From Mytilus trossulus (lineage: Eukaryota): a DNA stretch of 64,000 nucleotides. The notes beneath the pieces are model-generated. The model was not told where the DNA came from. It did no database searches and was given only the letters and a program-made list of their open reading frames with translations. A program made the translations under genes and the position numbers. Shown in pieces: positions 1-64,000 of this stretch (positions are counted from its first letter, which is position 1; the number at the start of each line of letters is the position of its first letter). Location: assembly GCF_036588685.1 (NCBI RefSeq), contig NC_086377.1:61876001-61940000 (forward strand), given 5' to 3'.

Positions 1-1916
1 TGTATAGATTCACCATAAACTCGCTATCACCTACAATCAAATCACACAAAACATAATTTTCATCAGTGTTTGCCCACCCACATCGTTGTCCAGTGAAAAT
101 GTGCATTTCGAATTAAAAACAAAAAACCTAACCTTTTTTGTATTTACGTAAAAACAAAAAACTGAATTTCAATCATAAAATGATCAGACGAAGAACATGA
201 TTTAAAGTTTAACTACTAGTATAACCCGAATTTTCCAGGTCATCCCAGTAATCTATCTTTTCCACTAACGCAACGATTTGATTATGAATAGAGAATTTTG
301 AGTTTCAAACAAAACTTACGTACGTTTAAGCAAGTAACTAAAACGTACAATTACGGACTCATAGATTTTTCGAACGAACCGAAAGTACGTACCACTGCAT
401 GAACGCATGCGTTTACTAACATTTAATTTTCAATAAATTTCTTTCTACTTAAGTTTAGAAATATACTTGAAATTTAAGGCAAAGTTTGTCAGAAATTACT
501 GAATTGCTTCGATTTGAAAATTAATTCACATTGAAGTAAATTTACAATACAATATATTTCAAGTTTATCAGAATTTATAAAAAGTTTTTTAGTTGGAATT
601 GAATAACGAATAATGAGAATTTAAAATATTTTCTACTTCTAATTTATGAGAATTTAATCTGTTATGTTTTTTTTGCAATTTAAAGTCTAGTTAAATTGCA
701 TTTGACCCCATCTTTAATGAGAGTTATTTTTATAGTATACATATAGTTAGGAGTGGTTTAAAGCAAATTAGCACAATATAGCATTTATTTTATATTCAAG
801 TTATTCTATTCTTTTTTCTTCTTTGCATTTGTTCACTGAATTATCGGATAACGAGGAAAGTTACTATACATTACTTTTGTGCAGACATTTGAGACAACAG
901 TTATTTAATCTTATAGGTTGAATATATCGGCTAATAAATCATTTATTAAAAAAGACTATGTTTTGGGGTCAAAGTTGCTACTAATTCTTTACTCCCCTTT
1001 CCATTATTATATAACTTCTTTTACATTGCAAATTATAATTTTCCTCGTACATAATTTAACAATTTTGGGGTTATTAAGAAATATGGCTTTTAGTTTTCTC
1101 AATTTGATTGTTTCATAGTTTTTATGTCGGGGCTTATTGTAGCCGACTATACGGTATAGGGTTTTTCTCATCGTTGAAGGACGTTCTGTACGGTTGCCTA
1201 TAACTTAAATCCACTTCATCTGAATTTTGGTGGATATACATATATATAATTTATATATATATATTGAGCATTTTGAAATTTAATTTAGTTTATTTTCTAC
1301 TAGTGTGGACACAGAATTCAATTTTAAGTAAACTTAGTTGTCTCATCGGCAAATATGCCACATCTCCTTATTTTTATAAACATCAAATATGGTGTATTAT
1401 GCTATTAAACGGTTGAATCATTCGTATATTATTCGGCATTATTTATATTCCTTTGCATTATCAGTATAGTCAGTGTTATTAAATTTTGCAATAAATAAGC
1501 ATATGTTGTAATTGTTCAGCATACATCTAGTTTTGCTTAGTATGAATCCAAAATTGTATCCTTATGTTCGTAGAGCTTACCTCCCTTTGATTGCAAAAGA
1601 TGCATCCAGGGGAACTAACTGCGCTGCATTTACAACAACGTTTTATTTGGTTATTCTTAAATATTAGATACATGCTGATTGGTTAATTTACCGTTTATAT
1701 CTTTCTATTTACTACCACAACAACGCCAGCACATAAACGAATTTGTAATATACAATCAAGGTTAAAAAAAAAATAGAAAAAGGACATGGCTATTTTCCTA
1801 AACAGATCATATATCTAGTATCTGTTTATGTAAACAAAACAATTGAAAGAGTCTGGCCAATCTTTGAATTAAGAAGCCGAAGAAAAATAAAAATATGAAG
1901 CAAGTGCAAGACATAA

Positions 1917-2890
1917 TAGTGTCCTGTGAAAATGTGTCCACCTGGACAGTTTTTCATTGAATTTTGGTATTTAATAATGTCCATTAATTGGACATATTTT
2001 TACTGCAAAAACCATGAAATAGCGTTAACCACAGGACAACTTTCATAGAATCTGCTATTAAATTGTGTCCTCCAAGGGAAGTAATACAAAGGTCATTAAA
2101 AAGTGTTAATATACTTGAATTTTAATAAAATCTGAACAATTGAAAAGAAACTCGCATGACTGATTACTATACAAATGTTAACAAACATATTATGGTTGGA
2201 AACGAATATAGAGACATTAATTTCTTTGAAATACCCAGTTAATGCTAATGGCAATGAAAGAAGAAAGTTTGTAAAGTATAAAAATCAAATTTGAGCAACT
2301 TTACTATACTTATAATGAGAAGAAGACAAAATACAATATAGAATTTTGGTATAAATAATGTCCATTGTAATAAAATGTTGTTCTGTAAGTGGACAGCAGT
2401 TAACAAAAATAGCTACAGGTATGAAATATGGTCCAACTACAGGACAATGTTTATAAGTAGTTAGTGTTATTAAAATATGTCTAGTATGACCTTGGAAAAT
2501 AATACTGAAAAGCATTTTGAACTTAAATCATTATACATTTACTTATCAAAAAATATAAATAAGAAGATAAGGATGGTATACATGTGTACTGATGAAACAA
2601 CTCTTTTTCAAAAAAACAATGTATTCAAGTTCGCAATTATACATGTAGGTTACAATACGTATAGTTTACAAGGCGATAAATATCATTTACTACTTTATCA
2701 TATAAAAAATTGTCTGTGTGGACACATTATCCTGAGATAAAATATCCCTCTGGACAGAATTATAGAATTAGATAATGTCCACGTCCATGGACACTTTTTC
2801 ATACCTGAGGGCATATTTTGCATAGGAAATCGGGTCCATGGACAGTATTTACTATGAAATAATGTCCAGTGGACACTATTTCATAAAAAT
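1917..2890. repeat. Loose array of imperfect TGTCC...GGACA palindromes (probably an old nested element)
   Basis: Repeated motifs tgtccacctggaca, tgtccattaattggaca, gtccatggaca, tgtccagtggaca. Mirrored at ~48205-49212. Confidence 0.6.
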
Positions 2891-3130
2891 CATACACAAC
2901 CACTACGAAATGTAGAAATGTAGAAAATCGGTCTTTTTTTCCAAATTCCGTTTTTTTTTATTTTTGATATCTTATACTATTTATTTCGTATCTGCTAATT
3001 CATTTACTGTAATTGCAAACAGATTCCCTTATACAAGTGTGTGTGGCACTCTGTTCATGATATTAAAACAAGTATGACAATGATTATAGGAAAATCATAG
3101 TGCAATGGTTATGTTGACATGCTGACTATG

Positions 3131-3240
3131 TTAAAGGGGCACTAGCTGTCAAATTCATGTTCACCGATTTAATTCAAAATCTCATATTTTATTTATAACA
3201 ATGTAAAACATTTATCCAAACTATTAAACGTTTAAATAGA
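3131..3240 (+). mobile_element. One end of a Kolobok-like non-autonomous element (fragment)
   Basis: TTAA followed by AGGGGCACTAGCTG, resembling TTAA-flanked Kolobok-type termini. No partner end within the same transposon copy. Confidence 0.4.
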
Positions 3241-4435
3241 TAATTTACATTATATAGTCTTCTATAAATTTTTATTTTCTCACAATTTGTATAAGTATTA
3301 GGATTATACATAAATCCACCAGAGACCAACAGATATAGGTTCATCGCATGACCGTCACCAATGAGATAATCTCATACACTGTATTGAAATTAAGCCATCA
3401 ATTACAAGTAATTAAATATAAAACAATAACAACTAAGCGAAATTGAAAAAGCACGGTCAGAATATACGTAAATAATAAACTAAACGAAAACAAGAAAACC
3501 CAAGGACTTGATATTGACTTTGGACAGGAACGTCCAAGAACCGGTTTAAACATATTTACAATCCGCTTATATATCTTGGACAGTGTTGGAACAATCGCTG
3601 ATGTCGGATTTAGGACAATGACTGCTCAACACTTATCTGACATAAAACATACGTCAAGTGCTTGTTTCTAATTGTTCTTACTATAAATATTATCTGAAGC
3701 AATGTTTGTGATTAAAATGCTTGTAATCATACTTGTAACATAAAATGTGTTTACGTTATAATATTTGGAGTGTTCATAAAAAGAAGATATGTTGGATAAA
3801 CGTTTCCGCTTTAAAAGCCTCAATCTGAAAAGTCACATACTTTTGATAAAACGGTTCTAAAGCGTGAAAATGCGCTATGTTCAATCTATTTAGAAGTAGA
3901 ATCAGAATAATTTCACTGATCTGACTTCTGACTTCACCATGCGTGATTGCGTATTTAGTACTATTTACACATTCCCGAGCATTGCCTAGATTTGCGTTAT
4001 ACTCTAATAAAATTGAGAATGGAAATGGGGAATGTGTCCAAGAGACAACAACCCGACCATAGAAGAAAAAGAAAACAACAGAAGGTCACCAACAGGTCTT
4101 CAATGAAGTGAAAAATTCCCGCACCCGGAGCCGTCCTTCAGCTGGCCCCTAAATATTATCTAAACACGAAAGCAGTGCTAGGTTCATCCTAGTACTATAA
4201 CCTAGCCTTATAGTACTGAAATGTTAACTGCTTCGACAGTTAACCGTACCTTTTTGGGGTTTTTAAATATTTAGAACTAAATCTCGAAGCCTATATCTAC
4301 TCTATTGAACTGAAATCTTAGGCTAGTATGCTCTCTGCAAATGTGAAAAATCGTATATATATTCGATTCCCGACTGTATCAAACCAAACTCTTGAAAATA
4401 GTGTTGCAGAATCACAAAGCAGTTTACTATATGCA

Positions 4436-4662
4436 TATATATCTCAGTAGCATGGGTTCGAATCCCGGCGAGGGAAGAACAAAAAGCTTGCGAAAGCAAA
4501 TTTACAGATCTTACATTGTTGGGTTGATGTTTAGACGAGTTGTATATACAGAATGTACACAGCCATGTATCACCATCAATGTTGATGGATGATCCGATGG
4601 ATAAATCTGTTGTAGAGTTGTCACTGGTTCAGACGGACTTACAATATATATATATATATATA
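4436..4662 (+). mobile_element. tRNA-derived SINE-like repeat
   Basis: Pol III B-box-like GGTTCGAATCC at 4455-4465 and a (TA)n tail. The head is deleted in copy 2 (remainder at ~46620-46790). Confidence 0.5.
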
Positions 4663-6154
4663 AAAAATAGACCGCTTACTTCTCTCATAAAGCGAAGAAA
4701 AAAAAACTATCTCGAAATGTGTTTCAGGGATAATGATGAACTTAAGCATGCGGAGCACCCCCCCCCCCTTTTTTTTTTAATCATATGAGAAAGTTGAGCT
4801 GTGAATGTTTTGTTTCATAAATGAAAACTAGGCAATCTTGCAGAACTATTTGAAAGTTTTAGTAGTCAGTTTATAACAACTGATGACGAAAACACAATTT
4901 CCATCCCATTATTACATTTTGACGTCATGCATACTAAAATTAGTTCAAGTTGTTATTGTATGAAAACTATCTTATCTTAATACTGAAATCTATCTTTGTT
5001 TTCTATTTAATGTCACACGAACATAAAGTTCGAAACCAAAAACTTTTTCTAGAGAACCAATATCATGCATAAGTACAAAGTCATGTACGATTGACAAAAA
5101 AATACACCGACTCATTTAACATCAAATCAAAAAGGTCGAATCAAAGGACTTTATTCGGAAAGGTAACATTAATACGAATAATCCGACATTGATATTTTGA
5201 CATTGAGACCGAACTTAAAGGTAATATTCATTTTGTACAAGTCATGATGACAAGCTCAAAATCATCGTATGTCGTAGGTCTTCTTCAAAAGAAAGGTTTT
5301 TTTACAAGAACTTCCACACAGGTAAAATGGCAAACACAATATGCTTGAATTATCCTATACAACAGTTGCATGTTGCTTTTGAATTAAGTTCTATTTAACT
5401 CTAGAATTTTTTCTTGTATCACAATTGTACCACATCGGTAGTTTCACGGTAAAGAGTTTGTAATTGTCCTATGTACAGGCTTAGATGTTGTGGGTTTGAT
5501 CAAAGAGCAAAGACAAAGTCTTGTAATAATATCAAGCAAATTGTGTTCTTTTTCGCACTATAAATGAAGTCATTATTTTAAATGCCAACTCAGTGTATCG
5601 GTCTACATACGTTGTAAATCTTCTAAAACCGTTCGCATTAAAATTAGAGTGAACTGTTTGTTGATGTTACGCAGCTACCTAAAAATCTTAATCAATTTTC
5701 TCTATAAATATGTATTAAAATAATAAAGATTTTCTTTGTTTATATGAGAACGAACATTTGATATTCTTTGAGGGAGATTATAACACCTGAGTATTCTGGT
5801 CTTGTTATACATGTCTCTGGAAAAAGACCATTTTAGATAAATAAAAGAAAAAGCCGGCTTCGCAAAAGGGGGAAATTGATATTCTCCACCCGAAATCGTC
5901 TACTGCCCCTCTGCAACAATAACATGGTCATCCCCTTTAACAGTACACAGGAAGAGAAGTTGAAAGAGAACAATTTCGCAATTCCTAGATAATTTCATCG
6001 TGCAGTGGCAAGTATTACAGATATATTTTGAACGAACCAATTCAACAAACCATATCCATTTCAATGAATATGACATAGAATATTCATTTGTCATAAGAAA
6101 ACTGGATCTGTCGATATGTGAAGGGAACTTTATCACCGAGGTGTCAACGTATAC

Positions 6155-6310
6155 AAAAAGAAGATGTGGTTATGATTGTTAATGAGACAACTCTCCACAA
6201 GAGTCCAAAATGACACAGAAATTAACAACTATAGATCACCGTTCGGCCTTTTACAATGAGCAAAGCCCATACAGCATAGTCAGCTATAAAAGGCCCCGAA
6301 ACGACAATCT
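6155..6310 (-). repeat. Abundant interspersed repeat, conserved end (relatives at ~1130-1380, 4010-4150, 9620-9810, 10988-11140, 41342-41600, 60636-61007, 61742-62025)
   Basis: Shared core AAGAAGATGTGG...AATGAGACAACTCTCCA...CGGCCTT...AGCTATAAAAGGCCCC in many differently truncated copies. Confidence 0.75.
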
Positions 6311-7583
6311 AGTACTGTAATGGCCACAAGCGTGTCAAAACTGAGGCTGTGACTGTGGTTCTTTCTTCGGCAAAGTGTGTTCAGCTTAGATCTTTAAAAA
6401 TAGACACACGTTACTTGTTTTCTTGTCGAAGGCCAGTGGTTTTCTCTGGCTTTCTCTACAAATTAATCTTGATTGTCATGGAAAACCAAGCGTAATGAAA
6501 GTGTCACTAAAACCAGCAAGCAACTAATTGTTCATACGATTCTTTTCGTTTACGGGTAAAATGATTTTATTTTAGTTTGAACCATGTATTTGCAAGACAT
6601 AAGTGCGGAAACATTTTTCATCACTTTTTTATAATGATTTTCGGAGGACCCTAATTGTGCGCCTATTCCTAAGAACAGATATACTGTATTTTTTGGCCAA
6701 AAATATTGACTAAATCATTTTAATTTCGGAGATCTTGAATAATATAGTTAATACAAGTATGTATGCCATTGTATCATTCAGGTTTGTTTTTAATGTTCAC
6801 CGGCAGACGACTTTGTCAACACCGACTCCAATGAAGTGAAATTTCGATTACAACTGTGAGAAGATGAGGAAGTGGGGAGGGGCAGGGGAACGGTCCCCTT
6901 ATGGAATACCATATTTGTAAAGTGCTTACACTTTTTTTTAAAGTAACAGTCAAAATATTTGCTGACTAGTCCCTTTTTTTAAGTGGTTTATCATTTTCAA
7001 ACAAAATGGGTGACGGATCTATGAAATGTCGTAATATATAGGCAATCGCACCGCAATCCAATCTGTAAAAATCGAGAAATCGTTATTATGTGTCTTTGTA
7101 TGTACATGTATATTTCATCTTTTAGTATCATAGAAAGAAAGATGCAAATGTGGTTCAATGGAATCTTTTGTGTAACTATTACAGCTATGTTTGTTTACCA
7201 ATCACAGTTTCTCTGATATAGACAGATGTGGCATATACAATTTGGTATACATTGGCCTTATGTATTAAAGCAGAGTTCAAGATTTAGATAAAGCAAAACT
7301 TAAGTATATGGAATTTTATAGAGGTACGGTTAATTTCCCTGTATTTTTTATACTTCATGTAACGTGTCGAAATTTTGTACTTGCAAAAATCCAAATTATC
7401 CATTTGATAAAGCACATATGATTTACATAACAATGCACAATACAAGTGTACAACATATAAAACATCAGTGAAAATTAACCACAAGTCTATTTTATTGGAA
7501 GGAAAAATATACATGGTCCATAATCTCATGCTTTGTTCTTTTAATGATAGCCTAACGAATGGATATCAAGAATACTTTTCAGA

Positions 7584-7652
7584 TTCAAACTCTGAACCTT
7601 TCCAAATTTAAACTCTGAACCTTTCCAAATTCAAACTCTGAACCTTTCCAAA
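7584..7652. repeat. 3 x 23-bp tandem repeat (TTCAAACTCTGAACCTTTCCAAA); also at ~15597-15665 and ~43575-43643
   Basis: Directly visible in the sequence. Confidence 0.95.
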
Positions 7653-10600
7653 TGCGCTGTCTAGGCATGTAAGTAATATTTATACTTCCATGGTTTAGGT
7701 ATCTATTAAAATCTGAGATCAAAATTTCCATAAGTTTTTTTTAAATATAAAGGTCTGTATACAAAGGTCGTAACTTGAGTTTATCAATTATAATCCAATA
7801 TGCAGTTTAAAACTCCCCTGCGATTTAAATTGCTTATGGGTGTCCAACAGATCGTTTAATAATAAATACTAAAAACTTGCAAATACATGTACATGTATCT
7901 GTAAAATTGAAGTCGTGTGCCATGCATCTGAACAAATTTTTATAATACAGTAATAAGATAATCAAGTGTCCGAAAATATGCAAAACAAATATATGTGTAA
8001 ATCTAAAAGTACACATTTGACACTACATGTATGGTCTTAGTAGAAAAAAAATAAAGGAAATTAGCTGCTCTCCATGTTTAAACTATTTTTAAAATGTTTG
8101 CCTTTTTAAAGTTACAGATGGTGAATTTCACTCCTTCTTTTATTGCGAAATAAATAAACATGTAAGAAATGATAACTTCTCTGCAAATGATTTTCAAAAT
8201 ACTGATTTTATGTGTTGCACTAACAGACAAAAACATACTCATCATGATCAATAAATAAAAAAAATCAGCATATTTTAGGCTCGTTTGTAAACTGAGGACA
8301 GGGCTTGATTTACCGATGCATGGTTTAAAGTTTTGTGGTTTATTAATATGCTGTAATTTGTATTTAGGTTTTCACTATATTACATGTATATACTTGCAAC
8401 AATAGATACATGTATATATATACATATATATATTATATGTATGTGTATATGTTACGTTTTATTTTCTGTTTGTCACAAACACGTTTGATTTGTTGAAATA
8501 TATATGACAATAAAGATTATTATTATTTATTTTATCAACGCCTGACTTTTAATTATTCAGGTTTTTTTTACCCTAACCATGGAAGTGAAATAATTAAAGA
8601 GGTTATATGACCTCATTGCCCTAACTCTAATGTAAATAAAATCTGGCAGATATTTTCACATCCGCAAGAACAAATGTTTCGTAGTAGGGTGCATTTTCTG
8701 ATAAAGGATCAAAGGACGCCAATAGTACTTTATTATAAAACTTTCATCACAATAAAATCGTGGCGTTCCTGATCAATTAACTTAATGGGACGTGTTAAAC
8801 TATTATATGATAATTTGAACTCTGACTTGATATATAGTCGTTTATCTACAAATTTAGAAAATCGACATATAATCTAAACAATGTAAAGTTCTTTTTATAT
8901 ATTTACAAATGTAGACGGGTGTTTAAATAGTAAATAATATAAATGTATATTCCATACAGTTTTTTCTCTTTCTTTTATTTATTGTTGCACCATGCATTGC
9001 ATGAATAGACTAAAAGAAAATATGTCTACTTAGCTAAAAAGCTGCTACGAAAGGCGATGTAAAACATATAAATTGTATTCTAAAATACATTTTATAATAT
9101 CATAACGTATTCTATAGTAAACATGTTTAGACAAGGAATCTACATTTTTTGTATTGATCCTTTTTAATATTATTAAAAAAAAAAATGCATAATGGATATT
9201 TTACTATTTTTCGAAAGATATTTATCAGAGATATTTACTAGAATAATTAAATCCTGAATAAATCCCTACTGAACCATTTTGTATATGCGGATATAAACAT
9301 TCGTTTGATAACATGTAAGAGATGTATAACGAATCAGATGTGGATACAAAATATTCCATAGACTTTTTTCCTCTTGTAATCCTATAAAGATTTTATACTT
9401 ATATTTAAAATTTTAAATCAAAGTTATTTGTCCAATTTTGCTTTATAAAAAAGAAAGCAAAGTTTAACGTAGATACTGATATCTGGTTTCATGGAGGAAT
9501 AAATTATACTTGGTGATAGACCCCAAGGGTTGACTGGGATTTAGATATATTGTCCTCTTTGGTACTAATGGTTCCAGTAGTAAAATCCTTGCGCTATTGC
9601 GGCTTCCATTTTGGTTGTTTGGGATACATAAATATAGGTAGTCGTGCCTCTTCGGAATTAGGACAGGAACTTGATATTCAGTGGTTATCATTTGTTGGTG
9701 TGGTTATTTTTAAAATATAAGACCGTTGGTTTTCCCGTTTAAACGGTTTTCCACTACTTATTTTTGGGGCCCTTGTTGAAGACCGTACTTTGACCTATTA
9801 TGGTTTACTTTAGTTAAGTTTGTCTCTCAACTTGACTTATACATCTAGAAATTGACCGTGATGGCCGATTTCAAACAAACACTTGACATAAAAGAGATGA
9901 TGGCGTCTACCTAACTTTTTATGTCTTTGAAAAATATCTTAGCAGCTCTTGTGTATAGCTTGTATAGCTCCATTTGATACAATATTCCGGAGCTTTTATG
10001 TCCTCACACAATTTCTGTGATACTATTGATGTTTGTCTAAGGTCTAGGACAAATGTGTCATGCATTATCAGGATGAGACCAATTAAAAGTAAATCTATAC
10101 AATATTTAGGTCCTGGAATAGGGGTTATACCGGGATGGTGCCTGGAAAGTTGGAATGCAAATTGAAAATGTTGGTATATGGAAAAGGAACAGAATTTAGG
10201 CCTTGTAACTGACCAACGCCGTTCCTCTCACAGAATTGTTACAAGGGTTCATACTTTAATAAAGCATCGGCATCTTGTAACGTAACGTTGTCTTTCTGAC
10301 CGGACGAATTTATACATCACACACAGTCCAGCGTGTCTTCTGTCGTGGTAAGATGACCAAACAATTATCATGTTTCTAGACCCCTGACGACAAATAGGAT
10401 CTACTTGATAATAAGAAGCAAGCTATAAACCCATGGGTTCCACGTGATGTAGTTATAGTTATCCTTTCGAAAAGAGGGACAAAAGATACCAAAGGGACCG
10501 TCAAACTTATAGATCGAAAATAATATGACAATCTGAGCTGCTACGAACCAATCTCGTGTTGGTTACAATTCAGTAATATTTATTTCACAGATAACCAGCA

Positions 10601-10896
10601 ATATGTTCCTTAGAGTATTGCATGTTTTGATCGTCCTGTTTGCCTTGAACGTTACATCTAGGAATGAAACTTCTTATCAAATTTGTTCATAAATGATCAA
10701 CATGACGGTTGCCATTTATGAAGCATGATCTGCATATCCTTTAGGAGCCGGCACAATTTTAGTTCATTTCTTGGAAGCACAACACTTATTGTTATATACA
10801 TGTACGTATTGTTATTTGAAGTTCATGTGAATTAATCGTTTCTTTCAATAAATATTGTGAACTGTTGATAGACAATGGTAATGTTAGCTTGTCGGG

Positions 10897-10987
10897 CACA
10901 GGCACTTGTCTCAGAAAAAAAATGTTCCTATGTATACCTGTTATATTAACGTATATAAGATTTTTTTTTCTGAGACAAGTGCCTGTG
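10897..10987. mobile_element. 91-bp micro-MITE with ~26-bp TIRs and an 8-bp TSD (P- or hAT-like)
   Basis: CACAGGCACTTGTCTCAGAAAAAAAA ... TTTTTTTTCTGAGACAAGTGCCTGTG, with TTGTCGGG on both sides (10889-10896, 10988-10995). Confidence 0.85.
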
Positions 10988-11474
10988 TTGTCGGGGCCTT
11001 TTATTGCCGACTATTTATACGGTATTGTTTTTTGTCATTGTTAAAGGCCGTGCAATTGCTTATAATTGCTTAAATCCTCTTCATATGAACTTTGGTGGAT
11101 AGCTGTCTCATTGATAGGAATACCACATATCCTTATTTTTATATTGTGTTCTTCGTTGAGTAAATACACCTTCTTCGAGAATAAGTTTTTAATGGCAATT
11201 CTTGGTGGTGTTCCCGAAGCTGTCTTAGGATAATTACGTGTTCTAAGACTATCTTATGACATGTCTTTGTCTAACTTGATCTATTGCATTGATCGTCCTA
11301 ACCGTAGGACAGTACACCTATTTATATGCATTAAAATGCATTAGTATTTAATTAATAACCCATATTATACTAGATTCTTTATCTATATATTCTTTTAGAA
11401 CTTACATAGTTCTCATTAATCTCTTATTTTATATCATTGGTTGAAAATTATTGATGTTTTTGCCCTTCAAATAA

Positions 11475-11808
11475 GAAAGATAATATCATTGGACGTTTCA
11501 AGTTGGCTGGACTTCAACTTCATCAAAAACTACCCTAACCAAAAACTTTAACTTAAATTTCGCACTATCATTTCTATGTTTAGTGGACCGTTATCAGGGT
11601 CAAAACTTTAATTTGGCATAAAGATTAGAACGATCATATTACAGGGAACATGAGTACTAAGTGTCAAGTTCATTGAACTTCAACTTCATCAAAAACTACA
11701 TTGACCAACAAAAATTAACCTTGACCGGTACAGACGGACGGACGAACGGACGGACGTACAGACCAGAACATATAATGTCTCTCTTTTATCGTAGGTGGGG
11801 CATACAAA
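11475..11808 (+). mobile_element. Helentron-associated (HINE/DINE-1-like) non-autonomous element; duplicates at ~19486-19820 and ~38823-39155
   Basis: Two core repeats (CTTCAACTTCATCAAAAACTAC), then a (GACG)n microsatellite, then a short terminal GGGGCAT stem. This is the usual HINE layout. Confidence 0.65.
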
Positions 11809-14800
11809 CGTAGGAAAAAAATATTTCAATATACGGCAGGGGGTCATGCTTACATTGCTTGTGTATTTTCCTGAATAAGTTAAATAATACTTATGTCTTC
11901 ATATTTCAGTCTTAACAATTCAAAATTATAAGATTGTGTTTCTTGTTTGCCTATGACATTGAATTTGATATACATGTATATATATATATTATTTTCTGTA
12001 TTTGTTTTGGCTCACATCGAACAGCAAGCTATTAAAAATAACTAGTGTAAAACCAGTCAAATGGCAAACCATAGGTTTAATTTATTTAAAAAACGAGAAA
12101 CGAGAAACACTTATGAACCGTATTTATCAACAGAACACCAGATTCCGGACTTTGGGCATGTGCAAACAAAAGCAAGGGGTTTAAACGTTTTAATTGGTAC
12201 AGACCCCTTACTTTATCTGAAACAATAGTGTATTATCACAACACAGAAAGACAGGGTCTCAAGAAAGATTAGCTTTATAGCTAACTGTGTAACCATCTTT
12301 AAATAAAGAATTATTATTATTATTATTAGACACGTGACAGACATAGACAGACATATATAGCTTGCCTTACGTTTTGTGAGATTCTATCGTCATTGTTATC
12401 TTTAGATATTTATCTTTGGTCGCATGTTTTTTTTTGCTCACTCTTTCGTTCAATGCTTCTTTCATTTATACATTTGAGTTTCCTGCGAAAAGTTATGATG
12501 TTCGGAAGGGTCGATTTTTACCCTCCCGGAGCACCTGAGATCACCCTATTTTTATGTGGGGTTCGTGTTGCTTATTCTTTAGATTTCTATGTTGTGTCAT
12601 GTGAACTATTGTTTTTCTGTTTGTTTGTTTTTTTAAATTTTTTGCCATGGCCTCTTGTCTTATGAATCTAGAATCCTTGCATACTAAACTCAAAGGGACA
12701 CATAAAGCGAAGAAAAAAAAACTATCTCGAAATGTGTTTCAGGAATAATGATGAACTTAAGCATGCAGAGCACCCCCCCCCCTTTTTTTTTTAATCATAT
12801 GAGAAAGTTGAGCTGTGAATGTTTTGTTTCATAAATGAAAACTAGGCAATCTTGCAGAACTATTTGAAAGTTTTAGTAGTCAGTTTATAACAACTGATGA
12901 CGAAAACACAATTTCCATCCCATTATTACATTTTGACGTCATGCATACTAAAATTAGTTCAAGTTGTTATTGTATGAAAACTATCTTATCTTAATACTGA
13001 AATCTATCTTTGTTTTCTATTTAATGTCACACGAACATAAAGTTCGAAACCAAACACTTTTTCTAGAGAACCAATATCATGCATAAGTACAAAGTCATGT
13101 ACGATTGACAAAAAAATACACCGACTCATTTAACATCAAATCAAAAAGGTCGAATCAAAGGACTTTATTCGGAAAGGTAACATTAATACGAATAATCCGA
13201 CATTGATATTTTGACATTGAGACCGAACTTAAAGGTAATATTCATTTTGTACAAGTCATGATGACAAGCTCAAAATCATCGTATGTCGTAGGTCTTCTTC
13301 AAAAGAAAGGTTTTTTTACAAGAACTTCCACACAGGTAAAATGGCAAACACAATATGCTTGAATTATCCTATACAACAGTTGCATGTTGCTTTTGAATTA
13401 AGTTCTATTTAACTCTAGAATTTTTTCTTGTATCACAATTGTACCACATCGGTAGTTTCACGGTAAAGAGTTTGTAATTGTCCTATGTACAGGCTTAGAT
13501 GTTGTGGGTTTGATCAAAGAGCAAAGACAAAGTCTTGTAATAATATCAAGCAAATTGTGTTCTTTTTCGCACTATAAATGAAGTCATTATTTTAAATGCC
13601 AACTCAGTGTATCGGTCTACATACGTTGTAAATCTTCTAAAACCGTTCGCATTAAAATTAGAGTGAACTGTTTGTTGATGTTACGCAGCTACCTAAAAAT
13701 CTTAATCAATTTTCTCTATAAATATGTATTAAAATAATAAAGATTTTCTTTGTTTATATGAGAACGAACATTTGATATTCTTTGAGGGAGATTATAACAC
13801 CTGAGTATTCTGGTCTTGTTATACATGTCTCTGGAAAAAGACCATTTTAGATAAATAAAAGAAAAAGCCGGCTTCGCAAAAGGGGGAAATTGATATTCTC
13901 CACCCGAAATCGTCTACTGCCCCTCTGCAACAATAACATGGTCATCCCCTTTAACAGTACACAGGAAGAGAAGTTGAAAGAGAACAATTTCGCAATTCCT
14001 AGATAATTTCATCGTGCAGTGGCAAGTATTACAGATATATTTTGAACGAACCAATTCAACAAACCATATCCATTTCAATGAATATGACATAGAATATTCA
14101 TTTGTCATAAGAAAACTGGATCTGTCGATATGTGAAGGGAACTTTATCACCGAGGTGTCAACGTATACAAAAAGAAGATGTGGTTATGATTGTTAATGAG
14201 ACAACTCTCCACAAGAGTCCAAAATGACACAGAAATTAACAACTATAGATCACCGTTCGGCCTTTTACAATGAGCAAAGCCCATACAGCATAGTCAGCTA
14301 TAAAAGGCCCCGAAACGACAATCTAGTACTGTAATGGCCACAAGCGTGTCAAAACTGAGGCTGTGACTGTGGTTCTTTCTTCGGCAAAGTGTGTTCAGCT
14401 TAGATCTTTAAAAATAGACACACGTTACTTGTTTTCTTGTCGAAGGCCAGTGGTTTTCTCTGGCTTTCTCTACAAATTAATCTTGATTGTCATGGAAAAC
14501 CAAGCGTAATGAAAGTGTCACTAAAACCAGCAAGCAACTAATTGTTCATACGATTCTTTTCGTTTACGGGTAAAATGATTTTATTTTAGTTTGAACCATG
14601 TATTTGCAAGACATAAGTGCGGAAACATTTTTCATCACTTTTTTATAATGATTTTCGGAGGACCCTAATTGTGCGCCTATTCCTAAGAACAGATATACTG
14701 TATTTTTTGGCCAAAAATATTGACTAAATCATTTTAATTTCGGAGATCTTGAATAATATAGTTAATACAAGTATGTATGCCATTGTATCATTCAGGTTTG

Positions 14801-17800
14801 TTTTTAATGTTCACCGGCAGACGACTTTGTCAACACCGACTCCAATGAAGTGAAATTTCGATTACAACTGTGAGAAGATGAGGAAGTGGGGAGGGGCAGG
14901 GGAACGGTCCCCTTATGGAATACCATATTTGTAAAGTGCTTACACTTTTTTTAAAGTAACAGTCAAAATATTTGCTGACTAGTCCCTTTTTTTAAGTGGT
15001 TTATCATTTTCAAACAAAATGGGTGACGGATCTATGAAATGTCGTAATATATAGGCAATCGCACCGCAATCCAATCTGTAAAAATCGAGAAATCGTTATT
15101 ATGTGTCTTTGTATGTACATGTATATTTCATCTTTTAGTATCATAGAAAGAAAGATGCAAATGTGGTTCAATGGAATCTTTTGTGTAACTATTACAGCTA
15201 TGTTTGTTTACCAATCACAGTTTCTCTGATATAGACAGATGTGGCATATACAATTTGGTATACATTGGCCTTATGTATTAAAGCAGAGTTCAAGATTTAG
15301 ATAAAGCAAAACTTAAGTATATGGAATTTTATAGAGGTACGGTTAATTTCCCTGTATTTTTTATACTTCATGTAACGTGTCGAAATTTTGTACTTGCAAA
15401 AATCCAAATTATCCATTTGATAAAGCACATATGATTTACATAACAATGCACAATACAAGTGTACAACATATAAAACATCAGTGAAAATTAACCACAAGTC
15501 TATTTTATTGGAAGGAAAAATATACATGGTCCATAATCTCATGCTTTGTTCTTTTAATGATAGCCTAACGAATGGATATCAAGAATACTTTTCAGATTCA
15601 AACTCTGAACCTTTCCAAATTTAAACTCTGAACCTTTCCAAATTCCAACTCTGAACCTTTCCAAATGCGCTGTCTAGGCATGTAAGTAATATTTATACTT
15701 CCATGGTTTAGGTATCTATTAAAATCTGAGATCAAAATTTCCATAAGTTTTTTTTAAATATAAAGGTCTGTATACAAAGGTCGTAACTTGAGTTTATCAA
15801 TTATAATCCAATATGCAGTTTAAAACTCCCCTGCGATTTAAATTGCTTATGGGTGTCCAACAGATCGTTTAATAATAAATACTAAAAACTTGCAAATACA
15901 TGTACATGTATCTGTAAAATTGAAGTCGTGTGCCATGCATCTGAACAAATTTTTATAATACAGTAATAAGATAATCACGTGTCCGAAAATATGCAAAACA
16001 AATATATGTGTAAATCTAAAAGTACACATTTGACACTACATGTATGGTCTTAGTAGAAAAAAAATAAAGGAAATTAGCTGCTCTCCATGTTTAAACTATT
16101 TTTAAAATGTTTGCCTTTTTAAAGTTACAGATGGTGAATTTCACTCCTTCTTTTATTGCGAAATAAATAAACATGTAAGAAATGATAAATTCTCTGCAAA
16201 TGATTTTCAAAATACTGATTTTATGTGTTGCACTAACAGACAAAAACATACTCATCATGATCAATAAATAAAAAAAATCAGCATATTTTAGGCTCGTTTG
16301 TAAACTGAGGACAGGGCTTGATTTACCGATGCATGGTTTAAAGTTTTGTGGTTTATTAATATGCTGTAATTTGTATTTAGGTTTTCACTATATTACATGT
16401 ATATACTTGCAACAATAGATACATGTATATATATACATATATATATTATATGTATGTGTATATGTTACGTTTTTTTTTCTGTTTGTCACAAACACGTTTG
16501 ATTTGTTGAAATATATATGACAATAAAGATTATTATTATTTATTTTATCAACGCCTGACTTTTAATTATTCAGGTTTTTTTTACCCTAACCATGGAAGTG
16601 AAATAACTAAAGAGGTTATATGACCTCATTGCCCTAACTCTAATGTAAATAAAATCTGGCAGATATTTTCACATCCGCAAGAACAAATGTTTCGTAGTAG
16701 GGTGCATTTTCTGATAAAGGATCAAAGGACGCCAATAGTACTTTATTATAAAACTTTCATCACAATAAAATCGTGGCGTTCCTGATCAATTAACTTAATG
16801 GGACGTGTTAAACTATTATATGATAATTTGAACTCTGACTTGATATATAGTCGTTTATCTACAAATTTAGAAAATCGACATATAATCTAAACAATGTAAA
16901 GTTCTTTTTATATATTTACAAATGTAGACGGGTGTTTAAATAGTAAATAATATAAATGTATATTCCATACAGTTTTTTCTCTTTCTTTTATTTATTGTTG
17001 CACCATGCATTGCATGAATAGACTAAAAGAAAATATGTCTACTTAGCTAAAAAGCTGCTACGAAAGGCGATGTAAAACATATAAATTGTATTCTAAAATA
17101 CATTTTATAATATCATAACGTATTCTATAGTAAACATGTTTAGACAAGGAATCTACATTTTTTGTATTGATCCTTTTTAATATTATTAAAAATAAAAATG
17201 CATAATGGATATTTTACTATTTTTCGAAAGATATTTATCAGAGATATTTACTAGAATAATTAAATCCTGAATAAATCCCTACTGAACCATTTTGTATATG
17301 CGGATATAAACATTCGTTTGATAACATGTAAGAGATGTATAACGAATCAGATGTGGATACAAAATATTCCATAGACTTTTTTCCTCTTGTAATCCTATAA
17401 AGATTTTATACTTATATTTAAAATTTTAAATCAAAGTTATTTGTCCAATTTTGCTTTATAAAAAAGAAAGCAAAGTTTAGCGTAGATACTGATATCTGGT
17501 TTCATGGAGGAATAAATTATACTTGGTGATAGACCCCAAGGGTTGACTGGGATTTAGATATATTGTCCTCTTTGGTACTAATGGTTCCAGTAGTAAAATC
17601 CTTGCGCTATTGCGGCTTCCATTTTGGTTGTTTGGATACATAAATATAGGTAGTCGTGCCTCTTCGGAATTAGGACAGGAACTTGATATTCAGTGGTTAT
17701 CATTTGTTGGTGTGGTTATTTTTAAAATATAAGACCGTTGGTTTTCCCGTTTAAACGGTTTTCCACTACTTATTTTTGGGGCCCTTGTTGAAGACCGTAC

Positions 17801-18908
17801 TTTGACCTATTATGGTTTACTTTAGTTAAGTTTGTCTCTCAACTTGACTTATACATCTAGAAATTGACCGTGATGGCCGATTTCAAACAAACACTTGACA
17901 TAAAAGAGATGATGGCGTCTACCTAACTTTTTATGTCTTTGAAAAATATCTTAGCAGCTCTTGTGTATAGCTTGTATAGCTCCATTTGATACAATATTCC
18001 GGAGCTTTTATGTCCTCACACAATTTCTGTGATACTATTGATGTTTGTCTAAGGTCTAGGACAAATGTGTCATGCATTATCAGGATGAGACCAATTAAAA
18101 GTAAATCTATACAATATTTAGGTCCTGGAATAGGGGTTATACCGGGATGGTGCCTGGAAAGTTGGAATGCAAATTGAAAATGTTGGTATATGGAAAAGGA
18201 ACAGAATTTAGGCTTTGTAACTGACCAACGCCGTTCCTCTCACAGAATTGTTACAAGGGTTCATACTTTAATAAAGCATCGGCATCTTGTAACGTAACGT
18301 TGTCTTTCTGACCGGACGAATTTATACATCACACACAGTCCAGCGTGTCTTCTGTCGTGGTAAGATGACCAAACAATTATCATGTTTCTAGACCCCTGAC
18401 GACAAATAGGATCTACTTGATAATAAGAAGCAAGCTATAAACCCATGGGTTCCACGTGATGTAGTTATAGTTATCCTTTCGAAAAGAGGGACAAAAGATA
18501 CCAAAGGGACCGTCAAACTTATAGATCGAAAATAATATGACAATCTGAGCTGCTACGAACCAATCTCGTGTTGGTTACAATTCAGTAATATTTATTTCAC
18601 AGATAACCAGCAATATGTTCCTTAGAGTATTGCATGTTTTGATCGTCCTGTTTGCCTTGAACGTTACATCTAGGAATGAAACTTCTTATCAAATTTGTTC
18701 ATAAATGATCAACATGACGGTTGCCATTTATGAAGCATGATCTGCATATCCTTTAGGAGCCGGCACAATTTTAGTTCATTTCTTGGAAGCACAACACTTA
18801 TTGTTATATACATGTACGTATTGTTATTTGAAGTTCATGTGAATTAATCGTTTCTTTCAATAAATATTGTGAACTGTTGATAGACAATGGTAATGTTAGC
18901 TTGTCGGG

Positions 18909-19000
18909 CACAGGCACTTGTCTCAGAAAAATAAATGTTCCTATGTATACCTGTTATATTAACGTATATAGGATTTTTTTTTCTGAGACAAGTGCCTGTG
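18909..19000. mobile_element. Micro-MITE, copy in the second 8-kb unit
   Basis: Same TIRs and TTGTCGGG TSD. Confidence 0.85.
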
Positions 19001-22000
19001 TTGTCGGGGCCTTTTATTGCCGACTATTTATACGGTATTGTTTTTTGTCATTGTTAAAGGCCGTGCAATTGCTTATAATTGCTTAAATCCTCTTCATATG
19101 AACTTTGGTGGATAGCTGTCTCATTGATAGGAATACCACATATCCTTATTTTTATATTGTGTTCTTCGTTGAGTAAATACACCTTCTTCGAGAATAAGTT
19201 TTTAATGGCAATTCTTGGTGGTGTTCCCGAAGCTGTCTTAGGATAATTACGTGTTCTAAGACTATCTTATGACATGTCTTTGTCTAACTTGATCTATCGC
19301 ATTGATCGTCCTAACCGTAGGACAGTACACCTATTTATATGCATTAAAATGCATTAGTATTTAATTAAAAACCCATATTATACTAGATTCTTTATCTATA
19401 TATTCTTTTGGAACTTACATAGTTCTCATTAATCTCTTATTTTATATCATTGGTTGAAAATTATTGATGTTTTTGCCCTTCAAATTAGAAAGATAATATC
19501 ATTGGACGTTTCAAGTTGGCTGGACTTCAACTTCATCAAAAACTACCCTAACCAAAAACTTTAACTTAAATTTCGCACTATCATTTCTATGTTTAGTGGA
19601 CCGTTATCAGGGTCAAAACTTTAATTTGGCATAAAGATTAGAACGATCATATTACAGGGAACATGAGTACTAAGTGTCAAGTTCATTGAACTTCAACTTC
19701 ATCAAAAACTACATTGACCAACAAAAATTAACCTTGACCGGTACAGACGGACGGACGAACGGACGGACGCACAGACCAGAACATATAATGTCTCTCTTTT
19801 ATCGTAGGTGGGGCATACAAACGTAGGAAAAAAATATTTCAATATACGGCAGGGGGTCATGCTTACATTGCTTGTGTATTTTCCTGAATAAGTTAAATAA
19901 TACTTATGTCTTCATATTTCAGTCTTAACAATTCAAAATTATAAGATTGTGTTTCTTGTTTGCCTATGACATTGAATTTGATATACATGTATATATATAT
20001 ATTATTTTCTGTATTTGTTTTGGCTCACATCGAACAGCAAGCTATTAAAAATAACTAGTGTAAAACCAGTCAAATGGCAAACCATAGGTTTAATTTATTT
20101 AAAAAACGAGAAACGAGAAACACTTATGAACCGTATTTATCAACAGAACACCAGATTCCGGACTTTGGTCATGTGCAAACAAAAGCAAGGGGTTTAAACG
20201 TTTTAATTGGTACAGACCCCTTACTTTATCTGAAACAATAGTGTATTATCACAACACAGAAAGACAGGGTCTCAAGAAAGATTAGCTTTATAGCTAACTG
20301 TGTAACCATCTTTAAATAAAGAATTATTATTATTATTATTATTAGACACGTGACAGACATAGACAGACATATATAGCTTGTCTTACGTTTTGTGAGATTC
20401 TATCGTCATTGTTATCTTTAGATATTTATCTTTGGTCGCATGTTTTTTTTTGCTCACTCTTTCGTTCAATGCTTCTTTCATTTATACATTTGAGTTTCCT
20501 GCGAAAAGTTATGATGTTCGGAAGGGTCGATTTTTACCCTCCCGGAGCACCTGAGATCACCCTATTTTTATGTGGGGTTCGTGTTGCTTATTCTTTAGAT
20601 TTCTATGTTGTGTCATGTGAACTATTGTTTTTCTGTTTGTTTGTTTTTTTAAATTTTTTGCCATGGCCTCTTGTCTTATGAATCTAGAATCCTTGCATAC
20701 TAAACTCAAAGGGACACTTTAGACGGAATTGGAGAAGGAAGATTTTTAAAAATATATATTAATATCATATGTAAAACCCATCAAAGTACACATCCTTTTA
20801 TTCAGTAAAAATAATGTGTTTAAGAGATTGGTAAACAATTGATAAATAAAAATTCGCTTCATGCATAAAACTAATTCACAAAGAGTTAACAAAGATATTC
20901 ACTTGAAAAATCATTCCAGAGGTCTAGATGAACAAAATTTAATAAAGATTTGAATTTAAACAATACACCACAACCCTGTGCAGAACACAATCGTAACTAT
21001 TTAAGAAGCATTTCAAAATCTGTAAGAGTGTCTAAAGACATTTTTTACCAGACGCTTTGTTGAAACGACCCCTGTCAAACTTCATATAGGAAACATATAA
21101 ACCTCGTTTTTGGAAAAGCGGAAAATTAGATATTTTTAACAGACAATATTTATCTAATATACCAAAAATTATATGAATGATAAATTATCTGACTGTAAAT
21201 AAAATCAACGTGCAGACATCTTAAAATATCAGGGTTGAACTGCTCGAGTTTTGTTCCGAACAAACGGATTTTTCTACACGTCCTACGATAAAAGTGCAAG
21301 AAAATCAAAGTAATGTTAAAAAGAAAGTGGATATTTTGATTCAAATGCTACACTCAAAAACAGATGCATAAAAAAAAAGAAGCCAAAAGATTAACGTCCC
21401 TGTACAAATTGCAGTAAGTAATTATTCATTGTGCATATGGGAAGGGATAGCTTATATACAATCTTTATTTTTATGTAGTGCAACATAACTGTTACAATGC
21501 ACTATGTTTGCGAAATGAAAATTCAACACTTTTAGCAAATTGTCATTTATTTTTATTTTTCAACGGATTACAAAGCTAAGCATGATTGTTGTCGGCAAAA
21601 GATTCGCATGAATATTGCACGCTTACAATTTGTATTAATTGTACAAAAACTGGGACATTTTACTAACTTTGAAAACATGTTGTTGTGTTTATTATAACGT
21701 AATATTAATGAAGTCGTGAAATTCTATGTATATATATTTTACTTTTTGTATAATTTGAGACTTTCTACACATATACATTTGTTCAGTTCTCAGTTTTTTT
21801 TTATTGTATGCATGCAATTAAATGCATTCAAATGCAAAAGAGCGTATCTTTTCCCTTTCAGCAATAAATACAGTGTGGTTTCCATCAAGGTATGACTAAA
21901 AAGGATTTCATATGGAAAACAAAGAACGAAGCTGGCAATATCCTTAAGTATGTTTATAATTAAATGATTTTAAAATTCCGTTGGAAATTAAAAAAAAATC

Positions 22001-22232
22001 GCATGGTTTATCTACATGCAATTAATCAGTTATGTATGTGTCAACATTTATCAGTAAACAATTCGGTTTTCGGAAATGATTATGGTCAATTATCTGTGAT
22101 TAACGACATTGAAACAGTTTGGTTTTTTTTTAATAAAAAACTAGACCAAAACATGATCATAAAGTTAATTACTTTCAATCTTTTATCATAACTCTAATTC
22201 GAGTATAAATCTGAACTTTTAAGTCATTCTAA

Positions 22233-22935
22233 ACAGTCAGGGGCATTACTTAAACAAGTAACTTTTTTGAGTTACTTATATAGGTAGTTTTTGATTTAAA
22301 AAAATATAAAATTACTCAATAGAGTTATTTTTAATTTCAATAGAAGCAGGGACTAAATGTCGTTTTCATGATTTTTTTACATCTTTCATTTTATATCATA
22401 AATTTAAGAATTTGTAAGATTTGAGAGGAGAATAGACATAAAGGGTTACTTTAAAAATAATGACAAAAATGTTACTTGAATAAGTTATTTTGTACATCTT
22501 TGAAAGAATTCGTAATAACACTTATTTAAGGAACATATGTAATTGTTTTGGGTTACAAATTATATTACTTCAAGTCTTAATTAATTCATAAGTTTCTATC
22601 TATTTATATCTGTCTACCTTTAAGATTTTGAAGGAAAACGATATTTTAATAGTCCCAAGAGACCAACTTTTGACCAAGAAGCGTCGATATCAAAGATAAG
22701 TGCGTCAGAAAAGCAATTCGTGTTTCAGAAAGATTATATTTTATATTTCATGGGAAAAATAACCAGATGACTGTAAAAATTTGTTAAAACTAGTAAAATT
22801 TGTATAATTGGTCACCTATAAAAATAATATTTAGAAAAGTTACTTATATAAGTATTTTGTAAAATAGCCTCGTTTTCAACATTACTTATATAGGTAATTT
22901 AAAAAGTTATTTGTTTAAGTAATGCCCCTGACTGT
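22233..22935. mobile_element. ~700-bp MITE with a TAA TSD (PIF/Harbinger-like)
   Basis: TIR ACAGTCAGGGGCATTACTTAAACAA at both ends; TAA at 22230-22232 and 22936-22938. Confidence 0.8.
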
Positions 22936-24057
22936 TAAATGAAAAGTTTGCAAGATATATTAATTTTATTTAATTATCATACTTCAATTCAGATTCAAAC
23001 AACTTTTCAGCACACATTGATTGTTTTACCGACATTTGTTACACGCTTGCTTAAGAAATGATCTCCTTTGTTCAGCTGTAATGTTCAGTAAGATTAATTT
23101 TCAAATGATTTTTTTTCAGATATAATTCTGCAGAGAATAAGGAGATGTCCGATTTCATCATTGAATTCGTTAAAGGTCAATATCCTGACGAAGTGGAGGG
23201 GGTTGTAAGAGGTTTGTAGTACAACAAAATAAATAATTAGAATATTGGCGAAATTGCAGTTCTGCGGTACTGATAACTTTCAATAATATTTTGAAACGCT
23301 ATATAGTTTCCATACCATAAATAAATTTTAGTGTTATCGAATCACTTACTAGCAAATGCATAATATCATGTAACTTTAGTAGATTTATTTTCATTTCGAT
23401 CATATCATATCAAAACAATCTACAATGGACTACCAATTGACACGGTTTATGCTCAATTCGAGAAAAGCAATCGTTTGTTTAATTATTATTTTGAATTGCA
23501 TTAAGTAGATGTTTTGTTTTGTAGAAGGAATAAAGACAATTTTTGAATCGTTCAAAGCAAAGAAACGAAGAGAAGAGACTGGTAAACAAGAAGAACATAA
23601 CAAGAAAATGGCTGTGTACAGCAGATTGAAAAGAGTAAGAACTGTTTTTTTAATATGGTAAACAATTTGGAAAAAACCCTGATTCTTGGATTACTTTAAT
23701 CTGTATTAGTTCAAAAAAAAAAGCAGTGGTATATAGATTTCTGATACATCAATTTTAATTTTCAGCAAACTGCATATACAGTCTATTATAACAGTCAACG
23801 GATTTAGAGTGGAGCTTCATTTGTTATTATATACTTATATCACTCTAAATTAACAATGATTAGGGACCCCTTTTAACTTAATTCATTTTCTGTTATAAGT
23901 CATATGGTTCGCTACTGACCCCATACGGATCCATAGAGGGTTAGTAAAATACATAGGGGGTGAGGCCGTAACGCTACAATAAAATGTCGACTATTTCTTA
24001 TGGCGTCAGATATAGGATCGCATACTAGAAGTTGAATAATTTTGCAGGTGCTTTTGG

Positions 24058-24199
24058 ACAGATATATCATATTATGGAGGGGTATTTGCAGAAAATACCA
24101 ATCAAGGGACTGTGAAATTTCCCGAGTCGCTAGGCGAAAAAAATCTGTCCCAAGACTGGTATTTTTCACAAATACCCCTTCATAACATGATATATCTGT
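24058..24199. repeat. ~140-bp imperfect hairpin, part of a nested non-autonomous element (~23890-24575, possibly Crypton-like); mirrored at 34469-34610
   Basis: ACAGATATATCATATTATGGAGGGGTATTTG ... CAAATACCCCTTCATAACATGATATATCTGT, followed by ATTACACC ... GGTGTTAT short inverted motifs. Confidence 0.6.
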
Positions 24200-27100
24200 T
24201 TAATTACACCGTATAGTTTGGAATGAAACTCTTTGATTTTTTTTAACTTGAAAGCTACAATTCATTAACATTTTTATGCACAATTTTGAGGCTAAGAGGA
24301 AATTATCATAAAACTGTGGTAATTATACATGTACTAATACGCGTTAGCTCGCTTTTTTATGTAACGTCATATCTAAGTTTTTTTGAGGGAGGATGCTCGA
24401 GAGGGTGAAAAAGGAATATCCAAAATGACAAATACCATGGTATTTCAGGCAAATTCACCGGCAGTGATGAAAAACAGGCAAATTCGTTTGAAATGAGGAA
24501 AAATATTAGAATATGCGAAAAATACACTGGCTATCAACCAATCAAAATCTGGCTTTCTTATATTAGGTGTTATTACATACAAAAAAAAAAAAATAGATTG
24601 CTTTTTGCTGGACGTTAGTGTTTATAGAAATAACGAAAATAATAATGTCTTTATTGAAGGAGAGTTATTGAGGCATATATAGAATCTATTCAAGTTGTAT
24701 GTATTCAAAATGAAATTAAAGGAATTTTGATTAGAGCTTAATTCGTTTTTTAGAAATTAAACAACAGAAAAAAGGCATTAAAAGAAAAATCCAGCATGCC
24801 AAAAGAACAAAAAGAAACAGTTATGCAAAGTATGGAGATATAGTATATGTCTTCTGAACAAACCGATTCAGAACTGAGACGAAGGGTCGTTTATCGTCAC
24901 ACATCTGCCTTGGAGGTCTGACGACTTTGACAAATTAGTCAAAAAACCTAGACCAGAAACACGAAAATAAACTGAGCAAGAGAAGCAGACGGCAGAATAA
25001 TATTTGAAAGGTTGGGGCAGTTTCTTTAAGGAAAAAAACAGAAGTCGTGCCAGGACATGAATGGGTGTTTAGATAGTAAAAATCATTGATTAAACTGTAT
25101 ATTGTTTAGGTATGCAGTAATTGCTACATGTAATTGTTATTAATTTTTACATAATTAAATGTCCAAAGCTACAAAAACAAAGAAAAACGCTGGTAATTTT
25201 CTATTATTATGTTAACATATTTCAGTCTTCACGAAATCAAATAGATGCGAACAATTATACACCCTCATGTCAGCATATACCGTCTTCAACAACAAGCGGG
25301 TCGTAGGAGGATGTTTTGATACAAATAGTTAATTTAAAGTGCTTCTTGAAACAACAATACTGTAGTAATAGGCAAAATTATAAATAACATATCATTGGCA
25401 AACAAAATTATAACCTTTTTGATTTGAAACCTAACATCACGGAAAATATATGTAAACAATGATTATTTTATTGAATTTTCTCCGTTGTTTTTGTTCAATA
25501 TATGATGTGCTCCTGCGTAAACAAGTAGTTTATTTAATTTGCACACACACAGTAGTAAATTGTTTAAGACAAAATGGAAATTCTTTGAAATAGTGAGAAA
25601 CTTCGGATAAATTAAATTTCAATATGTTTTAATGTTTCTTTTGTGTGTGATTATACAATATATGAAAAAGCCATGTAGTAGTAATAAAAGTGAATCTGCT
25701 ATCCTGATGTAAGCAATTATACAATGCATGTAGACAACAGCTGGTTTTACATTAAAAATCCTTGTCTTTGTGAAATTCTTCATTGTGTATTTTGCTTATT
25801 GGTGTCCAAGCAAGCATAATCAAATATAATATTTAAAACACATACACACGTACGTAACTATGGACTTATAATATTATGGGATTCGTTATACCAATTGAAC
25901 AATGAAAGGGAAACAACTCTTGTTAGAATAAGAACATTTTTCGTATCTTTAAAAAAATGAAGATTTTTTAAAAGTTTAATACGAAGGAAAATGAAGGTAT
26001 GTTTAAAGTGCAGACATAGATAAACAGAATTTTGCTTTAATTGTAAACTTATTTAAACGTTACAAACTCATATTTAAACGAATGATTTACACTTATTAGT
26101 TTACAAGTTATGTCAGTTGAAAAGTGATAAGATGGATATTTTGAATATATATATGTAAAGATTAAGAGTGAAATAATTAGCAATTACAAAAAATCAAAAT
26201 AAATCAAAAGAAGAGAATAAACAACATTCACTTTTGGATATCGGGTGTTGTAATGAAATTAAATATAAAAACGGTACAGCAGCAGGATATTTAGAAAGTT
26301 TTGTTTTAACTTAAAGTTTTATAAATACGTTCATAATTATTAAGATTCTTATAAAAAAATTCAGTATGATAATTTTCGTATAATTATTATTTTTATAAGA
26401 ACGGGGTAACCGGTTGCATATAATTGGGTGCTTTTTAAACCATTCAAATTACGTTGGATTTCATTATTCAGCTCAAACTTTTGTATTCAAAGGGAACTAA
26501 CTCTTTCTATTAAAACAATTGTTAGTTTAAAATTAGGATCAATTATGTCATAAAATGGAATCCATCACAACAGGAAAATATATATGTTACATATACTGTT
26601 CCCAGACCACAACAATAGGATTCTTCAAATATCGTAATATTTATTATATTTAAATGTTATGTCTTATGTATGTTTTATTGTTCCTTAAAACAGCTCAGTA
26701 TAACAAAAAAAATCAAAAATGCACAACATTAGAGTTGTATAATTCAATATGTATGCAGATATTGTTCTTGTTTTCAAATTATTATAGAAAGGAATGTTAG
26801 TTCTTTCATATGTCATGTATTTGTAAATTGAAAATAAAGAATAAAGTTAGTTAATATGTTATACAATTGTTTTTTTTATTCAGGTTTTCGCTTTAATCAG
26901 GCAAATTCTCCATTACAGACAGCTTGTTTCTCTCATTGTAATTATCTCATATTTTGAGGCAGTCATGAGTCTTTGATTCGAATTATTGGTTGAGGCAACT
27001 TAGGGTGCACAATTATGGCTTCATTTGTAATACTGGCGAATTTTTGCATAAACAAATATGTCATGCATTATGATAGAGTTTGTAAGAACTGTTATTGGTG

Positions 27101-30034
27101 ATATATTGATGAAAACTGTTTTCTGTAGTGCATTTGCAGATCAATTGGCATATATTTAGTGCAACAAACACGAATAATACACATATTTGTTTATAGCATA
27201 TGGAGTCAAAACGAGTTTCAATTTGAAGTAAACCTAGTTATATCACACATTAAATCTTTCAACATGGAGTTGAATCTAATTTCAATTTGCATTAAATGAA
27301 AGTTTATTGTTGTATTAAATTTACAACTCGATGTTTAATCAGAATTAAAACCACAGTAAACAGATTTCTGTTTGGAATATCTTTGACTTTAATGTGTAGT
27401 AAATCATGTTATACAGGTATCCTCTACATTAAATTTGAAGTTGTATGTCTATTAAACTTCAATAAATTTGAAAAAATACTGGACAGTAAATCAGGTGTCG
27501 ATTTGTGAACTTACTGCATCCAGTAAACTATTTGTAAACTACTATTAAATATTGCGTTTACTTGACCAATAAACTACCAGGAAAATAATAAACTCGGAAC
27601 TTACAACTAGTTTTCAAGTAGTTTAATGATTCCTTAAACTAATCATTTCATGCAGTGTACATTACTTGACGAAACTTGACATATCGAGAAAAAGAGGGAG
27701 CAGTAATTCATTTAAAATTATTTTGGCCTATCGGCCTAAAATTTGACTACAAATCACAACTTCCGAATAAAAATTAGATGATCGATAACATAATTACAAA
27801 TTAAACAAGTTTATGCGTTAAACATAAGGTATTTCTCTATACAATCATATCTATGTGGGAGGGGCTTCGGTCAAATTTGAAATAAACAGACAGGACTAGC
27901 GAATTTATGACGGAGGGAATGAATCGACCTCACTATACCAAAACACAAATAAGACTGCATGGTCGGCTTTCTATCGAACTGACAAAAAGAAGTTCAACTA
28001 CGTGACTATACCTCATAAAGTCGGGTGAAGAAGGATAAACGGTACTGTATTTTAATCGAAAAAAACAGAGGAGGAAATCAGTTTATCTTAAGAAGTAAAT
28101 CGGTTCTTATATACCTAAGTCGACAGACTAAAAGGTCGACAGCTTGGCACTACCAAGTTTGATAGGTTGAGTTGTAAAATGGACTTGCAAAGATAAGTTC
28201 TGAGGTTTTTTAATGAACTCGATTAAGAATAAGATGTCCATACGGTTGCATGATAAGGCCGTGCAATATTTGTTTTTATTTTGTTTTTACAAGATAAAAT
28301 TTTCAAGATTTAAAAACACATTCCGTCCATTTTTCCACTTACCGTCCATGTGGTAAATCAAAATTGGACGAGTCATTTTAATTTTTTATACCAGTAATTT
28401 AGCATGTTAAGCATTTTCATTTCGATTTGACCGTTTCAGTTTGATTATTGATAATTAGTGGCAAGTTTTACGTATATAAAATTATAATCCTGGTACTTTT
28501 GATAACTATAATTACGTCGTCACTACGAAAACATATGTTTCAATCAAGTTACATAAATTTAGAATAAAAGGAGTATAATAATCATATGGACATAGATGCA
28601 TAGTCATTGCATTAATGTCTCGCATGCCAGAATGTTTTTTTTTGTGTAGCTTTTATTTGACATATTTGAATATATCTTGCGTCTGGTGGCAAATGACTAT
28701 TCGATGTTGATAACTTGTAGTTCTCGGGAACATTAATACTTGCTTTTTTGTGTCTTATGCTGACATAGTTTGGTCGGTCGTCTTTCATAGTGGCATTATA
28801 ATACCCTCGTCACTTGAACAATGGATATGGACTGTATTCACATGAAAGTTTTTTTTGTGTGTAGACACATCTTTCCCCTTTGATAAAAGGGTGACAATCC
28901 AATTGAAACCATGTTCAAATGTTTTATACGCCAAAATACCTTAAGTAGGTACAATGTATAGTTCTGGTATATTCTATTATATGAATTATGCTTGGTCTCC
29001 AAACACCTGAATTTAAAAGAAAATATATACCTAAAATAAAGAGAGCAGACATTATTTTTTTATGATCCAATTACATGTTTCGAAAAGATATCATACCACC
29101 CTAAGTCAAGGACATTAACTATACTGCACTTCACGTTATTATTAAAAAAAAAGAAGATGAAGAACGTAAAAAGTAAAGCTTGTTACGTTTTATTTCAATG
29201 TTATTGACAAGCAACCTGTTTAGATAACACAGCATGTTCTTAGTGTGTCGTTTCACACCAGTGTAACGTTATGGTATTGCATGAATATTAACAAATAAAA
29301 GAAAAATAATAAATAGAGCTGTTTAACAATTCTGGAACACAAATTGTCATTATCTAGAATTGTACAACTGTGTTCTCTGTAAAAATGACCTGTCTAAAGA
29401 TCATAAGTTTCAAACTGTCATAGAAAAACTGTTCCGTGTAGAACAAATTATATCAGAAAAGGTTCTAAATATGTCAAAGGAACTGTTCTAATGACAGTTT
29501 CTAATAGATTTTAACAATGCTAAAATTAATCCAAACTATAAGTATTACTTTTATTTAGGATGGATTATGCTTGAGTGTGACGTCCGCAATCTTATGAAAA
29601 AGTGTTAGTTACATTACCATATGACAGTCAAAGTGACTTTTTGAAACAAAACGAGACCAAATATACAAAACGATCAATTTTGCTATCAATTTTGAATTAA
29701 CGGTACTCATGAGTAACAATAATGACATTTCTAAGAACATGTATATGAATAATTGATTTGGTTTGTAAAAAGGTAACTGCTGTTGCAACTGCCTTGTAAT
29801 AAAACTGAAAGAAAATGTGTACATTCCTTCATAATGCCTAGATCGCTACTACTATAGTATGAGATCCACAATATGTGCATTGAATATTTCTAGGCACTGT
29901 CTTTAATATATCCCTGTTTTGATTGTACACTTACATTCAGATAATGGTCAAAGTTGTTAACTATTGACCCGCTGCAATAAGTTGCACCTGTCCTAAGTTA
30001 GGACTCCGATGGTCAGTGCTGTCGTTTGTTGATG

Positions 30035-30244
30035 TAGATTATAGAGAGGTTAGGAAGGTAAGACACCAAGTTCTAACTAAAATAATTAGGTGGATTATCA
30101 ATAGGTTATAGAAAGGTAAGGAGGGTAAAACACCAGCTACTAACTGAAATAATTAGGTGGATTATCAATAGGTTATAGAGAGGTTAGGAAGGTAAGACAC
30201 CAGGTACTAACTGAAACAATAAAGTAGATTATCAGTAGATTATA
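30035..30244. repeat. 67-bp satellite, left part (~3 units)
   Basis: Unit GACACCAGGTACTAACTGAAATAATTAGGTGGATTATCAATAGGTTATAGAGAGGTTAGGAAGGTTA. Confidence 0.95.
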
Positions 30245-33200
30245 CACTGCATGAAATGATTAGTTTAAGGAATCATTAAACTACTTGAAAACTAGTTGTA
30301 AGTTCCGAGTTTATTATTTTCCTGGTAGTTTATTGGTCAAGTAAACGCAATATTTAATAGTAGTTTACAAATAGTTTACTGGATGCAGTAAGTTCTCGAA
30401 TCGACACCTGATTTACTGTCCAGTATTTTTCAAATTTATTGAAGTTTAATAGACATACAACTTCAAATTTAATGTAGAGGATACCTGTATAACATGATTT
30501 ACTACACATTAAAGTCAAAGATATTCCAAACAGAAAGCTGTTTACTGTGGTTTTAATTCTGATTAAACATCGAGTTGTAAATTTAATACGACAATAAACT
30601 TTCATTTAATGCAAATTGAAATCAGATTCAATTCCAAGTTTAAAGATTTAATGTGTGATATAACTAGATTTACTTCAAATTAAAACTCGTTTTGACTCCA
30701 TATGCTATAAGCAAATATGTGTATTATTCGAGTTTGTTGCACTAAATATATGCCAATTGATCTGCAAATGCACTACAGGAAACAGTTTTCATCAATATAT
30801 CACCAATAACAGTTCTTACAAACTCTATCATAATGCATGACATATTTGTTTATGCAAAAATTCGCCAGTATTACAAATGAAGCCATAAGTTGCCTCAATC
30901 AATAATTCGAATCAGAGACTCATGACTGCCTCAAAATTTGAGATAATTACAATGAGAGAAACAAGCTGTCTGTAATGGAGAATTTGCCTGACTAAAGCGA
31001 AAACCTGAATAAAAAAAACAATTGTATAACGTATTAACTAACTTTATTCTTTATTTTCAATTTACAAATACATGACATATGAAAGAACTAACATTCCTTT
31101 CTATAATAATTTGAAAACAAGAACAATATCTGCATACATATTAAATTATACAACTCTAATTTTGAGCATTTTTGATTTTTTTTCTGAGCTGTTTTAAGGA
31201 ACAATAAAACATTCATAAAACATAACCTTTAAATATAATAAATATTACGATATTTGAAGAATCCTATTGTTGTGGTCTGGGAACAGTATATGTAACATAT
31301 ATATTTTCCTGTTGTGATGGATTCCATTTTATGACCTAATTGATCCTAATTTTAAACTAACAATTGTTTTAATAGAAAGAGTTAGTTCCCTTTGAATACA
31401 AAAGTTTGAGCTGAATAATGAAAATCAACGTAATTTGGAGGGTTTAAAAAGCACCCAATTAGTTGCAACCGGTTACCCCGTTCTTATAAAAATAATAATT
31501 ATACGAAAATTATCATACTGAATTTTTTTATAAGAATCTTAATAATTATGAACGTATTTATAAAACTTTACGTTAAAACAAAACTTTCTAAATATCCCGC
31601 TGCTGTACCGTTTTTACATTTAATTTCATTACAACACCCGATATCCAAAAGTGAATGTTGTTTATTCTCTTCTTTTGATTTATTTTGATTTTCTGTAATT
31701 GCTAATTATTTCACTCTTAATCTTTACATATATATATTCAAAATATCCATCTTATCACTTTTCAACTGACATAACATGTAAACTAATAAGTGTAAATCGT
31801 TCGTTTAAATATGAGTTTGTAACGTTTAAATAAGTTTACAATTAAAGCAAAATTCTGTTTATCTATGTCTGCACTTTAAACATACCTTCATTTTCCTTCG
31901 TATTAAATTTTAAAAAAATCTTCATTCTTTTAAAGATACGAAAAATGTTCTTATTCTAACAAGAGTTGTTTCCCTTTCATTGTTCAATTGGTATAACGAA
32001 TCCCATAATATTATAAGTCCCTAGTTACGTACGTGTGTATGTGTTTAAAATATTATATTTGATTATGCTTGCTTGGACACCAATGAGCAAAATACACAAT
32101 GAAGAGTTTCACAAAGACAAGGATTTATAATGTAAAACCAGCTGTTGTCTACATGCATTGTATAACTGCTTATATCAGGATAGCAGATTCACTTTTATTA
32201 CTACTACATGGCTATTTCATATATTGTATAATCACACACAAAAGAAACATTAAAACATATTGAAATTTAATTTATCCGAAGTTTCTCACTATTTCGAAGA
32301 ATTTCCATTTTGTCTTAAACAATTTACTACTGTGTGTGTGCAAATAAAATAAACTACTTGTTTACGCAGGAGCACATCATATATTGAACAAAAACAACGG
32401 AGAAAATTCAATAAAATAATCATTGTTTACATATATTTTCCGTGATGTTAGGTTTCAAATCAAGAAGGTTATAATTTTGTTTTGCCAATGACATGTTATT
32501 TATAATTTTGCCTATTACTACAGTATTGTTGTTTCAAGAAGCACTTTTAATTAACTATTTGTATCAAAACATCCTCCTACGACCCGCTTGTTGTTGTTGA
32601 AGACGGTATGCTGACATGAGGGTGTATTTTTTGTATAATTGTTCGCATCCATTTGATTTCGTGAAGACTGAAATATGTTAACATAATAATTGAAAATTAC
32701 CAGCGATGTTCTTTGTTTTTGTAGCTTTGGACATTTAATTATGTAAAAATTAATAACAATTACATGTAGCAATTACTGCATACCTAAACAATATACAGTT
32801 TAATCAATGATTTTTACTATCTAAACACCCATTCATGTCCTAGCACGACTTCTGTTTTTTTTCCTTAAAGAAACTGCCCCAACCTTTCGAATATTATTCT
32901 GCCGTCTGCTTCTCTTGCTCAGTTTATTTTCGTGTTTCTGGTCTAGGTTTTTTGACTAATTTGTCAAAGTCGTCAGACCTCCAAGGCAGAAGTGTGACGA
33001 TAAACGACCCTTCGTCTCAGTTCTGAATCGGTTTGTTCAGAAGACATATACTGTATCTCCATACTTTGCAGAACTGTTTCTTTTTGTTCTTTTGGCATGC
33101 TGGATATTTCTTTTAATGCCTTTTTTCTGTTGTTTAATTTCTAAAAAACGAATTAAGCTCTAATAAAAATTCCTTTAATTTCATTTTGAATACATACAAC

Positions 33201-33365
33201 TGGAATAGATTCTATATATGCCTCAATAACTCTCCTTCAATAAAGACATTATTATTTTCGTTATTTCTATAAACAATAACGTCCAGCAAAAAGCAATCTA
33301 TTTTTTTTGTATGTAATAACACCTAATATAAGAAAGCCAGATTTTTATTGGTTGGTAGCCAGTGT

Positions 33366-34139
33366 TGAAATATTGAAATATTGGTTACATATTATTACAA
33401 ATAAACCAAAAGTTGTATATGATGTGTACAAACTCTTGTATGACGATGCTATCAATGGTTATGTAAACTGGGCCTCAAATATTCGTGATATGTTATATGA
33501 TCTTGGTTTAAATTATGTATGGCTAAACCAAGATGCTAGCACAATTTGTATAAATAACATTAAAACTCGTATTAAAGATCAATACTTGCAGAATTGGTCA
33601 GCTTCTATTCAAGAATGTAGTAAACTGTCTTTTTATAGTACATTTAAATTAACTTTTTATATTGAAAAATATCTGTCTTATAGCAATAATGTTAATCTGT
33701 TAACAAAGTTACGTAGTGGAACGTTAAAGTTAAATATTGAAGTTGGCCGTTATAATAATATTCCTAGAGAAAATCGTTTATGTGAATGTTGTAAAATGTG
33801 TGTTATTGAAGATGAATACCATTTTGTTCTTGTGTGTCCATCTTATAGATCTGTACGAACACAATTTTTACCAAAGTACTATTGTCATTGGCCTAATAAT
33901 ACCAAACTATTAAATTTACTACAAGCTTCTAGTAAGTCTCTTACGATCAAATTATGTAATTATGTAAAAGCTGCATGGAACATTCGATCTTATATAGTCT
34001 CATAACTTAATTTATATGTCATTGTATCATACTATAATTGTTCTCTGTTGTCTTCATGTTTTATATTATGTAATATATGTTGTTAATTTTGCCATAGCAT
34101 GTTTATGCTTTGCAATAAAGATTCATTCATTCATTCATT
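33366..34139 (+). mobile_element. 5'-truncated non-LTR retrotransposon (RTE-X/I-group-like), C-terminal part of ORF2 with CCHC zinc knuckle
   Basis: Open frame to the stop at 34005 with ...LRSGTLKLNIEVGRY...LCECCKMCVIEDEYHFVLVCPSY. AATAAA plus (ATTC)n tail. TSD CAGTGT (33360-33365, 34140-34145). Empty site in copy 1 at ~24525-24530. Confidence 0.9.
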
Positions 34140-35720
34140 CAGTGTATTTTTCGCATATTCTAATATTTTTCCTCATTTCAAACGAATTTGCCTGTTTTTC
34201 ATCACTGCCGGTGAATTTGCCTGAAATACCATGGTATTTGTCATTTTGGATATTCCTTTTTCACCCTCTCGAGCATCCGCCCTCAAAAAACTTAGATATG
34301 ACGTTACATAAAAAAGCGAGCTAACGCGTATTAGTACATGTATTATTACCACAGTTTTATGATAATTTCCTCTTAGCCTCAAAATTGTGCATAAAAATGT
34401 TAATGAATTGTAGCTTTCAAGTTCAAAAAAATCAAAGAGTTTCATTCCAAACTATACGGTGTAATTAAACAGATATATCATGTTATGAAGGGGTATTTGT
34501 GAAAAATACCAGTCTTGGGACAGATTTTTTTCGCCTAGCGACTCGGAAAATTTCACAGTCCCTTGACTGGTATTTTCTGCAAATACCCCTCCATAACATG
34601 ATATATCTGTCCAAAAGCACCTGCAAAATGATGCAACTTCTAGTATGCGATCCTATATCTAACGCCATAAGAAATAGTCGACATTTTATTGTAGCGTTAC
34701 GGCCTCACCCCCTATGTATTTTACTAACCCTCTATGGATCCGTAGGGGATCAGTAGCGAACCATATGACTTATAATAGAAAATGAATTAAGTTAAAAGGG
34801 GTCCCTAATCATTGTTAATTTAGAGTGATATAAGTATATAATAACAAATGAAGCTCCACTCTAAATCCGTTGACTGTTATAATAGACTGTATATGCAGTT
34901 TGCTGAAAATTAAAATTGATGTATCAGAAATCTATAAACCACTGCTTTTTTTTTTTTTGGAACTAATACAGATTAAAGTAATCCAAGAATCAGGGTTTTT
35001 TTCCAAATTGTTTACCATATTAAAAAAAACAGTTCTTACTCTTTTCAATCTGCTGTACACAGCCATTTTCTTGTTATGTTCTTCTTGTTTACCAGTCTCT
35101 TCTCTTCGTTTCTTTGCTTTGAACGATTCAAAATTTGTCTTTATTCCTTCTACAAAACAAAACATCTACTTAATGCAATTCAAAATAATAATTAAACAAA
35201 CGATTGCTTTTCTCGAATTGAGCCTAAACTGTAGTCCATTGTAGATTGTTTTCATGTGATATGATCGAAATGAAAATAAATCTACTAAAGTTACATGATA
35301 TTATGCATTTGCTAGTAAGTGATTCGATAACACTAAAACTTATTTATGGTATGGAAACTATATAGCGTTTCAAAATATTATTGAAAGTTATCTTAACTGC
35401 AATTTCGCCAATATTTTAATTATTTATTTTTTTGTACTACAAACCTCTTACAACCCCCTCCACTTCGTCAGGATATTGACCTTTTACGAATTTAATGATA
35501 AAATCGGACATCTCCTTATTCTCTGCAGAATTATATCTGAAAAAAAATCATTTGAAAATTAATCTTACTGAACATTACAGCTGAACAAAGGAGATCATTT
35601 CTTAAGCAAGCGTGTAACAAATGTCGGTAAAATAATCAATGTGTGCTGAAAAGTTGTTTGAATCTGAATTGAAGTATGATAATTAAATAAAATTAATATA
35701 TCTTGCAAACTTTTCATTTA

Positions 35721-36424
35721 ACAGTCAGGGGCATTACTTAAACAAATAACTTTTTAAATTACCTATATAAGTAATGTTGAAAACGAGGCTATTTTACAAA
35801 TTACTTATATAAGTAACTTTTCTAAATATTATTTTTATAGGTGACCAATTATACAAATTTTACTAGTTTTAACAAATTTTTACAGTCATCTGGTTATTTT
35901 TCCCATGAAATATAAAATATAATCTTTCTGAAACACTAATTGCTTTTCTGACGCACTTATCTTTGATATCGACGCTTCTTGGTCAAAGGTTGGTCTCTTG
36001 GGACTATTAAAATATCGTTTTCCTTCAAAATCTTAAAAGGAGACAGATATAAATAGATAGAAACTTATGAATTAATTAAGACTTGAAGTAATATAATTTG
36101 TAACCCATAACAATTACATATGTTCCTTAAATAAGTGTTATTACTAATTCTTTCAAAGATGTACAAAATAACTTATTCAAGTAACATTTTTGTCATTATT
36201 TTTAAAGTAACCCTTAATGTCTATTCTCCTCTCAAATCTTACAAATTCTTAAATTTATGATATAAAATGAAAGATGTAAAAAAATCATGAAAACGACATT
36301 TAGTCCCTGCTTCTATTGAAATTAAAAATAACTCTATTGAGTAATTTTATATTTTTTTAAAATCAAAAACTACCTATATAAGTAACTAAAAAAAGTTACA
36401 TGTTTAAGTAATGCCCCTGACTGT
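35721..36424. mobile_element. Same MITE in transposon copy 2
   Basis: Same TIRs; TTA on both sides. Confidence 0.8.
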
Positions 36425-39400
36425 TTAGAATGACTTAAAAGTTCAGATTTATACTCGAATTAGAGTTATGATAAAAGATTGAAAGTAATTAACTTTATGA
36501 TCATGTTTTGGTCTAGTTTTTTATTCAAAAAAAAAAATGTTTCAATGTCGTTAATCACAGATAATTGACCATAATCATTTCCGAAACCGAATTGTTTACT
36601 GACAAATGTTGACACATACATAACTGATTAATTGCATGTAGATAAACCATGCGGTTTTTTTTAATTTCCAACGGAATTTTAAAATCATTTAATTATAAAC
36701 ATACTTAATGATATTGCCAGCTTCGTTCTTTGTTTTCCATATGAAATCCCTTTCAATCATACCTTGCTGGAAACCACACCGTATTTATTGCTGAAAGGGA
36801 AAAGATACGCTCTTTTGCATTTGAATGCATTTAATTGCATGCATAAAATAAAAAAAACTGAGAACTGAACAAATGTATATGTGTAGAAAGTTTCAAATTA
36901 TACAAAAAGTAAAATATATATTCATAGAATTTCACGACTTCATTAATATTACGTTATAATAAACACAACAACATGTTTTCAAAGTTAGTAAAATGTCCCA
37001 GTTTTTGTACAATCAATACACAAATTGTAAGCGTACAATATTCATGCGAATCTTTTGCCGACAACAATCATGCTTAGCTTTGTAATCCGTTGAAAAATAA
37101 AAATAAATGACAATTTGCTAAAAGTATTGAATTTTCATTTCGCAAACATAGTGCATTGTAACAGTTATGTTGCACTACATAAAAATAAAGATTGTATATA
37201 AGCTATCCCTTCCCATATGCACAATGAATAATTACTTACTGCAATTTGTACAGGGACATTAATCTTTTGGCTTCTTTTTTTATGCATCTGTTTTTGAGTG
37301 TAGCATTTGAATCAAAATATCCACTTTCTTTTTAACATTACTTTGATTTTCTTGCACTTTTATCGTAGGACGTGTAGAAAAATCCGTTTGTTCGGAACAA
37401 AACTCGAGCAGTTCAACCCTGATATTTTAAGATGTCTGCACGTTGATTTTATTTACATTCAGATAATTTATCATTCATATAATTTTTGGTATATTAGATA
37501 AATAATTTCTGTTAAAAATATCTAATTTTCCGCTTTTCCAAAAACGAGGTTTATGTGTTTCCTATATGAAGTTTGACAGGGGTCGTTTCAACAAAGCGTC
37601 TGGTAAAAAAATGTCTTTAGACACTCTTACAGATTTTGAAATGCTTCTTATAAATAGTTACGATTGTGTTCTGCACAGGGTTGTGGTGTATTGTTTAAAT
37701 TCAAATCTTTATTAAATTTTGTTCATCTAGACCTCTGGAATGATTTTTCAAGTGAATATCTTTGTTAACTCTTTTTGAATTAGTTTTATGCATGAAGCGA
37801 ATTTTTATTTATCAGTTGTTTACCAATCTCTTAAACACATTATTTTTACTGAATAAAAGGATGTGTACTTTGATGGGTTTTACATATGATATTAATATAT
37901 ATTTTTAAAAATCTTCCTTCTCTAATTCCGTCTCAAATGTCCCTTTGAGTTTAGTATGCAAGGATTCTAGATTCATAAGACAAGAGGCCATGGCAAAAAA
38001 TGGAAAAAAAACCAACAGAAAAACAATAGGTTACATGACACAACATAAAAATCTAAAGAATAAGCAACATGAACCCCACATAAAAATAGGGTGATCTCAG
38101 GTGCTCCGGGAGGGTAAAAATCTACCCTTCCGAACATCATAACTTTTCGCAGGAAACTCAAATGTATTAATGAAAGAAGCATTGGACGAAAGAGTAAGCA
38201 AAAAAAACATGCGACCAAAGATAAATATCTAAAGATAACAATGACGATATAATCTCACAAAACGTAAGGCAAGCTATATATGTCTGTCTATGTCTGTCAC
38301 GTGTCTAATAATAATAATAATAATTCTTTATTTAAAGAGGGTTACACAGTTAGCTATAAAGCTAATCTTTCTTGAGACCCTGTCTTTCTGTGTTGTGATA
38401 TTACACTTTTGTTTCAGATAAAGTAAGGGGTCTGTACCAATTAAAACGTTTAAACCCCTTGCTTTTGTTTGCACATGACCAAAGTCCGGAATCTGATGTT
38501 CTGTTGATATACAGTTCATAAGTGTTTCTCGTTTCTCGTTTTTTAAATAAATTAAACCTTTGGTTTGCCATTTGAATGGTTTTACACTAGTTATTTTTTA
38601 TAGCTTGCTGTTCGATGTGAGCCAAAACAAATTCAGAAAATAATATATATATAACCATGTATATCAAATTCAATGTCATAGGCAAACAAGAAACACAATC
38701 TTATAATTTTGAATTGTTAAGACTGAAATATGAAGACATAAGTATTATTTAACTTATTCAGGAAAATACACAAGCAATGTAAGCATGACCCCCTGCCGTA
38801 TATTGAAATTTTTTTCCCTACGTTTGTATGCCCCACCTACGATAAAAGAGAGACATTATATTTTCTGGTCTGTACGTCCGTCCGTTCGTCCGTCCGTCTG
38901 TACCGGTCAAGGTTATTTTTTTTGGTCAATGTAGTTTTTGATGAAGTTGAAGTTCAATGAACTTGACACTTAGTACTCATGTTCCCTGTAATATGATCGT
39001 TCTAATCTTTATGCCAAATTAAAGTTTTGACCCCAATAACGGTCCACTAAACATAGAAATGATAGTGCGAAGTTTAAGTTAAAGTTTTTGGTTAGGGTAG
39101 TTTTTGATGAAGTTGAAGCCCAGTCAACTTGAAACATCCATGATATTATCTTTCTAATTTGCAAAAACATCAATAATTTTCAACCAATGATATAAAATAA
39201 AAGATTAATGAGAACTATGTAAGTTCTAAAATAATATGTAGATAAAGAATCTAGTATAATATGGGTTTTTAATTAAATACTAATGCATTTTAATGAATAT
39301 AAATAGGTGTCCTACGGTTAGGACGATCAATGCGATAGATCAAGTTAGACAAAGACATGTCATAAGATAGTCTTAGAACACGTAATTATCCTATGATAGC

Positions 39401-39631
39401 TTCGGGAACACCACCAAGAATTGCCATTAAAAACTTATTCTCGAAGAAGGTGTATTTACTCAACGAAGAACACAATATAAAAATAAGGATATGTGGTATT
39501 CCTATCAATGAGACAGCTATCCACCAAAGTTCATATGAAGAGGATTTAAGCAATTACAAGCAATTGCACGGCCTTTAACAATGACAAAAAACAATACCGT
39601 ATAAATAGTCGGCAATAAAAGGCCCCGACAA

Positions 39632-39721
39632 CACAGGCACTTGTCTCAGAAAAAAAAATCTTATATACGTTAATATAACAGGTATACATAGGAACATTTT
39701 TTTCTGAGACAAGTGCCTGTG
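39632..39721. mobile_element. Micro-MITE, copy in transposon copy 2
   Basis: Same TIRs; TSD CCCGACAA on both sides. Confidence 0.85.
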
Positions 39722-42700
39722 CCCGACAAGCTAACATTACCATTGTCTATCAACAGTTCACAATATTTATTGAAAGAAACGATTAATTCACATTAACTTC
39801 AAATAACAATACGTATATAACAATAAGTGTTGTGCTTCCAAGAAATGAACTAAAATTGTGCCTGCTCCTAAAGGATATGCAGATCATGCTTCATATATGG
39901 CAACCGTCATGTTGATCATTTATGAACAAATTTGATAAGAAGTTTCATTCCTAAATGTAACGTTCAAGGCAAACAGGATGATCAAAACATGCAATACTCT
40001 AAGGAACATATTACTGGTTATCTGTGAAATAAATATTACTGAATTGTAACCAACACGAAATTGGTTCGTAGCAGCTCAGATTGTCATATTATTTTCGATC
40101 TATAAGTTTGACGGTCCCTTTGGTATCTTTTGTCCCTCTTTTCGAAAGGATAACTATAACTACATCACGTGGAACCCATGGGTTTATAGCTTGCTTCTTA
40201 TTATCAAGTAGATCCTATTTGTCGTCAGGGGTCTAGAAACATGATAATTGTTTGGTGATCTTACCACGACAGAAGACACGCTGGACTGTGTGTGATGTAT
40301 AAATTCGTCCGGTCAGAAAGACAACGTTACGTGACAAGATGCCGATGCTTTATTATAATATGAACCCTTGTAACAATTCTGTGAGAGGAAAGGCGTTGGT
40401 CAGTTACAAGGCCTAAATTCTGTTCCTTTTCCATATACCAACATTTTCAATTTGCATTCCAACTTTCCAGACACCATCCCGGTATAACCCCTATTCCAGG
40501 ACCTAACTATTGTATAGATTTACTTTTAATTGGTCTCATCCTGATAATGCATGACACATTTGCCCTAGACCTTAGTCAAACATCAATAGTATCACAGAAA
40601 TTATGTGAGGACATAAAAGCTCTGGAATATTGTATCAAATGGAGCTATACAAGCTATACACAAGAGCTGCTAAGATATTTTTCAAAGACATGAAAAGTTA
40701 GGTAGACGCCATCATCTCTTTTATGTCAAGTGTTTGTTTGAAATCGGCCATCATGGTCAATTTCTAGATGTATAAGTCAAGTTGAGTGACAAACTTAACT
40801 ATACAGTGGTATCCTTTCAAGTTCGATACGATAGATCGATACATTCGACGGAGTCACCATCATTGAACTATTTAGCGAGAGGACATCATCTACATATCGG
40901 ACTGTTAATATAATTTGAATGTTCCGAAGGAAATGTTACTCGTATGAATAATGAAATAGTCTACGAGCATAAACCCAGTTAATTTCCATATAATGCCGAT
41001 TCCTTGTCGAAAAGTTGTCACCCAAACTTACAGATATGTAGTCAATAAAAATTACCAATCATCTTGAAAAAAGCAGCTTCAGAGAATTTCTGTATGAATA
41101 TAAAGAGATTTTTTTTTTACATTATGTTGATAAATTGTTCATTACTAAATGTTCTGTGACAAACTCATGTGTGTTTAGGACGATGACCATGAGTAACGTT
41201 AGGATGTGCAAGGTTCTGGTCTGCAAGGAAGGCGGACGGAAAATGTTGGACTGTCATTGGAAAATAAGGGCATGTTACGTACGGACTCCTTCTTTAACGT
41301 GCAATCAGCAACACTCGTTTACACAAAGCACCGGATTACATAGATATAAGAAGATGAAGTATGACTGCCAATGAGACAACTCTCCATCCAAGTCACAATT
41401 TGTAAAAGTAAACCATAATAGGTCAAAGTACGGTCTTCAACAAGGGCCCCAAAAATAAGTAGTGGAAAACCGTTTAAACGGGAAAACCAACGGTCTAATA
41501 TTTTAAAAATAACCACACCAACAAATGATAACCACTGAACATCGAGTTCCTGTCCTAATTCCGAAGAGGCACGACTACCTATATTTATGTATCCCAAACA
41601 ACCAAAATGGAAGCCGCAACAGCGCAAGGATTTTACTACTGGAACCATTAGTACCAAAGAGGACAATATATCTAAATCCCAGTTAACCCTTGGGGTCTAT
41701 CACCAAGTACAATTTATTCCTCCATGAAACCAGATATCAGTATATACGTTAAACTTTGCTTTTTTTTTTATAAAGCAAAATTGGACAAATAATTTTGATT
41801 TAAAATTTTAAATATAAGTATAAAATCTTTATAGGATTACAAGAGGAAAAAAGTCTATGGAATATTTTGTATCCACATCTGATTCGTTATACATCTCTTA
41901 CATGTTATCAAACGAATGTTTATATCCGCATATACAAAATGGTTCAGTAGGGATTTATTCAGGATTTAATTATTCTAGTAAATATCTCTGATAAATATCT
42001 TTCGAAAAATAGTAAAATATCCATTATGCATTTTTTTTTTTAAATAATATTAAAAAGGATCAATACAAAAAATGTAGATTCCTTGTCTAAACATGTTTAC
42101 TATAGAATACGTTATGATATTATAAAATGTATTTTAGAATACAATTTATATGTTTTACATCGCCTTTCGTAGCAGCTTATTAGCTAAGTAGACATATTTT
42201 CTTTTAGTCTATTCATGCAATGCATGGTGCAAAAATAAATAAAAGAAAGAGAAAAACTGTATGGAATATACATTTATATTATTTACTATTTAAACACCCG
42301 TCTGCATTTGTGAATATATAAAAAGAACTTTACATTGTTTAGATTATATGTCGATTTTCTAAATTTGTAGATAAACGACTATATATCAAGTCAGAGTTCA
42401 AATTATCATATAATAGTTTAACACGTCCCATTAAGTTAATTGATCAGGAACGCCACGATCTTATTGTGATGAAAGTTTTATAATAAAGTACTATTGGCGT
42501 CCTTTGATCATTTATCAGAAAATGCGCCCTACTACGAAACATTTGTTCTTGCGGATGTGAAAATATCTGCCAGATTTTATTTACATTAGAGTTAGGGCAA
42601 TGAGGTCATATAACCTCTTTGGTTATTTCACTTCCATGGTTAGGGTAAAAAAAAAACCTGAATAATTAAAAGTCAGGCGTTGATAAAATAAATAATAATA

Positions 42701-45700
42701 ATCTTTATTGTCATATGTATTTCAACAAATCAAACGTGTTTGTGACAAACAGAAAAAAAACCGTAACATATACACATACATATAATATACCAGTATATAT
42801 GTATATATATACATGTATCTATTGTTGCAAGTATATACATGTAATATAGTGAAAACCCTAAATACAAATTACAGCATATTAATAAACCACAAAACTTTAA
42901 ACCATGCATCGGTAAATCAAGCCCTGTCCTCAGTTTACAAACGAGCCTAAAATATGCTGATTTTTTTTATTTATTGATCATGATGAGTATGTTTTTGTCT
43001 GTTAGTGTAACACATAAAGTCAGTATTTTGAAAATCATTTGCAGAGAAGTTATCATTTCTTACATGTTTATTTATTTCGCAATAAAAGAAGGAGTGAAAT
43101 TCACTATCTGTAACTTTAAAAAGGCAAAAAATTTTAAAAATAGTTTAAACATGGAAAGCAGCTAATTTCCTTTAAATTTTTTTCTACTAAGACCATACAT
43201 GTAGTGTCAAATGTGTACTTTTAGATTTACACATATATTTGTTTTACATATTTTCGGACACGTGATTATCTTATTACTGTATTATAAAAATTTGTTCAGA
43301 TGCATGGCACACGACTTCAATTTTACAGATACATGTACATGTATTTGCAAGTTTTTAGTATTTATTATTAAACGATCTGTTGGACACTCATAAGCAATTT
43401 AAATCGCAGGGGAGTTTTAAACTCCATATTGGATTATAATTGATAAACTCAAGTTACGACCTTTGTATACAGACCTTTATATTTAAAAAAAACTTATGGA
43501 AATTTTGATCTCAGATTTTAATAGATACATAAACCATGGAAGTATAAATATTAATTACATCCCTAGACCGCGCATTTGGAAAGGTTCAGAGTTTGAATTT
43601 GGAAAGGTTCAGAGTTTAAATTTGGAAAGGTTCAGAGTTTGAATCTGAAAAGTATTCTTGATATCCATTCGTTAGGCTAACATTAAAAGAACAAAGCATG
43701 AGATTATGGACCATGTATATTTTTCCTTCCAATAAAATAGACTTGTGGTTAATTTTCACTGATGTTTTATATGTTGTACAATTGTATCGTGCATTGTTAT
43801 GTAAATCATATGTGCTTTATCCAATGGATAATTTGGATTTTTGCAAGTACGAAATTTCGACACGTTACATGAAGTATAAAAAATACAGGGAAATTAACCG
43901 TACCTCTATAAAATTCCATATACTTAAGTTTTGCTTTATCTAAATCTTGAACTCTGCTTTAATACACAAGGCCAATGTATACCAAATTGTATATGCCACA
44001 TCTGTCTATATCATAGAAACTGTGATTGGTAAACAAACATAGCTGTAATAGTTACACAAAAGATTCCATTGAACCACATTTGCATCTTTCTTTCTATGAT
44101 ACTAAAAGATGAAATATACATGTACATACAAAGACACATAATAACGATTTCTCGGTTTTTACAGATTGGATTGCGGTGCGATTGCCCATATATTACGACA
44201 TTTCATAGATCCGTCACTCATTTTGTTTGAAAATGATAAACCACTTAAAAAAAGGGACTAGTCAGCAAATATTTTGACTGTTACTTTTAAAAAAGTTAAA
44301 CACTTTACAAATATGATATTCCATAAGGGGACCGTTCCCCTGCCCCTCCCCACTTCCTCATCTTCTCACAGTTGTAATCGAAATTTCGCTTCATTGGAGT
44401 CGGTGTTGACAAAGTCGTCTGCCGGTGAACATTAAAAACAAACCTGAATGATACAATGGCATACATACTTGTATTAACTATATTATTCAAGATCTCCGAA
44501 ATTAAAATGATTTATTCAATATTTTTGGCAAAAAAATACAGTATATCTGTTCTTATAAACAAACTAAAATAAAATCATTTTACCCGTAAACGAAAAGAAT
44601 CGTATGAACAATTAGTTGCTTGCTGGTTTTAGTGACACTTTCATTACGCTTGGTTTTCCATGACAATCAAGATTAATTTGTAGAGAAAGCCAGAGAAAAC
44701 CACTGGCCTTCAACAAGAAAACAAGTAACGTGTGTCTATTTTTAAAGATCTAAGCTGAACACACTTTGCCGAAGAAAGAACCACAGTCACAGCCTCAGTT
44801 TTGACACGCTTGTGGCCATTGCAGGTACTAGATTATCGTTTCGGGGCCTTTTATAGCTGACTATGCTGTATGGGCTTTGCTCATTGTTGAAGGCCGAACG
44901 TCGATCTATAGTTGTTAATTTCTGTGTCATTTTGGACTCTAGTGGAGAGTTGTCTCATTTACAATCATAACCACATCTTTTTGTATATACGTTGACACCT
45001 CGGTGATAAAGTTCCCTTCACATATCGACAGATCCAGTTTTCTTATGACAAATGAATATTCTATGTCATATTCATTGAAATGGATATGGTTTGTTGAATT
45101 GGTTCGTTCTGTATCTGTATCTGTAATAATTGTCACTGCACGATGAAATGATCTATTAACCGTTCATAGGAATTGCAAAAGTGTTCTCTTTCAACTTCTC
45201 TTTCTGTGTACTGTTAAAGGGGATGACCATGTTATTGTTGCAGAGGGGCAGTAGACGATTTCGGGTGGAGAATATCAATTTTCCCCTTTTGCGATGCCGG
45301 CTTTTTCTTTTTTTTTTTTTTTTTATCTAAAATGGTCTTTTTCCAGAGACATGTATAACAAGACCAGAATATTCAGGTGTTATAATCTCCCTCAAAGAAA
45401 ATCAAATGTTCGTTCTCATATAAACAAAGAAAATCTTTATTATTTTAATAGATATAGGAAGATGTGGTGTGAGTGCCAATGAGACAACTCTCCATCCAAA
45501 TAACACATATTTATAGAGAAAATTGATTAAGATTTTTAGATAGCTGCGTAACATCAACAAACAGTTCACTCTAATTTTAATGCGAACGGTTTTAGAAGAT
45601 TTACAATGTATGTAGACCGATACACTGAGTTGGCATTTTAAAATAATGACTTCATTTATAGTGCGAAAAAGAACACAATTTGCTTGATATTATTACAAGA

Positions 45701-46611
45701 CTTTGTCTTTGCTCTTTGATCAAACCCACAACATCTAAGCCTGTACATAGGACAATTACAAACTCTTTACCGTGAAACTACCGATGTGGTACAATTGTAA
45801 TACAAGAAAAAATTCTAGAGTTAAATAGAACTTAATTCAAAAGCAACATGCAACTGTTGTATAGGATAATTCAAGCATATTGTGTTTGCCATTTTACCTG
45901 TGTGGAAGTTCTTGTAAAAAAAAATTCTTTTGAAGAAGACCTACGACATACGATGATTTTGAGCTTGTCATCATGACTTGTACAAAATGAATATTACCTT
46001 TAAGTTCGGTCTCAATGTCAAAATATCAATGTCGGATTATTCATATTAATGTTACCTTTCCGAATATAGTTCTTTGATTCGACCTTTTTGATTTGATGTT
46101 AAATGAGTCGGTGTATTTTTTTGTCAATCGTACATGACTTTGTGCTAATATGCATGATATTGGTTCTCTAGAAAAAGTTCTCGGTTTCGAACTTTATGTA
46201 CGTGTGACATTAAATAAAAAACAAAGATAGATTTCAGTATTAAAATAAGATAGTTTTCATACAATAACAATTTGAACTAATTTTAGCCAGATTATGAAAT
46301 TCTGTGATATATGACAAATCTGGGTGTAGAGAATATACGGAGAAATGCATAACGTCAAAATGTAATAATGGGATGGAAATTGTGTTTTCGTCATCAGTTG
46401 TTATAAACTGACTACTAAAACTTTCAAATAGTTCTGCAAGATTGCCTAGTTTTCATTTATGAAACAAAACATTCACAGCTCAACTTTCTCATATGATTAA
46501 AAAAAAAGGGGGGGGGGGCTCCGGATCCGCATGCTAAAGTTCATCATTATTCCTGAAACACATTTCGAGATAGTTTTTTTTTCTTCGCTTTATGAGAGAA
46601 GTAAGCGGTCT

Positions 46612-46649
<38 letters not shown>

Positions 46650-49600
46650 GTCCGTCTGAACCAGTGACAACTCTACAACAGATTTATCCATCGGATCATC
46701 CATCAGCAGTGATGGTGATACATGGCTGTGTACATTCTGTATATACAACTCGTCTAAACATCAACCCAACAATGTAAGATCTGTAAATTTGATATAGGCT
46801 TCGAGATTTAGTTCTAAATATTTAAAAACACCAAAAAGGTACGGTTAACTGTCGAAGCAGTTAACATTTCAGTACTATAAGGCTAGGTTATAGTACTAGG
46901 ATGAACCTAGCACTGCTTTCGTGTTTAGATAATATTTAGGGGCCAGCTGAAGGACGGCTCCGGGTGCGGGAATTTTTCACTTCATTGAAGACCTGTTGGT
47001 GATCTCTGTTGTTTTCTTTTTCTTCTATGGTCGGGTTGTTGTCTCTTGGACACATTCCCCATTTCCATTCTCAATTTTATTAGAGTATAACGCAAATCTA
47101 GGCAATGCTCGGGAATGTGTAAATAGTACTAAATACGCAATCACGCATGGTGAAGTCAGAAGTCAGATCAGTGAAATTATTCTGATTCCACTTCTAAATA
47201 GATTGAACATAGCGCATTTTCACGCTTTAGAACCGTTTTATCAAAAGTATGTGACTTTTCAGATTGAGGCTTTTTAAAGCAGAAACTTTTATCCAACATA
47301 TCTTCTTTTTATGAACACTCCAAATATTATAACGTAAACACATTTTATGTTACAAGTATGATTACAAGCATTTTAATCACGAACATTGATTCAGATAATA
47401 TTTATAGTAAGAACAATTAGAAACAAGCACTTGACGTATGTTTTATGTCAGATAAGTTTTGAGCAGTCATTGTCCTAAATCCGACATCAGCGATTGTTCC
47501 AACACTGTCCAAGATATATAAGCGGATTGTTGATATGTTTAAACCGGTTCTTGGACGTTCCTGTCCAAAGTCAATATCAAGTCCTTGGGTTTTCTTGTTT
47601 TCGTTTAGTTTATTATTTACGTATATTCTGACCGTGCTTTTTCAATTTCGCTTAGTTGTTATTGTTTTATATTTAATTACTTGTAATTGATGGCTTAATT
47701 TCAATACAGTGTATGAGATTAGCTCATTGGTGACGGTCATGCGATGAACCCATATCTGTTGGTCTCTGGTGGATTTATGTATAATCCTAATACTTATACA
47801 AATTGTGAGAAAATAAAAATTTGTAGAAGACTATATAATGTAAATTATCTATTTAAACGTTTAATAGTTTGGATAAATGTTTTACATTGTTATAAATAAA
47901 AATAAGAGATTTTGAATTAAATCGGTGAACATGAATTTGACAGCTAGTGCCCCTTTAACATAGTCATCATGTCAACATAACCATTGCACTATGATTTTCC
48001 TATAATCATTGTCATACTTGTTTTAATATCATGGACAGAGTGTCACATACACTTGTATAAGGGAATCTGTTTGCAACTACAGTAAATGAATTATCAGATA
48101 CGAAATAAATAGTGTAAGATATCAAAAATAAAAAAAACGGAATTTTGAAAAAAAAGACCGATTTTCTACATTTCTACATTTCGTAGTGGTTGTGTAGGAT
48201 TTTTATAGTGTCCCTCATGAAATAGTGTCCACTGGACATTATTTCATAGTAAATACTGTCCATGGACACGATTTCCTATGCAAAATATGCCCTCAGGTAT
48301 GAAAAAGTGTCCATGGACGTGGACATTATCTAATTCTATAATTCTGTCCAGGGGGATATTTTATCTCAGGATAATGTGTCCACACAGACAATTTTTTATA
48401 TGATAAAGTATTAAATGATATTTATCGCCTTGTAAACTATACGTATTGTAACCTACATGTATAATTGCGAACTTGAATACATTGTTACTTTGAAAAAGAG
48501 TTGTTTCATTAGTACACATGTATACCATCCTTATCTTCTTATTTATATTTTTTTGATAAGTACATGTATAATGATTTAAGTTCAAAATACTTTTCAGTAT
48601 TATTTTCCAAGGACATACTAGACATATTTTAATAACACTAACTACTTATAAATATTGTCCTGTAGTTGGACCATATTTCATACCTGTAGCTATTATTGTT
48701 AACTGCTGTCCACTTACAGAACAACATTTTATTACAATGAACATTATTTATACCAAAATTCTATATTTTATTTTGTCTTCTTCTCATTATAAGTATAGTA
48801 CAGTTGCTCAAATTTGATTTTTATACTTTACAAACTTTCTTCTTTCATTGTCATTAGCATTAACTGGGTATTTCAAAGAAATTAATGTCTCTATATTCGT
48901 TTCCAACCATAATATGTTTGTTAACATTTGTATATTAATCAGTCATGCGAGTTTCTCTTCAATTGTTCAGATTTTATTAAAATTCAAGTATATTAAAACT
49001 TTTTAATGACCTTTGTATTACTTCCCTTGGAGGACACAATTTAATAGCAGATTCTATGAAAGTTGTCCTGTGGTTAACGCTATTTCATGGTTTTTGCAGT
49101 AAAAATATGTCCACTTAAGCGACAATATTTCATGGCAATTAATGGACATTATTAAATACCAAAATTCAATGAAAAACTGTCCAGGTGGACACATTTTCAC
49201 AGGACACTATTAAGTCTTGCACTTGCTTCATATTTTTATTTTTCTTCGGCTTCTTAATTCAAAGATTGGCCAGACTCTTTCAATTGTTTTGTTTACATAA
49301 ACAGATACTAGATATATGATCTGTTTAGGAAAATAGCCATGTCCTTTTTCTATTTTTTTTTAACCTTGATTGTATATTACAAATTCGTTTATGTGCTGGC
49401 ATTGTTGTGGTAGTAAATAGAAAGATATAAACGGTAAATTAACCAATCAGCATGTATCTAATATTTAAGAATAACCAAATACAACGTTGTTGTAAATGCA
49501 GCGCAGTTAGTTCCCCTGGATGCATCTTTTGCAATCAAAGGGAGGTAAACTCTACGAACATAAGGATACAATTTTGGATTCATACTAAGCAAAACTAGAT

Positions 49601-50745
49601 GTATGCTGAACAATTACAACATATGCTTATTTATTGCAAAATTTAAAAACACTGACTATAATGATAATGCAAAGGAATATAAATAATGCCGAATAATATA
49701 CGAATGATTAAACCGTTTAATAGCATAATACACCATATTTGATGTTTATAAAAATAAGGAGATGTGGCATATTTGCCGATGAGACAACTAAGTTTACTTA
49801 ATATTGAATTCTGTGTCCACACTAGTAGAAAATAAATTAAATTTCATTTCAAAATGCTCAATATATATATATATATATGTATATCCACCAAAATTCAGAT
49901 GAAGTGGATTTAAGTTATAGGCAACCGTACAGAACGTTTTCAACGATGAGAAAAACCCTATACCGTATAGTCGGCTACAATAAGCCCCGACATAAAAACT
50001 ATGAAACAATTAAATTGAGAAAACTAAAAGCCATATTTCTTAATAACCCCAACATTGTTAAATTATGTACGAGGAAAATTAGAATTTGCAATGTAACTTG
50101 AAGAAGTTATATAATAATGGAAAGGGGAGTAAAGAATTAGTAGTAACTTTGACCCCAAAACATAGTCTTTTTTAATAAATGATTTATAAGCCGATATATC
50201 CAACCTATAAGATTAAATAACTGTTGTCTCAAATGTCTGCACAAAAGTAATGTATAGTAACTTTCCTCGGTATCCGATAATTCAGTGAACACATGCAAAG
50301 AAGAAAAAAGAAATAGAATAACTTGAATATAAAATAAATGCTATATTGTGCTAATTTGCTTTAAACCACTCCTAACTATATGTATACTATAAAAATAACT
50401 CTCATTAAAGATGGGGTCAAATGTAATTTAACTAGACTTTAAATTGCAAAAAAAAACATAACAGATTAAATTCTCATAAATTAGAAGTAGAAAATATTTT
50501 AAATTCTCATTATTCGTTATTCAATTCCAACTAAAAAACTTTTTATAAATTCTGATAAACTTGAAATATATTGTATTGTAAATTTACTTCAATGTGAATT
50601 AATTTTCAAATCGAAGCAATTCAGTAATTTCTGACAAACTTGTAGTATAATTTGCCTTAAATTTCAAGTATATTTCTAAACTTAAGTAGAAAGAAATTTA
50701 TTGAAAAATTAAATGTTAGTAAACGCATGCGTTCATGCAGTGATA

Positions 50746-52495
50746 GAAAGGTAAGGAGGGTAAGACACCAGGTACTAACTGAAATTAGTAGGTAGATTAT
50801 CAATAGATTATAGAGAGGTTAGGAAGGTTAGACACCAGGTACTAACTGAAATAATTAGGTAGATTATCAATAGGTAATAGAGAGGTTAGGAAGGTTAGAC
50901 ACCAGGTACTAACTGAAATAATTAGGTGGATTATCAATAGGTTATAGAGAGGTTAGGAAGGTTAGACACCAGGTACTAACTGAAATAATTAGGTGGATTA
51001 TCAATAGGTTATAGAGAGGTTAGGAAGGTTAGACACCAGGTACTAACTGAAACAATAAAGTAGATTATCAGTAGATTATAGAGAGGTTAGGAAGGTTAGA
51101 CACCAGGTACTAACTGAACCAATTATGTGGATTATCAATAGGTTATAGATAGGGTTAGGAAGGTAAGACACCAGGTACTAACTGAAATAATTAGGTGGAT
51201 TATCAATAGGTTATAGAGATGTTAGGGAGGTAAGACACCAGGTACTAACTGAAATAATTAGGTGAATTATCAATAGGTTATAGAGAGGTTAGGAAGGTTA
51301 GACACCAGGTACTAACTGAAACAATAAAGTAGATTATCAGTAGATTATAGAGAGGTTAGGAAGGTTAGACACCAGGTACTAACTGAAATAATTAGGTGAA
51401 TTATCAATAGGTTATAGAGAGGTTAGGAAGGTTAGACACCAGGTACTAACTGAACCAATTATGTGGATTATCAATAGATTATAGAGAGGTTAGGAAGGTA
51501 AGACACCAGGTACTAACTGAAATAATTAGGTGGATTATCAATAGGTTATAGAGAGGTTAGGAAGGTTAGACACCAGGTACTAACTGATATAATTAGGTGG
51601 ATTATCAATAGATTATAGAGAGGTTAGGAAGGTTAGACACCAGGTACTAACTGAAATAATTAGGTAGATTATCAATACATTATAGAGAGGTTAGGAAGGT
51701 TATACACCAGGTACTAACTGAAATAATTAGGTAGATTATCAATAGATTATAGAGAGGTTAGGTAGGTTAGACACCAGGTACTAACTGAAATAATTAGGTG
51801 GATTATCAATAGGTTATAGAGAGGTTAGGAAGGTTAGACACCAGGTACTAACTGAAACAATAAAGTAGATTATCAGTAGATTATAGAGAGGTTAGGAAGG
51901 TTAGACACCAGGTACTAACTGAAATAATTAGGTAGATTATCAATAGATTATAGAGAGGTTAGGAAGGTTAGACACCAGGTACTAACTGAAATAATTAGGT
52001 AGATTATCAGTAGATTATAGAGAGGTTAGGAAGGTTAGACACCAGGTACTAACTGAACCAATTATGTGGATTATCAATAGATTATAGAGAGGTTAGGAAG
52101 GTTAGACACCAGGTACTAACTGAAATAATTAGGTAGATTATCAGTAGATTATAGAGAGGTTAGGAAGGTTAGACACCAGGTACTAACTGAAATAATTAGG
52201 TAGATTATCAATAGATTATAGAGAGGTTAGGAAGGTTAGACACCAGGTACTAACTGAAATAATTAGGTAGATTATCAGTAGATTATAGAGAGGTTAGGAA
52301 GGTTAGACACCAGGTACTAACTGAACCAATTATGTGGATTATCAATAGATTATAGAGAGGCTAGGAAGGTAAGACACAACTACTAACTGAAACAATTTAG
52401 TATATTATTAATAGATGTAAAGAGGTTAAGAAACGTTAAACACCAGCTAATACGGAAACAATTAAGCGGATCATGAATAGATTATTGAGAGGTTA
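50746..52495. repeat. 67-bp satellite, right part (~26 units)
   Basis: GACACCAGG recurs at 50764, 50831, 50898 and onward; the array degenerates after ~52370. Confidence 0.97.
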
Positions 52496-52629
52496 AAATT
52501 AATAAACATTGAATCTATTATCAAGGAATTATGAGAATATTTCTTCTACGGTTTTAAAAAAAATATTTTCATAAATTTAAGGATATAACATATTTTAGTT
52601 ATTGATATTTCAAGCTCTAGCTTACTTAC

Positions 52630-52678
52630 AGTTCTGATTTTGTAAGTAATGAGGCCGGCATAAGGCACTGGAAACTTT
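52630..52678 (-). CDS. Possible exon 5 (short; MAM similarity ends after ESFQCL)
   Basis: tttcag acceptor after a 60-bp intron, in phase: ESFQCLMPASLLTKSE, then a gtaagt donor or read-through to TAA. Confidence 0.45.
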
Positions 52679-52738
52679 CTGAAACACATACTATTTGTTT
52701 TGATTTTCAACAGAAAAAGAACTTAAAGAAAAAGCTAC

Positions 52739-52874
52739 CTGGTAAGAAGATATCTTCTGTTGTAAGTATGGCTCTATCACCCTTAACCCTACCGGGTTCA
52801 GAGGCTTCTGTGTATATGTAGTAATCTCCCTCGGCTGCACCTGCCGGTCCTGTATCAGAACTTCCCGTTTTTCC
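52739..52874 (-). CDS. Coding exon 4: MAM domain continued
   Basis: tttaag|...|gtagct, phase 0-1: GKTGSSDTGPAGAAEGDYYIYTEASEPGRVKGDRAILTTEDIFLP, matching the MAM TGP...YxYxEAS...GDxAxL motif. Confidence 0.9.
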
Positions 52875-52904
52875 CTTAAAGATAAATAAGCTGTTTTTGA
52901 CAAA

Positions 52905-53060
52905 CTTTTGAGGAATGTTGGTCCTCCATGCTCTTCAACTTGGTACTTTACTTGGACTTTTAACTTTTTTGGATTCGAACGTCACTGCTGAGTCTTTTGT
53001 AGACGAAAGGTGCGTCTGGCGGATGTACAAAAGTTAGTACTGGTATCTATGATGAGTTCA
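52905..53060 (+). mobile_element. Retrozyme/Penelope-associated repeat with a degenerate type I hammerhead ribozyme (~52980-53022)
   Basis: CTGCTGA-GTC-ttttgta-GAC-GAAA; core mutated from CTGATGA. Confidence 0.65.
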
Positions 53061-54298
53061 TTAAGTTCATTTATCTTATTTTGAATCATTAAAATTTGTG
53101 GTTTTCCCATTTTATGACATCAGAGCCAAAAACACTTACTTTTTGAATGCTGTAAATGGAAAATTGTTGCAATGTTTTATCAATAAGTAAAAGCATCTCA
53201 TTGAGTATATCAATAATAAGAACTTGCTTTCTTGAGTTTAGTACATATATCTGTACATACAATCGCCATCATTAAACTGGCATTTTAGTTCATTTTTCAA
53301 AAATCGCAATCTTAAATGCACGCATTATTTCGGCAATTACAGTAGTGCAATCCTATTGTTGGAATAATTAAAAGGAGTTTATGGGCGTTTGAACTGTACA
53401 ATATTCTCTTTTGAGTTTAAAAAAAAATCTTATTGTTTTACCATACCAAAGCACTGAACACATTATACAAATAAAGGCAACAGTAATATACCGCTAATCA
53501 AAACTCCTAAATCCATAGACAAAAAACAAAATCGGGGTAACAAACTAAAACCGAGGGAAACACATTAAATATAATAGGAGAACAACGACACAACACTAAC
53601 ATGTAACACACATAGAAACGGACCAATCATCAGACAAAATCCCACGAGAGTAACAAATATAACATCAAAACCAAATACATGAATTTGGGATAGACAAGTA
53701 CCGTGACACGTCTTATCGCAATGTACAAATCAGGGAACAGGGCTATATTAAACAAAATAAATCTTTGTATTAAAATAAAAGAGGAAGATATATACTGAGT
53801 GTGAAGTACGAGGTCGATATACTTCTTGATGTCAATGTATCCTCGTATCGACCTCATAAAAAGGCTACAATTGTGACATCATAATGGTCAAGAGTGAACG
53901 GAAAGTCACGTGTTTGGTTGTTGTGATTGTGTCAAACATTCTGAAAATTACAGTGCAATATCACTACTCTTCTAAGAGTAACCGTGCAATGTAACTTTTC
54001 TATTTTGTTTATAGTCTACCTTTGGAAATATAGTTGATTCTTTCCAAAAGAATAAAACAATAAGTAAGTATATACACAACCCAACCATAATTTTAATAAA
54101 TGTATGAGCTTTCCCTCAATCATTTGTTAAGTTTAAGGTCTGTCGTCAGGATGTAAAATTTTGTCTACAAACTCCTTTTTTAGGAAAACTTATTAAAACA
54201 AAGTATTAGTCAACACCAATATCACGTGATTAAAAACTTACGCGAAATCATACAACTTTTTTTTTTAAAGATAAATTGGATTTTTTCTAAGAACTTAC

Positions 54299-54390
54299 GG
54301 TGCGTCGTGTCCAATCAAATTCATCTTGATCTGTATCCTGGAAAATACATGGTGCTCCCTCAGTCTCAAATCCACAACTGTAGCCTATAA
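54299..54390 (-). CDS. Coding exon 3: N-terminus of a MAM domain
   Basis: gacag|...|gtaagt, phase 1-0: (I)IGYSCGFETEGAPCIFQDTDQDEFDWTRRT, matching the MAM C-x-FE...C...DxFDW motif. Confidence 0.9.
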
Positions 54391-54487
54391 CTGTCGAAAA
54401 AAGGTCGAATGTAATGCACTTTCTTATTATTGTAGAGACTTTGTTTCGCGTTTATCCCCAGCCCACCAGTCAGCACTAGACAATAAT

Positions 54488-54757
54488 ATCAATCATGTGG
54501 TCATTTTTTTTTAATTTCCTGTTTAGAAAACTTTGATTTTTTGGAAAAATAAGGATTTTCTTATCCCAAGCAGAGATTACCTTATCCGTATTTGGCACTA
54601 TTATTTGGAAATTTTGGTCCTCAATGCTCTTCAACTTTGTACTTGTTTGGCTTTATAACTATTATGATCGGAGCGTCACCACTGATGATCGAGTCTCATG
54701 TAGACGAAACGGGCGTCTGGGGTATTAAATTATAATCCTGGTACCTCTGATAACTAT
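54488..54757 (+). mobile_element. Retrozyme-like repeat with a degenerate hammerhead (~54671-54725)
   Basis: CTGATGA-tcga-GTC-tcatgta-GAC-GAAAC; a small insertion disrupts stem II. Confidence 0.65.
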
Positions 54758-55444
54758 TTGCAAGTAAGGGTTAGGATATCTGTATCATTGGCAATCATAC
54801 CACGTTACCATACTCTAATGCTGGTTTATTGGTTCACTAGGATGTTGGTTCAATATTTATTTCATTCCAACTTGTATTGTGTGCTACTGTACAGAAGAAC
54901 TTTATACGGAGGAATAATGTCAACAGTTATATAACGCTGTAGAAAAGTAAAACATCGATGGAGAGAAAACAAATGTGAGTTAAAAACTAAAAAAAACACG
55001 GCGAACTATTTGAGGGAAACACTTAAGTGCAAAAAAAAAAACGCCAACATACAGATACATGGAACAGGACATATAAAGAAGAAATTATACATGAATAAAG
55101 GCAACAGTAGAATACCGCTGATCAAAAGTCATATTTCAATGGACAAACAACATAATCGGGGAAACAAACTAAAACTGAGGGAAACGCATTGCATATAAGA
55201 GGAGAACAACGACACAATATTAAAATGTAACACACACAGGAACATAATAAGCATTAGACAAAATCTTATGAGAATAACAAATATAATATCAACATGACAC
55301 TTACTAAAAAACAACTTATTTTGCGACTTTCCAATGTAGAAAAATAACATGCGTTTAAATCGTTGCTAAAATGTAAAAATATGTGAAAATTCTAACTTTC
55401 AAAACATCATACAATTAAATAACCTTGGGTTAGAAGGCAACAAT

Positions 55445-55620
55445 TAGTTAACAAAGGTGCCAGGATTATTATTTAAAACGCCAGACGCTTGTTTCGTCTA
55501 TGTAAGACTAATCAGTGACGCTCATATGAAAATAGTTATAAAACCAAACAAGTACAAAGTTGAACAACATTGATGACCCAAAATTCCAAAAGGCAGTGCC
55601 AAATAAGGATAAGGTAGCAA
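55445..55620 (-). mobile_element. Retrozyme-like repeat with a degenerate hammerhead (~55476-55523)
   Basis: Minus strand GAGCGTCA-CTGATTA-GTC-ttacata-GAC-GAAAC-aagcgtctggcgt. Confidence 0.65.
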
Positions 55621-55844
55621 GGTCTTCTAACCCTTTTAGGGCACATTTTTTTTTATCGTCCACGGGAACATTTCAAATTTGGTTTTGGTCAGAAATGTTT
55701 CTTTTTCTTATTTGAAATTTCACTGTGGTCATATTTTCAAGCCGCTTTCATCGAAATTTATCATATAGGCCTCGGTGGCCGAATTTTCTTAAAAATTACT
55801 ACAGTACTATAAAAACTAGCCAGTCAACACTGACGATGTGCGAT

Positions 55845-56005
55845 CGAACTTTGCTCTCGGCTCTATTCTCGAGGATTGTTAGTTTTCCTATCGTAGCGGT
55901 GGTTTTCTCCGGTCATGCACCAACAAAGAACGGCCGCCATGAAATAGCCCGAAAGCGGAGAATAAAAGTGGCGTTAAAACACAGAAAATCAGAAAATCAA
56001 ATCGA
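55845..56005 (+). mobile_element. 3' part of a bivalve-type SINE
   Basis: GGTGGTTTTCTCCGG...GGCCGCCATGAAATAGC...AAAGTGGCGTTAAAACAC followed by an (AAATC)-like tail. Recognised from recall. Confidence 0.5.
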
Positions 56006-56348
56006 AATTGAACACAAAATATTTGAAGAAGAAGAAATCGAAAAATTATCCACGATATGTTTTAAAATATTACTTTTTAATTACAATTTCATATGCAACA
56101 TCGTCAAATCTTCAAACACTTCCTATATAGACGAGTGACTTTAACCATAGAGATTAGCAGACATTATTCAAATACATTTTGAAATATTTAAAGCGTATTT
56201 TTGATAGACAGCACATGTTTTCTGAATACAGCCGTGTGTTAGATGGGTACATGAAAGTCGTTAACTTAGCGTCTTTTTAGGTCATCCGCCTAATATATTT
56301 AACTCTATTTGAAAGTCTTTCATTGGCATTATTTTTGTGTATACTTAC

Positions 56349-56474
56349 TTTTACAACATGGTTCTCCATAACAACATGTACCTTCACTTTTCCATCCATC
56401 TTCAATTGTTTCAGTGCAGTTTACACCTTTATTTCCGCATATACCATTTGCAGCGAAACATTTTTTAGTAAGAC
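56349..56474 (-). CDS. Coding exon 2: beta-defensin-like Cys-rich module
   Basis: tttcag|...|gtaagt, phase 1-1: (S)LTKKCFAANGICGNKGVNCTETIEDGWKSEGTCCYGEPCCK. Confidence 0.85.
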
Positions 56475-56551
56475 CTGAAAAATTCAGTACTGTGATGCAA
56501 TATGACATAGTTCACTCTGTGTCATGCATTACAGGTATTAGTTACAACACA

Positions 56552-56815
56552 TTTTTATGTCCCATTTATAAGCATTATGTTTTTCCGTCTATGCGTCCGT
56601 TCATTCGTCCGTTCGTTCGACCTTTTGTTCGTTTGTTCGTTTTTGTACCGCTTCAAGTTAAAGTTTTTGGTCGAGGTAGTTTTTAATGAAGTTGAAGTCA
56701 AATCAACTTGAAACTTTGTTTACATGTTCCCTATGATATGATCTTTCTAATTTCATGCCAAATCAAACATAGAAAATGATAGTGCATTCGTATACTTGGG
56801 GCACAATCTTGTTTT
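56552..56815 (-). mobile_element. HINE/DINE-1-like element related to the one at 11475-11808
   Basis: (CGTY)n microsatellite followed by the GTAGTTTTTAATGAAGTTGAAGTC core. Confidence 0.6.
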
Positions 56816-56965
56816 AAGTATGTTCTAATGCTTACAAAACTAATATCCAAAAAATACTAAATCTGTGGAAATTCAAAACGGAAAGTTCCTTGTCAAATGG
56901 CAAAATCAAAAGATCATCCGAAACAAAAGAATAGATCACAGGCATTTTCTCATGTACAAAAAAAA

Positions 56966-57445
56966 TGTGCATTTAAGCAGTAAAAGACCTTAGTTTATTA
57001 TTATGAAATCATTCTAGCCAGCTTTCATCTGTGTGTCATTTTAGCAGTGAAAGACTTTAGTTTATAATTATGAAATCATTCTAGCAAGCACTCATCTGTG
57101 TGTTAATTAAACAGTAAAAGACCTTATTTTATAATTATGAAATCATTCTAGCCAGCACTCATATGTGTGTTATTTTAGCAGTAAAAGACCTTAGTTTATA
57201 ATTATGAAATCATTCTAGCCAGCACTCATCTGTGTGTTATTTAAGCAGTAAAAGACCTTAGTTTATAATTATGAAATCATTCTGGCAAGCACTCATCGGT
57301 GTGTTATTTAAGCAGTAAAAAACCTTAGTTTATAATTATGAAATCATTCTAGCCAGCACTCATCTGTTTGTTATTTAAGCAGTAAAAAACCTTAGTTTAT
57401 AATTATGAAATCATTCTAGCCAGCACTCATCTGTTTGTTATTAAA
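56966..57445. repeat. Second, unrelated 67-bp minisatellite (~7 units), intronic
   Basis: ATGAAATCATTC at 57003, 57070, 57137, 57204, 57271, 57338 and 57405. Confidence 0.95.
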
Positions 57446-57461
57446 CATAACGTTTACTTAC

Positions 57462-57525
57462 TTTCACATTGCGACACACAAATTGTGTTAAGGAAAAATG
57501 CAACCAAGCAACAAATCTTTGTCAT
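57462..57525 (-). CDS. First coding exon (signal peptide) of a secreted defensin-like/MAM protein
   Basis: tttcag|CATT ATG...: MTKICCLVAFFLNTICVSQCE + A|gtaagt. Hydrophobic N-terminus; phase 1. Confidence 0.8.
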
Positions 57526-57670
57526 AATGCTGAAAAAGAAAACAATTTTAAATGGTTTAAAAAAATCATTTGGTATCGCGACTTTTAAATTTCAATTATT
57601 AAAACAAAATGGCATTCAAAGTGTTTTAAATATTTAAATTCAACTTTTGACACTGTTGAAAAAATGTAAA

Positions 57671-59229
57671 CAGTAGTAAACCTATGTTCGAAATTCATAA
57701 ATCAATTGAAGCAGATCCGGGTTTCAAACTAAACTGATGGAAAACATCAAATATAGCAGGAGAACACCGAAACAATAGAAACACTGAAGTGTCAAAAATA
57801 AATAACAATGAAACACACACAAAAACGAACTATAAGATAACAATAGCTATATATCTGACTTGGTACACGATATTTTTAGAAGAAAAAATGGGTTGAACCT
57901 GGTTTTGAGACTAGCAAAACCTCCTGCTTTATGGTAATGTTAAATATAATACTAAAATAAGATATCGAAGGTACCAGGCTTATAATTTGATATACCAGAT
58001 GTATGATTCGTCTACATAAGACTCATCAGTGACGCTCAGGTTAAAATATCAAAGACAGCCTAACAAATATTAAGAACATTGATGACACAAAACTCTAAAA
58101 GGTTGTGCCAAATACCGCTAAGTTTATCATGTTTATCTGCCTGGGATAAGAAAATCCTCAGTATTCAGAATAATTCGTACTTTTGCAAACAGTTTTATAA
58201 AAAAGATTTGATATACATATCAATTCCGAAGTGGTGACTAACTATAGAATGAAAACGAATACGTCAAAGGACCTAAATCAGCAAATAAAAATTTGCACAC
58301 CCGAACCAAGCATTGAATGTCACCCGAAAAGATCAACGAACAAAAATGACGTCACAGCTAGATGTCTCAAAAATTCCAAACAAATGATCAAGATAAGGTT
58401 AGTTATTATGATTATACAGGTATTTAATAACAATGAAAATTACAAATTACGTAAGCAGTAGTAAACCTATGTTCGAAATTCATAAATCAATTGAATCAGA
58501 TCCGGGTTACAAACTAAACTGAGGGAAACACATGAAATATAAGAGAAGAACACCGAAACAATAGAAACACTGAAATGCCAAAAAAATTAAACGACAATGC
58601 AACACACACAAAAAACGAAGTAAAGATAACAATAGCCATATTCCTGACTTGGTACACGACATTTTAAGAAGAAAAAAATGGGTCGAACCTGGTTTGAGAC
58701 TAGCCAAACCTTCCGCTTTATTGCAATGTTAAATATAACACTAAAATAAGATATCGCGGGTACCAGGTTTATAATTTGATATACCAGACGCATGTTTCGT
58801 CTACCTAAGACTCATCGGTGACGCTCAGGTTAAAATAGTATATAAAGATTAACGAAGATAAAGAACATTGATGACCCAAAATTCCTGAAAGTTATGCCAT
58901 ATACCGCTAAGGTTATCTGCCTGGGATAAGAAAATCCTCAGTATTTAGAATAATTCATACTTCTGCGAACAGTAAATTTAAATAAAAGATTTGATTTACA
59001 TGTGAACGCCGAAGTGGTGACTAACTACAGAATGAAAACGAAAACGTCAAACAACATAAATCAGTCACAAAAAATCTGCACAGCTGAACCAAGCATTGAA
59101 TGTCAATTGAATAGATCAACGCACTAAAGTGACATCACAGCTAGATGTTAAAAAAATTCCAAAAAAATGTTCAAGATAAGGTTGGTTGTAATGATTATAC
59201 GGGTATTTAATAACAATGAAAATTACAAA
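57671..59229 (-). repeat. Diverged tandem pair of ~785-bp units, each with a degenerate hammerhead (~57992-58037 and ~58781-58826)
   Basis: CAGTAGTAAACCTATGTTCGAAATTC at 57671 and 58456. Minus-strand cores CTGATGA..GAAT and CCGATGA..GAAAC. Confidence 0.85.
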
Positions 59230-62200
59230 ACTTATGAATATAAAATTGTGTTTGTATAAGATAACTAATTATATCATCGAACTATATAAAAAGAAGACAT
59301 TTCTTCTAAAACAAACTGTAAACCAAATACACTATATAAGTTTAGTTACCCAAATCTAAAATCTTATAAATTAACTGGCTGATTAATTATTTTTCACACA
59401 TTTGATTGAACGTTCCTTTTTTTAGTATAATTCTCAATTGTTATTTAAAAGGCCATTTAATTTTTAAGTTAAGACACATGACAGTACAATACAGAATGTT
59501 ATTTTCGATTTGGAAAATTGATGAAGATCGCTGTCCGAGAGATACGCATGTCCTTTGTACACAAATTAATTATATCCCGCAAAGGAACACAACGAGAAGT
59601 AAAAACTACTAGCATTGCATGTTTGGCCTAAATTTGATAAAGGAGGATATTGATAGAAACTGCTTTCTTACTTTATTATTCTTATTTATCGAGAAAGTCG
59701 TTTGTCCTACAGATAATAAAAGACTATAGTTTAGCGGTTCAGTTATCTTGAGTATAAATAGACATGTAAGAAAAAAAAGTGTTTGCGGTAAATTTTTAGA
59801 TCTGTAAGATTTTACTTTATTGATGAAAACCTATAAGTTTAAACATATCAAATGTATTTTTTTAATGTCCAGCAAAGGTTAATCAAATGTCAATTCAGAT
59901 GTTATAGGATTATTGAGTTGCAAGACTTTACACCACAAGTATATATTAATTGTTCACGTAAAGAGTGATAAAAACCACAGCAGTAGTCATAATCAATAGT
60001 TTAATCAAAGGTCGTATGAATACGGATTGAGATAAGATTGAATTATTGACCTGCAAGGTTTTGCTAAATAAACTGAAATAAAGACAGTATGTTACCAATC
60101 AAAGGGTGAAAATAAGGTTGTTTAAGTACGGTATGAAATTAGATTGACTTGCAACTCAATAATATATTAGCTAGGTTTTATCAGCTTCTTGTGACCACAT
60201 TTTACCAATCAAACTGCCATTATCGAATTAGTATTCCAGTATTTCACTGTCACGTGAAAGATACAAAAGGATATTCAAACTTATCTGTCGACGAAGAACT
60301 TTTGCGAAGGTAGTAACATAAAACGACCAACCAGATTATAAACATCAGTATCTATTTAAATTACAACATACAAGCATGAGCCCCCCTAAGTATATTTATT
60401 ATATAGCACTCCCACTGAAGGTAGTTCAGGGGTATAAAAAAATGACAGAATTTTGACCCTGAATTATAACTATTACATGTAATATACTATGCTATTTGTA
60501 ATTTCCTTTCTATCTAAATTACATATAGTACATACATGTATTAGAGGATTCTGTACAATGTTTTAACTACAACACTTCAAGAGTTTTAGATTGCTAGAAA
60601 ATATAACACCTTCAAAAAAGCCGCACCTTCTAGTGTGAACATGTTGTGATGTTATGCTATTGTTTCAGAAAAAGGGAGAAGGTTTGGGCCCATTAAAACG
60701 TTTAATCCCGCTGCAAATGTTTGCACCTGTCCTAAGTCAGGAATCTGATGTACAGTAGTTGTCGTTTGTTTATGTAATATATACGTGTTTCTCGTTTCTC
60801 GTTTTGTTTATATAGATTAGACCGTTGGTTTTCCCGTTTGAATGGTTTTACACTAGTAATTTTGGGGCCCTTTATAGCTTGTTGTTCGGTGTGAGCCAAG
60901 GCTCCGTGTTGAAGGCCGTACTTTAACCTATAATGGTTAAATTTTTAAATTGTTATTTGGATGGAGAGTTGTCTCATTGGCACTCACACCACATCTTCCT
61001 ATATCTAATTACATATCTTGCAATTTTTGTTCATACACCTTTCAGAAAAATGCCTAAAAGAGGAAGTATTTATAATTGTTGAAATTACACTGTAAAAAAA
61101 CTTTTGGTCATGAATGGACCAGCTAAAAAAGGTTAAAGATTAGTATGTCTAAAGCTGTCAAGAGAATATAACACCCACTTAGAGCAGGTTCAATTTCAAA
61201 ACGTTTTCATTTATTGTCTTTAAAATGTTAAAGAAATGCACTACGAAATAACTTTACTGATCAGTTATCAGCAATATTATAAAGAGAGGCAGAATAAGCT
61301 TCAAAATTAAAAAAAGAATCCTTTTAGGTAGTAAAAGTTCTGTTTTTCTCTCATGAAAATTCTGAAGGATCGAATGCATTGTAGGAGGGTCAAGTTTAAA
61401 ATAATAGAAAATAATGCATGTAAAGTGCAAAATACATTTGTAAATAAAGAAAATAGACGGGAAATGTTCTCAATTTTAAGTGTGCATTCTTTACCAAATT
61501 AAACAACTGGAATCCAAGTCAAATCACCAGCATTCGCATTCAAATATTCCAGGTTTACAACAAGAAACTTCTGTGTATATATTATATAAACTTCCTACTT
61601 TCATGAATTTTTCTCCCAGAAACCCAAATGGTCCGACCCCTATGCAGATGTCGCATACAGACCTGAACTCTAAGGTCCACAAATTTTCAAATCAATTACA
61701 TGATAGAAATACATGTACCATGAACTATGCCTATGCTTACATATAAAAAAAGAAGATGCAGTATAATTATAAATGAGACTAATTTCCACAACAGACCAAA
61801 ATGACAAGGAAATTAACAACTTTAGGTCACCGTACAGCCTTCAACATTGAGCAAAGCCCATACCGCATAGTCAGCTATAAAAAGGGCCCGAAATGAAAAA
61901 TGTACATGTAAAACAATTCAAACGAGAAAAAACTAACGGCCTTATTTATACAAAAATAATGAACGAAAAACAAATATGTAACACACAAACAAACGACAAT
62001 CAGTGAATTACAGGCGCCTGACTTGTAGTTCGGCGGCTACAAGCATATTTCAAACGAATTGTGCACATCCTGCTACAAGCGTGAAACGTGGCATAGACCT
62101 TCCTCAACTATTACTTTTTTATTTCAGATAGGGAGGCATTTGAAAAAAAATTCTCACTTCCGGTAAAATCAAAATGGTGGACATCATACTTAAACAAGCC

Positions 62201-62574
62201 CTATATCGAAGGCTAGTATGTGAAAAGGTCTTATTATCATGCTACTAACATAATGTTTGGTATCAACCTTTGTCATATACTACTTTTGGATATACGATAT
62301 AGATAAGATGTCTACAAAAACCCTACTTCCGGTAAAATCCAACATGGCAGATATAGTAATAAAATAAGCTTATTTTTATGGAGGGTAATTGTAATGTGTT
62401 TTAATGTATTGCTATTATCATTACATTGTGCAGGAACCTTTTATTCGGTGCTTCTCATGCATGCAATGTATAAGACATAACTCTTTAAAACCTTTCTTCC
62501 GGTAATATCCAAAATGGAGGGCTTAGAAATATCAATTTTCTACTTTAATATTCAACTTTTTACAAGTTCCCAGT

Positions 62575-63095
62575 TTAGGGAATACCCTCAAGTAGTCTTC
62601 CCTTTTGTGCAAATAGTTATTTTCTTGATTCGTTAACCAAGTTAACCCCATCTGATAAGTTTGTGTGATCTTACAGATAAACCTCTGTGATTTACACTGA
62701 TCAGTCATCATTCCTTATGTGAAAGTCACATCTTCAAATGCCACCAATGTCTCCCATGTCCTCTTTTTTCCCCTGTTCAAGCAATCAGAGAACCATATAA
62801 AAAAACTGGTAAAGACATGCATCACAGTAAGTGTGTATAATCATTCATTGCCAGGTGCATGTGAAAGGTCATTGAAATATATTTATCCAAAGCTTTTTGC
62901 CCTCCCAAACACAATCCATAGTTCGTCTACCCCTGTCATGGAAAGGCGAAACTGTAATGACAGCATCATCATTTACGACAATTCGAAGCATGACTCTATT
63001 GTCAGCCTCTTAATGTGAGCATGGTGGTTAACTTGAAATACATCTCGAAGTAGATAAGATAGAATATCCTGTGCATTTGTTATAAATGCAAGAGC
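62575..63095 (-). pseudogene. Second, inverted remnant of the same XPG-like domain
   Basis: Minus strand reads PPCSH*EADNRVMLR, VDELWIVFGRAKSF, RGKKRTWETLVAFEDVT and VNESRK*LFAQKGRLLEGI. Confidence 0.65.
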
Positions 63096-63204
63096 TACAT
63101 GTATGAGAATGGGAATACACAGACGAATTCAGAGTTATAACAAGATGACAGCAATAAGAAAGAACTGTTAAGTTTCCATTCGCAACAGCTTGCTCAATTG
63201 ATGT

Positions 63205-63880
63205 TAAGGAAAAGGTAGTTATAGTAACAATTGCTCAGGATGTTCTGTGTTATCCACCACATGATGATGTTTCAAGCTTAGCATCATGTTCACGTAAACA
63301 AGATGGATGTGTCTGATGCAGTAAAACACGGACTTAACTATATGTCATGACTCGAACAGTCGATACTGATGTTGCTGTCCTTGCTGTTTCACTTTTCGGT
63401 GACATAGGGGCAGACAAACATTGGCGTGCATTTGGAAGTGGGAAAAGATTCAGATATATTATCTACCCATGACCTTTCAAATATTCTAAACATTGAGAGA
63501 TTACACGTTTGCTGGAAAAGGAACTGCCTTGGTGACATGGATGGTGTTTGAAGGTGTGACATTTAGAATGATGATTGATCAGCCAACATCGCAAGATATG
63601 GATTTGTCAATGTCATTGATAGAACGATACGTATTTTGTTGTAAGGTCGAACAAACTTATCAGATGGGGTTAACGAAGCAAGAAAAATGTGTTTATGGAA
63701 GGGGAAATACTTATTGAGGCTATTACCACGACTCGGTCTAGTCTTTTTCAGCAAGTAAAACGTGCAATATACCTTTGCGGGTGCGAATGAGTAACAAGCT
63801 AACTAGTCCATTGCTTTTGAATGGCGAAGGGAAAAATATAATCCATGGGAACCCTTTCGGACAACTTTTTGTGATGCCAT
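63205..63880 (+). pseudogene. Frameshifted XPG/FEN-like nuclease domain remnant of an Academ-like transposase
   Basis: Pieces read QDVLCYPPHDDVSSLASCS, RTVDTDVAVLAVSLFGDIGADKHWRAFGSGKRFRYI, FAGKG, VNEARK and QQVKRAIY. Confidence 0.7.
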
Positions 63881-64000
63881 CTTATCAAGAGCTTGTACAT
63901 TATAGATGAAAGAAACAATACTGCGATTTTTGTAAATTTGGAAAATAAGGTTTCCGATTGTGAATAAACATGTATTTGTAGCCATAAATTAGTCGTTCTA

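Follow-up and report, generated by a model that had tools for sequence, protein, structure and literature searches.

Maize En/Spm transposons have CACT(A/G) termini, generate 3-bp target site duplications (TSDs) and, in their autonomous form, encode a Transposase_21/Tnp2-type protein together with a second protein; their dSpm/I relatives are internal-deletion derivatives that have kept both ends and are moved in trans. Subterminal repeat arrays, which serve as binding sites for the second protein, are typical of CACTA elements. Pack-MULEs and soybean Tgm-Express are gene-capturing elements, defined by the fragments of host genes that they carry. The CACTA/EnSpm superfamily and its occurrence in bivalves are already known, and, to our knowledge, animal cut-and-paste elements as long as those considered here have rarely been described.

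The mussel family examined in this study resembles En/Spm in the type of its ends, the 3-bp TSD, the two-protein autonomous form, and the existence of internal-deletion derivatives. It differs in size (8.3 kb for En/Spm, about 33 kb for the mussel autonomous element, and about 20 kb for the derivative) and in gene arrangement, as the mussel genes are separate divergent units, whereas those of En/Spm are alternative splice products of one transcript; unlike in En/Spm, the mussel helper has no detectable Pfam similarity and the subterminal repeats are weak. With Pack-type elements it shares the character of a large non-autonomous element with terminal inverted repeats (TIRs) and long internal DNA unrelated to transposase, but host-gene fragments were not found, and the autonomous element is the source of at least 7 kb of the 9 kb that make up its interior. 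CMC-EnSpm elements have been reported to be currently inserting in Crassostrea ariakensis (bioRxiv 10.64898/2026.02.10.705023), i.e., in the same superfamily and host class, likewise with recent mobility and insertion polymorphism; the accessible part of that report deals in superfamily-level counts, and a 20-33-kb family, a deletion derivative or a helper gene was not found in it. Literature on CACTA/EnSpm in Mytilus yielded no description of the present family.

The window, i.e., the whole stretch of 64,000 nucleotides that was analysed, contains two copies of the element, with the following features (positions are those of the window).

393..27657, plus strand: copy 1 (W1), non-autonomous W-type, 27,265 bp, A end to B end
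393-403 and 27647-27657: TIRs of copy 1, 11 bp
390..392: left TSD of copy 1, TAC, read directly, matching 27658-27660
27658..27660: right TSD of copy 1, TAC
4686..20717, plus strand: internal tandem duplication of copy 1, units 4686-12701 and 12701-20717
27658..30244: spacer between the two B ends, 2,587 bp
30245..50742, minus strand: copy 2 (W2), 20,498 bp, B end to A end on the plus strand
30245-30255 and 50732-50742: TIRs of copy 2
30242..30244: left TSD of copy 2, ATA, inside the 67-bp satellite
50743..50745: right TSD of copy 2, ATA
50743..52495: 67-bp satellite array of 26 units, interrupted by copy 2 and in register with the array at 30035-30244

Copy 1 reads GTACG-TAC, then CACTGCATGAA through TTCATGCAGTG (393-27657), then TAC-ATTACTTG; copy 2 reads GATT-ATA, then CACTGCATGAA through TTCATGCAGTG (30245-50742), then ATA-GAAAGG. 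Direct reading of the sequence thus gives two copies with the same 11-bp TIR and with TSDs of their own, TAC and ATA, exactly as the original prediction had it. The copies are collinear in inverted orientation, with 94-98% identity (BLAST). The predicted unit size of about 20 kb holds for copy 2 and fails for copy 1, which is 27,265 bp long because of an internal tandem duplication of 8,016 bp; the duplicated units, each of 8,016 bp, are 99.68% identical (19 mismatches by self-BLAST), and the duplication is confined to copy 1 among the sequenced copies of the family. We consider it very probable that the locus represents two independent insertions, tail to tail, of a 20-kb deletion derivative of a two-gene CACTA element of about 33 kb, and that this derivative was amplified and moved in trans.

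The spacer is single-copy, except for an old dispersed repeat (approximately 27770-28394), a piece of about 35 bp (28475-28511) that belongs to a hyper-abundant repeat, and a stretch of the satellite amounting to 3.1 units (30035-30244). When copy 2 and one ATA are removed in silico, the 67-bp period is restored, with lag-67 identity of 0.88 across the joint versus 0.20-0.34 at other lags. Copy 2 is a young insertion into the satellite. The spacer is unique at high identity, and therefore an empty-site haplotig is absent from the same assembly.

Genome-wide, the family is represented by 28 A-ends and 24 B-ends (at least 89% identity). Further paired termini with differing 3-bp TSDs, which the original prediction had proposed to look for, turned up in 18 other copies, 3.2-47 kb in length (median about 20 kb; the 47-kb copy is on C14), and all 18 have perfect TSDs. 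Perfect 3-bp TSDs are thus found in 20/20 paired copies; they comprise 16 different sequences, weakly biased towards T-T-A, and the 11-bp TIR CACTGCATGAA is present at both ends of each of the 18 other pairs, with a single mismatch (position 11) in one copy. Chance is dismissed as the source of these termini and TSDs, as both recur across the genome. Six sequenced copies are collinear over the unit of about 20 kb, with 94-99.8% BLAST identity per block.

Copy 2 is itself the host of another insertion.

33365..34139, plus strand: nested non-LTR retrotransposon tail, 5'-truncated, 775 bp, inside copy 2

This segment has an open frame of 241 aa, an (ATTC)n end, and a 5-bp TSD, CAGTG, at 33360-33364 and 34140-34144; its anatomy identifies it as a LINE tail, with no match in Pfam. 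Comparison of copies limits it to copy 2 and to one other, located on a different chromosome (C3:17046585-17070938, C3a in the tree). This distribution, and the collinearity of the six copies, bear out the view that the unit moves as one piece.

The proximity of the two copies could be explained by a local hop, in which copy 2 derives from copy 1, or the reverse, by transposition over 2.6 kb that left an inverted pair. Cut-and-paste elements often reinsert nearby, and loci of this family are clustered: where 1.7 pairs would be expected within 2 Mb there are 7 (P=0.004), and where 0.04 would be expected within 50 kb there is 1 (P=0.04). In the phylogenetic tree, however, copy 2 joins C3a with 100% bootstrap support, then C1 (100%) and C13a (100%), while copy 1 stays outside that clade. 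Substitution distances are 1.4-2.2% between copies 1 and 2, as opposed to 0.17-0.45% between copy 2 and C3a, and the LINE-tail insert shared by the latter two is missing from copy 1. A local hop is improbable on this evidence. The sister of copy 2 is the C3 copy and not copy 1; therefore, the two are independent insertions, with neither a duplication nor a direct hop between them. Copy 1 belongs to a different sub-lineage and probably gained its 8-kb duplication later. The family has moved very recently, as its sister copies are only 0.2-0.45% apart.

Autonomous relatives with the same TIR and a Transposase_21 gene had been suggested as another object of search, and two transposase-bearing elements were found. 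The C4 element (C4:51692884-51726059, 33.2 kb, of which 13.5 kb of sequence was read directly) has the same ends, an intact Transposase_21 ORF of 995 aa, and a divergent multi-exon helper gene; the C8 element has a transposase ORF of 790 aa. Both have the same TIR and 3-bp TSDs, ATA in C8 and TAT in C4. Their ORFs match PF02992 with E=8e-13 to 9e-13 (48 bits, compared with the cut-off of 28.6), and the same domain is found in 120/120 homologues among the matches listed, the best of which is a Mytilus edulis protein, 94% identical. Transposases of other giant CACTA families in the same genome are at most 59% identical to those of this family. The assignment to CACTA/EnSpm stands on these relatives, and the element is an unusually large member of this known superfamily. 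The window copies have no transposase and are therefore non-autonomous, as had been proposed. The C4 subfamily is diverged from the W-type by about 7-13% over most of their common DNA; C4 is the sole copy with an intact transposase, and a closer autonomous parent is absent from this assembly. The PF02992 match was reported for the middle third of the 995-aa ORF and not for the whole ORF, which we take as a filter effect and not as absence of the domain.

Comparison with these relatives defines the breakpoints of the W-type deletion and the origin of the interior.

21289..21292: W-type deletion junction in copy 1, 4 bp common to both sides, from BLAST of the C4 and C8 relatives against copy 1
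37359..37362: W-type deletion junction in copy 2, 4-bp overlap
37359..44400, minus strand: part of the interior shared with the 33-kb C4 element, 88-93% identity, non-coding

Positions 1-13384 and 13381-20498 of copy 2 flank a gap that equals C4:51710254-51711148 plus positions 2932-14333 of the C8 element, and the junction is common to both window copies. The 20-kb form lacks about 12.3 kb, including the transposase gene, the region between the two genes and exon 1 of the helper; judging by sequence comparison, it is a dSpm-like internal-deletion derivative, with the same ends and collinear except for the deletion that removed the transposase.

The element had been described as cargo-laden and Pack-CACTA-like, which would mean that the 9-kb interior had been picked up, as host DNA or pieces of genes, by a short non-autonomous element. 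The interior is indeed missing from the C8 relative and includes pieces of dispersed repeats, with 32,912 first-look candidates for a 12-kb query. But C8 merely has a different deletion, and positions 6343-13384 of copy 2, which make up at least 7 kb of the interior of 9 kb, have counterparts with 88-93% identity in the C4 element, arranged and oriented alike. Because it is also present in the 33-kb transposase-bearing relative, this part of the interior is the element's own DNA, with no capture involved. None of the 20 longest frames of copy 2 reaches the Pfam cut-off, nor does any of 30 open frames of copy 2 and C8, and high-identity matches to a 2-kb interior probe are nearly all within copies of the family, one 204-bp match in C19 (90%) being unplaced. 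Capture is thus very unlikely, and both labels have to be dropped: no captured host genes are carried. The sole coding remnants in the element as found in the window are its own helper exons and the nested LINE tail.

The helper exons were located by tblastn of Mytilus proteins P0123, P0124, P0125 and P0128.

21279..25073, plus strand: helper remnant of copy 1, exons at approximately 21279-21419, 21832-21951, 23118-23210, 23524-23634 and 24754-25073
32820..37372, minus strand: helper remnant of copy 2, exons at approximately 37234-37372, 36701-36820, 35446-35538, 35040-35150 and 32820-33140

Contrary to the notion that there is nothing coding in the element, five frameshifted 3' helper exons have been retained. 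In C8 and C4 these exons are undamaged, and a putative first exon lies at positions 9760-10281 of C8; in both window copies the helper is 5'-truncated and frameshifted. The last exon of copy 1 lies in three reading frames, which requires at least two frameshifts, and the last exon of copy 2 is frameshifted as well. The exon at 35040-35150 is bounded by splice signals, tttgtag before it and gtaaga after it, and homologues of it accompany 9 other CACTA transposase loci, where they lie 8-24 kb upstream in divergent orientation. No Pfam family scores over the cut-off in 12 proteins of the helper family. A scan for purifying selection between copy 2 and C8 (amino-acid per nucleotide change), an underpowered test, gave one weak window, and sliding identity produced no clear exon-like islands. 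Mytilus gene models P0122-P0124 are built on helper exons or their frameshifted remnants, so that transposon debris has been annotated as host genes.

A palindromic segmental duplication of a single insertion, or a foldback assembly artefact, would account for a large inverted repeat with a short spacer, and none of four runs examined bridges 27657/27658 in the occupied form, but an artefact would predict near-identical arms that share one outer pair of TSDs, whereas here the TSDs are perfect and specific to each copy, the flanks differ, copy 2 sits in satellite register, the copies differ by 1.4-2.2% substitutions, the 8-kb duplication, the 775-bp insert and many indels, and their nearest relatives elsewhere in the genome are different, so this account has a negligible chance of being right. 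The original interpretation of the apparent 50-kb palindrome as two separate insertions is upheld by the distinct TSDs, the satellite register and the non-sister position of the copies in the tree.

In 4/4 other individuals, contigs present at single-copy depth match the right flank beginning at 27657, and continue with 409-1,659 letters that do not belong to the element; a start at 27657, and not at 27658, is as predicted by an empty allele ACG/TAC. This suggests that the site of copy 1 is empty in these four individuals, and the anticipated presence/absence variation is likely for this copy, since the contigs leave the reference exactly at its boundary. The exact 28-nt empty-site joint has no match in JGI metagenome contigs, an uninformative result. 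The locus is present in no RNA run, and neither a transcript nor an excision footprint or a transposition event was seen. Because copy 1 is apparently absent from four individuals, insertion polymorphisms of 20-27 kb in mussels may plausibly stem from this family.

The probable history of the family is as follows. The full-length form is about 33 kb long; between its 11-bp CACTGCATGAA TIRs lie a single-exon gene for a 995-aa Transposase_21 transposase, a helper gene of several exons in divergent orientation, and non-coding DNA in excess of 20 kb. Loss of about 12.3 kb in one internal deletion, at a 4-bp microhomology, produced the form of about 20 kb, which was then probably amplified to about 20 copies. 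A C4-type transposase, acting in trans, presumably makes its cuts at the CACTG ends and inserts the complete unit anew, with a 3-bp TSD each time; passengers such as the nested LINE tail would travel along with it.

A broader reading, which we consider less likely than not, is that Mytilus has a lineage of giant (20-35 kb) two-gene CACTA elements, the 20-kb derivative of which may still be moving and making population polymorphisms near resident copies. The helper gene of this lineage is so far known from Mytilus only; the non-coding interior of about 20 kb may have been retained across subfamilies; and the transposase-less derivative may land preferentially near resident copies and may form hemizygous presence/absence blocks of 20-27 kb in natural populations. 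If true, a measurable part of the large structural heterozygosity seen in mussel genomes would come from this family, which would also be a case of very long cut-and-paste elements being mobilised efficiently in trans in an animal. The present analysis provides a breakpoint-level record of an animal CACTA family, with an autonomous form of about 33 kb and a 20-kb derivative at about 20 copies.

As to the element ends, every 8-10-mer in the terminal 700 bp of copy 2 occurs fewer than four times. The final 200 bp of the B end contain six AGTTTA motifs, compared with at most 2 occurrences per strand per 300-bp bin of the interior, and conservation between subfamilies reaches 97.6% over the terminal 534 bp of this end, versus about 88% elsewhere.

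Two copies of one large element, W1 and W2, lie in mutually inverted orientation in a window that spans C5:61876001-61940000 and contains no N. The principal features are listed below, in window coordinates unless a contig is named; the ~20-kb form without transposase, represented by both copies and their kin, is called W-type, and its two termini are the A end and the B end.

393-27657: W1, 27,265 bp, long because of an 8,016-bp tandem duplication
4686-12701 and 12701-20717: the two 8,016-bp units of that duplication, 99.68% identical
30245-50742: W2, inverted relative to W1
33365-34139: 775-bp insert nested in W2 and absent from W1, with CAGTG target duplication, (ATTC)n tail and 241-aa open frame
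35040-35150, minus strand: 37-codon exon, in W2, of a second, multi-exon gene of the element lineage (the helper), bounded by tttgtag before it and gtaaga after it
37359-37362 (W2) and 21289-21292 (W1): W-type deletion junction, 4-bp overlap
30035-30244 and 50743-52495: 67-bp satellite split by W2
C8:63313849-63334186: relative C8, same TIR, TSD ATA, 790-aa frame matching PF02992, Transposase_21 (E=7.9e-13)
C4:51692884-51726059: relative C4, 33.2-kb paired copy, TSD TAT, complete 995-aa ORF starting with ATG

Direct reading of the window sequence confirmed the shared TIR and separate target duplications of the original prediction: CACTGCATGAA stands at both termini of each copy, with TAC/TAC around W1 and ATA/ATA around W2. 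The predicted unit size of ~20 kb holds for W2, and fails for W1 owing to the tandem duplication. BLAST of W1 against reverse-complemented W2 gives collinear blocks of 94-98% identity. The W2 insert can be read, from its CAGTG duplication, (ATTC)n tail and 241-aa frame, as a 5'-truncated tail of a non-LTR retrotransposon. Excision in silico of W2 with one ATA restores the satellite period, with lag-67 identity of 0.88 across the joint, against 0.20-0.34 at other lags within 64-70. A second 67-bp satellite, unrelated to the split one, occupies 56971-57442, 4.5 kb further downstream, with 7 units and 92% matches.

Queries of 500 bp and 80 bp from the extremity of each end, run against the 1.3-Gb assembly, recovered 28 A ends and 24 B ends at ≥89% identity, spread over at least 15 contigs. 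Further paired termini, expected from such a search, were indeed found: at all 18 other paired copies, with both junctions fetched, the same TIR is accompanied by a perfect 3-bp duplication that varies between copies. Paired copies span 3.2 to 47 kb (median ~20 kb). Full-length sequences of nine additional copies were compared. Four of them (C1, C3a, C13a and C10) align collinearly with W2 along the entire 20 kb, with per-block BLAST identity of 94-99.8%, and each has indels, duplications or nested insertions of its own. The rearranged or shorter derivatives number four: one of 16.6 kb that contains an inversion, one of 10.1 kb, one of 3.2 kb, and a 2.8-kb A-end/A-end form. The ninth, C8, is divergent. 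The family transposes as one unit, just as had been proposed, and the element was still moving after it gained a passenger, since the 775-bp insert of W2 is shared with C3a, and with C3a only among these copies. In the 16.6-kb copy (C7:16672026-16688642, L045-L046), ~3 kb is inverted (W2 coordinates 8609-11557), with additional deletions and perfect TAA duplications. The 2.8-kb derivative (C3:12620414-12623181, L058) has an 880-bp A end at both extremities, inverted, between unmatched triplets, TCC and TGC, and looks like the product of aberrant transposition or rearrangement of two A ends. The 46.9-kb copy C14:77218532-77265424 (perfect GCA duplication) gave no transposase match, and is presumably swollen by nested insertions.

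The inverted arrangement of W1 and W2 could suggest a palindromic duplication, which is contradicted by maximum-likelihood trees in which the two are not sisters: W2 groups with C3a (100), then with C1 (100) and C13a (100), and W1 falls outside, a placement retained when the tree is rooted with C8. The same grouping contradicts a direct hop from W1 to W2. Substitution distances over ~10 kb are 1.4-2.2% for W1-W2, 0.65-1.1% for W2-C1 and 0.17-0.45% for W2-C3a. Distances and trees agree with the original proposal, and W1 and W2 are best read as two independent insertions. The chance of a 2.6-kb gap among ~30 loci under uniform insertion is estimated at ~0.002, and family loci are clustered genome-wide (7 pairs within 2 Mb, 1.7 expected, P=0.004); a regional or near-copy insertion preference is possible. 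Another case of adjacent CACTA elements is a decayed transposase (C13:27348827-27350582; many stops, 45-54% identical to that of the present family), which lies beyond the B end of the family copy C13:27353010-27373228, at a distance of 2.4 kb.

No long frames occur in the window copies, and the 20 longest stop-to-stop frames of W2 match no Pfam family over cut-off, in line with the earlier remark that no transposase is visible. The autonomous relative that had been sought was found in C4, and C8 also encodes Transposase_21 between the same termini. The C8 frame has one other near-identical locus in the genome, inside C4, where the middle third of the 995-aa ORF scores 48.3 bits against PF02992 (cut-off 28.6). 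The top database match, a "transposase domain-containing protein" of 977 aa from Mytilus edulis, is 94% identical, and marks the host as a Mytilus mussel; PF02992 is present in 120 of 120 homologues among the matches listed. Termini, 3-bp duplication and Transposase_21 in same-ended relatives all place the family, on sequence grounds, in CACTA/EnSpm, as predicted; subterminal repeats are weakly evident.

The cargo-laden, Pack-CACTA-like character originally ascribed to the element is not supported, because W2 6343-13384 occurs in transposase-bearing C4, in the same order and orientation, at 88-93% identity; the W-type interior is the element's own DNA, strewn with fragments of dispersed repeats. 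In the homology map, W2 1-4393 corresponds to the A side of C8, barring a 1.9-kb W2-specific insert, W2 13381-20498 corresponds to the B side, and W2 4393-13381 is missing from C8. In C4, an 895-bp stretch unique to it comes after the W2-like interior; it holds the last 231 transposase codons with their 3' flank, and leads into the C8-type transposase segment. On this map, a C4-like element of ~33 kb accounts for both shorter forms: C8 by loss of the transposase C-terminus and a ~9-kb interior, and W-type by a ~12.3-kb loss, transposase included. The 4-bp overlap at the W-type junction is what end-joining or abortive gap repair typically leaves.

The helper exons were searched as separate pieces or via database proteins. 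C4 and C8 conserve the 37-codon exon at 94%, and protein matches to it of 41-52% occur at 11 other loci; nine of these loci lie 8-24 kb upstream of another CACTA transposase gene of the same genome, in divergent orientation. HMMER searches of 1.84 billion proteins recovered predicted proteins containing this exon, and tblastn with these mapped five helper exons in every copy. The last exon is a single intact 105-codon frame in C8 and C4, and is split across two or three frames in W1 and W2, where the first mapped exon adjoins the deletion junction; the helper of both window copies is a truncated pseudogene. Mytilus homologues of 363-385 aa also match a 174-aa frame at C8 9760-10281, the likely first exon, which the W-type deletion took out. 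In the protein search the helper family was found in Mytilus species only, with all named members from Mytilus, and its proteins contain no Pfam domain. The public predicted proteins P0122, P0123, P0124 and P0125 are assembled from helper exons of the element; the last exon of the W-type recurs in P0123 in its frameshifted state, and P0125, in which four exons are fused to unrelated sequence, is probably a chimeric gene model.

The working plan, a full element with deletion derivatives, is that of maize En/Spm and dSpm, but the present family is 4x the size and its helper gene is separate and lineage-specific. Activity of CMC-EnSpm elements in bivalves has been reported before (bioRxiv 10.64898/2026.02.10.705023). 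The present family is a large, recently active member of a known superfamily, and its insertion polymorphism is probable.

Logan contigs from four runs (three samples under one organism label, one under another) were aligned to window 26400-31400. In every run, one contig of single-copy depth fits from 27657 rightwards, and its leftward extension, 409-1,659 letters long, departs from the W1 B end; no contig bridges the occupied junction there in any of the four. An empty allele would produce exactly this start, at 27657 and not at 27658, since a G also precedes its single TAC. The anticipated empty site at W1 thus has a strong candidate in all four runs, short of proof. Loose contig ends at 30244 read GAGAGGTT(A), the uninterrupted satellite, which is undiagnostic for an empty W2 site because the satellite is repeated. 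No RNA runs with the window locus were found.

The spacer between the two B ends is at single-copy depth in each run, with 0-6 differences. Its 27770-28394 portion is an old dispersed repeat (70-85% matches at many loci), and 28475-28511 is a ~35-bp piece of a hyper-abundant repeat (contig depth ~1e5 in all four runs). Among other individuals, X2 is without 35 bp (27970-28006), X3 without ~510 bp (28339-28850) and X5 without 540 bp (28475-29016); this last block, since it starts at the hyper-abundant repeat, may be a small mobile insertion.

Follow-up and report, generated by a model that had tools for sequence, protein, structure and literature searches.

MDGA1 and MDGA2 are GPI-anchored proteins that combine Ig domains with an FN3 and a MAM domain. 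The name 'MAM domain-containing glycosylphosphatidylinositol anchor protein 1/2-like' is given by NCBI to Mytilus proteins such as P0048 (M. galloprovincialis, 230 aa) and P0008 (M. trossulus, 234 aa), which carry the same leader, seven-cysteine (7-Cys) module and MAM start as the locus described here. Pfam finds MAM only in P0008 and P0048, with no Ig or FN3 domain; an MDGA1/2 identity was rejected on these grounds, and the name is an automatic transfer. NCBI annotation covers the family in five Mytilus species, and its intact members are predicted secreted proteins of ~230 aa made up of the leader, the 7-Cys module and a single MAM domain.

The second point of reference is the defensins. In the parts of PMC7203481 drawn on here, the six cysteines of beta- and trans-defensins are paired C1-5, C2-4 and C3-6, and a phase-1 intron just 5′ of the Cys-rich region is given as a mark common to big defensins and beta-defensins. 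A literature search found no paper describing the 7-Cys module. In PMC10140915, which surveys C-type lectin architectures in bivalves, the main text contains none of the terms 'defensin', 'N-terminal' and 'MAM'; the paper's supplements may list such architectures.

The window, by which we mean the whole 64,000-nucleotide stretch of Mytilus trossulus DNA that was analysed, contains 0 N bases. The four exons proposed in the preliminary description are present on its minus strand exactly as claimed, with canonical splice sites and phases that agree throughout, and the exon 2 peptide has the predicted pattern C-x6-C-x6-C-x13-CC-x4-CC, with seven cysteines (Table 1). Leader, module and first MAM exons are homologous to those of the Mytilus leader/7-Cys module/MAM family, in the same order and with the same phases. 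Searches were run exon by exon, on the unjoined exons. The signal peptide is putative, judged by eye and by its resemblance to family N-termini: at 50-61% identity, the exon 1 leader matches the N-terminal ends of family members carrying a MAM or a C-type lectin domain. Identity to P0048 is 80% for exon 3 (residues 65-94 of that protein) and 66% for exon 4; together the two exons cover its residues 65-138, and the MAM domain of P0048 spans residues 69-227. None of the database proteins among the matches returned exceeded 82% identity to these exons.

Table 1. Positions of exons, satellites and transposon in the window
Feature	Position	Strand	Description
Exon 1	57462..57525	-	64 nt; ATG and hydrophobic leader, 21 codons + 1 nt; donor GTAAGT, phase 1
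Exon 2	56349..56474	-	126 nt; acceptor ..TTTTTCAG, donor GTAAGT; phase 1-1; 7-Cys module
Exon 3	54299..54390	-	92 nt; linker and MAM positions 1-24
Exon 4	52739..52874	-	136 nt; MAM positions ~23-68; phase-1 donor at end
Intron-1 satellite	56971..57442		period 67 bp, 7 copies; unit unlike that of the intron-4 satellite
67-bp satellite	50743..52495	-	26 units (TRF); unit = intron-4 acceptor + first 24 nt of exon 5
CACTA-like giant element, right copy	30245..50742		20.5 kb; terminal inverted repeats CACTGCATGA...; 3-bp target duplication ATA
Last three satellite units	30035..30244	-	far side of transposon; followed by sequence unrelated to exon 5

The preliminary description had read the product as signal peptide, Cys module and MAM domain. 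A leader-like exon, the module and the start of MAM are indeed there; the second half of MAM is missing, and so is a stop. With Pfam, exon 3 alone gives a weak match to MAM positions 1-24 (E 0.21) and exon 4 alone gives no match. An in-house profile built from 12 MAM repeats of the same genome recognises both, exon 3 as positions 1-24 (E 0.009) and exon 4 as positions 23-68 (E 7e-4). Taken together, the two exons account for only ~70 of 158 MAM positions, and no match of the window exons to PF00629 extends over the whole domain (~158 positions). Exon 4 ends in a phase-1 donor, CAG/GTAGCT, the four-exon model has no stop, and read-through into intron 4 reaches one 13 codons on. The locus holds no complete ORF ending a few residues past the last MAM cysteine.

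An exon for MAM positions ~70-158 is absent downstream on the same strand, both in the window and in the 10 kb past its low end. When family exon-5 segments were searched against a 94-kb extended region, the sole match, returned by 11/11 queries, lay at ext 69062-69229 ('ext' denotes window coordinates carried on beyond the window end). Genome-wide, the only close exon-5 copy is at C5:61945050-61945229 on the minus strand (85% identical); this copy, 11.5 kb upstream of exon 1 and beyond the window, has an open frame and keeps its acceptor. Segments covering the last 40 residues of family members found nothing better than E 0.037 in the 94-kb region, and exon 6, which encodes the last 30 MAM positions, was found neither in these 94 kb nor near the locus by whole-genome search. 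An exon-4-like exon follows 15 of the module exons, and in 14 of these cases an exon-5-like exon lies further downstream; the window copy is the exception. The canonical splice sites and agreeing phases, and the existence of intact members with such an architecture (P0008, P0048), are what one would expect of an unannotated gene that is complete in four exons and codes for a secreted defensin-like/MAM effector. Given that there is no stop after exon 4 and that the remainder of a domain represented by ~70/158 positions does not lie downstream, we regard such a gene as highly improbable.

The closest paralogue, on chromosome C11 of the same genome, shows what an undamaged copy looks like. All six exons are present there, with canonical splice sites; exons 5 and 6 complete the MAM domain (positions 73-124, E 6e-8, and 131-157, E 5.5e-4, respectively). 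Over 4.1 kb, from upstream through intron 3, the window and the C11 copy share 93.8% identity, whereas identity around exon 4 is 68-73.5%; the window copy is therefore a mosaic. The intron-1 satellite is also present in C11. Exon 1 differs from its C11 counterpart by one amino acid, and exon 2 by 7 nucleotides in 7 codons, 6 of them nonsynonymous; the module encoded in the window no longer has a net positive charge. Exon 4 is 73.5% identical in nucleotides and ~74% in amino acids, and synonymous and nonsynonymous codon changes number 12/12 in exon 4 and 8/9 in exon 5, near-equal figures that fit purifying selection over most of the history of these exons. Because the apparently intact C11 paralogue was likewise not found among database proteins, the absence of the window locus from annotation says little.

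Intron 4 contains the 67-bp satellite, the origin of whose unit can be read directly from the C11 intron-4/exon-5 junction; the C11 copy itself holds about three such units. Within the satellite sits the CACTA-like element, with the identical satellite type on both flanks. A second satellite block, outside the window, precedes the displaced exon-5 copy, and the two blocks are nearly the same: window 50743-51710 matches ext 70613-71580 at 99.6% identity, and window 30035-30244 matches ext 69802-70011 at 99.0%.

Our preferred reading is that the locus is a truncated, rearranged copy and probably a pseudogene or gene relic. What survives is exons 1-4, the 5′ portion of one member of a gene family specific to Mytilus. 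Amplification of the intron-4/exon-5 junction produced its intron-4 satellite, within which the 20.5-kb transposon lies, and the array ends in unrelated DNA. Exon 5 was apparently displaced behind the second, near-identical satellite block, and exon 6 is missing. As the exons for the rest of MAM are missing, the copy cannot make a whole MAM domain; its product would be at best ~150 aa, stopping in the satellite or in intron 4, and we infer that this copy has lost its function. Against a pseudogene stands the condition of what remains, since exons 1-4 and the displaced exon 5 have no stops or frameshifts and their splice sites are intact. The near-equal codon-change counts of exons 4 and 5 also speak against it.

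Satellites are prone to misassembly, and the circular permutation seen here, produced by the near-identical satellite ends, is also what collapse of a tandem array would leave. The true locus might be a tandem array with a unit of ~19.9 kb, or a simple gene running exon 4-satellite-exon 5, in either case with exons 1-5 contiguous. The 99.6% and 99.0% identities of the satellite blocks fit an error of this kind, since overlaying them puts exon 5 behind exon 4 as in C11, and so do the open frame and retained acceptor of the displaced exon. The window, on the other hand, is free of N, and the transposon has precise boundaries flanked by a 3-bp target duplication. C11 homology, moreover, stops ~450 bp downstream of exon 5, and even a repaired locus would have no exon 6 within 94 kb and a MAM domain still short of its last 30 positions. 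We consider misassembly unlikely.

The satellite also bears on whether the truncated gene could be expressed and used, as a secreted product of ~150 aa made up of the Cys module plus half of a MAM domain and ended by intron-4 read-through or by splicing to a satellite acceptor. Exons 1-4 are intact, and the acceptor-like junction ..TTTCAG/TTAGT.. is kept in 20 satellite units (50700-52740), most of which lead to an in-frame TAA after 12 codons when entered in the exon-4 frame. Exon-4-terminated products might be real, because the annotations of M. californianus (P0007) and M. galloprovincialis (P0056) include short models of this type; these may equally be broken genes or modelling artefacts. 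Half of a beta-sandwich domain would be unlikely to fold, and among the 66 module copies the window's is the least cationic (net charge 0; median +4) and has the near-invariant Phe23 and Gly24 replaced. An expressed short product is in our judgement quite improbable. On the preferred reading of a decayed copy, breakage through a satellite of the gene's own intron/exon junction, with ~20 spare acceptors, would be an unusual route.

The locus itself, as a broken copy, carries little weight, and it is the module that matters more. This is a 41-residue unit which, as far as the libraries show, appears restricted to Mytilus. The genome contains at least 121 matches to the module exon, mostly phase 1-1 exons. 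The symmetric phase 1-1 exon ascribed to it holds across the family: among 30 genomic copies, 29 have a phase-1 AG acceptor and 25 a phase-1 GT donor. Leader and module together head MAM, C-type lectin, fibrinogen-related and Sushi+lectin proteins, and the sharing of one leader and module among these four kinds of protein supports exon shuffling, as had been suggested. The seven cysteines are invariant in 66/66 aligned copies. An eighth cysteine, envisaged in relatives at the Ser of GWKSEG, occurs in 0/66.

Whether the module is a defensin was addressed by profile and structure comparisons. Against PDB sequences the module profile has a sole match, platypus defensin-like peptide 1 (1b8w_A, E 0.0055), a marginal one of 20 bits, 5 of which are composition bias, over profile positions 3-36. 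In this alignment five of the six defensin cysteines match, the position of defensin Cys 4 is occupied by a near-invariant Trp of the module, and the second CC pair is extra. The fold expected of a beta- or trans-defensin is a three-stranded antiparallel beta-sheet. An AlphaFold model from 66 sequences reached a pLDDT of 76.7, compared with 57.7 for an earlier model from 27 sequences. Foldseek with the AlphaFold model returned 16 rows, comprising 14 beta-defensins, defensin-like peptide 1 and one scorpion toxin, at weak scores (E 1-9, TM 0.26-0.55). In VIA-align, 7/48,161 chains scored Z>=2, with a best Z of 2.6, and all are defensin-type peptides; the structural Z scores are weak overall (2.0-2.7). 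The structural check thus yielded neighbours that are all or nearly all defensins, at scores that are weak. Pfam families, defensins included, matched 0/27 module copies at E up to 10; a six-frame search of this genome with PF14862 found nothing, so that the Pfam comparison is without a positive control here. The phase-1 intron 5′ of the Cys-rich region is found in 29/30 genomic copies, the window's included, and the six-cysteine count of defensins is replaced by seven in all 66. The likeness to beta-defensins claimed at the outset is therefore suggestive but not proven: the PDB profile match and the defensin neighbours speak for it, the seventh cysteine and the weak structural scores against it.

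In intact members, the module may form a cationic, disulfide-knotted, beta-defensin-like head before a recognition domain, with the odd seventh cysteine possibly free for an interchain link. We tentatively propose, as a possibility rather than an expectation, that Mytilus has given a true trans-defensin domain, akin to big and beta-defensins, a seventh cysteine and turned it into a mobile cassette of leader and head (two exons, phase 1-1), which now precedes recognition domains of at least four kinds in over 100 genes of each genome, and that the window locus is a decayed member. If so, these would be 'defensin-headed' receptors, combining recognition and a membrane-active or oligomerising peptide in one chain, and a satellite derived from its own splice junction would show how such a gene breaks. 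The module has no Pfam model; it stands at the front of MAM, lectin, fibrinogen-related and Sushi proteins encoded by over 100 genes. Were it a true trans-defensin derivative, it would illustrate in living animals the exon-shuffling route that has been proposed for the evolution of defensins, and would point to a class of immune receptor with its own defensin-like head.

Set beside the systems it most resembles, the locus follows the exon order of its C11 paralogue, and it differs from P0008 and P0048 in that these proteins contain the whole MAM domain (E 1.6e-29 and 1.2e-25, respectively) while that of the window copy breaks off near position 70. Beta- and big defensins resemble the module in their small cationic disulfide knot (module median +4) and phase-1 intron but have six cysteines rather than seven, and they occur as a free peptide or C-terminal domain, whereas the module heads larger proteins at their N terminus. 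The platypus venom peptide (1b8w) likewise has six cysteines and comes from an unrelated organism and context. With other gene relics broken by satellites or transposons the locus shares the loss of 3′ exons, an intronic transposon and mosaic identity; unlike such pseudogenes, its remaining exons carry no disabling mutation, and its satellite is made of the gene's own splice junction.

The preliminary description of this locus proposed a gene encoding a signal peptide, a beta-defensin-like cysteine module and a MAM domain on four exons. The positions, splice sites and phases of all four exons were borne out on the minus strand, with AG acceptors and GT donors throughout and no N bases in the window, and exon 2, with 41 whole codons, encodes the claimed spacing C-x6-C-x6-C-x13-CC-x4-CC (the 7-Cys module). 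The proposed gene itself is incomplete: a phase 1 donor, CAG/GTAGCT, closes exon 4 without a stop codon, and read-through into intron 4 reaches a stop 13 codons later. When the window exons were used as queries one by one, each exon separately, Pfam matched exon 3 to MAM positions 1-24 (E 0.21) and matched no family to exon 4. Because these single-exon searches were nearly empty, we turned to a large MAM gene on contig C9 of the same genome and built an in-house MAM profile from 12 of its repeats. In this profile the match of exon 3 covers positions 1-24 and that of exon 4 positions 23-68, and the window exons align with residues 65-138 of P0048, a 230 aa M. galloprovincialis protein of the module family whose MAM domain occupies residues 69-227 (Pfam, E 1.2e-25). 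Thus, only ~70 of 158 MAM positions are encoded in the window exons. In a genome-wide search with PF00629 they were not among the best 150 matches, and Rfam returned no match in 50000-60000.

Coordinates of the window gene, its displaced and paralogous parts, and associated repeats ("ext", window coordinates carried on beyond the window end; C5, the window contig; C9 and C11, other contigs of the same genome)
Feature	Position	Strand	Remarks
Exon 1	57525-57462	minus	64 nt, begins with ATG, phase 1
Exon 2	56474-56349	minus	126 nt, phase 1-1
Exon 3	54390-54299	minus	92 nt, phase 1-0
Exon 4	52874-52739	minus	136 nt, phase 0-1
Open reading frame	55725-56135	plus	Pfam match sub-threshold only
Intron-1 satellite	56971-57442		period 67 bp, 7 units
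Short repeated elements, introns 2 and 3	53462-53724, 55095-55292, 54513-54759, 55442-55611		multiple copies
Exon-5-junction satellite	50743-52495		26 units of 67 bp
Same satellite, beyond the right element	30035-30244		three units
Same satellite, second block	ext 69208-71580		precedes displaced exon 5
Right CACTA-like element	30245-50742		20.5 kb, target duplication ATA
Left CACTA-like element	393-27659		inverted, target duplication TAC
Tandem duplication in left element	4686-12701 / 12701-20717		8 kb, 99.7% identical
Displaced exon 5	ext 69050-69229 (C5:61945050-61945229)	minus	outside window, 11.5 kb upstream of exon 1
Tandem repeat just downstream of displaced exon 5	ext 68594-69038 (C5:61944594-61945038)		outside window, period ~69 bp
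C11 copy	C11:5.080-5.087 Mb		exons 1-6
C11 exon 5			MAM 73-124, E 6e-8
C11 exon 6			MAM 131-157, E 5.5e-4
Array directly 3′ of C11 exon 6	C11:5076110-5079876 (6110-9876 of fetched locus L001)		period ~67 bp
Multi-MAM open frame	C9:52350763-52362353		3,512 codons

The closest copy of the gene lies on C11, where exons 1-4 are as in the window and two further exons follow. From upstream of exon 1 to intron 3 the two copies are 93.8% identical across 4.1 kb, but near exon 4 identity drops to 68-73.5%. Relative to C11, exon 3 shows 4 differences and exon 4 diverges by ~26%. The window locus is therefore a mosaic and, as judged from these identities, an older copy whose 5′ part was recently converted or duplicated. 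Since that apparent conversion, exon 2 has come to differ from its C11 counterpart by six nonsynonymous changes and one synonymous change, and the window module, with a net charge of 0, is the least cationic among 66 copies (median +4).

Several repeats accompany the two copies. The intron-1 satellite, whose unit is unlike that of intron 4, is common to the C11 paralogue at ~90% identity. The short elements of introns 2 and 3, some arranged as inverted pairs, also occur 5′ of exon 1 and in the C11 copy and resemble small non-autonomous transposons. The ~69-bp repeat next to displaced exon 5 occupies the same place in the C11 copy. Units of the array following C11 exon 6 resemble the 3′ end of that exon, and many of their frames weakly match MAM 130-158; the array is apparently a second satellite derived from the gene's own exon.

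In the window, a 67-bp satellite starts ~245 bases after exon 4. On the gene strand its unit consists of the intron-4 acceptor and the first 24 nt of C11 exon 5, and ~3 such units are present in the C11 copy. The ..TTTCAG/TTAGT.. junction is retained by 20 of the window units, most of which encounter TAA after 12 codons in the exon-4 frame. The array is split at 50742/50743 by an element with terminal inverted repeats (CACTGCATGA...) and a 3-bp target duplication, beyond which the satellite resumes. A second copy of the element lies 2.6 kb away from the first. Both are giant CACTA-like elements, 96-98% identical and sharing the CACTGCATGA... termini, and the left one contains a tandem duplication. 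Transposon insertion alone was rejected as the cause of the missing exon 5, since the satellite end still adjoins sequence unrelated to that exon when the elements are removed in silico.

A six-frame genome search with the C11 exons recovered a single close copy of exon 5, and it lies upstream of exon 1. This displaced exon is 85% identical to C11 exon 5, retains an open frame and its acceptor, and is preceded by the second satellite block, parts of which are 99.0-99.6% identical to the window block. Homology to the C11 copy ends ~450 bp past it. Exon 6 was found neither with the in-house MAM profile over the window plus 10 kb below it and 20 kb above it, nor with family C-terminal segments over the same span (best E 0.037, within satellite), and a whole-genome search with the C11 exon placed none near the locus. 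As a control, we considered the 15 module exons that have a following exon-4-like exon: an exon-5-like exon lies downstream in 14, and the sole exception is the window copy.

We read the window locus as a truncated, rearranged copy and consider it probable that it is a pseudogene or relic. Against this stand the open frames of all remaining exons; the codon changes relative to C11, which at 12 synonymous to 12 nonsynonymous in exon 4 and 8 to 9 in exon 5 suggest past purifying selection; and P0007 and P0056, annotated models from other Mytilus genomes that also terminate with exon 4. The circularly permuted layout could stem from a collapsed tandem array, as the near-identity of the satellite ends would favor, but a layout repaired on that assumption still lacks exon 6. 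Options for the history of the rearrangement are tandem duplication with deletions, reinsertion of a circle, and misassembly. As a victim of satellite and transposon activity the locus is ordinary; what is of interest is the module family behind it.

A six-frame genome search with the exon-2 peptide gave 121 matches at E ≤10, 73 of them at E <1e-3, and the full set of seven Cys positions is retained by 69 of 70 fetched loci. For alignment we used distinct, intact module copies only, dropping L035 (in-frame stop, extra Cys), L070 (Tyr in place of the first Cys), L027 and L032 (same sequences as L026 and L031) and L008, the window copy itself. Across the 66 aligned copies the seven Cys and Gly31 show no variation. 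An eighth Cys, which had been speculated to replace the Ser of GWKSEG in relatives, occurs there in 0 of 66, and the idea was rejected. The window and C11 copies share a Cys encoded at the end of exon 1 (..SQCE), and a similar one is found in the family proteins P0040, P0051 and P0056. No Pfam family matches the module. Its placement on a symmetric phase 1-1 exon of its own, claimed from window exon 2, extends to other copies: among 30, the acceptor is phase 1 in 29 and the donor in 25.

The first 27 aligned copies were made into a profile, which retrieved 32 proteins at E ≤1e-3 from 1.84 billion representative proteins. Organism look-up of 10 gave a name for nine, all Mytilus, as are all full-length module+MAM relatives found. 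Pfam was run on 30 of the 32 (P0002 and P0018 were left out), including 23 of the 24 best. In these 23, the module is followed by MAM in four, a C-type lectin alone in five, Sushi with or without lectin in seven, a fibrinogen-related domain in two, and no Pfam domain in five; the other seven proteins scanned are weak, multi-fragment matches. The leader exon accompanies the module across family proteins. This combination of a constant leader and module with varied partners supports the exon shuffling originally proposed, by which a leader-plus-module cassette would have spread.

For M. trossulus, edulis, galloprovincialis, californianus and coruscus, NCBI already lists module+MAM proteins, with automatically assigned titles such as [quoted passage not shown]. 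By Pfam they contain MAM only, and an identity as MDGA orthologues was therefore rejected. Neither the window exons nor the C11 copy returned a database protein with identity >82%. The terms "defensin", "N-terminal" and "MAM" are absent from the main text of PMC10140915, and a literature search, with supplements outside its scope, found no published description of the module. A separate MAM-rich locus was seen on C9, where one open frame encodes a run of >15 complete MAM domains (E down to 7e-42) within a ~150 kb cluster of MAM exons.

Intact members of the family would be secreted proteins in which the mature N-terminus forms a cationic disulfide knot, followed by one recognition domain. Three disulfides would leave one Cys free, and this Cys could serve as a link between two chains or between head and body. 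Putative roles of the head include microbe binding, killing, or mere receptor oligomerisation.

The suggested likeness to beta-defensins gained some backing from fold comparison, at weak scores, and found no counterpart among Pfam defensin families. Against PDB sequences, the sole match to the module profile was platypus defensin-like peptide 1 (1b8w_A, E 0.0055); solved big defensins gave no sequence match at E ≤10. The big-defensin profile PF14862 matched nothing in the genome and thus yielded no mussel big defensin for profile-profile comparison. With 27 module copies AlphaFold gave a model of insufficient quality (pLDDT 57.7), and modelling was repeated with 66 copies (pLDDT 76.7). Foldseek returned 16 rows for the second model, all with weak scores: 14 beta-defensins, defensin-like peptide 1 and one scorpion toxin. 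Of 48,161 chains compared by VIA-align, seven reached Z ≥2, again weak and all defensin-type peptides (hBD4, a crocodile defensin, two alpha-defensins, a sea-anemone peptide, and AvBD11 twice), and a second look gave Z 2.2-2.7 in 12 of 16 chains, values that, according to the tool's notes, can reflect merely a common arrangement. The ESM Atlas yielded no usable match. Homology to trans-defensins is a tentative proposal that we hold to be somewhat less probable than not; a "defensin-like fold" is somewhat more plausible.

Set against known defensins, the module differs in having seven rather than six Cys and in lacking the fourth defensin Cys. Five of the six Cys of platypus defensin-like peptide 1 align with it, and the fourth Cys of that peptide falls opposite module Trp27. 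The median net charge of +4 was counted toward the likeness. So was the phase-1 intron directly before the Cys region of the module, a feature that PMC7203481 reports for both big defensins and beta-defensins.
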